Shown: piece after piece, positions 1-64,000 of the stretch
How positions within the stretch are numbered: position 1 is the stretch's first letter
Layout: the number at the start of each line of letters is the position of its first letter
NCBI RefSeq assembly: GCF_032444005.1
Contig: NC_091288.1
Coordinates: 207,576,001 to 207,640,000 of the forward strand
Reading direction: 5' to 3'
Source of the DNA: Ranitomeya imitator
Taxonomy: Eukaryota
DNA length: 64,000 bases
Translations under genes and position numbers: made by a program
Notes under the pieces: generated by a model
Database searches by the model: none
The model's input: the letters and a program-made list of their open reading frames with translations, nothing else
What the model was told of the DNA's origin: nothing

Positions 1-1580
1 CACCTCTGGAATACTGGGAATAAGTGGAGTGATATCCCGCCAACATCCATCTCTTATCTAGAATATTGAGTGTCTCTCGGATAAGATGCGTCTCCTGTAG
101 ACAGATTACCATTGGTTTATGATCCGCAATAAAAGAAAAAAAACGCCTGTCTTCTTACTGGGGACTTCATCCCTCCAACACTCCAACTAAGAATCCTAAC
201 CTCCCCCAGAACTAGTAGTTTTAGTCATACACAACAATATCCAGTTAATCTTAGACAAACCTATTTTGACATGTGTGCACATATCAAAGGACCTAACACC
301 CCCCCATTACCTCCCACCCTCCTAACAACCCCTCCCAACATAACTATAAATTGTGTTAGATTCAGAAGAAGCGTATTCTCCCCTCTGGAATAGATAAAAC
401 CCCAACACCGGGCGTTTTAGTTCCCATCTCGCCCCCCACATTTTACAGGATAACACCCCACAGCACAAGGCGACCATCTGAGCACAGAGACAACTTAGGC
501 TACTTTCACACTAGCGTCGGATTTGGCCCGTCGCATTGCGTCGGGCCGAGATTCCGACGCTAGCGGTGAATGCGCCGCACAACGGGTGCAGCGGATGCAT
601 TTCTCCGGCGCATCCGCTGCCCCATTGTGAGGTGCGGGGAGGTGGGGGAGGAGTTCGGAAAAAGCGGTCCGTCGGCAGCAAAAAACGTTACATTTAACGT
701 TTTTTGCTCCCGGTGGTCCGCCACAACACGGCGCATCCATCGCATGACGGTTGCGACGTGTGGCAATGCGTCGCAATGCATCGCTAATGTTAATCTATGG
801 GGCAAAAACGCATCCTGCAAACAACTTTGCAGGATGCGTTTTTTGCCATAAACTACGCATTGCGACGTATTGCAAAAAAACTGCTAGTGTGAAAGTAGCC
901 TTAAAGTGTCTAAAAGTTCACTTTTCCCCACTGCAGTCGTCCATCTCTCTTCTTAAACGTTGTTCATTCAGATCCGACCAATCAGCTGCCTCCATAGCGT
1001 CCAGAAAAAAAAAGAGATTTATTCCCAGCCTCGACCCGCAATTTAGCCGGGAAAATCATTGAGTATTTCAGGCCAAGAGCCCTCAGCCGTTTTTTGATAT
1101 CAACAAATTTTGCTCTCATTTTCTGCACTGTCGGTGAGAAATCCGGATAAAATGAAACTCTAGAACCGTCAATAGTTAGTTCAGGGAGATCTCTTGAGAA
1201 CCGAAGACTGTTGTCTCTGTAGTGAAGTATTTTGGGCAAAATAGGCCTTGGTGGATGGCCGGGGGGAGGGGACGGGCCGGGATCTTATGAGCGCGTTCCA
1301 CCGCGTACAAGTGAGTCAGAATGTCCGGTCCAACTTTCTCCTTTATCCAGGCCTCAATAAAAGTAGTAGGATTTTTGCCCTCGCATCGTTCTGGCACACC
1401 GACAATGCAGACATTTTTGCGCCTGGTCCTGTTCTCCAAATCATCCGTTTTGTTCCAAATCGCAGCAATATCTTTCGTGATCTCCTTATTGTGCTGCGCA
1501 GACGCAGAAACTGTATTTTCAACCACACCAACGCTTTTTTTCCAATTGCCCAGTTCTGTCCTTAACTGTGTGGAGATCAT
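1..1580 (-). mobile_element. Degenerate LINE-1 fragment: ORF1 (982-1580, frameshifted), spacer, and start of the ORF2 endonuclease (about 1-215), running off the window edge
   Basis: Minus ORFs 1176-1580 and 982-1239 give DLENRTRRKNVCIVGVPE...AVERAHKIP and VSFYPDFSPTVQKMRAKF...YSMIFPAKLRV, typical of L1 ORF1p. Manual translation of 1-215 on the minus strand gives RILSWSVGGM...VICLQETHL...KRW...YHSTYSQYSRGV, an APE endonuclease N-terminus with a stop and a frameshift. Confidence 0.85.
497..901. mobile_element. T2/Kolobok-like MITE nested in the L1
   Basis: Terminal inverted repeats AGGCTACTTTCACACTAGC (497) and GCTAGTGTGAAAGTAGCCT (to 901), TTAA-like flanks, internal palindromic segments, no coding capacity. 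Confidence 0.8.
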
Positions 1581-1991
1581 GTTTTACATTTATATTTTAG
1601 CAATAGTCTTTTTCTATGGGCCAAAGGGAAATTTAGGCCCCCTAGGCTGCAGGGCCGGGTGCGATTGCAACCCCTGCACCTGTTGTAGTTACGCTGCCCC
1701 TGCTCCTACCTAATTAGTAATGCATCATTAGCGTTATGTAAATGCTGTGGCCGGACATTCTTTGTTATAATCCCAATCTGATGAGTCACATTACCATTAA
1801 GCAAACAATGTGGCAGAATTCAAGCTAGTACAGATAATTCATTAGGCTGCTGCTCACAAGGATAAAGAGATGTTAAGCAACGCAAACAAATGGTTAATGA
1901 CTGAAAATGCAAATAAACTCAGAACATAAACTGTAGTTTACTTTTCACCTCTAGTTCTGATTCTGTCCCAACAGTCAAATAACGAGTGAGG

Positions 1992-4900
1992 TCAGATGGC
2001 AACAAGGACATTGCTCACATTTTTTCTATTCGATCAGCAATAAGATTATTGCTTGTGACAAGAATACACAGGATGTGCACAGAGACTCCACCAGCAGAAT
2101 AGTGAGTGCAGCTCTGGAGTATAATACAGGAGGTAACTCAGGATCAGTAATGTAGTGTATGTACACAGTGACTGCACCAGCAGAATAGTGAGTGCAGCTC
2201 TGGAGTATAATACAGGATGTAACTCAGGATCAGTAATGTAATGTATGTACACAGTGACGGTACCAGCAGAATAGTGAGTGCAGCTCTGGAGTATAATACA
2301 GGATGTAACTCAGGATCAGTAATGTAATGTATGTACACAGTGACGGTACCAGCAGAATAGTGAGTGCAGCTCTGGAGTATAATACAGGATGTAACTCAGG
2401 ATCAGTAATGTAATGTATGTACACAGTGAGTGCACCAGCAGAATAGTGAGTGCAGCTCTGGAGTATAATGCAGGATGTAACTCAGGATCAGTAATGTAAT
2501 GTATGTACACAGTGACTGCACCAGCAGAATAGTGAGTGCAGCTCTGGAGTATAATACAGGATGTAACTCAGGATCAGTAATGTAATGTATGTACACAGTG
2601 ACTGCACCAGCAGAATAGTGAGGGCAGCTCTGGAGTATAATGCAGGATGTAACTCAGGATCAGTAATGTAATGTATGTACACAGTGACTGCACCAGCAGA
2701 ATAGTGAGTGCAGCTCTGGAGTATAATACAGGATGTAACTCAGGATCAGTAATGTAATGTATGTACACAGTGACTGCACCAGCAGAATAGTGAGTGCAGC
2801 TCTGGAGTATAATACAGGATGTAACTCAGGATCAGTAATGTAATGTATGTACACAGTGACTGCACCAGCAGAATAGTAAGTGCAGCTCTGGGGTATAATA
2901 CAGGATATAACTCAGGATCAGTAATGTAATGTATGTACACAGTGACTCCACCAGCAGAATAGTGAGTGCAGCTCTGGAGTATAATACAGATGTAACTCAG
3001 GATCAGTAATGTAATGTATGTACACAGTGACTGCACCAGCAGAATAGTGAGTGCAGCTCTGGGGTATAATACAGGAGGTAACTCAGGATCAGTAATGTAA
3101 TGTATGCACACAGTGACTGCACCAGCAGAATAGTGAGTGCAGCTCTGGAGTATAATACAGGATGTAACTCAGGATCAGTAATGTAATGTATGTACACAGT
3201 GACTGCACCAGCAGAATAGTAAGTGCAGCTCTGGGGTATAATACAGGATATAACTCAGGATCAGTAATGTAATGTATGTACACAGTGACTCCACCAGCAG
3301 AATAGTGAGTGCAGCTCTGGGGTATAATACAGATGTAACTCAGGATCAGTAATGTAATGTATTTATAAAGTGACTGAACTTTTTATTTAGAATACATCTG
3401 TAGAAAACAGTAAAGCATGTTGCCCCAAAGTAGACTTACCCTTTAAGCTGTAAAGTGAGGTGTTTGACACCATATAGTTGCAGACCTTCATTCTACAGGC
3501 AATACTCATTAAAAGAAAACGTATGAAAACAGCTATTGTAAAGATGAAGGAATATCTTCTCTATAACATTACCTGCAGACAGCGACTCTGATCTGTGATG
3601 TAGACATACTTGGCGCTCTTGTATTTGTATTCAAGAACTTATTGATTGAATGTAGAAATTCTAGAAAAATCAGAGACGTTTCGGTCAATATCTGCCCTTC
3701 ATCAGTCGTCTGGATAGAGGAGACCTGTGTGGAAGCGCGATGTGCGAGGGTCTGCGGTGTCCACCGCTGAGACTGGAAGATGTTGAAAGTCAATGTCTAA
3801 ACCTAAAGAAGACCTTGGACACAGAACTTGGATGCAGGAAAAGCCAGAGACACATGTAAGTCTGGCGGAAACTTGTCTGCTGATCCTTGTAAGGATTTGT
3901 GCACACTGAGATTTTTTAGAAGTTTTTGGAGCAGAGTCTGAGTGGAAACTCTCCAAAATCCTCCTCAAAAACTTGGAGTTTCCGTTCAGTTTCTGCTCCA
4001 AAGACTCAGTGTGCACACGCCCTAAAGCTCAGTTCTGGCTCATGTAGCTGAGGTTTCTGGCCTAATTGTAGCTGCGCTTTTACAATACGTGAACAGGACA
4101 ACAGGACAAACGTGGCGTCTTAAATGTTTATCTCAGATCTTCTCAGATGTCTTATCTGCAGAGTATGAGGAAATGTGTGCGAGTGGGAAAATCTCACGTA
4201 AGGGCTATAAGGTACATCCAAATACCAATAGATCCCGCCATAAATTCAGGCTCTTGTCGAATGAAATTTATGACTGCAATGACTCATATAATGTACAATT
4301 AGTAATGTTTATTTTTTGTAAGTTTAGATTTAGCAATGAAGACTTACCTTGGATGAAGCGATAGTGTGATGAGGGAGCAGCCGCCATCTTGGGACAGGCA
4401 TACTACAGATTGGCGTGACTCCATTTTGTCTCCTGGTCAGGTAGGCAGCCAGGAGTGCTCCTGGCCCCCACCTTTGCTAATGAATAGAGTTCCTATTAGT
4501 ATGCTAACGGGCTGAGCTCAGTGTAAACTGTAGACGGTAGTTCAAAGCCCCATGAGGAAACCACGCCACCAGGGGGCTTGGAAATGCTTGGGGGCTTAAT
4601 TAAAACACGCATGCCAAGTGGCCACTGGATACACATCTATTATGGCAGCCCAGCCAAACCGTCTCCAACATGGAATTGTGAATTATGGACGCATCGTCCG
4701 AGGTACAGGCTCATAAAAAATATTCTCCTTACCCTAAAGAAATGGTGCATCTAATAGTGCGATTCCCGTGGCGGTGGGAGGTCTGAAACCCGAGATATAG
4801 GGATCAGCCTCCCACAGGGACCGAATGGGTCCAGGTTTGATCCCAGTACGACCGGCAGAACAAACCACAGGCGCTGGTACTGCCCGTGTGCTGATCCGAT

Positions 4901-7900
4901 CATCCTGAGAGAAGTTATCCCATTTATTAGATATTGGAATAAATCTTGCAGGGAGACAGAGGGGGTGGAGATTGCTAAGCCCACCCAGCTGCAGGCAGGG
5001 GGGCTCAGCCAGGTACAAGAAGAAGCTGAGGTCACTGGGAGGGTCTCACTCCACAGAAGAAGATGATGATGATGACATCTTAAGGAACAGGGTATGCCAG
5101 CCAGAGGGGAGCAAGCACATGCTTTCTGGGGGCTGCCCGGCAACTAAGTTTTTGGACCTGCGGAATGCTATGCCCCCGGCTTCCACAAGCGACCTTCGAC
5201 CTGGTAAATTGACCTCCAGCTTTATACCTTTAAGCCTTGTATTATTGTTGTTATATTGTACTCTGACTGTAACTCTTGATATATTGTGATTGTATATTTC
5301 TTGTAATTATCTAGTGCGCCCTTAAGGCAATTAAATCATAAATTAATTTTGGGCTGATCCTTTTACTCTGATTGCGAATCTTAGAATACCCAGGGTGGGT
5401 AACAGGGCAGTCTCCCCGGCGGCCATTTGCTCTAGGTGCAGTCCCTTTACTGACCTGAGAGACAAAGGGGGCGCCGGAGAGCTGGGCCTGTGTAGTGACG
5501 TCACGGATTGGTGACGTGGGAGGAAGGGGTAATCCTTCACAGTGGTGGCAGCGTACGTGGGATCAGAGTAATAGTGTGCGTGGGACCCCTACTCCCAGAC
5601 ACTAAAGACTACCAGTGGTAACTTTCACTGCTGGGGTCTTAAGGTCAGCCCAGCACTAGACGGTCAGAGTGTAGATATAATAAGTTGTGTGCAAGGTCAG
5701 GGGTACAGCTGTGTCAGTAACCAGAGGTTCCAAAGATGGCGGAGGGCACCAGGAGTGCAGTGAGGGCGCAGGCCAGTGCTATGGCCTATGAGGAGGTGGT
5801 GGTGGACGGTACTGTTCCAGGCGAGGGGGAGCTCAGCCCAGACTCCCCAAGGAGCCAGCCACCCGTGCTTAGTCCGGCAAGGGACTACCCACCACCTACC
5901 CGCCCCAGCCTGTCCACATCAGCGGCCCTTGTTGCAGCGGCAGTAGCACGTCTCGAGGCGGGTAATGAAGACGCCTATATGAGACTCATGGCAGCTGCAG
6001 AGAAAGCAGCGGAGGCTGAGCGTGCAGAACGCCGTGAAGCAGCGGAGCGGGCAGAGAGAGCTGCTGAGCGGGCAGCGGAGCAAGCAGCGGCAGAGAGAGC
6101 AGCGGAGCGCCAGCACCGACTGGAGATGGCTCAACGCGGGCTCCCGCTGGACGCCCCAGCACCGCCAGAGTCCAGGGTTTCCAAAGTCCGGGCCGAGGAC
6201 TTCCCTCTGCTTGAGAAGGATGGAGACCTGGATTCCTTCTTGCTGGCCTTTGAAAAGACCTGCCTTCAACACCATCTGGCCCCGGATCAGTGGGCAAGAT
6301 ACCTGACCCCCCGTTTGAGGGGTAAGTCCCTGGAAGTTTTGGGGGACTTACCTGCCGGGGCGGAGCAGGACTACAGCAGCATCAAGCGGGCCATGATCCA
6401 GCACTACAACCTCACCCCAGAGTCTTACCGCAAGAAGTTCCGGAGCCTGCAGCGGGGCCCAAAGGACACCTGGACCGACCACATGCGGGCATTGCTGAGA
6501 GCTGCAGAGCACTGGACCTCGGGTCTAGCGCTCACCACCCGCCAGGAGGTCCAGGAACTGTTCGTCATGGAGCAGTTCTTGTGGAACTGCCCAGAGGACC
6601 TCCAGCAGTTCCTCCGTGACCGGAAACCGAAGGGGGCTTCTGCTACAGCCGCCCTGGCAGATGAGTATGCCAATAACAGGGCGCCTGAGCCGAAGAAGCC
6701 TGCCAGCAGCACCTGGAGAGGGGGTAAGCCCAATCCTGCCCCTGTTTCCCCAGCCCCCAGAGTGCAAGGGGTGTACCCCCCTGCTGCCCTCTCCAGGCCA
6801 GGCGCAGAACCCAGACGTTGTCATCACTGCAACCAGCTGGGGCACTTCAAGACAGCATGTCCCCAGCGTCTTAAGGCCCCATCCATGTCCCCGAAACCGT
6901 CCACTGTTTTATGTGTGGGAGGGGGTGGTGGGAGGTCCCTGGACAATTACCAACCCGTCACTATCGGCCGCTCAGCGGTCATGGGACTGCGGGACACAGG
7001 CGCTGAACGAACCCTAGTACGTCCTGAGGTGGTGTCCCCTCAAGACTTGGTGCCAGGGAGAACCCTGTCCGTCTCCGGAATTGGAGGCGTGGAACCGGCG
7101 CTGCCTGTCGCAAAGGTGTTTTTGGACTGGGGTGCCGGGAGGGGAATGCGGGAGGTGGGAGTAACGTCAAATATTCCTGCTAATGTATTACTTGGGACCG
7201 ATTTGGGGCGGCTAGTGTCTCAGTATGTGGCCACTGAACCCCCAAGTTCGGCTCCCCAAGAATGTCATGACTCTACGGTGAATGTTGATGTGTTGAATGT
7301 GCCTCCAACAGTGGGGGAGGGAGTGAAACCTGAGGGTTCTCCATACACTGACACCACACACACGGGGCTCACGGGGAGGACAGGTGAGGAGACTGTAGGG
7401 GAGAGCTCAGAGGTGGAGGGAGGGGCTGCTATGGGCAGTGTAGGGCCCCTAGGTGAATCCAGCCTGCTGAGTCTAGGGCCCCTGCAGGAAGAGGAACAGG
7501 CCATGGGGGGAGGAGGCGTCCCGGGAGAGGAGCCACCAGGTAAGACCCCAGGGCGGGAGTTCCCCACACCCGGGATGTCAGGAGGGCCGGGAAGTCTGCC
7601 TGACCCGGCGACTTGGTCAGGAGCCGGGGGGAAGCAGGCGCTACCCATGGGCACAGTGGTCGTGGCCGCTGTCACCAGGAATGGGAGCGCCGGAGCCCAA
7701 GGAGCCTTGCAGAGGTCCGACGGCTTCCCCCTCTCTGACCAAGTGGCTGCCGAGTCAGACAGCGGCCAGGAGACAGATCCCGGGGAGCTGACGGTGGATG
7801 TGGCGGTGTTGTCCATTCTCGCCACATCGAGTCAGGGATGTCCGGAAGCGCTGGAAGCTGACGCTAGCCTGAAAGCTCTTAAGGAGCAGGCGGCACAGCC

Positions 7901-10900
7901 TCCCGGGGAGTCAGACCGCGAGCAGGTGGTCTGGGACCAGGGACGGCTGTACCGGGTAACGGTCCAGCAGGGTTCACCGGAGGCGTGGCCCAGGGACCGA
8001 CAGTTAGAGGCAGCCTCTGAGAGAGAGAGAGAAGGAGGAGGGGGCAGAGGCAGCCTCAGAGAGAGAGGGGAGGGGGCAGAGACAGCCTCAGAGAGAGAGA
8101 GGAGGAGGCAGAGACAGCCTCAGGAAGAGGAGGAGGGGGCAGAGACAGCCTCAGAGAGAGAGAGGAGGAGGCAGAAACAGCCTCAGAGAAAGAAGGAGGA
8201 GGGGGCAGAGACAGCCTCAGAGAGAGAGAGGAGGGGGCGGAGACAGCCTCAGAGAGAGACAGAGGAGGAGGCGGAGACAGCCTCAGGAAGAGAGGGGAGG
8301 AGGCAGAGACAGCCTCAGGAAGAGGAGGAGGGGGCAGAGACAGCCTCAGAGAGAGAGGGAGGAGGAGGCAGAGCCAGCCTCAGAGAGAGACAGGGGAGGA
8401 GACAGCCTCAGAGAGAGAAAGGAGGAGGCAGGGACAGCCTCAGAGAGAGAGAGGAGGGGGCAGAGACAGCCTCAGAGAAAGAAGGAGGAGGGGGCAGAGA
8501 CAGCCTCAGAGAGAGAGAGGAGGAGGCCGAGACAGCCTCAGAGAGAGACAGCGGAGGAGGCGGAGGCAGCCTCAGAGAGAGAGAGGAGGGGGCAGAGACA
8601 GCCTCAGAGAAAGACGGAGGAGGGGGCAGAGACAGCCTCAGAGAGAGAAAGGAGGAGGCAGGGACAGCCTCAGAGAGAGAAGGAGGAGGGGGCAGAGACA
8701 GCCTCAGAGAGAGAGAGGAGGGGGCAGAGACAGCCTCAGAGAAAGAAGGAGGAGGGGGCAGAGACAGCCTCAGAGAGAGAGAGGAGGGGGCGGAGACAGC
8801 CTCGGAGAGAGACAGAGGGGGAGGCAGGGACAGCCTCAGAGAGAGAGAGGAGGCCGAGACAGCCTCAGAGAGAGACAGGGAAGGAGGCAGAGACAGCCTC
8901 AGAAAGAGGGGAGAGGCAGAGACAGCCTCAGAGAGAGAGAGAGGAGGGACAGAGTCAGCCTCAGAGAGGAGGAGGCAGAGACAGGCTCAGGGAGAGAGAG
9001 GCCGAGACCATAGTAATGCTGATGGGTTGCCCCGGCAAGGAGAAGGTGCGGAAGGGCGCATGGGGGAACACAGGAATGTGATGCCCCCTAGCGCCCTCTA
9101 AAGCAGGGAGGTGTGATGAGGGAGCAGCCGCCATCTTGGGACAGGCATACTACAGATTGGCGTGACTCCATTTTGTCTCCTGGTCAGGTAGGCAGCCAGG
9201 AGTGCTCCTGGCCCCCACCTTTGCTAATGAATAGAGTTCCTATTAGTATGCTAACGGGCTGAGCTCAGTGTAAACTGTAGACGGTAGTTCAAAGCCCCAT
9301 GAGGAAACCACGCCACCAGGGGGCTTGGAAATGCTTGGGGGCTTAATTAAAACACGCATGCCAAGTGGCCACTGGATACACATCTATTATGGCAGCCCAG
9401 CCAAACCGTCTCCAACATGGAATTGTGAATTATGGACGCATCGTCCGAGGTACAGGCTCATAAAAAATATTCTCCTTACCCTAAAGAAATGGTGCATCTA
9501 ATAGTGCGATTCCCGTGGCGGTGGGAGGTCTGAAACCCGAGATATAGGGATCAGCCTCCCACAGGGACCGAATGGGTCCAGGTTTGATCCCAGTACGACC
9601 GGCAGAACAAACCACAGGCGCTGGTACTGCCCGTGTGCTGATCCGATCATCCTGAGAGAAGTTATCCCATTTATTAGATATTGGAATAAATCTTGCAGGG
9701 AGACAGAGGGGGTGGAGATTGCTAAGCCCACCCAGCTGCAGGCAGGGGGGCTCAGCCAGGTACAAGAAGAAGCTGAGGTCACTGGGAGGGTCTCACTCCA
9801 CAGAAGAAGATGATGATGATGACATCTTAAGGAACAGGGTATGCCAGCCAGAGGGGAGCAAGCACATGCTTTCTGGGGGCTGCCCGGCAACTAAGTTTTT
9901 GGACCTGCGGAATGCTATGCCCCCGGCTTCCACAAGCGACCTTCGACCTGGTAAATTGACCTCCAGCTTTATACCTTTAAGCCTTGTATTATTGTTGTTA
10001 TATTGTACTCTGACTGTAACTCTTGATATATTGTGATTGTATATTTCTTGTAATTATCTAGTGCGCCCTTAAGGCAATTAAATCATAAATTAATTTTGGG
10101 CTGATCCTTTTACTCTGATTGCGAATCTTAGAATACCCAGGGTGGGTAACAGGGCAGTCTCCCCGGCGGCCATTTGCTCTAGGTGCAGTCCCTTTACTGA
10201 CCTGAGAGACAAAGGGGGCGCCGGAGAGCTGGGCCTGTGTAGTGACGTCACGGATTGGTGACGTGGGAGGAAGGGGTAATCCTTCACAGATAGCATTTGT
10301 AAAGGGGAAAATCCATCCTGTCCATTCTCACTTTGCACAACTTTTAATAAAGATTCAATCGTGCAGATTGTTGAAACATCTACTATATAATTGTCTAAGG
10401 GTCACTTCCGTCTTTTTGTCTGTCCCGGATATTCATTGGTCGCGGCCTCTGTCTGTCATGAAATCCAAGTCGCTGATGGGTCATGGCAAAACGCCCACGA
10501 CCATTGCCACGACCAATCAGCGACGGCCACAGTCCGGCAGCAATATGGCCGCTCCTTCCTCCCCGCAGTCAGTGCCCGCTCCATACTCCCCTCCAGTCAG
10601 CCCTCACACAGGGTTAATGCCAGCGTTACCGGAGCGCGGTGTAACACACTCCATTAACGCTGCTATTAACCCTGTGTGACCAACTTTTTACTATTGATGC
10701 TGCGTATGCAGCATCAATAGTAAAAACATCTAATGTTACAAATAATAATAATAATAATAATAATTAAAAAACACGTTATTCTCACCCTCCGACGTCGCGT
10801 CCTGTCCTTGGCAGTGCAAGCGGCAGGTTCCGGTGCTAAGGATGGTATGCGAGAAGGACCTGCCATGACATCACGGTCATGTGACCGCGACTTCATCACA

Positions 10901-13189
10901 GGTCCTGCGCTCATACCAACCCTGGGACTGGAAGCTGCCGCGTGCACCGCACACAGGCGACAGAACTACAAGGGGCCCTCGGAAGGTGAGTATATGTTTC
11001 TTTTTTATTTTTTAACCTGTTACATACCTGGCTGGGCAATATACTACATAGCTGGGCAATATACTACGTGACTGTGCTGTATACTACGTCGCTGTGCACT
11101 ATACTACGTGGCTGGGCAATATACTAAGTGGCTGGGCAATATACTAAGTGGCTGGGCAATATACTACGTGACTGGGCAATATACTACGTGGCTGGGCATA
11201 ATACTACGTGGCTGGGCAATATACTACATGACTGGGCAATATACTACGTGGCTGGGCAATATACTACGTGACTGGGCAATATACTACGTGGCTGGGCAAT
11301 ATACTACGTGGCTGTGCACTATACTACGTGGCTGGGCAATATACTATGTGACTGGGCAATATACTACGTGACTGGGCAATATACTATGTGACTGGGCAAT
11401 ATACTACGTGACTGGGCAATATACTACGTGGCTGGGCAATATACTACGTGACTGGGCAATATACTACGTGGCTGGGCAATATACTACGTGACTGGGCAAT
11501 ATACTACATGGCTGGGCATAATACTACGTGGCTGGGCAATATACTATGTGGCTGGGCATAATACTACGTGGCTGGGCAATATACTACGTGGCTGGGCATA
11601 ATACTACGTGGCTGGGCAATATACTACGTCACTGGGCAATATACTATGTGGCTGGGCATAATACTACGTGGCTGTACACTATACTACGTGGCTGGGCAAT
11701 ATACTAAGTGGCTGGGCAATATACTACGTGACTGGGCAATATACTACGTGACTGGGCAATATACTACGTGACTGGGCAATAAACTACGTGGCTGGGCAAT
11801 ATACTATGTCGCTGGGCAATATACTACGTGGCTTGGCAATATACTACGTGGCTGGGCAATATACTACGTGACTGGTCAATATACTACGTGGCTGGGCAAT
11901 AAACTACGTGGCTAGGCAATATACTACGTGGCTGGGCAATATACTATGTGACTGGGCAATATACTACGTGACTGGGCAATATACTAAGTGGCTGGGAAAT
12001 ATACTACGTGGCTGGGCAATATACTACGTGGCTGGGCAATATACTACGTGGCTGGGCATAATACTACGTGGCTGGGCAATATACTACGTCACTGGGCAAT
12101 ATACTATGTGGCTGGGCATAATACTACGTGTCTGTGCACTATACTACGTGGCTGGGCAATATACTAAGTGGCTGGGCAATATACTACGTGACTGGGCAAT
12201 ATACTACATGACTGGGCAATATACTACGTGACTGGGCAATAAACTACGTGGCTGGGCAATATACTACGTCGCTGGGCAATATACTACGTGGCTGGGCAAT
12301 ATACTACGTGGCTGGGCAATATACTACGTGGCTGGGCAATATACTACGTGACTGGGCAATATACTACGTGGCTGGGCAATAAACTACGTGGCTGGGCAAT
12401 ATACTATGTGGCTGGGCAATATACTATGTGACTTGGCAATATACTACGTGACTGGGCAATATACTACGTGGCTGGGTAATATACTACATGGCTGGGCAAT
12501 ATACTATGTGACTGGGCAATATACTACGTGACTGGGCAATATACTACGTGACTGGGCAATATACTACGTGGCTGGGCAATATACTACGTGACTGGGCAAT
12601 ATACTACGTGGCTGGGCAATATACTATGTGAGTGGGCAATAAACTACGTGGCTGGGCAATATACTACGTGACTGGGCAATATACTACGTGGCTGGGCAAT
12701 ATACTATGTCACTGGGCAATATACTACATGGCTGGGCAATATACTACATGGCTGGGCAATATACTACGTGACTGGGCAATATACTACGTGACTGGGCAAG
12801 AAACTACGCTGCTGGGAAATATACTAAGTGGCTGGGCAATATACTACGTGGCTGGGCAATATACTACGTGACTGGGCAATATACTACGTGACTGGCAAAT
12901 ATACTACGTGGCTGGGCAATATACTATGTCACTGGGCAATATACTACATGGCTGGGCAATATACTACATGGCTGGGCATTGGGCAATATACTACATGGCT
13001 GGGCAATATACTACGTGGCTGGGCAATATACTACATGGTTGGGCAATATACTAAGTGGCTGGGCAATATACTACGTGGCTAGGCAATATACTAGGTTATA
13101 TAGGTTGTCCATCCCTGACATATTACATGGCAGGATCGGGTCCTCCAGGGCGGGAGCTTCTTTTTCCATTGGCTCTTTGCTTTTGACAT
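1992..13189 (-). CDS. Candidate small spliced gene of unknown product (92 aa), currently disrupted by an LTR insertion. Exons: 13189-13127; 10340-10294 plus 4364-4348; 3660(or 3637)-3573; 3492-3440; 2025-2015(or 1992)
   Basis: GT-AG junctions with donors GTAATA, GTAAGT, GTAATG and GTAAGT. Phases join into an ORF starting MSKAKSQWKKKLPPWRTRSCHLCKVRMDRMDFPLYKCYRFIQ, with an in-frame stop upstream of the ATG. No homolog recognised; the model is hand-assembled. Confidence 0.35.
2067..3362. repeat. 86-bp tandem repeat, about 15 copies
   Basis: Unit CAGGATGTAACTCAGGATCAGTAATGTAATGTATGTACACAGTGACTGCACCAGCAGAATAGTGAGTGCAGCTCTGGAGTATAATA; the repeated 64-aa minus ORFs are spaced exactly 86 bp apart. 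Confidence 0.97.
3892..4023. mobile_element. Short MITE
   Basis: Inverted ends GTGCACACTGAG / CTCAGTGTGCAC with AGG...CCT termini and TAA flanks. Confidence 0.6.
4365..5541 (+). repeat. 5' LTR
   Basis: Direct repeat of 9112-10288 at offset 4747 (identical ORF translations in the track); TG...CA ends. Confidence 0.95.
5736..9101 (+). CDS. Retrotransposon Gag (SCAN-like capsid, CCHC knuckle)-protease fused in frame to a repeat-derived tract and an RNase H C-terminal remnant; no intact IN or RT
   Basis: Motifs ELFVMEQFLWNCPEDLQQFLRDRKP, CHHCNQLGHFKTACP, GLRDTGAERTLV and WDQGRLYR...DRQL (start of the pre-integrase region), then a repeat tract, then RGRDHSNADGLPRQ (RNase H-like end). Confidence 0.85.
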   Translation: MAEGTRSAVRAQASAMAYEEVVVDGTVPGEGELSPDSPRSQPPVLSPARDYPPPTRPSLSTSAALVAAAVARLEAGNEDAYMRLMAAAEKAAEAERAERREAAERAERAAERAAEQAAAERAAERQHRLEMAQRGLPLDAPAPPESRVSKVRAEDFPLLEKDGDLDSFLLAFEKTCLQHHLAPDQWARYLTPRLRGKSLEVLGDLPAGAEQDYSSIKRAMIQHYNLTPESYRKKFRSLQRGPKDTWTDHMRALLRAAEHWTSGLALTTRQEVQELFVMEQFLWNCPEDLQQFLRDRKPKGASATAALADEYANNRAPEPKKPASSTWRGGKPNPAPVSPAPRVQGVYPPAALSRPGAEPRRCHHCNQLGHFKTACPQRLKAPSMSPKPSTVLCVGGGGGRSLDNYQPVTIGRSAVMGLRDTGAERTLVRPEVVSPQDLVPGRTLSVSGIGGVEPALPVAKVFLDWGAGRGMREVGVTSNIPANVLLGTDLGRLVSQYVATEPPSSAPQECHDSTVNVDVLNVPPTVGEGVKPEGSPYTDTTHTGLTGRTGEETVGESSEVEGGAAMGSVGPLGESSLLSLGPLQEEEQAMGGGGVPGEEPPGKTPGREFPTPGMSGGPGSLPDPATWSGAGGKQALPMGTVVVAAVTRNGSAGAQGALQRSDGFPLSDQVAAESDSGQETDPGELTVDVAVLSILATSSQGCPEALEADASLKALKEQAAQPPGESDREQVVWDQGRLYRVTVQQGSPEAWPRDRQLEAASEREREGGGGRGSLRERGEGAETASERERRRQRQPQEEEEGAETASERERRRQKQPQRKKEEGAETASERERRGRRQPQRETEEEAETASGREGRRQRQPQEEEEGAETASEREGGGGRASLRERQGRRQPQREKGGGRDSLREREEGAETASEKEGGGGRDSLREREEEAETASERDSGGGGGSLREREEGAETASEKDGGGGRDSLRERKEEAGTASEREGGGGRDSLREREEGAETASEKEGGGGRDSLREREEGAETASERDRGGGRDSLREREEAETASERDREGGRDSLRKRGEAETASERERGGTESASERRRQRQAQGERGRDHSNADGLPRQGEGAEGRMGEHRNVMPPSAL
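8008..9000 (+). repeat. Purine-rich degenerate tandem repeat (core GAGACAGCCTCAGAGAGAGA) inside the LTR element
   Basis: More than 25 recurrences of the core separated by GGA/GAG runs; the + strand is almost free of T. Confidence 0.95.
9112..10288 (+). repeat. 3' LTR
   Basis: Copy of 4365-5541 followed by the TSD GATAG. Confidence 0.95.
10379..13094 (+). mobile_element. Helitron-like non-autonomous element carrying a minisatellite
   Basis: Starts A^TCTACTATATAA (Helitron-type 5' end); palindrome CTATTGATGCTGCGTATGCAGCATCAATAG near 10691-10720; ends at CTAG 13091-13094, but no clear 3' hairpin or following T. Confidence 0.5.
11030..13090. repeat. 20-bp minisatellite, about 100 copies
   Basis: Unit (G/A)CTGGGCAATATACTACGTG. 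Confidence 0.98.
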
Positions 13190-14809
13190 CTCTATATGAC
13201 CCGATCAATAACGTATATGGAAAACCTGCGAGATTTTCTCCGTGCATTCAGTGTATCATCAGTATACCATCTATATCTCATACTGACAAGTGCTGACTCC
13301 ATTGTCCTCAAAGTATTTTTTTTAAGGGATGAAGGACTTACATTGGCGCTATGCGTGACTACCTGCAGTCACTAAGCCCTGGCGACGTTCCTCCCTTCTG
13401 TGGGGCAGCATTTTCTATATTTATTTCCTGCATCAATATTTATTTTATGTGCAAACAGAAGCGATTTACTCAGCCATGTGATTGTAACTCACGTTCTGAT
13501 CTTTAGTCACCATTGTTACACCTTATGGTTTCCTTCACTAGGGTCCTGTAGGCTCAGATCATGTCAAAACTGCCGCCGGCTTTGTCACCTTTCTGCTTTA
13601 ATTTTTCCAATGCGGTTTAAAAAAAAAAGGGAACTGATTGACTGATATAAAACTAGTAAAGTACCGGCTCAGGAGACTTTTTTTTTCTTGCTGACAGTGT
13701 CTGCGTCCTGGCAGGCAACTGTGGATATAACACCGTCAGTGCCGCTATCCTCCAGATGAGAATCCTTGACAACCATTGACTGAGCGTAAAGCGAGCTATC
13801 GAGGACAATTCAGCCCCGACATGACTTGTGGCCCTCTTGTTGTGCGGTTTAAGCCCTCCAGCATTTTTTGTTTAGCGCTGGAGTGGTGCTACTAATCTAA
13901 GGTCTCATACCATAGTGTTATATTTACCCGCCACTGTCTTCACCTTTTCTCGGAACCGCTCTGTTCCCCCGGCGCCATTTTGTGACCGCAACTCCTGACT
14001 GACGAGAAGTCAGAGGTAACAGTCACAAGCTGTCATAGACTTACACTGAAAACTGACCTTTATCCCCCCAACAGCCCCACTCTCAGTCATAGGGGTGGTG
14101 GCAGCATGGTATCAGTCACCGCTCTGTGCCAAGTGAGCGGTGGCTGTAACCCCGGCACTGGCTGATGGCTCTAATACCAATCGTGGCCATTGCAGCAGGG
14201 TGTCAGCTCTGATATACAGCTCACACCTACTGCTCATGGTGCCGATTCTGCTTGTGATCTTATTCAACTACGACCAGCAATCCAGTAGCGCAGAAAAGAG
14301 ATCCCTCAGCTCCAACACACTATGCTCCAGCACCATGTGATTAATGGGAGGTGGGTGTTCCTCCTTCAGCCTACTCCAGTGCCTCACAGACGACAGATTA
14401 GACCCTCGGGCCACGTGTTTGAGACACCTTCATTAGTTGATTTTGCAAAACTAGTAGATTTAACCAACTTTAGGGCTCATTAAGACGACTGTGTTTTGGG
14501 CCTGTGTTCTGTCCATGTGCATAACAGACCGCACCCAGAGAGCACACAGACCAATACTGACTTTCCACACACACCTGTATAACAAATCCTATCGTGCACT
14601 ATTCTGGTCCGATTTACAGACCATGCCGCTCATTGAGCGATGCAGATCTACATTTTGTGGATGTGACTGTTCCGCTTTGTAAGACTGCGCAGGACGTCTC
14701 ATCACAGAGTCAACAGGATTAAGTTTAATTTACACTGAAAGATTACTGTGAACAAGCTCATTTAATGAACAGCTGAACTGTCAGAGAGAAAATATTGAGA
14801 AAAAAAGGA

Positions 14810-15720
14810 TTGATTAAGAGTAAAGCAAGCTATGCAGAGCATGGAGAGAAGGAAATGCTTGAGAGCAAGCATGTCACACGTATAACGCTCACTGAGCTCT
14901 GAACTTGCAGCTGAACAAGCAATGGTATCAGAGAGAGAGCAAATCTTGGAAAGAAGGGGAAAATACCCTTGATAAAAGTTGAGAAGGCAATTTGGGACAT
15001 GGAGAGAGGAAAAGGCTTGAGAAAAAGCATGTTACCTAGATAACGCTCACTGAGCTCTGAACTTGCAGCTGAACAAGCAATGGTATCAGAGAGAGAGAAA
15101 ATCTTGGAAAGAAGGGGAAAATACCCTTGATAAAAGTTGAGAAGGCAATTTGGGACATGGAGAGAGGAAAAGGCTTGAGAAAAAGCATGTTACCTAGATA
15201 GCGCTCACTGAGCTCTGAACTTGCAGCTGAACAAGCAATGGTATCAGAGAGAGAGAAAATCTTGGAAAGAAAGGGAAAATACCCTTGATAAAAGTTGAGA
15301 AGGCAATTTGGGACATGGAGAGAGGAAAAGGCTTGAGAAAAAGCATGTTTCCTAGATAACGCTCATTGAGCTCTGAACTTGCAGCTAAACAAGCAGAAAT
15401 CTCAAGACAGAGCAAATCTCTCTCTCAAAAAAAGAGAGAAATTCCCTTGATATTGGGTCAAGCAGGCTATTTAGGATATGGAGAGAGGGAAAGACTTGAG
15501 TAATAGAATGTCACCTATACTGTATAATGCTCACTGAGCTCTGAACTTACAGCTGAACAACAAGGTATGTCAGTCAGAGAGAACAAATCTTGAGAAACAA
15601 GGAGTAATCCACTTGATTAAAAGTAAAGCAAGCTATACAGAACATGGAGAGAAGGAAATACTTGAGATAAAGCATATCACTCGGATAACGCTCACTGAGC
15701 TCTGAACTTGGCATGTCAAA
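14810..15720. repeat. About 158-bp tandem repeat, 6 copies
   Basis: Anchor GAGCTCTGAACTT at 14894, 15052, 15210, 15368, 15536 and 15697. Confidence 0.9.
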
Positions 15721-16134
15721 GAAAACAAATCTTAAAAAGAAAGTAGTGTTCCCAAGAGATGGACAAATCAATTCATAATGAGCTGATTTTTTTAATTTCC
15801 CATAACACTGGACTTACCAAAGTTGAAATTTTTCAAGCATCTAACAAACTGGTGGCTAGAACAATCCAAAACCCAGAGTGAGTATAATGGGGACTGGGCG
15901 GGACGTTGTCCTTCCCAGACTTTCATTTATTGTTCTTTGTTTTTGTTGCACATTCGATTTGGACCAAATTTTATTCAAAACTACGGGCTGATTTGAGTGA
16001 ATCTGAATACATTTTGGGACATTCGCTAATGCCTAGTAATCCTCACTATAAAGAATCAAAAAAGGAATGGCAATAAGGAAGGGCAAGTGAGAAAGCATGT
16101 CGCCTGGTAACGTTCTCTGAACTTGCAGCTGAAC

Positions 16135-16276
16135 AATAATAATAATAATAATAATAATCTTTATTTTTATATAGCGCTAACATATTCCGCAGCGCTTTAC
16201 AATTTGCACACATTATCATCGCTGTCCCCAATGGAGCTCACAATCTAGAATCCCTATCAGTATGTCTTTGGAATGT

Positions 16277-16307
<31 letters not shown>

Positions 16308-16424
16308 ACGCAAACACGGAGAGAACATACAAACTCTTTGCAGATGTTGTCCTGGGTGGGATTCGAACCCAGGACCCCAGCGCTGCAAGGCTGCAGTGCT
16401 ATCCACTGAGCCACCGTGCTGCCC
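16135..16424 (-). mobile_element. tRNA-derived V-SINE with L2-type 3' tail
   Basis: Minus strand has A box GGTGGCTCAGTGG, B box GGTTCGAATCC, V-domain GTGTTTGCGTGGGTTTCCTCCGGG...CCTCCCACA, tail GATTGTGAGC...TGTAAAGCGC and a (TAT)n end. Confidence 0.85.
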
Positions 16425-16959
16425 CACAACAAGAAAAAATGTCAAAGAAACTAATTCTTGCTAAAAAGGAGTAATCCAGAAATCAGTGTGTGTGTATAAT
16501 GGCTTCTTATCGCCCACTCCTTAACCCCTTCATGACCCAGCCTATTTTGACCTTAAAGACCTTGCCGTTTTTTGCAATTCTGACCAGTGTCCCTTTATGA
16601 GGTAATAACTCAGGAACGCTTCAACGGATCCTAGCGGTTCTGAGATTGTTTTTTCGTGACATATTGGGCTTCATGTTAGTGGTAAATTTAGGTCAATAAA
16701 TTCTGTGTTTATTTGTGATAAAAACGGAAATTTGGCGAAAATTTTGAAAATTTCGCAATTTTCACATTTTGAATTTTTATTCTGTTAAACCAGAGAGGTA
16801 TGTGACACAAAATAGTTAATAAATAACATTTCCCACACGTCTACTTTACATCAGCACAATTTTGGAAACAAAATTTTTTTTTGCTAGGAAGTTATAAGGG
16901 TTAAAATTTGACCAGCGATTTCTCATTTTTACAACGAAATTTACAAAACCATTTTTTTT

Positions 16960-19340
16960 AGGGACCACCTCACATTTGAAGTCAGTTTGAGGGGTCTATA
17001 TGGCTGAAAATACCCAAAAGTGACACCATTCTAAAAACTGCACTCCTCAAGGTGCACAAAACCACATTCCAGAAGTTTATTAACCCTTCAGGTGCTTCAC
17101 AGCAGCAGAAGCAACATGGAAGGAAAAAATGAACATTTAACTTTTTAGTCACAAAAATGATTTTTCAGCAACAATTTTTGTATTTTCCCAATGGTAAAAG
17201 GAGAAACTGAACCATGAAAGTTGTTGTCCAATTTGTCCTGAGTACGCTGATACCTCATATGTGGGGGTAAACCACTGTTTGGGCGCACGGCAGGGCTTGG
17301 AAGGGAAGGAGCGCCATTTGACTTTTTGAATGAAAAATTGGCTGCACTCTTTAGCGGACACCATGTCAAGTTTGGAGAGCCCCCGTGTGGCTAAAAATTG
17401 GAGCTCCCCCACAAGTGACCCCATTTTGGAAACTAGACGCCCCAAGGAACTTATCTAGATGCATAGTGAGCCCTTTAAACCCCCAGCTGCTTCACAAATT
17501 GATCCGTAAAAATGAAAAAGTACTATTTTTTCACAAAAAAAATTATTTTAGCCTCAATTTTTTCATTTTCACATGGACAACAGGATAAAATGGATCCTAA
17601 AATTTGTTTGGCAATTTCTCCTGAGCACACCGATACCTCACATGTGGGGGTAAACCACTGTTTGGGCACATGGTAAGGCTCGGAAGGGAAGGAGCGCCAT
17701 TTGACTTTTTGAATGAAAAATTATCTCGATCGTTAGCGGACACCATGTCGCGTTTGGAGAGCCCCTGTCTGCTTAAACATTGGAGCTCCCCCACAAGTGA
17801 CCCCATTTTGGAAACTGGACCCCCCAAGGAACTTATCTAGATGCCTAGTGAGCACTTTAAACCCTCAGGTGCTTCACAAATTGATCCGTAAAAATGAAAA
17901 AGTACTTTTTTTTCACAAAAAATTTTTTTCGCCTCAATTTTTTCATTTTCACATGGGCAATAGGATAAAATGGATCCTAAAATTTGTTGAGCAATTTCTC
18001 CCGAGTACGCCGATACCTCATATGTGGGGGTAAACCACTGTTTGGGCACACGGCAGGGCTCAGAAGGGAAGGCGCGCCTTTTGACTTTTTGAATGGAAAA
18101 TTAGCTCCATTTGTTAGCGGACACCATGTCGCATTTGGAGAGCCCCTGTGTGCTTATGCAATGGAGCTCCCCCACAAGTGACCCCATTTTGGAAACTAGA
18201 CCCCCCAAGGAACTTATCTAGATGCATACTGAGCACTTTAAACCCCCAGGTGCTTCACAGAAGTTTATAATGCAGGGCCATGAAAATAAAAAATAATTTT
18301 TCTTTTCTCAAAAATGATTTTTTAGCCTGGAATTTCCTATTTTGCCAATGGTAATAGGAGAAATTGGACCACAAATGTTGTTGTCCAGTTTGTCCTGAGT
18401 ATGCAGATACCACATATGTGGGGGTAAACCACTGTTTGGGCGCACAGCAGGGCTCAGAAGGGAAGGCACGCCATTTGGCTTTTTAAATGGAAAATTAGCT
18501 CCAATCATTAGCGGACACCATGTCGCGTTTGGAGAGCCCCTGTGTGCCTAAACATTAGAGATCCCCCACAAATGACCCCATTTTGGAAACTAGACCCCGA
18601 AAGGAACTTATCTAGATGTGAGGTGAGCACTTTGAACCCCCAAGTGCTTCACAGAAGTTCATAACACAGAGCAGTGAAAATAATAAATACGTTTTCTTTC
18701 CTCAAAAATAATTTTTTAGCCCAGAATTTTTTATTTTCCCAAGGGTTACAGGAGAAATTGGACCCCAAAAGTTGTTGTCCAGTTTCTCCTGAGTACGCTG
18801 ATACCCCATGTGTGGGGGTAAACCACTGTTTGGGCACACGTCGGGGCTCAGAAGGGAAGTAGTGACTTTTGAAATGCAGACTTTGATGGAATGGTCTGCG
18901 GGCGTCACGTTGCGTTTGCAGAGCCCCTGGTGTGCCTAAACAGTAGAAACCCCACACAAGTGACCCCATTTTGGAAACTAGACCCCCCAAGGAACTTATC
19001 TAGATATGTGGTGAGCACTTTGAACCCCCAAGTGTTTCACAGACGTTTACAACGCAGAGCCGTGAAAATAAAAAATCATTTTTCTTTCCTCAAAAATGAT
19101 GTTTTAGCAAGCAATTTTTTATTTTCTCAAGGGTAACAGGAGAAATTGGACCCCAGTAATTGTTGCGCAGTTTGTCCTGAGTATGCTGGTACCCCATATG
19201 TGGGTGTAAACCACTGTTTGGGCACACGTCGGGGCTCGGAAGTGAGGGAGCACCATTTGACTTTTTGAATACAAGATTGGCTGGAATCAATGGTGGCGCC
19301 ATGTTGCGTTTGGAGACCCCCTGATGTGCCTAAACAGTGG
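16960..19340. repeat. About 390-bp diverged tandem repeats (about 6 units) inside the piggyBac-like element
   Basis: Anchor GTGACCCCATTTTGGAAACT near 17416, 17797, 18178, 18573 and 18960; GGGGGTAAACCACTGTTTGGGC also recurs. Confidence 0.85.
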
Positions 19341-19502
19341 AAACCCCTCAATTCTAACTCCAACACTAACCCCAACACACCCCTAACTCTAATCCCAACT
19401 GTAGCCATAACCCTAATCACAACCCTAACCCCAACACACCCCTAACCACAACACACCCCTAACCCTAACCACAACCCTAATTCCAACCCAACCCTAGCCC
19501 TA

Positions 19503-19850
19503 AGGCTATGTGCCCACGTTGCGGATTCGTATGAGATTTTTCAGCACCATTTTTGAAAAATCCGCGGGTAAAAGGCACTGCGTTTTACCTGTGGATTTAC
19601 CGCGGATTTCCAGTGTTTTTTGTCCGGATTTCACCTGCGGATTTCTATTGAGGAACAGGTGTAAAACGCTGCGGAATCCGCACAAAGAATTGACATGCTG
19701 CGGAAAATACAACGCAGCGTTCCCGCGCGGTATTTTCCGCACCATGGGCACAGCGGATTTGGCTTTCCATATGTTTACATGGTACTGTAAACCTGATGGA
19801 ACTCTGCTGCGGATCCGCAGCGGCCAATCCGCACCGTGTGCACATAGCCT
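19503..19850. mobile_element. T2/Kolobok-like MITE
   Basis: TIR AGGCTATGTGC / GCACATAGCCT with TAA flanks. Confidence 0.75.
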
Positions 19851-19858
19851 AATTCTAA

Positions 19859-20201
19859 AGGTATGTGCACACGCTGCGGAAAAAGCTGCGGATCCGCAGC
19901 AGTTTCCCATGAGTTTACAGTTCAATGCAAACCTATGGGAAACAAAAATCGCTGTACACATGCTGCAGAAAAACTGCACGGAAACACAGCGGTTTACATT
20001 CCGCAGCATGTCACTTCTTTCTGCGGATTCCGCAGCGGTTTTACAACTGCTCAAATAGAAAATCGCTGTTGTAAAACCGCAGTGAAATGCACAGAAAAAA
20101 CGCGTTAAATCTGCCATAAATCCGCAGCGGTTTAGCACTGCGGATTTATGAAATCCACAGCGGAAAAATCCGCAGAGGACCAGAATACATGTGCACATAC
20201 C
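19859..20201. mobile_element. Second, related MITE
   Basis: TIR GGTATGTGCACA / TGTGCACATACC. Confidence 0.7.
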
Positions 20202-21471
20202 GAAACCCTAGCCCTAGCCCTAACCCTACCCCTAACCCTAACCCTACCCCTAACCCTAACCCTACCCCTAATCCTACCCCTAGTTCTTACCCCAACCTTA
20301 GTGGAAAAAAAATAAATATTTTTTTTATTGTCCCTACCTATGGGGGTGACAAAGGGGGGGGGGGGTCATTTACTTTTTTTTTTATTTTGATCACTGAGAT
20401 ATAACCTATCTCAGTGATCAAAATTCACTCTGGAACGAATCTGCACATGCGCCCGCCATTTTGGAAGATGGCGGCGCCCAGGAAAGAAGACGGACGGTCC
20501 CCGGGAGGCCAGGTAAGTATAAGGGGGGGAGATCAGGGCACGGGGGGGGGGGGGGGGCGTCGGAGCACGGGGGGGGTGGATCGGAACACGGGGGGGTGGA
20601 TCGGAGCACGGAGTGGGGGATCACTGTGCGGGCGGGTGGATCGGAGCACGAGGGGGAATCGCTGTGCGGGGGGGGGATCGCTGTGCGGGGGTGGGATCGG
20701 AGTGCGGGGGGGTTTGATTGGAGCACGGGGGGTGTGATTGGAGCACGGGGGGAGCGGGCAGGAGGACGGGGGAGCGGAGCACAGGACCGAGGGGAGCGGA
20801 GCACAGATCGGGGGGCTGGGGGGGGCGATCGGAGGGGTGGAGTGGGGGCACATTAGTGTGTCCAGCCATGGCCGATGATATTGCAGCATCGGCCATGGCT
20901 GGATTGTAATATTTCACCATTTTTTTAGGTGAAATATTACAAATCGCTCTGATTGGCAGGTTCACTTTCAACAGCCAATCAGATCGATTGTAGCCACGAG
21001 GGGGCTGGGCTAAACTACCACTCCCCCTGTCCCTGCAGATCGGGTGAAATGGGAGTTAACCCTTTCACCCGATCTGCAGGGACGCGATCTTTCAATGACG
21101 CATATGCTGCGTCATCGGTCGGAATGGCGTCAAAGGTCGGGAAGGGGTATTTGGAATAATTAATTTATATAACTCAGTACTTTTCTTATTGCGTAGTGCC
21201 GGTGCGCTCTGCTATGCCAGGAATCTATTTGAGCTCTACATACAGTATCTATCAGTCTGATTTCAGCTGTAGACACCTGTGTGGACAGGAAGGACGGAGT
21301 ACAATTATTTTTTCCCCAGAGAGGACAAGACATGATTTTATGAGTCATCAGTAAAAGTAACCAGACACACCTTCGTGATTGGACGGAGGGGCAGAACCCA
21401 AGCCCGTCCTTCTGGCTATACATGAGCTATGTCTGCCTTGTACAGACTTTAGTTTTAGCATCTACACAAAG

Positions 21472-24400
21472 ATGAAGGAAAGTAGCAGCCGGCATCCCGT
21501 CAATGTTGAAGCCATTGGATTAATGCAGCATGGCAATGATAAGGTGAGACCCTATTATACACAGTATTATCGTCCAGCGGCTGAGGCGGGCAATAGAAGT
21601 GTAATATACAAAACTAAGAGTCACATTTAATACATTTATTTTATATTTGTAATACATTATTAATAATGCTAGAAAGTTGCTTATATTGCAATTCCTTTTT
21701 ATATTTAGGTTATTTATATGACTTATTTAACATAACGTAGCCATAGAAATAAATATTTTCTGGTGTCAACAGGAATTTTTTTTCCCGGATTTTTCAGGAA
21801 TTTTTTGGGGTTATAGAACCGCGAAATATCAGCATGATAAAAAGTTTAATAATAAGTTATTTAGCTCTATTTCTCGCCTGCCTTCTGCTCTTTCAGACAT
21901 ACATGTTTTCAGTTTCATGGTCCGACCACAACAAGGTCCTGATCTACCGAACATTTCAAGAATTTAAGAAATTCCAGGTAAGGTGCATATAAGGATAAGA
22001 ATTCAAAAACATTTTTTTTAAGGAAGGAAATTGTAAAAAAAAAATAATGATAATGTAGCAATTTTTTAATAATTTGCTGCGTGGTATAAAATGCGTGCAA
22101 ATTTTATTCTGTAGATCGTTACCAAATGTATTAACTTTTATGAACAATTGAAAAATTTGTTATTCTGAAAGCTGTGTCTTTTATGGTTGCTTTTTTATTG
22201 TTTTAATTTAGGAGAAAAAAATTGGTTTTGTTTTTCTTTTTTGATCTTTTTTTTATTATTATTTTTTTTACCATTTTATGGTATTTTTCTTCAGACTACC
22301 TCTTTTTTGATCTTTTTGAACATTTTATTGCGTTTTTTACAAAAATGTTTATTTTGTTTTTTTTTAAATTTGGTAGTCCACGTAGGGGACTTAATTGTGC
22401 AACGGCTTCAGTAAAACACTGCAATCCTTACATATTTCAGTGTATTATGCCTGTCGGCTAAAATTAACGTATTCAAATATGAAAATTCAGTTTAAGATTA
22501 GAGGAAAAGGCATACTGCTACTGAATGATAAAGCATGTTGTCTTTTGTACTTAGAGGGATCTTAAGAAAAAATTCCCATTAGAAGCTGGAGCCCTAAATA
22601 AGAGAGAAAGAACACTGCCCAAACTGCAAGGTGAGAAGAAAAATGATACATTATTGCATTTATTTTATGATAATATATAAAGAGGTCAATAACATGGAGA
22701 TCAATAATAAAAGTGTAGCTGCTTGCAGTCACCAACAGAGGGAGCTCATGAACTTACGTTATACTGCGTAGGCATTGACTGTATGATAATACAGTCTGCA
22801 GTAAGCTCCTGAGCTCCCCCTAGTGGTGACTGCAGGCAGACAAAATATATCATGCAGCTTTATGACAGTGCATGGGATTCGGAGCTTATGTCCGTCTCAC
22901 CGATTAAGGGCTACCGAGCACAATCAGCATTGCTGTTATACGAGCTTTTACTGAAACAAGAATTGTGTAATTTATGGCTCCTTGACAAATTTAGAGTTGA
23001 TGAAAATGGCACACAGAAAAAAAAAGTAAAAATAGTTAAAAAATGCTAATAATCGTTCCTAAAAGAAGTTACAGAAATCCATGTGCATCATATTAGGCTT
23101 AACGGGGATTTCCACTTTTGGAAAAATCAGATTAGAAAATAGTAAGAAATTGGAATTTTAAAATTAAAGTGACGGCAAAAAAATTTGAAGAACCTGTCAT
23201 TATCAAATGTCACCACTAGGTGGCAGCATGGTTCTAAAAATGGAATCTCTTTCTAGAGTTGATTTTTTTTTCTTCTTTTCAGATGCTCCTAGGATTGTGA
23301 CGAAGAGGAACGTCTCCAAGAGGTTCTTAGAAAGACTACGGCTCCTAGAGGCCTATTCACATTCTTTGCTGAAGATGGATGCCAAGATTTCACACAGCGA
23401 TATTGTGGTTCAGTTTTTCACGCTACAACACTGCGACCTGAAGCCGTCATTCCCTGAAGACAGGTGAAGATCTGCCCAGACTATATAATGTTCAGATTAT
23501 GAAGAGTCCTCCATAGCTAACATTATTATAAAGATATGGTGGCCTGGATTGGATTCAACCCCTTAGATGCCGCAATCATTTGTGATCACGGCAGCTAACC
23601 GGTTAGACAGAGGGAGGAGCCTCCTTGTTGAAGGAGGAGCCTTCCTGCTGAAGGAGGAGCTTCCCTGCTGAAGAAGGAGCCTTCCTGCTGAAGGAGGAGC
23701 TTCCCTGCTGAAGGAGGAGCTTCCCTGTTGAAGAAGGAGCCTTCCTGCTGAAGAAGGAGCCTTCCTGCTGAAGGAGGAGCTTCCCTGCTGAAGGAGGAGC
23801 TTCCCTGCTGAAGGAGGAGCCTTCCTGCTGAAGGAGGAGCTTCCCTGCTGAAGGAGGAGCCTTCCTGCTGAAGGAGGAGCTTCCCTGCTGAAGGAGGAGC
23901 CTTCCTGCTGAAGGAGGAGCTTCCCTGCTGAAGGAGGAGCTTTCCTGCAGAAGGAGGAGCTTCCCTGCGGAAGAAGGAGCCTTCCTGCTGAAGGAGGAGC
24001 TTCCCTGCTGAAGGAGGAGCCTTCCTGCTGAAGGAGGAGCTTCCCTGCTGAAGGAGGAGCCTTCCTGCTGAAGGAGGAGCTTCCCTGTGGAAGGAGGAGC
24101 TTCCCTGCGGAAGAAGGTGCCATCTTGCTGAAGGAGGAGCCATCCTGCTGAAGGAGGAGCCATCCTGCTGAAGGAGGAGCTTCCCTGCTGAAGGAGGAGC
24201 CTTCCTGCTGAAGGAGGAGCTTCCCTGCTGAAGGAGGAGCCTTCCTGCTGAAGGAGGAGCTTCCCTGCGGAAGGAGGAGCTTCCCTGCGGAAGAAGGAGC
24301 CATCTTGCTGAAGGAGGAGCCATCCTGCTGAAGGAGGAGCTTCCCTGCTGAAGGAGGAGCTTCCCTGCTGAAGGAGGAGCTTCCCTGCTGAAGGAGGAGC

Positions 24401-27400
24401 CTTCCTGCTGAAGGAGGAGCTTCCCTGCTGAAGGAGGAGCTTCCCTGCTGAAGGAGGAGCCTTCCTGCTGAAGGAGGAGCTTCCCTGCGGAAGGAGGAGC
24501 TTCCCTGCGGAAGAAGGAGCCATCTTGCTGAAGGAGGAGCCATCCTGCTGAAGGAGGAGCCATCCTGCTGAAGGAGGAGCTTCCCTGCTGAAGGAGGAGC
24601 CTTCCTGCTGAAGGAGGAGCTTCCCTGCTGAAGGAGCCTTCCTGCTGAAGGAGGAGCTTCCCTGCTGAAGGAGGAGCCTTCCTGCTGAAGGAGGAGCTTC
24701 CCTGCTGAAGGAGGAGCTTTCCTGCAGAAGGAGGAGCTTCCCTGCGGAAGGAGGAGCCTTCCTGCTGAAGGAGGAGCTTCCCTGCTGAAGGAGGAGCCTT
24801 CCTGCTGAAGGAGGAGCTTCCCTGCTGAAGGAGGAGCCTTCCTGCTGAAGGAGGAGCTTCCCTGTGGAAGGAGGAGCTTCCCTGCGGAAGAAGGTGCCAT
24901 CTTGCTGAAGGAGGAGCCATCCTGCTGAAGGAGGAGCCATCCTGCTGAAGGAGGAGCTTCCCTGCTGAAGGAGGAGCCTTCCTGCTGAAGGAAGAGCTTC
25001 CCTGCTGAAGGAGGAGCTTCCCTGCTGAAGGAGGAGCCTTCCTGCTGAAGAAGGAGCTTCCCTGCGGAAGGAGGAGCTTCCCTGCGGAAGAAGGAGCCAT
25101 CTTGCTGAAGGAGGAGCCATCCTGCTGAAGGAGGAGCTTCCCTGCTGAAGGAGGAGCCTTCCCCCTGGAGGAGGAGCTTCCCTGCTGAAGGAGGAGCCTT
25201 CCTGCTGAAGGAGGAGCCTTCCCCCTGGAGGAGGAGCCTTCCTGCTGAAGGAGGAGCTTCCCTCCTGAAGGAGGAGCCCCCGCTTTTTATGAAAAAAAAA
25301 ATACATTGAAAAAAGAAATAAATAAAATTCTTTTTTTATCTTTTAAAATCCCCCAAGGTCCATAATAACTGTGTCCCTGAAGGGGAGGGGTGCTGTCAAT
25401 ATGCCATAAGTATGTTAAGTGGGAACACCCCATTAAGAGGGTAATAAGCCTGAAGATCCATCTCTTTAATAAGCCTCATATCTGCATGTCAGGATCCAGA
25501 ATCTTGGACTGAGTCTTAGCATTCCATCTTTTTTTTTCTTTCAGCCTCGTCATAATGCCGTCAGAGAAAAAAGAGGAGACTCTGATCGTCTCATCTCACG
25601 CCCCCGATATCTCCGCTCCTCTCGTATGCTCCAAATACATGTGTATGGCCGACTATGAGACGGCGGATCTGAGGGACCGGGCATTCAGAGTGAAGCAATA
25701 TGAATTCCTTGATGTTCTGCTTAAGGAGAACACTGGTACGTGAGCAGCTGCTGTGTTTTGCTGAAATAGCGCCACTTGTGTTAACAGGCGGTGACTGGTA
25801 TTGTAGCTCAGTTCAAATTCAACAATGTGGGCAGGAGTGGTACTAATGTATTCTGATCTCATACACCCCCTGTATGCCAAATTATTTGTGATTGTGTGTC
25901 TCCGCCTAGTGGTGATGGAAGTGAACTGCAAATATGTAAATTATCACTTATAATCGCAGGATGGTGGCTGGTGGAGAACGAAGAGCGACAATTAGCCTGG
26001 TTTCCAGCACCTTATTTGCAAGATTACAGAAAAACAGAAGAATTTGACATTGTCAAAGAATGCCAAGAAGAAGGTATGATGAATCTTACGCTCATTTGTT
26101 TAGTCCTCAACTCAAATTATCATATTATTGTCAGAAATTCATATTCAAAATGATCTATCCTATTCTGCTGTAGCCAAATGGCACTAATCTTTTCATGCTA
26201 TCTCAACAGCCACCACTAGGGGGAGCACACTGCATACTGAATTATTATTGAGTTTTATGAATAAACTGTATGCAGTGTGCTCCCTCTGGTGGTGACTGCA
26301 GGTATAGTGAATGTTATTTATTAAGTCTGCAGGAGATTTTGTGCTCTGTGTCCTAACACAACAATTCTGACCACTTTAAATATATTTTCAGAGTCAGTTA
26401 AGATATTTGAAAAAAATAAATAAAATAAAGCATTTAAGGGTGTATAATAAGAGTGATCTGGGTCCTGACTTTCTCTGACATTGATTTTCTCCATTCTTGA
26501 ATAGGTATCTTGTGCGTGGTGATAAAAGGCTATCAGGCTCAGAATTTTGATGAACTTTCTGTGGGGATCGGCGTCGTGGTGGAAGTCTTGAGAAAATCAG
26601 ATTCTGGCTGGTGGCTCATCAGGTGAGGATTTTGGGGCGTTTTAGGGTGTTTAACTTCACTTTTGTTTTGGTTTAATGGTGAAATAGCGATGGAGGAGGA
26701 TCTGTTACATACTAGATATAGTCACCAGTGGCAGGTGGAAAGGATTAAGGGGTTATCCCATAAGCAACATATATCATCGGATAGGTCATAGATGTCTGAT
26801 CGATGGACATCCGACCACCGATCGTAAGAGATGTCCCAAAGTCTCACTGTGATTGGAGCAGGACTGAGCACGTGCGACCACTGCTCTATTCATCGCTATA
26901 GAAGCGGTGGTCGCACATGCTCAGTAACATCTCATTCATTGAGACCCCCCATTCTCTCAATCAGCCGGAGCCTCAGCAATCACATATTTTTCATATGGAT
27001 AGATCATAAATATTTTTTATATTCTATACTCCTTAAGAAAGCTACCATTTTTATTTTTTGCACTTTTGTTTTCTTTTATTTTTCCATTCGCATAGTCATA
27101 TGAACACTTGTTTTTTTTACGGAACAAGCTATAGTTTTAAATGACACCATTCACATTACCATATAAAGATGTGAAAAGTAGGGACAAACAATTACAGGTG
27201 TGGTAAAATAAAAAAACAACAACAATTCAGCCATTGTTTTGGGGTTTTGTGTGTGCAGTAAAAATCCTAGGATTCTTCAGGTCAGTACAATTAGATATCA
27301 TTTTTTTAATATGTTAATAACGTTAGATTTGGTTTGTGTTGCAATTTTTGAGATCCGTAAAAAATAAATATTTTTCTATTGGAGGGCTTGGTTTTTTTTT

Positions 27401-29704
27401 TACGATGTAAGATGTCGTTTCTTTTGGTTTTGGGTTACATATGACATTTTGATCAATTTGTATTTATTTTTTTGTTGCAAGTGCATTTCAATTCTGCCGC
27501 TTCCAAGTATTTTCCTTTACTTTGTTTACTGGAGGGGTTAAATATTTCTATATTTTGATAGGTTGGACTTTTACGGACGTGGTAATTTCCAATGCATTTT
27601 TTTAATTTCTTTAATTTTGGAGTAGATTTTGTTTACTTTTTTTTTTTTAAATTCGACTACTTTTTAAATAGTTTTTTTTTCCAGTGAATTTGAACCTGCG
27701 ATCTTTTTGACCACTTGCAATATATACTTTAATGCTCCAATATTGCAATATATAAGAAGTTCAATGATTTTGAATGAAGCCCAGCCACAAGTTGGACTTC
27801 ATGGGAGTACAAAGATGTCTTCAGTAGGCCCCGGCTGCCATTGTAACCCATCGTCACCCTGCTATTGAATGGGGGCGTATTGCATTCATGGGCATTTAAA
27901 TGTGAGATTCTGTATGGTTAAACAGCAGTGATCAGAGCTCGCTCCAATCTTGGCTGTTTGAGACAGTTTCTGGCTGTATAACACAGCTGGCACCTGCTCT
28001 GTATCCAGTGAGTTCAGCTCCTGAGCCTCTCCATACACATGCACCAAACCTGTGATGTGGGTATATCAAAGGTCGTTAAGGGGGTAAGAGATAATTGGCT
28101 GTGGGAGAACATCTTCCTATATCATAGTCATAGTCAGTTCAGGTCTTTTCACCAGAGCAGCCTATGAGAGTGTCGAAACTGTGAACCCAAACAATACCCT
28201 GCCTAACAGATGAGCGTGGTGGTTCGTTTCCTCTACAGTCATAGCGGGAGTGCTGACCTGGCCAGTGGTTCCCTCTACAGTCATAGCGGGAGTGCTGACC
28301 TGGCCAGTGGTCCGTTTCCTCTACAGTCATAGCGGGAGTGCTGACCTGGCCAGTGGTTCCCTCTACAGTCATAGCGGGAGTGCTGACCTGGCCAGTGGTT
28401 CGTTTCTTCTACAGTCATAGCGGGAGTGCTGACCTGGCCAGTGGTTCGTTTCCTCTACAGTCATAGCGGGAGTGCTGACCTGGCCAGTGGTTCCCTCTAC
28501 AGTCATAGCAGGAGTGCTGACCTGGCCAGTGGTTCGTTTCTTCTACAGTCATAGTGGGAGTGCTGACCTGGCCAGTGGTTCGTTTCTTCTACAGTCATAG
28601 CGGGAGTGCTGACCTGGCCAGTGGTTCGTTTCTTCTACAGTCATAGTGGGAGTGCTGACCTGGCCAGTGGTTTGTTTCCTCTACAGTCATAGTGGGAGTG
28701 CTGACCTGGCCAGTGGTTCGTTTCTTCTACAGTCATAGTGGGAGTGCTGACCTGGCCAGTGGTTCGTTTCCTCTACAGTCATAGCGGGAGTGCTGACCTG
28801 GCCAGTGGTTCGTTTCCTCTACAGTCATAGCGGGGGTGCTTACCTGGCCAGTTGTTCGTTTCCTCTACAGTCATAGTGGGGCTGCTGACCTGGCCAGTGG
28901 TTCATTTCCTCTACAGTCATAGCGGGGCTGCTGACCTGGCCAGTGGTTCGTTTCCTCTACAGTCATAGCGGGAGTGCTGACCTGGCCAGTGGTTCGTTTC
29001 CTCTACAGTCATAGCGGGAGTGCTGACCTGGCCAGAAGTAACTCTCCATGTGATTCTATCATCAAAACATGACTAGGAGGAACATCTGTCCCAGTCACTA
29101 CAATGAAATCAAGCTACAATACCAGACACCACCCATGTAAAGGTGTGGTGCAGTTTAAAGAAGATTTTCTAGACCTATCCAAGTTATAAAATTGTACATT
29201 TATGTCCACAGATACAACAAAAGAACCGGCTACATCCCATCCCTTTACCTAAAGCCGTACTCCAACCCGTGTGAAAGGTTCCATCATATCCTCGGCAGAG
29301 AGCGCCTTGGTTCCACACCCAATCTGCAGGAAGATAGGTGGTTTGGAGACACGTATTCGTTTCTATCTTTCCGACCATCGATAGACGAGCAGAGACGAAG
29401 CGATAGAGGAAGGTTGCAGTCATTGGGGAACACGTCACTGGGGTCTGAAGCCAGATCTGACCTGGACTCGGATCTAGAGAGCGTGTCAGGGAGTAGACGT
29501 AGCTCCTCCAATAGTGGCGTCTCTTTCCTGAGCACCTCCGATATCTCACTGTCCACGACCACATCAGTGTATGGCCTGCCCCAAATCCCCACAAGACCCA
29601 AACCAGAGGAGATCCTACAGAAGTGCAGCACAGTCACCAAGAATAAAGTGCGGAGGTCACTAGTGAGTATGGGGTCAACAGATGTCAACATGATCCAGCT
29701 TTAG
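21472..29704 (+). CDS. NOXO1: NADPH oxidase organizer 1-like, paralog A (441 aa). Exons 21472-21543, 21897-21977, 22555-22630, 23283-23463, 25545-25735, 25960-26073, 26505-26622, 29212-29704
   Basis: All introns GT-AG with phases 0,0,1,2,1,1,2 giving an open 1326-nt CDS. PX (FSVSWSD...IYRTF; KKKFPLEAG), SH3a ([20 protein letters not shown], near-identical to the recalled human NOXO1 [20 protein letters not shown]), SH3b ([19 protein letters not shown]) and C-terminal PQIPTRP...KCSTVTK. Confidence 0.92.
23611..25277. repeat. 20-bp minisatellite in intron 4 of NOXO1-A, about 83 units
   Basis: Units GAAGGAGGAGCTTCCCTGCT and GAAGGAGGAGCCTTCCTGCT. Confidence 0.98.
28225..29035. repeat. 46-bp minisatellite (with 41-bp variants) in intron 7 of NOXO1-A, about 18 copies
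   Basis: Unit CTACAGTCATAGCGGGAGTGCTGACCTGGCCAGTGGTTCGTTTCCT. Confidence 0.97.
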
Positions 29705-30745
29705 GTCATGATGGTGAAGACGTGGATGATAGCAGTCATTTTCATTTGTCATACTGACAGTGTGATCCTAATTATCCATCACTTCAAATTGTGCTGAAAA
29801 AGACATAAATATACGTAGCGGTAAGGCTATAGATGTAGTAGAATTTTTTCTACCTAAAATATTAGCTTTTTTTAAGGAGTAAGTATCATTTTAACTTTCT
29901 TTTCACAAATCAACAGTGCACATGAAAACGAGAACGCTTGGAATATATCTCATTAGATATATCCGTTTCTTTCTGAAAATTCTGTCTTGAAAATTTGGAG
30001 CTCATAAAATTCTATGTAGTAGGGAGGAGCAGAACGTCTGTGTCCACCTCTGGCTCTTCACTCCTCCATAAAATATTAAAAAACATCAACTGCCGTCTCC
30101 ATTCTCAGTAATGGGAAAGTCTGTCTTCACTGAATACAGATTTTACCCATGAATTGTAAATGCCAGATCAGTCCAGGAGGAGAAATACGCAGATTTCTTT
30201 GATAAAATATATTACAAAATTCCTTATTTTAATTTATACTATAGAGTTATAAAATAAAAACTAACATGACAGTTCCACTTAGTAGTGGATAATGTGTAGG
30301 AATCATGTATAGGTGCAAATCCTCAGTAAATCCCAGGGATCATTTGTAGATTTCAATCTACTGAGATTGATTAACTTTGCCTTTTGAGGCCGGATTCAAG
30401 ATCGATTAGTTATGCCTTTGGCAGTGGTTTCCAACCTGTTTTCCAACTTCTGTAAAACTACAACTCTCGGCAAAGCAAGAAAGTCACAGAGGGAAACCTA
30501 TATATGTAGGAGGCGCAGGTTGTATATTCTCTGCTGTTTTTATTACATTGGCATATGTTCTAGTTTAGTGATTTTTTTCAATAAAGAATGATGAAAATTT
30601 TAGGAGTTGGATTTTATTGACTCATCATAGAGAGAACATGGGGCCCCTGTGTATGACCAGTGCGGGGGCCCTTAGCTTTTCAACAGCTAATATGACTAGG
30701 GCCGCCTCAATATTGAATTGTGACCACAACCAATAGTAAACGTGA

Positions 30746-30748
<3 letters not shown>

Positions 30749-30786
<38 letters not shown>
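30749..30786. repeat. (AT)n microsatellite
   Basis: Perfect AT dinucleotide run. Confidence 0.95.
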
Positions 30787-30788
<2 letters not shown>

Positions 30789-32663
30789 TTGCCATTTTGC
30801 CACTCTTAAAGGGGCCATAGCAATATTTTTTAGTCTACATTCTAAAGGATGACCCTGTATACATAGCATAGTTTCAGGATAGCCCAGCCTTTGAAGTCTT
30901 GTTTGTATAATCCTCACTGTAATCTTCCATTAATCCCTTCCTGGTGACCTAATCTCTCCATTCTTGTAAATCATGTAGAGGTTCAAACATTCCTTTATAA
31001 TGTAACAGCTTACAATAATATTGCGCTGATGATATAAAAACTTTAGTTGTGGCACGGTGTCAGTCATTTATTATAACATAATTATGGCTGCGGGCAGAAA
31101 CAAGGAAGAAGTAAACAAATTAACACAAATTAGATAATACCGCACATATTGAAAAAAGGGGCTATCTGCAGTCGTGGGTTCGAGACATCCCACCCCTCCA
31201 TCCTCAAACAAGGGCTTGCTGTCCAATATCACACCTTGTAGGAAATTCATTATTTGGTAATGTGAACCTGTCACTGGATTTTTTTATATTTCAACTACCG
31301 GTATTTCCTCCAATTGCCTCTGCTCCTCTGATTTGGGAACAATTTTTCGTTTTCATCTGCGACCCTGCGTTACAAAGTTATTCCCCTCCCAAAAAAAAAA
31401 CGTGCAAACTTTCTCTTCGACCAATTGGGCGTGTACCTCACAACTTCTGTGTGGGTGTTTGTTGTTCCTCCTGTGATGCTGACCAATCAAAACACGGCCG
31501 CACTCACATAGGACATCTGTGATATACGCCCACTTGGCTGAAGGGAAAATTTGCACCATTATTACTGGGGGGTCATAACTTTGGAATGGAGGGGCACAGG
31601 AAACAAAGAAAAACTGTTCCAGAATCAGGGGATTGGCACCAATTAGAGGAAATACTCAGTGAAATGTTCACTCTAAAGACTAGAATTTGGTGTCTGCAGC
31701 TTCTGTGCCCACTTATGTGTCCCTGGCTACAGACTACGAATGGCAGCTATGTTGTCCGATCCCTCAGTTATGCGTTATTCTCTTCTCTACTGTCTGAAGG
31801 TTTTGTAAAGGCGCATTTGGCTAAGATGACAATAAATCCCAGACCTATATGTCTATGTACACACGAGTGATCACCCAGAGGAGCAGCATAATATGTGAAC
31901 TTGTCATACTCTCTTTTTTGGGGTCCCGACTAGGTGGCTGGAACCTAACAACCTATGTAGGATCACATTCCGTATGGTATTTTATACCTGTGAACCACTA
32001 ACACCCTGACACTCCTATATTCTTTTTTTTTCTTGCCGACACTCCTAATTTTACAAATATTCTACTTGGCAGCATGTAGATACCCTGACAAACTTGTATA
32101 TTGTACATGTAAAAAAAAAACAACATTTCTGCTTGAGTAACAACCATTTTCTCTGGGATCTGAGATCGTGTTCACAATTATCGTACATAATGTCCCAAAA
32201 CGCATTTCTGGCCAAGAATCAATCAAGGATTTTCAGCGACATTGGACAGGAGACACCATGCGTAACGTCAAAAATCTAAATTGTAGGCCAACAACCGTCA
32301 TCCCGGATAAGAGGCTCCAGCAGATAACGTCCACACTATGGACCAAGCATTTACCATGAATATGTGCGGTATTATTTGGACACTTTTTTGGCAGCATAGT
32401 AGTAGTGTTATTCCACTTGCTTTTCACTGTAAAGTCATGATGTGTTTTACGCCGGTCATTGAGCTAAGCGGCATCCAGGGTGCTGGGCTGAGGATGCCGA
32501 AGGAGTGACAGCTGCCGTGGAAGGCATGACTGGACACAAGTATTGCAAATCTAACTGCTCGTCTCTATCCGGCACCTGCAAAGTCCAATTCCAACAAACT
32601 TTGTATCCCAAAATTATAGTGCTACAGCCGAATACATTTGCCTTAAACTGCTAAGGAAATCCA

Positions 32664-32666
<3 letters not shown>

Positions 32667-32710
<44 letters not shown>
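32667..32710. repeat. (AT)n microsatellite
   Basis: Perfect AT dinucleotide run. Confidence 0.95.
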
Positions 32711-32714
<4 letters not shown>

Positions 32715-33224
32715 GATTTTAGCGATCGATGATTCATTGCACATGAACATGAAAAACCAGTTTAGCTGAATTACTGGCTGGTAGGAAGAACCTTTTCAAT
32801 GCGGAATTCTTCCATGAGATTTGCGTGCAGCCATTATCAGCATCACAGTACCCCATGGCAGAGCTGTACTGAGGGGTAGGGTCAGCTGTGTTTGTGTCCA
32901 TCACTTGGGGAAGAGGTACGTGGCAGATATTCTGCCCAAATGAGGGACGTACTAACAAAACGCCAAGTCGATCTGGGCTCGTTTGCAGGTCCTTGCTGAT
33001 CGAAGACTGATCGCTGCCTTTACAGAACAATGAGCAATCATGAGCATTCTTTAGTTATTTGGTGGATTATTTAATATGATCACCTGGAGACTGTAGGGCT
33101 ATCAGGCTACCTAACAGGTTTTTACAGGTATAGAAAGGTGCCCTAGTACTTATGTTTGATTGACGCAAACCACCATATCGTGTACAGTAGAAATAACCGT
33201 GCCATACAGTAAGGCACCCAAGAA

Positions 33225-33587
33225 GAATCAACGCCTTTGAAATGTGGTGCTATTGAAGGATGTTATCAATATCGTGGAAGAACAAATAAATACATTTTGG
33301 AACAAATCAGCCCAGATATGTCACTGGAAGCGAGGATCACCAAGCTACGACTTTCCTACTTTGGACACATCATACGTAGACAACAATCACCGGAGAAGGA
33401 CATCATGGTCAGAAGAATAGAAGGAACAAGGCGAAGAGGAAGACCGGAAACCCGATGGTTTGATACTATCAAGATAACAGCGGCGAAGATCCTGGCGGAT
33501 CTATCTAGGCTTCTACAAGATGGATCTTTCTACAGAGGATTCATCCATCAAGACAGCATGGCTCGAGATCGAGCTGAAGGCAGTTAA
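33225..33587 (+). mobile_element. RTE-clade LINE 3' fragment (RT C-terminus)
   Basis: INAFEMWC..., SLEARITKLRLSYFGHIIRR...EKDIM...IEGTRRRGRP..RW, matching the RTE/BovB-type C-terminal consensus. Confidence 0.8.
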
Positions 33588-34274
33588 AAAAAATGTTGAC
33601 AAAGTCAGTGGTATGCAGAGAAACCTGTTGACCCCATTGTGAAGGTCCAATATGGACCACCCCAAAGGGCCTTAGTTACTGCTTTAAAAAAAACCCTCTG
33701 GGTCCCCGGATCTGGATCCCCTGACCTTTAGGGCTCTCTTCCCAGCTCATATCTAACTGCATAGATGCTCTGCTCACCATAGAATCTACCCGGTTAAGTT
33801 GATCAGATCTAGCTCCAATCGCAGCAGTTATCAACAGGTGTCAACTGTGTAAAACAGCTTGTACCTGCTGGGTATGATGCATGAGATCACTCCATCCACA
33901 TCCTCCAGACAATATACAACAATAAATGTCAGGAGAATTGGGCGGATGTCAGGTCTCACTCCTCTTATGGGTCACATAGCATTTGTGGTATGTCATGACT
34001 TCTACATAACCCCACTACTGATTGGAAGCTTTCTGCCTATGCACAGAGAAAGCAGCCAATCAGTGCAGTGGGCGGGTTTACACAGAGCTCAACATTCAGA
34101 AAACTGCTAGATCTGCAGCAGATAAAATAGTGATTTTATCAAAACTGCAGCAAATAGCCCAGTAAGTAACACGTCGCTGGAATCAGGGTCTATTCCCCTA
34201 CATTATGCTGCTCTTAGATGGAGTAGCAAAACCCTGATGATGGATTCCCTTTAAGACGGAATGTCCTTAGATAA

Positions 34275-35573
34275 CACTGGTCAACGCAATTTTTCTGGCA
34301 AAAGGTTTTAAAACATATTTTAAGTAAATTTTGGCTGCTGATTACGAATATGAACTCCGTTTTTGGCTATCACATCAGGATTATGAGATATTTTCAATTT
34401 TTGATGAAAATTACTCCTAATGTTTTTTGATAAAAACACAAGATTTTCGGTACTACATTTTGTATATTTTTAATCAAGGAATAACAAAGATTACAAAGTC
34501 TATGTGCAGCAAATCAAATATACTTACAGAATTAAACTACAAAATATAATAACACATATATATGGCGCACAGATGAATGACAAATGGCAGTTATGTGAAG
34601 TTTCTTTTCTTGGCTGATCTGTGATGTACGGCTTCTGGGTTGTCTCTCATCCAGCTCCAGCAATAGTCGCCATCATATGTGAGTCCCACCGGCCTTGATA
34701 CCGTTCTTCCATGTTTTTATGTCCTGATGAAAACGCTCCCCTTGTTCCTCGCTCACATCCCCAAGGTTCTCTGGAAGAAAGTCCAAATGTCTGTGTAAAT
34801 AATGAATCTTGATCCTCATTCTCCATCCAAGATTTCGCAGACTCGTTAGTAGCTCTTCCACAGTCTCTTCATATTTGTCGGCTTTCTTCTTCCCTAGAAA
34901 TTCTGCACCACATTACAAAATGTATTACAAGCTCTTTCTTCTGTCTCATTCATTGATGTGATAAAATTTGTGTCTCTCCTAAGTGTTCTTATTTGAGGTC
35001 CATCAAATATTCCAGCCTTTTTCTTCTCTTAACTAAGACCAGGAAAAGTTGAACATATATAGTTAACGGATTCTCCACTGTGATTGAGAGCTCTGACGAA
35101 CTGCTTCATCAATCCAAGTTTTATGTGTAAGGGAGGAAAGACAATGTCCTTCCTATCCACTAGAGGATCATGGATGACATTCTTATCGCCAGATGCCAAA
35201 CTCTGTTGCTGAGGCCATTCAGTTTTCACCCAATGCTCTGCTGTAGCTCTAATGTCCCAGTAGCACAGAAAACAAGGGTGTTATCAGAACAAACGGGAAT
35301 TATGCATGTTCAAAGAAAACAAAGATATTCTCACATTTATTGGGAGACTAAATGAAAACTAAATTTACCTTAGTGAACTGTATAAACCGGCATTTTTCAC
35401 ACACTACTTATATTTATCATGGAATTCATGAAAATGGGCTATATACAGTACCTATAGCGCAAAAACGTGATGTGATAGAGAAATTATAAGATCAGATTTG
35501 ATTTCAGCACCCTCAAATTAGTCTAAAACTGTTTTTAAAGTCCATGCCAGAATTTTTTTTTTGTAGACCAGTG
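34275..35573 (-). mobile_element. Internally deleted Chapaev3-like (CMC) DNA transposon with transposase remnants
   Basis: Termini CACTGGTC / GACCAGTG with 3-bp TAA on both sides (34272-34274, 35574-35576). Minus remnants PPLHIKLGLMKQFVRAL, KKAGIFDGPQIR and KIHYLHRHLDFLPENLGDVSEEQGERFHQDI. Confidence 0.75.
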
Positions 35574-35899
35574 TAATGGGTCTGGGAGAGAGCTGTCGGG
35601 GACTGATTCTTGCAGTGTGACGGCCATGATTTCCGCAGTGTGACGGCCATGATTTCCACAGTGTGACGACCATGTTTTGAATGGCTAATTGTCTTCAGAC
35701 AGTCTAATGTGAATGGGGGCCCCTGACAGATAAATGTCAGGGAAGGAAAGGATCTGGCATGTCCAATTCCTGACTGCTGATCCTTTACCCTACTGAAATC
35801 ATATTTCTCTATATGTCTTGTCAATCTCCTCAGAAATCTTTAACTTGGGGTCAATCACGATTCACCAACACCTACCTCTCATTTTAGGGAAATGTGAAA

Positions 35900-36590
35900 C
35901 CGCACTCTCGCACCCCTCCAATCTATTCTAAACTCAGCTGCCCGACTAATCCACCTGTCCCCCCGCTATTCCCCGGCCTCTCCCCTCTGTCAATCCCTTC
36001 ACTGGCTCCCCATTGCCCAGAGACTCCACTACAAAACCCTAACCATGACATACAAAGCCATCCACAACCTGTCTCCTCCATACATCTGTGACCTCATCTC
36101 CCGGTACTTACCTACACGCAACCTCCGATCCTCACAAGATCTCCTTCTCTACTCCCCTCTTATCTCCTCTTCCCACAATCGTATACAAGATTTCTCTCGC
36201 GTATCACCCCTACTCTGGAACCCTCTACCACAACACATCAGACTCTCGCCTACCATCGAAACCTTCAAAAAGAACCTGAAGACCCACCTCTTCCGACAAG
36301 CCTATAACCTGCAGTAACCACCGATCGACCAAACCGCTACACGACCAGCTCTACCCTCACCTACTGTATTCTCACCCATCCCTTGTAGATTGTGAGCCCT
36401 CGCGGGCAGGGTCCTCTCTCCTCCTGTATCCTCACCCATCCCTTGTAGACTGTGAGCCCTCGCGGGCAGGGTCCTCTCTCCTCCTGTACCAGTTGTGACT
36501 TGTATTGTTTAAGATTATTGTACCTGTTTTTATTATGTAAAGCGCCATGGAATAAATGGCACTATAACAATAAATAATAATAATAAGAAG
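35900..36590 (+). mobile_element. L2-clade LINE 3' fragment
   Basis: LQSILNSAARLI...LHWLPIAQRLHYKTLTMTYKAIHNLSPPYICDLI...RNLRS; 3' UTR with GATTGTGAGC (segment duplicated in tandem), TAAAGCGC and a (TAA)n tail. Confidence 0.88.
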
Positions 36591-36873
36591 AAGAAGAGGA
36601 GCTGGATATTGGACTGAACATCTCCCTTCTTTTCCTCATTTGGGTTTCTTCATCCATTATGATACAGGTGTCCTCTTTTACTATGTGTTTGATAAGGGTG
36701 AGATATTTGCTCTGGCACTGGTGAATAAAAGATCAAAAGACAAAAGGGATGGTGCATTTTGGCTTCCTGCAATTTCGGTTTCACAGGAGACCAGCCTTCC
36801 ACCCCCTCCTTTGTAGTCTATGAATTCCAGGGCTACAGAGGTGAAAAGCTCAGTGTCTCTGCAGATGAGAAAT

Positions 36874-39800
36874 ATGAGCCGGTATCCCGTAGAAGCCAAG
36901 GCTATAGGACTGGTGCAGCATGAGAAACAGAAGGTAAGCTTCCATCGCTGAGATTTCTCATAATATTCCCCCTTGAGTTTAGGAAGAAAACGAAACACAA
37001 TGCGGCAAGGCTAATCAGATAAACCACTGTAACTTTTATATAAGAAGGGTCCTCCTAAGATTAGATGATCACAGAGAATCCCATTAATTGGACCCAGTGA
37101 TAAGCTGTGGGGAACCCCGGTAGCAGGTGTTTCATTTTTCTGCAGTGCCCCCGCAGTGTAAATGTAGTATTACACAGTTGTGCACAATGCCTGGATGCGC
37201 TGGATCCTCCAGAACACAGATGAAAATGATGGGTAAAGCCGCATTCAGACATCGGTGATTTTTATCTTATGTAAAAAAAAAAATGATCTTATATAAAAAT
37301 ATGGACAATTGTTCACTTGTGTTTTAAATCCGAAATCAGATTTCATCATCAATGATTTTCCGGTATAAAAAATAAATGACAAAGCTTCTATACATTACAC
37401 GTTAATCACGGATATTGTACACTGATGCATGTGCTGTCATTGTCACGGCCCCATAGACATGTATGGGTAATTTCGATCCTTGATTTGGATCACAAATGAA
37501 CATATCTCTTTTTTTTGCACACACACGATCTGCCAAAAATCCCATAAAGCCCCATAGACTATAATGGGTATATATTTTACTGTGGAAAAAAATTGAGGTC
37601 TGAGTAGGGCCTAAAGTTTGATATTGTCATTTATGCTATTCTTTGTGTTCTTGCAGCTCTTCATGTTCTCCATCCTCTGGTCGGACTCTAATAATATTCT
37701 CGTGTACAGGACGTATGATGTCTTCAAGGAGCTTGCAGTAAGGTCTTTTCGTTTTAATTTAGTTCTAAATACAGGAGACTCAAACATATGAGTGAAGTTA
37801 TAGATAGGAAGCAGCTATAAATCCTCCAATAATGACCATCATGGAATCCCCATAATAAGTACAGAGCCCCCAAAATAACAGCCACAGACTTCCAATAATA
37901 ACAACCGCAGTGCCCCATAATGATAAGTACTGAGTCCATAACAACCGCAGTGCCCCAAAATAATAAGCACAGTGCCCAATAATATGAAGTACGAAGTCCC
38001 ATTATGACAGTCCTAAATCCACGGTTTACTAAGGGTATGTGCACACGTTGCATTTTTTATGTGTTTTTGTTAAGGGAAAAATAACAGCGTTTAACAGTAG
38101 GACTACTGGTATAGTCATTTTGACTACTTACTTGCAGTAGTTCTAGTCAGGGTTCACGAGGGAATGATAAATGCAGGGACAAGAGACTTTTTGTTTCTAC
38201 ATAGACCAGAGAAAGGAGAAGAATGAACTGGGCAGAAAGGCAAAATGTGCAGTTGTAAGTACACTGCTATATAATATGATTGCAATATATTAAGAGGATA
38301 AAAACTTGATGGGAGAGCTCCTTTAAGGAACTACTGTCGAGGGAGGATCTGAAGTGACCCTTCACGGTTGACTTAGTCATTTCCAAATTGATGCACAGAG
38401 CATTGGCGGCAACTGAAAATGACCAGACGGAGACGTGTGTCTCTGTTTGGGGGAATCAAGCGGATCTCTGACCCCCGTTTATTGTGTCGCACTTTTCATA
38501 ATCTTAGAAGTTATACTTCAACCAATCAGCATAAGAACACGCTCACAGTTCTTAACCTATAAGAATGCAGGAACAGCCTGTACATCAAGTCCTAGTGTTA
38601 ACAGTACCAGCAAAGTGAATGAGATTTCGGAATAACTTGCTGATGCTTTTTATCTTTTCCTTGCAGATTTGAAGCAGATTTGCTGCATGTCATCTCTTTA
38701 ATATTTATGCAACATTTTGCACCCATTAAAATGTGTAGAGGAAAAAAAATGTATGAAAGACGCACGTATATGACGCAGAATTTTCCCTGCCAACACTCCC
38801 TAATTTGTGGCAGTAAAACTACTGCAAATACTGAATGTGTGAACATGCCCTAATAATAAGCAGGGTCCCCATAGTAAGAGGTTATGGCAGCCACATTGCC
38901 TTCACATGAGTAATAAAAACAGCACCAGACTGTCATCAATAACAGTAATCTTATCTCAGAAGACGACTCTTGCAGCCCCCAGTAATTACTGACTCTAGTA
39001 AGTATAACCCTCATCATCTACTTTGATCATCTAGAAATCACTTACCAGGAAGTTTCCGCTGGAGGCCGGCGTGGTGAACAAATCAGAGAGAATTCTTCCC
39101 ATACTCAGGGGTAAGTGAGGCATCGACTCCATGCAGACGACATCTGAGACGTAAGTGATCCGTGAAATTACATAGGACTGCGATGAATGGGACAATGCTA
39201 ACATCACATTTAGCTGTTTATTTTTGGTGATTTTTTTGCCTGTTTTTCATTTGCGCCTTATTCTCCTTTTACAATTTTTTTTCTTTTTTTAAGTCTGTTT
39301 TATGTGTGCTCTCCTGTTGTTGTTGTTGTTGTTACTGGTTTTTTTTAGGTTCATCATAGTCAAGAAAGCTTTGGGTTTGCAGAATTTTATAGCCGATTCA
39401 TCATTGCAACTTTTTAAAAAGTCACAACATTTTTATACAAATGTCATCCAGCCTTATTCGCTGGAGTGAATTTATCTTCATCTGACATTTTTTGCAACGT
39501 TTCGGCGAAACATACGACATTTTGGGCTTATATAATCCCAAAACCGGTTAAAGACAAAAATAAATCGTTTTTTTTTTTTCATGAATCATGGACCTTTTGG
39601 AAGAATTTGGGGAGAAAAAAACCTTAACAAATAATCTAAGAGAAAATAAAAATAAATATGACTTCTTTAACCCACTCTCGCCCCCCCACAACTGATCTTA
39701 TTATACAGCTCTGTGTACTTACAATTGCTCATTTTGCCTTTCTACCCAGTTAATTTTTCTCTTTTCCATTAGGTGTATGATATCACGTGATTAAAATCTG

Positions 39801-42800
39801 ACTAGATGCATTCTTCTAAGCTCTGTTTAGAATTGACCAATTTTCCCATCATGAGTCATTGCAAAAGTCACTGCAGGGGGAGGAGCTGAGCAGCTGTGTC
39901 AGGAGTTGAAGAGGGGAATGATAAATGCAGGGACAAGAGACGTTCTGTTTCTACATAGACCAGAGAAAGGAGAAGAATGAACTGGGCAGAAAGGCAAAAT
40001 GTGCAGTTGTAAGTACACTGCTATATAATATGATTGCAATATATTAAGAGAATAAAAACTTGATGGGAGAGCTCCTTTAAGGAACTACTGTCGAGGGAGG
40101 ATCTGAAGTGACCCTTCACGGTTAACTTAGTCATTTCCAAATTGATGCACAGAGCATTGGCGGCAACTGAAAATGACCAGACGGAGACGTGTGTCTCTGT
40201 TTGGGGGGATCGAGCAGATCTCTGACCCCCGTTTATTGTGTCGCACTTTTCATAATCTTAGAAGTTATACTTCAACCAATCAACATAAGAACACGCTCAC
40301 AGTTCTTTACCTATAAGAATGCAGGAATAGCCTGTACATCAAGGTCCCGTAGAGCAATACACCCTCAGTGTCATATCTTGTTTAGGCTGGAATAATCAAG
40401 GGCTCATAACAACTATGAACTTTAACCTAGTAACAAAATTTATTTCAAAACAGCAAGATGGAGTCAAAAAGCACAAAATGAAACCTGCTTTAATTTTTCT
40501 TAGTTTAACCCTTCACACTACAAGTCCTTGCATAATGCTCAAATAAATACACACTACATTGTCGATGTCTGTCTCTAACAGCAGCAAGCTGAGCTGAGCT
40601 CTGTGCGCTGCTGTTAACCATTTATGTGATGCTGTCAATCTCGGACAGCGGCATTTAAATGGATGAGATTCCAGTACACTCGCACCCCAGCTCGCATCAC
40701 CCCGTACCTGCGAATCAAATGCAGAACACCGATAAATTAGCATTGGACCCTTTGAACTGTTGAAGGCCACCATTGCTGACCGCATAGTTTTCCTGTTTTC
40801 ATAAAAGAATTTCACAATATACTTTAATATTGATATATTGCAGTAAATAATGATCAGGCGGTCGCTAGTTCAAGTCCCCAAAGGGTAGTATAAAAAAAAA
40901 AAAAAATTAAATATATGTATTTAAAAAATGTAAAAATTTGAATCATCCGTCCCTCCTTTTTTTCATTAGAAATTAAAAAAAATTTTTTTTTAAATCACTG
41001 AGTCTGTAAACATCCGGTACATCAACATAAAAAAATTAATGAAACCATATGGAAAACTTCAACAAGAGAAAAGAAAATCAAAACACCAGAATTGCCCTAA
41101 ACATATACAATACAGAGCAACCTCCAATGTACACCAAAGTGATATCAAGGAAAACGTCAGCTCGCAGTGCAAAAAACAAGCCCTCACACAGCTCAGTAGA
41201 CAGGAAAATAAAAAAAACATTATGGGGGTCTCTGAAAATGGCAATATGAACCAAAATTTATTATTATTTTTGTTTAAACTTCTGATTTTTTTTTTTATTA
41301 AATAAAAACAATCTATACAATTTTGGTATCACCGTAATCATACAGACCTGGAGAATAGGGGGGAAAATTTAAAAAATCCTTCTCGTGAAAGTGTTAAAGA
41401 ACTCGTTTGCCCCTGAGCAGATACCAAATGAATGAGTAAAGAACTTCATTTTCCTTTCAGGTTAGTGGAACAATGGGAAACCTACTTTTTGTTATTTAAC
41501 ATGGAGTTCGTATAACAATGAACATTTTCTTCTAACTATTATGTAAATGTTAGATTTTCCTTTTACAAGGAACAGGAAATATTTTAAAGTCACTGTTTTA
41601 TATGCAGAATTTACTTATAAGAGCCAATCTACTGATAAGATCTTTGAACAAGACCTTACGATGCAGTTTATTGCTCACATTAGAAATATATAGACAGGTC
41701 TGTCTGTTCATCCCGCAACTGATAAGCTAAAGTTATAAAGCGTGTGACATTTTATGGGAAGTGGTTTTTATATAGAGTCACACCCTTCTATAGAAACAAA
41801 ATAAATTCTGGAACTTTTTAGAACAATCAAAAGATAAGCACTAAGTAAGTGACACTCTGAGGATGTCAGTACGGTTGAGGTTCCGGAATATTGAGCCACC
41901 AGCACTTCAAGGACTGGAATAACAACAGAACATCGTAATATGGGATCTAGAATCAGCCATGGGTTATGGAAATATTCTGTGGATCAGGGGCTACACTACA
42001 CGCTATAACGTAGAGTTGTACAACAATGGTACACTAATACTTAATCTCTTTATAATAATCTCTTTATTTATATAGAGCTAACATATTCTGCAGCGCTTTT
42101 CACTTTTGCACACATTATCATCACTGGCCCCGATGGAGCTCACAATCTAAATTCCCTATCAGTATGTCTTTGGAATGTGGGAGGAAACTGGAGAACCTGG
42201 AGGAAACTCACGCAAACACGGGGAAAACATACAAACTCCTTGCAGGGGGTCCTGTGTTTGGACATAGGACCCCAGCGCTGCAGTGCTAACCACGGAGCCA
42301 CCATTCTTCTAATATGTTCAGTACTGGCATTCAAATACATAGGGTTAGTCACAATTACTGTTGGGATTGGTCAACAATGGACCAATACTTGAGGGTGGTC
42401 CACATTGGAACGCTAATATATGGAACTAGTAAACTTTGACACATTATTATTTGAGTTCTGTCAAAATGAGCTTTCTGATATTTGGGGATGGTCAACATTG
42501 ACACTTCAGTACTGGAGATTGGTCAACATTGGCACACTAATACTTGGAATTAGTCAACATTTGCATGCCAATATTCAGGTTGGTCAACATTAGACCAAAA
42601 CTTGGGGATGGTCAACATTGACGCTCCAATACTTGAGGTTGGTTAACTTTGGCACACTAATATTTGGAATTAGTCACAATTGGTGCACCAATATTTGAGA
42701 TTGGTCAACATTGGCACAATAATACTTGGAACTGGTCAAACTTGGCCCTCCAATACTTGGGGATGCTTAACAATCAATTTCCAATACTTGAAATTGGGCA

Positions 42801-45800
42801 ACATTGGCATTCCAATACATGTGGATTGTTCACATTGGAAGTCCAATACTTTAGTTTAGTCAATGTTGGCACACTAACACTCGACATTAGTCATTAATGT
42901 CTGACTAATACTTGACAATGGTCAATATTTATACTCCAATACTTGGAGATAGTCAGCACCAGCTCACTATTTCTTGAGGTTGGTCATATCTGCACACTAA
43001 TACTTGGAACTGGTCAAAATGTACACACTAAATCTTAGAATTGGCCAACAATGACATTCCTATTCTTGTACTTGTCTACATTGTAACAACAATTCTTGAG
43101 GTTGGTCAATATCAACACACTATTACTTGATGTTGGTTAACACTGGCATATTAAAATTTGAAATTGGTCAACATTGGCACTCTATTACTTGAGGTTGGTT
43201 GACATTAGCACACTATTACTTGGAATTAGTTAACACTAACACACTTGCTTTTTAAGCTGTAGTTGCATCAGGTCTCTGGCCTCTAAAAGTTGTATTTCTT
43301 TAAAAGTAATATGAAAGCATTTAGCTTTGACAGAGTAATGCATAAATTGCAACCTTGGTGCACCTGCCTTACAACCATTGTGACTCAGGTTACCCACCTG
43401 ACCAATTCCAGTCACATGGGCAGTCACTGTATTGCATAATGTCTTTTTTTACTCTTACAGATGCCCCATTGTTGTTCCGCAGTAAATTTACTAATCGATA
43501 CTTGGAGAGACTCCGACTTTTAGAAATTTATTCCAAGGAACTTCTTCAAATTGACTCCAAGATCTCCCAGTGTGAAGAAGTTATTGAATTTTTCACTCCT
43601 AAGAAGCAGGACCTCACTCCATCCTTTCCTGAAAACAGGTCTGTATAGTAGATGTTCTATCTAGAGATCATGGACAGACACATCACCATCATCAACAATC
43701 ATGGAAACATCCTTGAATTTCATCTTTAGTTTTTATTAGCATGAAAAGCACCTAAATCGTGATTGTCTTCTAATTTCAGTGTCGTGATAATGCCATCAGA
43801 CAATGACCAAAATCAAAAAGAGGTAACATGTCCACCCAGGTCAACACAACTCAGCACCACACAGCCAATTGTATCTGAATCCTACATCTGTATTGATAAC
43901 TTTGAGACCAAAGATACCAAGAACAGACCTTTCAAAGTCCAGAAGAATCAATGCATTGATGTCCTGATAAGAGATCCTTGTGGTAGGTTCTTGATTTGAT
44001 TTGTGATAGGAAAAGAGTCACCACCCAGTAAATCTAAAAACTAGATATCTGTTTCTTTCTTCTAGGCTGGTGGTTGGTTGAGAATGAAGACAAACAAGTG
44101 TCCTGGTTTCCAGCTCCTTTTCTGAAAAAGTCTGATTCTTTAGATGATACTGATTCAAAGAGGACATCATTCAGGAAAGGTTGGTGAAGAGGACAACCTT
44201 CATAGCTACAACTGGGGCAATTCCATCAAAGTATTCTGAAAAATCATACAGAAATGTACAACATTGGAGGCTTTTGACCTTTGTTCCCTCTAAAGGCTCC
44301 AAATACAAATTAGACTAACGTTCTCCAATCTGCCGATAGCTCACTGTCAGATGACGTTGGTGGAGAGAAGGATCTGGGATGTCTGGCAGCATCTTTCAAA
44401 GATAGCACAGGAGCGTTGAGCCGAGACGAATGTTCCTGTATTTGGGAATCAGGAGAGTTAGCAGCTGGCTGAACGATTAGTCAAACCATCATTTAGCCAA
44501 CAGCTATCTATTATGTATGGGGAGCTTGTGCATTTCTGGCTATGGTTAAGGTCCTCATGTACATTAGACTAATGTCAACTGAGCCCACTGATATCAAGGG
44601 GTTTGGCCGAGTGTCTAATGAAGGCTACAGTCAACTGATGGTCTGGAGAGATATCGATTGTGCGTGTCCGATTTCAGACTGCCAGTCAAATTGTTCTACG
44701 TGAGATAAACCGCCTGGCTGACGTGTTTGCTGGTGGTTTTCTCAGAGAGAACAAAGTAACACACAGCCAAGTGCTCCTGTGTATGGGAATGTCAGCTGAT
44801 ATGGCTGAACGATCAGCCGAAACATAGTTCGACCAACAGCCATCTAATGATATCTCTAAGCCAGGTGATACAGAACTTATAGAAATATTAACTTAAATCG
44901 CCCTTGCAATTTGCCATACAGCAGAAAGATTCTCCAGGCCCCTCAGTATCCATGTAATTATTATTGCAGAGCATCCTGATCTAGAACAGTGACACTGGTG
45001 GCAATTCATCAAAGCTTTTTCACTTGATTGCTGGCCAAAAAAAAAAGGCATAGAAAAGTCGCATTGTTTTGTGCAACCGTGACTTTTGACTCACAGCAAT
45101 CTCACAACAGCGTCGACAAAGTTGGTGGAGCTGGAGCGTAACGACCGCAGCTCGTAAACGACCATAACGACCGCAGCTCGTAACGACCGCAGCTCGTAAA
45201 CGACCGCAGCATAACGACCGCAGCTCGTAAAATTCATGACGAGTGGCGGCTTTCACTATGCGACCTATCATACTCCAGCAGGAGATGGAGTAAGATTTCT
45301 GGTGAGGTGCACATAGTGTCGCACGCCGCTACACGGCCCGCCTGATTGATTAAGAAGTGTAACATTCTTCGTGAATCAGGGACATCTGCTCCAAAACGCC
45401 CCTCATGGAGAGAATCACTGAACTGAACGATTCTGTATGCATCCCTGGTGGTCCAGGGAAGTGAATAGGTTAATTTCTGTATTTAATGTGGTCTAAAGCA
45501 GTAGAAAGGTTATTTTCTCAGTCTTGGTCAGCGAAAGGTTTGTTTTCAAGCTCTTGGCTCTCTTGAGTGAAGAGACTTTTGTGTTCTATCTATGTTTTCC
45601 TAAAAAGTCTCATCCTCCCTGAAGCCTCGTTAATAGAAATCCTTTTTTCTTTCAGTAATGCAGATGATCAGATTTCCTTTTTTCCAGGAACATATTACTA
45701 CGCAGAGAAAGGCTACGAAGCTCAGAAAACAGATGAAATGTCCCTTCCGGTTGGCGTTGTGGTAGAAGTGATTGAGAAATCTGAAATTGGATGGTGGCTT

Positions 45801-46979
45801 ATTTGGTAAGAGGGTTACGGTATTTTTTTTTTTTCTTTGCGTCTAATGAGAAGTGGAGAGTAAAGTGCCACTTTCTTGCCAAGTGAGCACAGTCCTGTAG
45901 ATTGGATCTAAATGGTATTAGCCCCATTCAAGTAAATGCCAGACACAACCTATGGAGTAGAGTGGAGAAAGTAGCCATATTTTTCCAATCCCATAAGCCC
46001 TAGTCTTCCAGTCTTGACCATGAGATGTGCCTCGAAATAACTTAAATAAGGATGAGTTATAATATCTGACAAGCTGGCGGACAGATAGATGCTAAAGCAG
46101 TTGGCATGGGGCTAAATATGGGACTAGAATCCAATCTTCATCTAGAAAAATTCTCATGGCGGCATTGAAAGCATCCCAAAATTGCTGCTTCGGTAAATTC
46201 CTGCGGTCAGGGCTGGTAGAGAATCTGCAATATGGGTAGAAAAGCAGTGTTCAGGGCAGGTGACAATCAAAAAGCACAGAAAAGAAGGAGCTCTTGGAAC
46301 CAAGTAAATGGAGAAGAAGTCCGATTGTCAGTCTGAATTTACATCATATACTATGCGCTCATAATAGTCTCCTTTTTCTTTTAGTTACAATGGAAGATTT
46401 GGGTATGCCCCATCCATGTGCCTCAAGCCTTATCAAAACCCACACCAGAAACTACAAGTGACCCTACATAATAATGTGTCAGGGTCTTCTCCCAATCTCG
46501 CTGAGGTCGTGAGCAGTCTAGATACAGGCTCCAACCCCCAACATATTAATAATGAGGATCGGGGCCGTAAGGGTAAACTAGTAAGGATGCAATCAATATC
46601 ACTAAACGACCTCGAAAATTTATCAGATCCTTCTGACCAGTCATTTGTCACGTCAAGAAGAAAAAGAAATGTATATGCGGATTGGGAGGTTCAAGACGCC
46701 AAGGAAGGTGCATCTTCTTCTTTCACAGAGAAGCTAAGATCCATCCAGACAGTGGTCTCCATTCATGACTGGAAGGATAATATGGAGATGGGCAACTATA
46801 TGGAGGAAAAACAGCGGAAAGATTCTGGATTTGTGGAACATCTGTCACCAAAGACATCAATCTCTTTAGATGATGCTGACACCACAGCCCCACCTGTGCC
46901 AGAAAGACCTACAATGCAGGAGATCCAGTCTAGATGTACCAGCACAACCAAGAAAGCTGCTCTACAGGGGAGTGGATGA
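36874..46979 (+). CDS. NOXO1: NADPH oxidase organizer 1-like, paralog B (474 aa; alternative in-frame ATG at 36865). Exons 36874-36933, 37657-37737, 39035-39110, 43461-43638, 43780-43982, 44066-44179, 45688-45805, 46385-46979
   Basis: GT-AG introns with the same phases as paralog A and an open 1425-nt [20 protein letters not shown]...[49 protein letters not shown] and PPVPERP...RCTSTTK. Confidence 0.92.
38161..38589 (+). repeat. About 430-bp local direct duplication, copy 1
   Basis: Matches 39915-40343 at offset 1754 with scattered substitutions. Confidence 0.9.
39915..40343 (+). repeat. About 430-bp local direct duplication, copy 2
   Basis: Matches 38161-38589. Confidence 0.9.
42050..42303 (-). 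mobile_element. Degenerate V-SINE copy
   Basis: Alignable by eye with 16135-16424; B box eroded. Confidence 0.75.
42330..43240. repeat. Degenerate minisatellite (about 30-40 bp units) in intron 3 of NOXO1-B
   Basis: Recurring TTGGTCAACATTGGCACACTAATACTTG(G/A) variants. Confidence 0.8.
45136..45230. repeat. Short tandem repeat of AACGACCGCAGCTCGT, about 5 copies
   Basis: Direct reading. Confidence 0.8.
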
Positions 46980-47009
46980 ATCCATGCTAAGAACTGTAAA
47001 TAAAAAAAA

Positions 47010-48260
47010 AACTTGCAGGGAACCTCCACCATGCTTCACTATTGCCTGCAGAGCCTCATTATTGTGCTGCTCTCCAACCCCTCAGTGGACAAGCTGTCTT
47101 CTCCTTCAGCCAAATATTTCACACTTTGACTCATTAGTCCAGAGCACCTGCTTCCATTTTTCTGCACACCAGTTAATACATATTTGTGTATAGTTGAGTC
47201 TCTCCATCTTGTTTTCATGTCGAAACGTTGTGGGTTTTGGCAGCCATTATATCATGAAGACCAACTCTGGCTAGACTTTTGTGAAGTTCTGAGTTGATGG
47301 CACTGCTGGACATCTGCTGATTTACACAGAACATAAGAACGATGTGTGTGTGATCTGCTGCGCTACGTTTCCTTGGCTGATCCCTGCATCAACATCCTCA
47401 GTTTTGCCCATGCGTTGGTGATTCTTCAAAAGAGCCTGAATAGCACATTTTGAAACCCCAATCTGCTTTGAAATCTTTGCCTGGGAGACGCCTTGCTGAT
47501 GCAGTATAACTACCTTGTGTCTTGTTGCTCTGCTCAGCCTTGCCATGGTGTTACATGACATGAAAGGGTCTTCTACAACCTCACTTTGGTAGCAGAGCTT
47601 GGCTGAACCTGGTGCACTATAACTACCTTGTGTCTTGTTGCTCTGCTCAGCCTTGCCATGGTGTATAACATGACATGAAACGGTCTTCTACAACCTCACC
47701 TTGGTAGCAGAGCTTGGCTGAACCTGGTGCACTATAACTACCTTGTGTCTTGTTGCTGTGCTCAGCCTTGCCATGGTGTTACATGACATGAAACGGTCTT
47801 CTACAACCTCACCTTGGTAGCAGAGCTTGGCTGAACCTGGTGCACTATAACTACCTTGGGTCTTGTTTCTATGCTCACTTTTTTTTTTAGCAGCAAAGTT
47901 TGGCTATTGTTTAACCAACTGTAAGCCTCCTACACAGCGGTTTCTGCTTCAGTTACTGTGTTTCAACCTATATATGAAAGTGATGATCATTTTTACCTGT
48001 TTGTAGAACTGGTTACTCACACTTTTGACTATAATCCTGCATAATCCCTGATTGTGTGCACATGTACTTAGAAGAATTGATGATGATTCGAAGACAATGG
48101 ACGCTCACTAAATACCGATGGGATTCAGATTGCTTTTTTGTTCATTCACTTTTCATTTTGTAAATTGTTGCAAAATAAACTATTAACACTTCTATTTGTG
48201 AAAGCTTCTTACTTTGCAGAATTTGTTTACTTTTCTTATTAAATTATGTGCACAGTACTG
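47010..48260 (-). mobile_element. Degenerate Tc1-like transposon remnant with a ~114-bp internal segment repeated 3-4 times
   Basis: Minus ORF MARLSRATRHKVVILHQQGVSQAKISKQIGVSKCAIQALL (HTH); terminus GCACAGTACTG|TA; repeats at 47505, 47618, 47733 and 47846. Confidence 0.75.
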
Positions 48261-49034
48261 TAAATCTCAAGCAAATAATCCTCCAACCCTCAGACATAGG
48301 AGATTTGACAGGATCATTTCCGAGAAGCAGGTGACAATCTGGTGTCTGACTCCACATCCTCCAAGGATAGTTTCATATTAGCTGTAACAAGGCTGATTTC
48401 CCGGCAGACGGTTTAGGTGCATGACGCCCGGCCGGTGTAGGGCGACCTCGCCTCTGCTGCATCACCTGCTGGTGGATTTTTCACTTGCAACTGTATTTTA
48501 CAATACACATACTTGCTATGTTAGGGATACATTGTTTTTATTAATTTTTATAAGCTATGCATAAGGGAAGCATTAACCAGCACTAGGGGGACCATTTAAA
48601 GGGAATCCAAGTTTTTGCTACCCCTTCTGAGAACAGTGGCCTTTTGATGAAGTAGAAAAGACCCCGTTTCCAGTGACGTATCACTTGCTGGGCTGTTTGC
48701 TGCAGTTTTGTTCAAATCATAGATTTCCCTGCTGCAGATCTAGCAGAGCTCGAATTCTGAGCCACGTATAACCCTGCTCACACCTCTGATTGGCTACTTT
48801 CTGTGTACACTGTGCATAGGCAGAAAGCTGCCAATCAATGATGGGGGTGGTGTTATACAAAGCAAATGTATATGGAGGACTAAATAACAGCAGTCTAATG
48901 ATAATCTCCTTCTGATAATAGTATGATTTTATCAAAACTACAGCAAACAGCTCAGTGAGAAATATTCAGGAGAAAAGCGGCAATTACACCAGGTCAAACA
49001 AGTTAGATATTTATGGCAAGTGACAAGTCTATTA

Positions 49035-49499
49035 AAAGGGGTTGTCTAGGACTATGTTATTTTTTTTTTACTATGTACCTAATATCAACAGGCAGGTAGT
49101 TGCCTCCGTTGCTGATAGAGGCAACTACCCACCTGTTCTACCTGGTGCCGGCTCAGTGAGGTCACGACCGCTCCTGCCGACAATTCACCTGATCCATGTC
49201 AACAGAGCAGCTCTTCTTCTTCCAGGCTGCTCTGTCGACAGGGCATGAATGCCAACATTATGCTGATTGACAGCCGACAGTTAGGCAGCGGAGCGCCAGT
49301 TTTCAATCGGCATCATTTCAACCGTCATGCCCCATCAACAGAGCAGAAGAGAAGCAGCTGTTCTGCCACTGAATAACAGAAATCAGAAATGATCTGTGAC
49401 CCCTCTGTGCCGGCACCGGGCACAACAGGCAGGTAGGTAACAACTCTCTGTTAGTTCTTTGGCCTATAGTAAGAAATAAATAGTCCTGGATAACCCCTT
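49035..49499. mobile_element. T2/Kolobok-like MITE
   Basis: TIR AGGGGTTGTCTAGGACTA / TAGTCCTGGATAACCCCT with TTAA-like flanks. Confidence 0.7.
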
Positions 49500-50384
49500 T
49501 ATTGGGATAATGGCACAACCATATTTAATAAATTCTGAAAACCACAAGTACCATAACACCTCTCCGTAGAGCCACCACTTGCGTAATGTTTAGTGAGTTT
49601 TTCTCTGAGGTTTCGCTGTTGTCTGCTTTATCTGTACGGAGGACAGCTTCCCTCCGGCCTCTTCTCTTTATCGTAATGACCTCTTACTACTTTCAGATTC
49701 ATGTTATGGAACGAGGAAACAATACATCATTGTATCCATTGTGATTTTCCCCTGGGCTGGTGGATTTTGTTTTTCAAGGACAACCTCCTCATACCACAGC
49801 AAGTTTCTATCACTCTATCATTCTATTTTAGGGTATAGTCACTTGACATATTTTCGACAGCCCCACCAAATATTCGAAAGGGGAAGAAGCTTTAGGAAAA
49901 TGCCTGTGATCTTTTTCCTGAAGCATCTTCATTGACGTTTCTTCCATCCTCTTTGTGGCGCCAACTTTTTTTTTGTAATTTAAAGTTAAAATGTCACCAA
50001 AAAACCGAACATCTTTCAACTACTTCTTGTTTTGGAAGCCTGAAACGGTTAAAAGAAAATGCAAAAGACGGCACATATGCACAGCGAGTCATTATTACAT
50101 TGCTTTGCATTATTTCTGTTTTTAGTGCTTTTTCAGGTGGGGGGAGGGGGTAGTTCCAGGCATAATCCCCCTGAAAAAGACATTGTGAGCACTTTTTATT
50201 TTTTTGTAACAAATAGGACTATTTTTTTTGGAGTCTTACAACACTTAGTATTTGGAAATTTTTAATTATTTAGAGCATGACAGAAAGTAAATGAACAATG
50301 ATTTTTTTTTACGTTTAAGCTAATTTTTTAGTCACATAGAGAAACGATTACCTGTAAATATTTCTGCCCATGTTTATTCTGATA

Positions 50385-52074
50385 CAGGTGTGCAGCGCCC
50401 CAGGGTCCTGGCCGTTGCAGTAATGTCATTTTTCCACCAGGGGGAGTGATGTTATGTCTGAGGGCAATAAAGGAGATCACTTTACCAGGTATCACAAACC
50501 ACACAACACACTTCACACTCCAGTCCACCAGGGGGAGCTATCCTCCTATTTAGTAGGGCACTCTTCACAATTAGGTAAAACTGGGGGTCTGGATAGGAAG
50601 TTAGGGAGAAGCGAGTTGGGCTTCACCCAGTTAGCTGCTATCTAAGCTCCACTCAGGTAGTGGGTCCCTGCCAGGGGTGGGATCCTGTCAGAGGCCTAGA
50701 CAGAAGGCCACGGAGCTGCGTCGGCCCGACTTACAGCAGCATCTTAGGAAAGAGACATTGAAGGAGAATTGTGTTGCAGAGAGTGAGAAACGAGGTCATA
50801 GCAAAAGGAGAGGAAACCAGAAGGAGTTCTGCCCTGTAAAAGGCTGCCTCCTTTCTGAGGCGCAGGATCCGGTAGCCGGAACACTGAGGGAGTCATCATC
50901 TCCAAGCCTTGCTCCAGAGACCGGCAGGACAGCAAATTCCATATTGGTTGTCCGAGCTTAACCCAGGAGGCACGGTGGCAACTTGTGGGGGCTGGGGCAT
51001 GCTAGAGTCCCTGTAAAAAGCCTCAGGCCATCAGTCATATGGGTTGTTCCTATCTATCTGGGGGACAGAGAGAAATACATAACATCTAGAACACCAACAA
51101 CAGTTGTGAGGACCTTATGAGGAGCTCAGCAGTAAGGTACTACAACATTCAGGCGCTAGAGGAAGGCTATTGATTTCCACCTGGACAAGGGGACTCTGGC
51201 TTTGCCTTCAGACCGGCCGGACTCTGCCTACCCTGTGGTCTGTGCCCTGGACTGTGGATGCTGAAGCCTTTAGTAAAGATAAAGAGACTGCAACCTTGTG
51301 TCCTCGTTCTTCACTGTGCCTTTCACCATCTACCACCTACACTCTGGGAAGCCCTGGGGACATACTTCACCTGTGGGAAGGTATACCACCTAGCTGCCAT
51401 AACATCACCCCAGCGGACCCCTAAGCAGTGTCGGTCACCCTGACCGAATACCACAGGTGGCGTCACAAACATTATCCCTTTAAAGACTTTTCCCTCTTTT
51501 TTTTTTTGCAACGGACGCCCCTAGGGCCACGGACCGGGTCAGCCACTGTGACATCCCCCTTGAGAACCGAAGGGCCCGGCTCCAAGTACCTCACTGCCCT
51601 AACGGGGGCGCTCCAACTTCTTCTCACAAAATTAGAATATCATCAGAAAGTTAATTTATTTCAGTTCTTCAATACAAAAAGTGAAACCCATATATTAGTC
51701 ATGACAAACAGAGCGATCTATTTCACGTGTTTATTTCTGTTAATGTTGATGATAATGGCTTACAGCCAATGAAAAAGCAAAAGTCATTATCTCAGTAAAT
51801 TAGAATCATTAGCAAAAACACCTGTAAAGGCTCCTAAGCGTTTATAAAGGTCCCTTAGTCTGTTTCAGTAGCTCCACAATCATGGGGAAGACTGCTGACT
51901 GACAGATGTCCAGAAGGCGTCACTGACACTCCACAAGGAGGGGAAGCCACAAAAGGTCATTGCTAAAGAAGCTGCTGTTCACAGAGTGCTGTATCTAAGC
52001 AGATTAATGGAGAGTGGAGTGGAAGGAAATAAATTAACTTTATGACGATATTCTAATTTTGTGAGAAGTACCTA
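50385..52074 (+). mobile_element. Internally deleted Tc1-like element, interrupted in its left TIR by a solo LTR
   Basis: TA|CAGGTG...[LTR]...CTTCTCACAAAATTAGAATATC; right end AATTTTGTGAGAAGTACCTA|TA; remnant ATGGGGAAGACTGCTGAC (MGKTAD). Confidence 0.75.
50391..51615. mobile_element. Probable solo LTR (about 1.2 kb)
   Basis: TG...CA ends with inverted termini TGCAGCGCCCC / GGGGCGCTCCA; no coding region; no clean TSD. Confidence 0.65.
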
Positions 52075-54451
52075 TATATAACATGATCAAGGTAGTTAAA
52101 TTGTGTGAGAACTGGAACTTTGGTCTTAACGGTGGCATAAATATATATTTTTTCTTTATTACTATATTTTAATTTTTTTAAATTTTACATTAGGGGATAT
52201 ATATTTTTTAATTTGACACTACATATTTCTGCATGCAGCCGATATAGCAGCCCGGTTGATGTCTCAGTTGTCTTATTAAGTGTTTTGTGTAATTAGATAT
52301 TGATGACCTATCCTAAGGATTGGCCATCAATATCAAAGTCCAAGTCAATACTTGATAAAATATGACTTGCGTGGATTCACGCCATAGATGTGCAGACATG
52401 GTGGCGAATGTGGTACTCCGAGAGACAGTGACGTTTTTGAGCTTCTTGGATTCTTGAGGATTCTTACTTATTTCCCAGAAGTAGCTATGGTTGTACCTTC
52501 TTAGCCTTAATATGCAGCAGGAAGAGCTGCTCTGGAGCACAAACTGCTACCTCTTAGTACCCTCGCTTTAAGAATTTTAATTCTGATGAATCATAAAATG
52601 ATTCAATTACTACTTTGCGCCTAAGTAAGGAATTTGGAGAGTTTATTGTTTCCTTATTATTTCTCATACACAATGTATAAAGGATGATGTTCCGTCAGCA
52701 GCGAAATGTTTTATGCCCAGGGATTGAGGAAGCTAGATTAATATATTGCAGGTATATTTAATTTGTATGATTCATGTACTAATTATAGATGTGTGCACAT
52801 GACGTGAATATTACAAGTCTCTACCTATGACCTATACTATTCTAACTGCTCCAGCCTAGCTGTCAGTAGATGGAAATACAGGGGTGGATCTAGTTTTCAC
52901 AAAAATGTTTGTTCTGCAATCTGAACACAACCCATTGACCTTCCATTTTGCTGCAGTACACGATAAAGGCTGCCAGAAACATCCAGGAGTGGTGGTCGGG
53001 AAAGGGGGAAAATGACAGGATCAGACAGAAAAACTCTGATCCATTTTTCTACCTGCAATCATTTAGCAGTTTCCACCAATATTACGCTAGGGATCACAAT
53101 TTTTATTTTCTTGCTTAATGTGTGTATTTTTAGCTATGCATAATGTTTGTAATTGGGTTTCATGAAAAAAAAAAATGTTCACTGTCTGCCTTCTACAGCC
53201 TCTATGCTGCACTATTTCTGTCTGCAGGATTGGGTTAGGTGGGAATCTGTCAGTGAGTTCATTCTAACAGCCCCATAGTTAAGTTTCTAACTCTTTTATC
53301 TGTCATTTCCTGAGCTCCTCTCAGCTGATTTATGGCTACAGAGCACAGCATAGTGGAATGTTCAGGAATATAAAGAGTCTTTAAAAGCCAAAAATGCAAC
53401 ATTTTTAATAAAAACCCCACTTGCAAAAATGAATTTTGGCAACAAATAAATGCATTGACGTAAACTAGGTGTCTAAACCCCCCTGCATGTCTATATCCCT
53501 GGTGGTCTAGGGCAGTGCTGCTAGAAGAAACAGATAGAAGCTCTGGCTTTTTCGCAGAGATTGATCGCTGGCGGTAAGGTCTTGTGTCTGTCTCGCATTG
53601 CTGCCTCTTTCTCACGCCACTCAGTCTTGTCTAGCATCTTGACAAATGTATAACTTTTTTGGGTGCAACTTGGACGTGTCGGCCATTAAGAATCGCATAT
53701 TTTGGCTGTGCCCTGAATTCCTTCTTATGACCATCGATTCATAGCAGGAAATCAGGAATACTTTCAGGTTGTTATTTGCTCGTATTCTCTGGAATTATGT
53801 TGCACAGATAAAATCTTATGCAATCACGATAGCAATAAATAAATGTTATCGCTTCCCAAAAACATGCAATACAAAGAGATCACAACATTTTATGTGGGAT
53901 GTGCGGGGTCTGTTAGAATTTTACACAATCCCCAACTTACACAATATCTTCACCCCTGGAAATTCCAGGCGAGAAATATTATCATGATGCTCATTGTTGC
54001 AATTTTGTCTTTATATAGAGATGAAATATGACAAGGATAGCACCATCCATTAGAGCGTTATTAGGTTGGAGGGGTTCTAATGGGCCTCCAGTGATGTAAG
54101 TGAATGTGTTCGGTTCATCCCTTCGCTAAAACTCTGAAAATCTCTCTCATACATATCGGATGGATGCAAACCCCAAAATTCATATCTGTACACAGGCACC
54201 TGCTGGTCTGATACAGATCATTTGATCAAAGGAAGCCCTTTCCTGGGACAGGCAGTTTTCCTCCTCTGCATAAACGAATCCCAAATTTGGTATCTGGTTC
54301 CCAGAGGATCGCCTGTTTAATTATCTGTAGGGAAACAAAAAAGTTGAGTTCCAGCTCCTTAAAACATGACGTTTATTATATCCAAATATAAAATCCAAAT
54401 GTCCATGGTGTGCAACCTCCCACCGGTAAGTGCCTGGGATGACAGAGATAA

Positions 54452-54493
54452 ACGGCTACGCGTTTCGATCGGAGTGATCTTTATCAAAGCCAT
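54452..54493 (-). ncRNA. Mirror copy of the hammerhead-like motif
   Basis: Reverse complement of 56677-56718. Confidence 0.5.
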
Positions 54494-54642
54494 ACCTGGA
54501 TCAGGCAGCTTCTCCTACTTATAAGGAGGCTCACCCAACCAGATCATTCATTTAAGTCACATGGCAATTTGACAAGTCCTTTCATCTAAAATCATTGTTC
54601 TATATGTAACAACATAACAAAAACAAAGGATTAAAATCACAT

Positions 54643-55925
54643 TCAGCAATAATGTAACATAACTTCATGTCTTTTATTCAATCCTGTTGGGACGCAGGTG
54701 TTCAATTGGAAAATCCAATATGCTTCTCGTGTGAGAAGCCGGCGTCTAATGTCACCACCCCGACTGGGGGTATTAACCCGTTCAATGCCCTGAACCTGAA
54801 GAGTGACAGTGCTGCGTGCATGGTGCATAACAAAATGTTTGGATGCTGCTGATATATTCCTGTTATTATTCTGAGTGTTACCTATGTCATATAAATGTTC
54901 CCTGATACGTGTTTTCAATTTTCTGGACGTGCAGCCCACATACGACAGGTTACACTCTATACATTTGATTTTGTATACCACATTGCAAGAATTACAATTG
55001 ATGTACTGCTTTATATCAAATTTGATAGTTTCATCCGCATTATAAAATGTCTTTTCAATACTAGCGAATTTACATGTGCTACAATTTCGTGTACCACACC
55101 TGAAAAATCCTGGATAATTTAACCAGGTTCTGATGGATTTATTTTTGGAGCAGAACAAGCTAGGGGCTATTTTATTACCAATGGTCGGGGCTCTTCTCGA
55201 CACCACATTAATGCCAGAATTTAGTATGTTATACAGCTGCGGATCTTCATATAAAATAGGTAAATATCTGTTGACAATATCTCTAATTCTAGCGAACTGC
55301 GGGCTATATTGAAAGCATATGTATGGCTTTTGTTCCATTTGTAAATTTCTATGTTTTTGTGCTGTAACTAGTTCTTTGCGATCTTTTCCTGCTACTATTT
55401 TTTTAGCCCGATTAATTGTCCATTGAGGGTATTGTCGATATGTTAATTTATTTGCTATTTGATCGATTTCACCCTTGAGATCTTTTTCTGAACTGCAATT
55501 CCTTTTAATCCTGGTGAACTCACCTACCGGAATTGATTTAATTGTATGCCTGCTATGGCTGCTTTTGGCATGCAGTATTGTGTTACCCCTCACTGGCTTG
55601 TGATGTGTTCTGGTGACGATATTTGAATCTATTTGCCCCGTGAGCTCCAGATCTAGAAATGATATACTTTTACTATCTGCCCTATGCGTAAATCTAATAT
55701 TGTACTCATTCTGATTCAGGTACTCCATGAAGCGCGGTATGGCAGACACATCACCCTCCCATATCATGAGCGTATCATCAATGTATCTGCCATACCACGC
55801 CACATATTCCAAATACGGATTGGTCACGGAAAAAACACACTCCATCTCCCAGAAGGACATAACCAAATTAGCAAGGGAGGGAGAGTATTTCGCACCCATG
55901 GCCACTCCGGCTTGCTGCATATAAA
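54643..55925 (-). CDS. PLE polyprotein C-terminal part: RT (5'-truncated) plus GIY-YIG endonuclease; uninterrupted frame
   Basis: QQAGVAMGAKYSPSLANL, YGRYIDD, CGTRNCSTC and VVYKIKCIECNLSYVGCTSRKLKTRIREH. The first ~37 aa of the listed ORF 54643-56037 are antisense of the other arm. Confidence 0.88.
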
Positions 55926-55963
55926 ATCCGCAGCTGTATAACATACTAAATTCTGGCATTAAT

Positions 55964-56527
55964 GTGGTGTCGAGAAGAGCCCCGACCATTGGTAATAAAA
56001 TAGCCCCTAGCTTGTTCTGCTCCAAAAATAAATCCATCAGAACCTGGTTAAATTATCCAGGATTTTTCAGGTGTGGTACACGAAATTGTAGCACATGTAA
56101 ATTCGCTAGTATTGAAAAGACATTTTATAATGCGGATGAAACTATCAAATTTGATATAAAGCAGTACATCAATTGTAATTCTTGCAATGTGGTATACAAA
56201 ATCAAATGTATAGAGTGTAACCTGTCGTATGTGGGCTGCACGTCCAGAAAATTGAAAACACGTATCAGGGAACATTTATATGACATAGGTAACACTCAGA
56301 ATAATAACAGGAATATATCAGCAGCATCCAAACATTTTGTTATGCACCATGCACGCAGCACTGTCACTCTTCAGGTTCAGGGCATTGAACGGGTTAATAC
56401 CCCCAGTCGGGGTGGTGACATTAGACGCCGGCTTCTCACACGAGAAGCATATTGGATTTTCCAATTGAACACCTGCGTCCCAACAGGATTGAATAAAAGA
56501 CATGAAGTTATGTTACATTATTGCTGA
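55964..56527 (+). CDS. Inverted second copy of the PLE GIY-YIG endonuclease segment
   Basis: Translation identical to the last 187 aa of the minus ORF. Confidence 0.85.
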   Translation: MVSRRAPTIGNKIAPSLFCSKNKSIRTWLNYPGFFRCGTRNCSTCKFASIEKTFYNADETIKFDIKQYINCNSCNVVYKIKCIECNLSYVGCTSRKLKTRIREHLYDIGNTQNNNRNISAASKHFVMHHARSTVTLQVQGIERVNTPSRGGDIRRRLLTREAYWIFQLNTCVPTGLNKRHEVMLHYC

Positions 56528-56676
56528 ATGTGATTTTAATCCTTTGTTTTTGTTATGTTGTTACATATAGAACAATGATTTTAGATGAAAGGACCTGTCA
56601 AATTGCCATGTGACTTAAATGAATGATCTGGTTGGGTGAGCCTCCTTATAAGTAGGAGAAGCTGCCTGATCCAGGT

Positions 56677-56718
56677 ATGGCTTTGATAAAGATCACTCCG
56701 ATCGAAACGCGTAGCCGT
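56677..56718 (+). ncRNA. Minimal hammerhead-ribozyme-like motif (U3-A8 core variant) in the PLE 3' region
   Basis: ATGGC-T-TTGATAA-A-GATC(ACTCC)GATC-GAAA-CGCG-TA-GCCGT: stem I AUGGC/GCCGU, stem II GAUC/GAUC, palindromic minimal stem III. Confidence 0.5.
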
Positions 56719-58882
56719 TTATCTCTGTCATCCCAGGCACTTACCGGTGGGAGGTTGCACACCATGGACATTTGGATTTTATATTTGGATATAATAAACG
56801 TCATGTTTTAAGGAGCTGGAACTCAACTTTTTTGTTTCTCTGATGATTGGATCGTCTCCCTGCAGCGGAGTTCCGTGCACCTGCGGTGATTTACCGGTGA
56901 GCTGGCTACAAACTCTTTTTCTCTTTGTTATTAATTATCTGTACACTGCAGGGGGCTGCTGCTTCAATGGAGCTAGAGGTGTCACCACTCGTTCTCATTT
57001 CCCTTGTTTCAATTAGTCCCTCTGTTTCTAGGTCTAATCCTATGTTCAGTTCATCTCCTCTATGGAGAGGTCTTAGGGATTTTTATTTTTTCTCTATCAC
57101 ATACTCCAAAATAGTGCCAATGACAATGGCAGAGCACACCACAGAAACTAAGCACTTATCCGAGGTCATATATCCGATAAATAGAACAGTTATTATGGGT
57201 CTCAGAAAATGGCGACACAAAACAGATTTTTTCTTAAATAAATATCTCTATTTTTTCACCACTGAAATAATAAAACCCCCATAAAACTATACAAGTTTGG
57301 CATCACCATAATCGTTCTGACTTTAAAAAAAATCACGTTGCCGGGTAATTTTTATTGCACAATGAACATCATAAAAACCCGAAGATTAATGACGGAATTG
57401 CAAAGATTTATTTATTTTTTCCACCATTTCACCCCATTTAGAACTTTTTGTCTATTACATGGTAAAACAAAACGTCATTCACAAGTACAACTTGTCCTGC
57501 AAAAATAAGTTGTCACTCAGCTACGTAGATGCAAAGATAAAAAGTCCTGACTCTTGCAGGAAGGAGAGAAAAATTGGCCACAGCAGGAACAGGGAACTGA
57601 AGGCGCGACATGTAAATCTCCATTGTAAATGTAAGCGAGTTCCTTCTACCAACTCAATAGCCGAGTTTCTAACTCTTTTTTTTAAAATGTAAATGTTAAA
57701 TTTTGCGACCATTAAATCCGCCTCAGTTTTGTAGTCATTAAATTTACCTAAGAAACGGAGGCGGATATAATGGCAATGAAATTTGTAAACCTGGGGTATA
57801 ATATAGAAAACTTGAAAATTAAAAAATTATTTAAAAAAAAAAACAAAACAAAAAAAAACACCACAAAAGGAGACTATGGAAATTCCAAAAGAGAAACTAT
57901 TGGAGGTTGGATCAAAGACACAAAAGGGAAATAAAACAACCAATTCACAAATAATAATTCCAATTCTAACCCAACATAACGCTGACAGAGCCAATAATGT
58001 CTGTAAAGTGCTGCAGAAGTAATGGCGCTATATACGTGAGTAAAATAAATAAATACAGGAATACTTAAACATATAATAAAAAAATAATAGATCTCATTCT
58101 TACTAAACGCAGATTCATGTAAAGGAAGGCATGTAATATGGAATTTAGGAGCTCCAACGGTGAAAAATAGTATTTGTATCCAGAATAAATCACGACTTTC
58201 TGAATGAAAAGGTGTTTTTTTTTCCGTGCAAAAGATGTAAGGCGTGACGTATGCAGAAAACTAACAAAAGTATAAAAAAAAATTTAGCAACAATGAGCGG
58301 AACGTGAATTTTCATACTTGCATGTTATATATTCTTTTAAAGGGGCAATAGATTGTTTTCAGAAATATCAGGGACATTCATTATCTAGGCACTATATAAC
58401 TAAACATATAGGATCATTTATAGGGTCTATATTTTGGGGTCTACGAACAGTTAAAAACCCCTGGAAAGGGGGAGACAATATAGCACAAATGTCCCACAAT
58501 TCTTTGATCTAGATACACTTGAGCTGAGAAGTCTAAATAAGGAAATTGAACTATTTGCCTTTCAATAAAGCAATTTACTTGGGGGATAGACTTCCAAGAC
58601 CGGCCATGGACCAATGGAATCCCTGATGAAGGAAAACAGATTTGACATAAGTGCTACTATTCTGTGACCGCCAGCAATTCTCTATAACCTGAGGGATCAC
58701 TTTATCAACTGTTCTTTTCCCCTGTAGCACACCCGCAGGAGAAATGAAGTATTACACAGTCCTCATAGAAATTAATCGACTGTCTGTGGAATGTTTGGAT
58801 ATGTGGAGTCCTCCAAAGCTGGGGGTGCTCTTTTTAATGAAGATTGAGATGAAGATACCCCTTCAGAAATCCTTAGTAGATA

Positions 58883-60493
58883 CAGGTCCTTCTCAAAAAA
58901 TTAGCATATAGTGTTAAATTTCATTATTTACCATAATGTAATGATTACAATTAAACTTTCATATATTATAGATTCATTATCCACCAACTGAAATTTGTCA
59001 GGTCTTTTATTGTTTTAATACTGATGATTTTGGCATACAACTCCTGATAACCCAAAAAACCTGTCTCAATAAATTAGCATATTTCACCCATCCAATCAAA
59101 TAAAAGTGTTTTTTAATAACAAACAAAAAAACCATCAAATAATAATGTTCAGTTATGCACTCAATACTTGGTCGGGAATCCTTTGGCAGAAATGACTGCT
59201 TCAATGCGGCGTGGCATGGAGGCAATCAGCCTGTGACACTGCTGAGATGTTATGGAGGCCCAGGATGCTTCAATAGCGGCCTTAAGCTCATCCACAGTGT
59301 TGGGTCTTGCGTCTCTCAACTTTCTCTTCACAATATCCCACAGATTCTCTATGGGGTTCAGGTCAGGAGAGTTGGCAGGCAATTGAGCACAGTAATACCA
59401 TGGTCAGTAAACCATTTACCAGTGGTTTTGGCACTGTGAGCAGGTGCCAGGTCGTGCTGAAAAATGAAATCTTCATCTCCATAAAGCATTTCAGCCGATG
59501 GAAGCATGAAGTGCTCCAAAATCTCCTGATAGCTAGCTGCATTGACCCTGCCCTTGATGAAACACAGTGGACCAACACCAGCAGCTGACATGGCACCCCA
59601 CACCATCACTGACTGTGGGTACTTGACACTGGACTTCAGGCATTTTGGCATTTCCTTCTCCCCAGTCTTCCTCCAGACTCTGGCACCTTGATTTCCGAAT
59701 GACATGCAAAATTTGCTTTCATCAGAAAAAAGTACTTGGGACCACTTAGCAACAGTCCAGTGCTGCTTCTCTGTAGCCCAGGTCAGGCGCCTCTGCCGCT
59801 GTTTATGGTTCAAAAGTGGCTTTACCTGGGGAATGCGGCACCTGTAGCCCATTTCCTGCACACGCCTGTGCACGGTGGCTCTGGATGTTTCCACACCAGA
59901 CTCAGTCCACTGCTTCCTCAGGTTCCCCAAGGTCTGGAATCGGTCCTTCTCCACAATCTTCCTCAGGGTCCGGTCTCCTCTTCTCGTTGTACAGCGTTTT
60001 CTGCCACATTGTTTCCTTCCAACAGACTTACCATTGAGGTGCCTTGATACAGCACTCTGGGAACAGCCTATTTGTTGAGAAATTTCTTTCTGGGTCTTAC
60101 CCTCTTGCTTGAGGGTGTCAATGATGGCCTTCTTGACATCTGTCAGGTCGCTAGTCTTACCCATGATGGGGGTTTTGAGTAATGAACCAGGCAGGGAGTT
60201 TATAAAAGCCTCAGGTATCTTTTGCATGTGTTTAGAGTTAATTAGTTGATTCAGAAGATTAGGGTAATAGGTCGTTTAGAGAACCTTTTCTTGATATGCT
60301 AATTTATTGAGACAGGTTTTTTGGGTTATCAGGAGTTGTATGCCAAAATCATCAGTATTAAAACAATAAAAGACCTGACAAATTTCAGTTGGTGGATAAT
60401 GAATCTATAATATATGAAAGTTTAATTGTAATCATTACATTATGGTAAATAATGAAATTTAACACTATATGCTAATTTTTTTAGAAGGACCTG
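58883..60493 (-). mobile_element. Full-length Tc1-like (DD34E) transposon, 1611 bp
   Basis: TA TSD on both sides; near-perfect 200-bp TIRs (58883-59082, 60294-60493), each with AAATTAGCATAT at both ends (IR/DR layout). Confidence 0.95.
59161..60164 (-). pseudogene. Tc1 transposase with a single 1-bp frameshift near 59382
   Basis: MGKTSDL..., VLFSDES, FQHDLAP, then VLN(W)PANSPDLNPIENLW...AKGFPTKY. Restoring one base gives D-34-E spacing. Confidence 0.92.
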
Positions 60494-61157
60494 TATATGA
60501 GCATAGCTTTCTTAAACCAGATTCATATAATATGACATCAGGGCTAGAATAAGTTGGACAAGTGCGATCAGATAAAAAATTCAGATTGCACTCAGACCAA
60601 TGCTATTCCATGAGGCAGTGCAGATTGGCATATTTGTCTCAGCCATATTCAGTATGCTGCGACTTTGCTTCGAAATCGGACAGTGCCAAAAAATAAAAAA
60701 ATGGCATACGGACCATCAGTACGGCATCTGCTGTTTACAGACAAGTTACAATTCTGTAAAATAGGAAACTGCAAATTGTCCAGTAAAAGTGAGTAAAAAG
60801 CAGATTGAGACGATTTTCCTCACTTGTCATCCGTATACATTCTCCTGGATGAGAATGTGACCTATTATTTATACGTAAGTGTGAACGTACCCTTAGGGCG
60901 AGTTTCAAAGTCTCCCCCTGTTCTTTCGTCAGACCAGGCAGTTTTTACATTGTTTTCTCTGCGCTTTAAGAAAACACATGATGAGGAAAACAAGGAATTA
61001 CCCAACTACCTGAATGTTGAGTCCTTTACTTCCTTCAAGGCTTCATGTTGCTCTTGAGTCATTAATTTCTGATTGGTGGAATAATTATAGCCCGGCACTG
61101 CAGACTATTATAAAGAGCGGCTACCACTGTCAATCAGAACCTCGGCTTGTTTGCAAG

Positions 61158-62927
61158 ATGCCTCAGCAGACCACGGCCGGGCGCCATCCGTTGGAAGTCA
61201 AAGCGGTCGGCGTTCTTCGGAATGGGAAAGGAAAGGTAGCGTATTTCAACCATCTGTTCTTCTCACAGCAGTGCACTCTAGCAATGACAATAACAAACAG
61301 CGCCACACTGGTCCTCAGGTTGTGTCTGGTATTGCACATCAACGCTATTAAAGTGGATGGTGCTGAGCTGTAATACCACACATAACCTGATGGGGTACTG
61401 GTTTTGGAAGAACACAGCCATGTTTTTAATAACCCTGAGCTTGTCTGCACTGATGGCAGTACCCTTGCTATGCCCCTGCCTATGAGGATTGATGATGGCC
61501 GCCACCTTTATAATCAGAGTATAATGGAGAAAGCATGAGAGGATAATATTTTAAAGAGGAAATATGATTTGGATATTTTTGTTTATAGCCCAAGTTGGAA
61601 TGATAGATCCAGAGATGCGATTTTTCTGATTGGGGTATTTGGTAGCGGCTGAGGCGTACTTATAGTTGGTGCATGGGAGGTAGTTGTACTCTGACACTGG
61701 GTCTTAGGGGGCACAAAAGGTCCATTTGTGCTATATGAGAAGACCAATGCTATTAAACATCTGTGATCATGAAGATTTTGGATTGGGCCCATCAGCTTGA
61801 ACTTACAACGCCAGGTGTCTGGAAGGACTCTTTCCAGCTGATGACCCAACTTCTTCATAGGGTTTCACTTTTTCGTTCTTAGGAATAATGTATTTTTCTT
61901 GATTTCTAATTATTTTTATCCTCATTAACATTGTTTTAGCTTAAATAGTTAGGTCTTGAAAACTCAAGGCTACTTTTTAAACGACTACTCTGTTTTGTCT
62001 ACTTACTAAAAGAGTCCTTCAACGAGCCTCTACCGGGACCCCAAAAGTTGTAATCTATGTGAAAGTTTAATTTTCCTACAGCGCCACCACAGGGAAAATT
62101 AGGCATTGCACAGTGTCTACGTAAATCTATTGATTGTCTGTGTAATGTAGGACCGGAGAGGTCCTCCAGAGCGAGAGATAGTCTTTAGATCGCTCTCCAC
62201 TTTGGCCAAGGAAGAAGTATCATAAACAATGGACCCCAGTATATGAAATCAATGCGGTGTATGAAAACGGGTTTCCAAAGTAAACAACCCCTTTAAATAT
62301 GGTTGATCTGTAAAGAGAAAGGCTATAAACCATGATGATTGCCTTCTTGATGCTTGAGGTCGCCTACAGGATGCATGGCTCGGCTATAGGAACCTACGCA
62401 TTTTGGATAAAAGTTGGTTGAACCTACCGATTTCGCAGGACCGACCAATCATCTGTTGTGTATGGGGTCCTTCCGACTCCCCTTCAACAGATGATACCAG
62501 GAAAGATAAGAATCATGGAGATTTCAGGGGAGGAGTCTGACCGCAGCTCTCTTCCCTCTGTCCATTCAAGAACATGAAATCGATCTTACAGAAGGGGATG
62601 GAGGACTTTCGGGGTCCTACAGCTTCTGGGCCTCAATACCAAATCATGTTGTGACCCATGTGCGGTGCACCCCCTAAAGTTACACCCCTCGTAACAATGT
62701 GATCCTTTAACCATTTGAGCCTAACAAATACACATGGCATGCTATGTATAGATTTAGCTTCTTGCTCCAGTCCTTGATGGAACTTGTAGTCCCCCCCTTA
62801 ACAAAAATGTGAATTTTAGGTAATTTGTTTTCTTTAATTTTAACAGAGCAATATATTTTCAATTCTGTGGTCCGACCACAACGACATAGTCATCTACCGG
62901 ACGTTTGAAGACTTCAAAAAGATGCAG
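61158..62927 (+). CDS. NOXO1: NADPH oxidase organizer 1-like, paralog C, partial: exon 1 61158-61235, exon 2 62847-62927; continues beyond the window
   Basis: MPQQTTAGRHPLEVKAVGVLRNGKGK|SNIFSILWSDHNDIVIYRTFEDFKKMQ. Exon 2 is 81 nt with phase 0/0 as in A and B, and 16/27 identical to A. Confidence 0.82.
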
Positions 62928-64000
62928 GTAAGTCACATTTGTGTCATCGTGTTGTAGTCCGTGAAGCCATCGTTTACATAGAAACCAATGACGCTTTGGC
63001 TCACTGAGCACTAATAGCATTTAGGCGAGGCCTAGACATGGGGGAGGCCACGTAATCACACTACAGTTTCAGTTTCCGAGATGTATCATGTGACCTGTGT
63101 CCAGTTTTAGTCATATTTTCTAACTTATGCTATTTTTTTTTTAAGTGTTGTTTGTGGTGTCGGCCATAGCATCCACAGCTCAGCTTTCAAGATGAATGCC
63201 GAACTCTGAATGGTTGCTACAGGGCCAAAATTAACTAGTTAAAACTTCAATACTCAGGCAAGGTTGCCCATAGCAACCAATCAGCTGTCAGCTTTTATTT
63301 TTCACAGGGCCTTTGAAGAATGAAAGAGGCGACCAGATTGGTTGCTGTGGGGAAACTGCTCTACTTTACTCTTTTAGTAATTCTAATAAGGTTCCCTGTG
63401 ACCTTGTTAATTTCTGTCTACATGGAAGATTTTGAATCTATGTATTTCTGGGTTAAAATGTTTTGGATACAGCATACAAATATTTTACACCCAATTTGAC
63501 ACTTATAGGGGTGCCCTTAAGAGGTATGGCTGAGAGAGATGATAAAATCCACCAAATTTAGCAAATAGTGCACATCTTAATCCAAAAATTGTGCTATCTT
63601 GTGTCAGTCACGAGAAAAATCCATTAACATGCATTACATGATGAAGAAAAATTGTGCGCCATTTTTTATAAATGCGATTTAAAATAAAAAGTTTAAATTT
63701 TTTTTTTATATTCTTTTGTTCATAGCGAGAATTAAGAAAAAAATTCCCATTGGAATCTGGGTTACTTCGAAAATCAGAGAATATTATCCCGAAATTGAGA
63801 GGTAACGAGCCCGTCATCAATATCCGAGAGTCACTGACAGATCCCATTAATGCCTAGGGATCCCATAAAAACAATCGAATTTAGGATGTTCATAAGTCAG
63901 GATAAGATTTTTTTTTCACATTTCAGGTATGACTGTTTTTGTTAATTTAATTATTATAAAAAATAAATGGAAAAAATATCCTATCCAGAATTTATGGCTC

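Follow-up and report, generated by a model that had tools for sequence, protein, structure and literature searches.

A tandem trio of NOXO1 paralogs at the Ranitomeya imitator NOXO1 locus, probably retained since the frog stem

NOXO1, an adaptor that activates the NADPH oxidases producing ROS, usually counts as a single-copy organizer that serves NOX1 and NOX3. The human protein is roughly 370-376 aa long; the gene order taken as conserved is NOXO1-TBL3-RPS2. Mammalian NOXO1 consists of a PX domain, two SH3 domains and a C-terminal proline-rich tail, in that order, and has no detectable p47phox-type autoinhibitory region. The overall domain order is shared by p47phox (NCF1), while Tks4 and Tks5 (SH3PXD2B and SH3PXD2A) have four or five SH3 domains after the PX domain, within about 900-1100 aa. 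Zebrafish and other teleosts, with noxo1a and noxo1b, are another case of non-amniote vertebrates with more than one NOXO1, under names that are established in databases and expression papers. For frogs, the sole evolutionary survey that we found gave Xenopus tropicalis one NOXO1 (Kawahara and Lambeth, 2007; PMC2121648). NOX3 was found in neither X. tropicalis nor fish (PMC1940245).

We analysed a 64,000-nucleotide stretch of the genome of R. imitator, the mimic poison frog (contig NC_091288.1, positions 207,576,001 to 207,640,000; hereafter, the window), in which a first-pass annotation had proposed at least three same-strand NOXO1 genes in tandem. This proposal was borne out: three genes, termed A, B and C, lie head-to-tail in that order on the + strand with canonical splice sites. 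Gene A, the A-type paralog (21472..29704, +), has eight exons (21472-21543, 21897-21977, 22555-22630, 23283-23463, 25545-25735, 25960-26073, 26505-26622 and 29212-29704, stop included) that encode 441 aa in an open frame with AG/GT at all junctions, and the model is 100% identical to XP_069590705.1 (NADPH oxidase organizer 1-like, R. imitator). Upstream of it lies a putative 5' non-coding exon (20398..20512, +), spliced to the acceptor at 21444/21445; the GenBank model CAJ0915286.1 joins 20398-20511 to 21445, with the donor G/GTAAGT and the acceptor CAG/ seen at the sequence level. Gene B, the B-type paralog (36820..46979, +), likewise has eight exons (36820, or ATG 36865, to 36933, then 37657-37737, 39035-39110, 43461-43638, 43780-43982, 44066-44179, 45688-45805 and 46385-46979, stop included), an open frame and AG/GT junctions. 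Its product is 492 aa long with the start at 36820 and 477 aa with the start at the conserved Met at 36865. Residues 16-492 are 100% identical to XP_069590704.1, the initial 15-18 residues of the long model show no conservation across the B clade, and the B-type mRNA of another frog begins at the third Met of the model (window position 36874). Gene C, the C-type paralog (61158..63801, +; RefSeq name NOXO1), is present with exons 1-3 only (61158-61235, 62847-62927 and 63726-63801), joined at AG/GT junctions, and the remainder lies past the end of the window; the 78 aa encoded in the window match the first residues of the intact 490-aa XP_069590709.1 with 100% identity, and on the R. imitator chromosome the entire gene covers ~5.8 kb. 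The bounds given to the array in the first-pass annotation, 21472 and 62927, correspond to the ATG of A and the end of C exon 2. Across the whole window, no further NOXO1-like fragments were found on either strand, and a fourth copy or pseudogene in the window was ruled out by the absence of extra matches. Database searches were run with single exons or with database proteins identical to the gene models, and the joined spliced models were used for alignment, trees and dN/dS.

The finer comparisons made from the letters alone held as well. The three genes share exon phases, each has an exon 2 of 81 nt, and recounting the PX exon 2 identities from the peptides gave exactly the values proposed (A/B 13/27, A/C 16/27 and B/C 14/27). 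No introns can be aligned, as claimed: when the three gene regions were compared by blastn, the only segments to align were parts of exons 2, 3 and 6 (75-82% identity). The frames of A and B, described as intact, are uninterrupted over 441 and 492 (or 477) aa. The full proteins show ~43-44% mutual identity, which makes them as distant from one another as each is from alligator NOXO1, and their identity to a marsupial NOXO1 is ~38-39%. Between A and B, dS is saturated. The copies diverge in the RT-loop of the first SH3 domain (in A) and in their linkers, which vary in both length and sequence. At 441-490 aa, the frog proteins are longer than human NOXO1 because their SH3-to-tail linker is longer.

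All three proteins have the order of domains found in mammalian NOXO1. Pfam PX, SH3 and p47_phox_C matches were found on exons and on full proteins, with the run for gene A made on a stored protein differing by 2 residues. Each R. imitator protein carries the PX arginine in a YRT[FY] motif, two GWWL motifs containing the SH3 tryptophans and a C-terminal PxxPxRP followed by EI..C, and the PX arginine, SH3 tryptophan and PxxPxRP motifs are conserved within each frog clade. The PxxPxRP and helix motif (Pfam p47_phox_C) is shared with p47phox, which is also the top match among structures over the full length (8WEJ chain C, E about 1e-33 to 1e-37). Like mammalian NOXO1, however, the frog sequences differ from p47phox in that, at the level of sequence, we detected no p47phox-type autoinhibitory region in A, B or C. 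Alignments of A and B to the p47phox chains that bear this region (1NG2/1UEC) end where the second SH3 domain ends. Such a region was considered in the C-type, where one p47phox alignment extends beyond the second SH3 domain, and was rejected because a PDB search with the C-type linker alone, at a threshold as loose as E = 10, returned nothing. Clade A conserves a basic-serine motif (about R.RS.S) that is weaker in clade B and also occurs in the C-type (RrKSRS) and in sauropsid NOXO1.

Neither the genes nor their arrangement are peculiar to R. imitator. RefSeq already lists all three in this species as NOXO1 or NOXO1-like, and A-, B- and C-type genes are also present in about 20 other frogs; the array, whose novelty the first-pass annotation had left undecided, is thus not new as to annotation. 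In Hymenochirus, A and B share a strand, with A ~10 kb upstream, and three consecutive locus tags are found both there (GDO86_017565/66/67) and in Engystomops (GDO81_016620/21/22). On the R. imitator chromosome, an 841-aa multi-WD40 gene is convergent to C and is located ~0.4 kb beyond it; human NOXO1 adjoins TBL3, and we take this WD40 gene to be a candidate TBL3. The frog locus is probably the NOXO1 locus and not that of NCF1. In the searchable literature, we found no published description of the frog NOXO1 trio. The array is genuine, ancient and still maintained, although automated annotation had already recorded it. It represents no new kind of system, and its genes are already listed by annotation pipelines.

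In phylogenetic trees, the frog sequences fall into clades A, B and C, each with 21-26 sequences and 100/100 support. Each clade spans Bombina, Discoglossus, pipids, pelobatoids and neobatrachians (clade A also includes Ascaphus), and the branching order within each resembles the frog species tree. In a tree rooted on shark NOXO1 only, the three clades are nested in tetrapod NOXO1 with 100/100 support, while the NOXO1 genes of shark, ray-finned fish (sturgeon, bowfin), lungfish and coelacanth branch outside it. Since fish NOXO1 genes fall outside tetrapod NOXO1 in our trees, the frog A/B/C split is an event separate from the origin of the teleost pair. Mammals were left out of this careful tree; when they are included, their long branch joins clade A with a support of 82, and we judged mammalian NOXO1 as sister to clade A to be long-branch attraction. 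Frog A, B and C group together at 95/94, apart from the salamander paralogs (96/86) and the caecilian ones (100/99), and the triplication was therefore probably on the frog stem. Its most likely placement, as judged from the trees, is after the salamander split and before the diversification of living frogs. On frog timetrees, the frog-stem interval falls very roughly 200-290 million years ago.

An older origin would place the duplications before frogs, in the ancestor of living amphibians or earlier, would derive the salamander, caecilian and perhaps coelacanth pairs from these events too, and would attribute the order-specific clustering to gene conversion between tandem copies or to tree error; we consider this unlikely, though it has evidence of its own. 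Salamanders, caecilians and coelacanth each carry two NOXO1 genes, on one chromosome where this is known, and the salamander and caecilian pairs, annotated as NOXO1 or NOXO1-like, are also tandem or chromosomally linked and share the architecture of the frog copies. Backbone internodes are short, the one underlying the timing being 0.07, and the branching order of A, B and C is weakly supported (44/42). The relationship of frogs, salamanders and caecilians is mis-resolved as well: the protein tree joins salamanders with caecilians and the expected frog plus salamander grouping is marginally rejected (AU p = 0.028), which points to some systematic tree error. Against these points stand the monophyly of the frog genes noted above and the lack of any pairing of the salamander and caecilian genes, which are of two types versus three in frogs and form order-specific clades, with A, B or C. 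In AU tests, all 12 topologies in which a salamander paralog joined just one of the frog clades were rejected (p <= 0.014, delta lnL 24-47); these were fixed, hand-regrafted topologies under LG+F+G4, a procedure more liberal than a constrained search. The paralogs also lack the intron or synonymous-site similarity that would indicate recent conversion. Gene conversion acting early on the tandem copies would, however, mimic lineage-specific duplication.

A different objection is that the copies belong to different families, one of them being, for example, NCF1/p47phox or Tks4/5-like. Inconsistent RefSeq names lend this some colour, since a Hyperolius C-type protein bears the name 'putative neutrophil cytosol factor 1C' and a Discoglossus B-type one 'SH3 and PX domain-containing protein 2B-like', but we regard it as barely tenable. 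In addition to the position of all three inside tetrapod NOXO1, the solved structure that their PX domains match best is that of human NOXO1 (2L73; 99, 113 and 100 bits for the three PX domains), at about double the scores against the p47phox PX domain alone (1KQ6/1GD5; 46-54 bits, with A at 54, B at 49 and the C-type below the 1e-10 listing cut-off). The NCF1 combination of a polybasic, serine-rich autoinhibitory region with a p47phox-type PX domain was found in no copy. Tks chains match the frog proteins only via single SH3 domains (E about 1e-8 to 1e-11), and 441-490 aa with only two SH3 domains is not the layout of Tks4 or Tks5. All three copies are thus assigned to NOXO1, and none to NCF1 or Tks, by tree position, PX scores and SH3 matches, and the concern that they might represent different known families is answered. 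We find it very improbable, too, that decay or silencing of at least one copy leaves R. imitator with a single working organizer. Gene C is visible in the window for 78 codons only, but two assemblies annotate it as intact with a 490-aa product, and A and B retain intact eight-exon frames with canonical splice sites and, like C, all functional motifs. On the lineages leading to R. imitator A and B, dN/dS is ~0.25 (0.23 for A, versus a bullfrog mRNA; 0.27 for B, versus the mRNA of another frog). Full uninterrupted coding sequences of A-, B- and C-types are found on Logan contigs of 1.6-4 kb from other frogs, which shows that each type is transcribed and spliced there, and the reservation that only one copy might be expressed is contradicted in those species. 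The description of the array as an old, retained expansion is upheld by the three frog-wide clades, the dN/dS of A and B, the intact motifs and the spliced mRNAs of other frogs.

We therefore favour, with good confidence, the reading that the window holds the R. imitator NOXO1 locus, with three organizer paralogs that arose by tandem duplication on the frog stem and have been retained under purifying selection. Two tandem duplications would have produced the three copies, which all major frog lineages sampled have kept. By analogy with mammalian NOXO1 and p47phox, the PX domain with its lipid-binding arginine would serve in membrane targeting, the two SH3 domains with their ligand-binding tryptophans would bind the proline-rich tail of p22phox, and the C-terminal PxxPxRP and helix motif would bind the SH3 domain of NOXA1 or p67phox. 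Since the full organizer layout is present in each protein, each copy should be capable of linking an activator subunit to a NOX1-type, and possibly a NOX2-type, oxidase. Subfunctionalisation by tissue, stage or partner would be the likeliest cause of retention, with a presumed division of labour among the copies.

Mammalian NOXO1 is one gene with two clients, including NOX3, whereas frogs have three genes and are reported to be without NOX3. The tuning of ROS output by tissue or stage suggested in the first-pass annotation is hypothetical, and a NOX3/inner-ear role is doubtful, since NOX3 was not found in X. tropicalis or fish (PMC1940245). More tentatively, three stem-evolved organizers kept for ~200 million years or more in frogs, together with independent duplications in salamanders and caecilians and one copy in amniotes, might reflect an amphibian-specific need for several organizer isoforms, with A, B and C having distinct partners or regulation. 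If so, candidate needs include ROS defence in skin and mucosa, otoconia formation without NOX3 and thyroid-hormone-driven remodelling. In frogs, the Xenopus models among them, the presumed ancestral locus carries three long-diverged organizers, and noxo1 knockdown or measurement in regeneration, gut, skin or inner ear must therefore specify the paralog. The trio also offers a natural experiment relating organizer sequence to NOX output. Possible hints of distinct partners or regulation are the divergent RT-loop in the first SH3 domain of A and the differing linkers.

Repeats are abundant across the 64-kb window, which contains no N runs. When candidate exon peptides were compared to the window with tblastn, the only matches were three paralogous exon sets on the plus strand, and full-length NOXO1 proteins likewise matched nothing but these 19 exons. 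Gene models were built by chaining database proteins by exact match onto the three reading frames, and each junction was inspected. Gene A (21472-29704) and gene B (36820-46979) have eight exons each, encoding 441 aa and 492 aa (477 aa if translation starts at the later ATG, 36865, rather than at the first), respectively; gene C is represented by exons 1-3 (61158-61235, 62847-62927 and 63726-63801) and is truncated by the window end. Every internal junction of the three genes is AG/GT, and the lengths of exons 2 and 3 (81 and 76 nt) are equal in all three, as are those of exons 6 and 7 (114 and 118 nt) in A and B. At 100% identity, the A model matches XP_069590705.1, the B model matches XP_069590704.1 when begun at Met16, and the part of C inside the window (78 residues) matches the beginning of XP_069590709.1; all three proteins are coded on one 226.8-Mb R. 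imitator chromosome record, so the window is R. imitator sequence and its three genes are already annotated in RefSeq. As the first-pass annotation had described, A, B and C lie on the same strand with common exon phases, and A and B are intact; C is likewise intact outside the window, as the 490-aa RefSeq protein.

The start of gene B (36820-36874) is modeled in more than one way. RefSeq XP_069599781.1, from a 108.6-kb record, begins 15 codons before XP_069590704.1. The B clade shows no conservation of these additional residues, and in another frog a B-type mRNA starts at what is the third Met of the longer version (position 36874). Compared with the window, the 108.6-kb record has two residue differences in A and four in B, and so is probably the other haplotype.

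We asked to which family these proteins belong. A search of 1.84 billion representative proteins with a profile of PX exon 4 from A and B returned 81 matches, and every match whose name was checked was vertebrate NOXO1 or NOXO1-like. PX, SH3 and p47phox C-terminal motifs were detected using Pfam. The PX domains score 99-113 bits against the human NOXO1 PX domain (2L73) and 46-54 bits against the p47phox PX domain alone, Tks proteins with solved structures match through single SH3 domains only, and when A and B are aligned to p47phox chains spanning the autoinhibitory region, the match ends at the second SH3 domain. Judged by sequence, A, B and C are therefore assigned to NOXO1 and to neither NCF1 nor Tks. 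An alignment of the C type to p47phox that extends past the second SH3 domain was discounted as having no support of its own, since the C-type linker searched alone returned nothing even at E = 10. RefSeq names A and B 'NADPH oxidase organizer 1-like' and C 'NADPH oxidase organizer 1'. Elsewhere, public annotation has naming and model problems (database proteins P0020, P0019, P0293 and P0299): the name 'putative neutrophil cytosol factor 1C' is given to a C-type protein of Hyperolius and 'SH3 and PX domain-containing protein 2B-like' to a B-type protein of Discoglossus, and two adjacent paralogs are fused in a 993-aa model of Ranitomeya variabilis and a 917-aa model of Anomaloglossus.

The three genes had been proposed to be anciently diverged. 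Whole-protein identity is 43-44% among A, B and C and 44-47% between each of them and alligator NOXO1, such that their mutual divergence is about that of each from alligator. The exon 2 identities were reproduced exactly on recounting the peptides (A/B 13/27, A/C 16/27, B/C 14/27), and the reported lack of alignable introns also held, with blastn among the three gene regions aligning nothing beyond portions of exons 2, 3 and 6 (75-82% identity).

To date the triplication, a quick tree of 98 proteins, mammals included, was compared with a careful tree of 57 proteins without mammals (IQ-TREE, LG+C20+F+G4 PMSF, ultrafast bootstrap / SH-aLRT), and the two were concordant. A, B and C each belong to a different clade of frog proteins. 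These three clades are each supported at 100/100, and each contains Bombina, Discoglossus, pipids, pelobatoids and neobatrachians in a branching that nearly follows the frog species tree; Ascaphus is present in the A type, and all three types occur in at least 15 species among the proteins fetched. The clade stem branches measure 0.41-0.52 substitutions per site in the careful tree. Together, the frog clades form one group (95/94), within which the branching order of A, B and C has support of only 44/42. The two salamander types group together (96/86), as do the two caecilian types (100/99). In the quick tree the very long mammalian NOXO1 branch joins clade A at a support of 82, a grouping that we judged to be an artefact of its length.

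Fourteen fixed topologies, regrafted rather than obtained by constrained maximum likelihood, were then compared with the AU test (LG+F+G4). All 12 that join one or both salamander paralogs to a single frog clade were rejected (p-AU <= 0.014, delta lnL 24-47). The expected grouping of frogs with salamanders was also marginally rejected (p = 0.028), indicating that the backbone carries some systematic error. The best reading of these sequences is that two tandem duplications occurred on the frog stem; older duplications whose signal has been blurred by gene conversion are a live but weaker explanation. Two NOXO1 genes each were also observed in salamanders (P0107/P0283 versus P0116/P0134), caecilians (P0111/P0015 versus P0160/P0252) and coelacanth (P0022 versus P0021). 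Because these pairs cluster within their own lineages, they suggest that the locus was repeatedly duplicated independently, or converted, in non-amniote sarcopterygians.

The first-pass annotation further proposed that the expansion had been retained, which agrees with the three fully supported frog clades and with purifying selection on A and B. By the Nei-Gojobori method, dN/dS is 0.23 when A is compared with an mRNA contig from bullfrog (dS 1.2, near saturation) and 0.27 when B is compared with one from another frog (dS 0.52); between A and B, dS is saturated. Uninterrupted full coding sequences were found on Logan contigs of other frogs, of 4,050 nt for the A type (SRR4044081, from bullfrog, in whose genome the gene spans 22 kb), 1,566 nt for the B type (SRR32314943) and 2,075 nt for the C type (SRR5810437). 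Carrying full coding sequences on such short contigs, these must be spliced transcripts.

Motifs were compared in clade consensus sequences and in the three R. imitator proteins. The PX core is conserved, including an arginine that aligns with the RR pair of human NOXO1, which we take to be Arg40, counting on the human sequence; Arg40 of human NOXO1 is required for lipid binding. The GWW motifs of both SH3 domains are conserved, as is a C-terminal PxxPxRP followed by an EI..C..T(K/R) helix motif, a tail that in p47phox binds the SH3 domain of the activator. The RT-loop of the first SH3 domain reads ETvDL.nrpF in clade A and differs from the ten-residue version of B, C and sauropsids, and the linker is shorter in clade A. 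A short S-T-P-N-L linker motif after the second SH3 domain is present in A, B and sauropsids and degenerate in C, and a basic-serine linker motif (approximately R.RS.S) is kept in clade A and sauropsid NOXO1, with RrKSRS as its version in C and a weaker form in B.

If the frog proteins work as mammalian NOXO1 and p47phox do, the PX domain of each paralog would anchor it to membrane phosphoinositides, its tandem SH3 domains would dock on the p22phox tail, and its C-terminal tail would recruit NOXA1 or p67phox, assembling an active NOX1-type oxidase. The three copies, long-term purifying selection and long stem branches fit with subfunctionalisation or specialisation after duplication. A suggested role with NOX3 in the inner ear is weakened by the reported absence of NOX3 from X. 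tropicalis and fish (PMC1940245). NOXO1, its paralogs not told apart, is among the T3-upregulated gill genes of one axolotl study (PMC10364608), a faint hint of thyroid-hormone control.

The array is also found in other frogs. A-type, B-type and C-type genes carry consecutive locus tags in Hymenochirus (GDO86_017565/66/67 for C, B and A) and Engystomops (GDO81_016620/21/22 in the same order); in Hymenochirus, ~10 kb separates the end of the A-type gene from the B-type gene downstream of it, both on one strand, and another assembly record of R. imitator likewise has A ahead of B. On the R. imitator chromosome, C spans ~5.8 kb and is followed after ~0.4 kb by a convergent gene encoding an 841-aa multi-WD40 protein. 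Human NOXO1 adjoins TBL3 (PMC2121648), and this WD40 gene, a candidate TBL3, occupies the corresponding place beside frog C.

In the open-access papers and bioRxiv preprints searched, we found no description of multiple amphibian NOXO1 genes; a 2007 survey gives one NOXO1 for X. tropicalis (PMC2121648), and noxo1a and noxo1b are gene names in common use for teleosts. As frog NOXO1 genes from ~20-25 species are already present under inconsistent names in RefSeq, UniProt and Ensembl-derived sets, we rate A, B and C as new paralog subfamilies inside a well-known family: a tidy and real finding, unsurprising in kind, that should be moderately interesting to those working on NOX enzymes or Xenopus.

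Repeats and mobile elements surround the genes. Window positions 1-21000 showed no host exon, GFER-like or otherwise, and gene A is preceded by four large tandem arrays, at 2073-3376 (86 bp x 15), 11025-13093 (20 bp x 103), 14840-15710 (158 bp x 5) and 17138-19341 (394 bp x 6). Identical ORF-bearing blocks at 4734-5289 and 9481-10036, ~4.7 kb apart, surround a 1121-aa ORF (5736-9101) whose tail is a purine-rich repeat (32/66-bp repeat at 8024-8997), an arrangement that resembles an LTR element between its pair of LTRs. Much of gene A intron 4 is a minisatellite with a 20-bp period (23613-25277, ~83 copies, 87% matches) that produces spurious minus-strand ORFs of 445-567 aa; intron 7 of A contains a 46-bp x 18 tandem repeat (28219-29035), and a degenerate 31/62-bp repeat (42382-43244) in intron 3 of B directly precedes exon 4. 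Inverted duplicated ORFs at 54643-56527 (minus strand, 464 aa; plus strand, identical 187-aa tail) match GIY-YIG weakly and are consistent with a Penelope-like inverted insertion. Between B and C, an open 289-aa Tc1/mariner-type transposase ORF lies on the minus strand (59358-60227; Pfam HTH_Tnp_Tc3_2 2.4e-15, DDE_3 weak).
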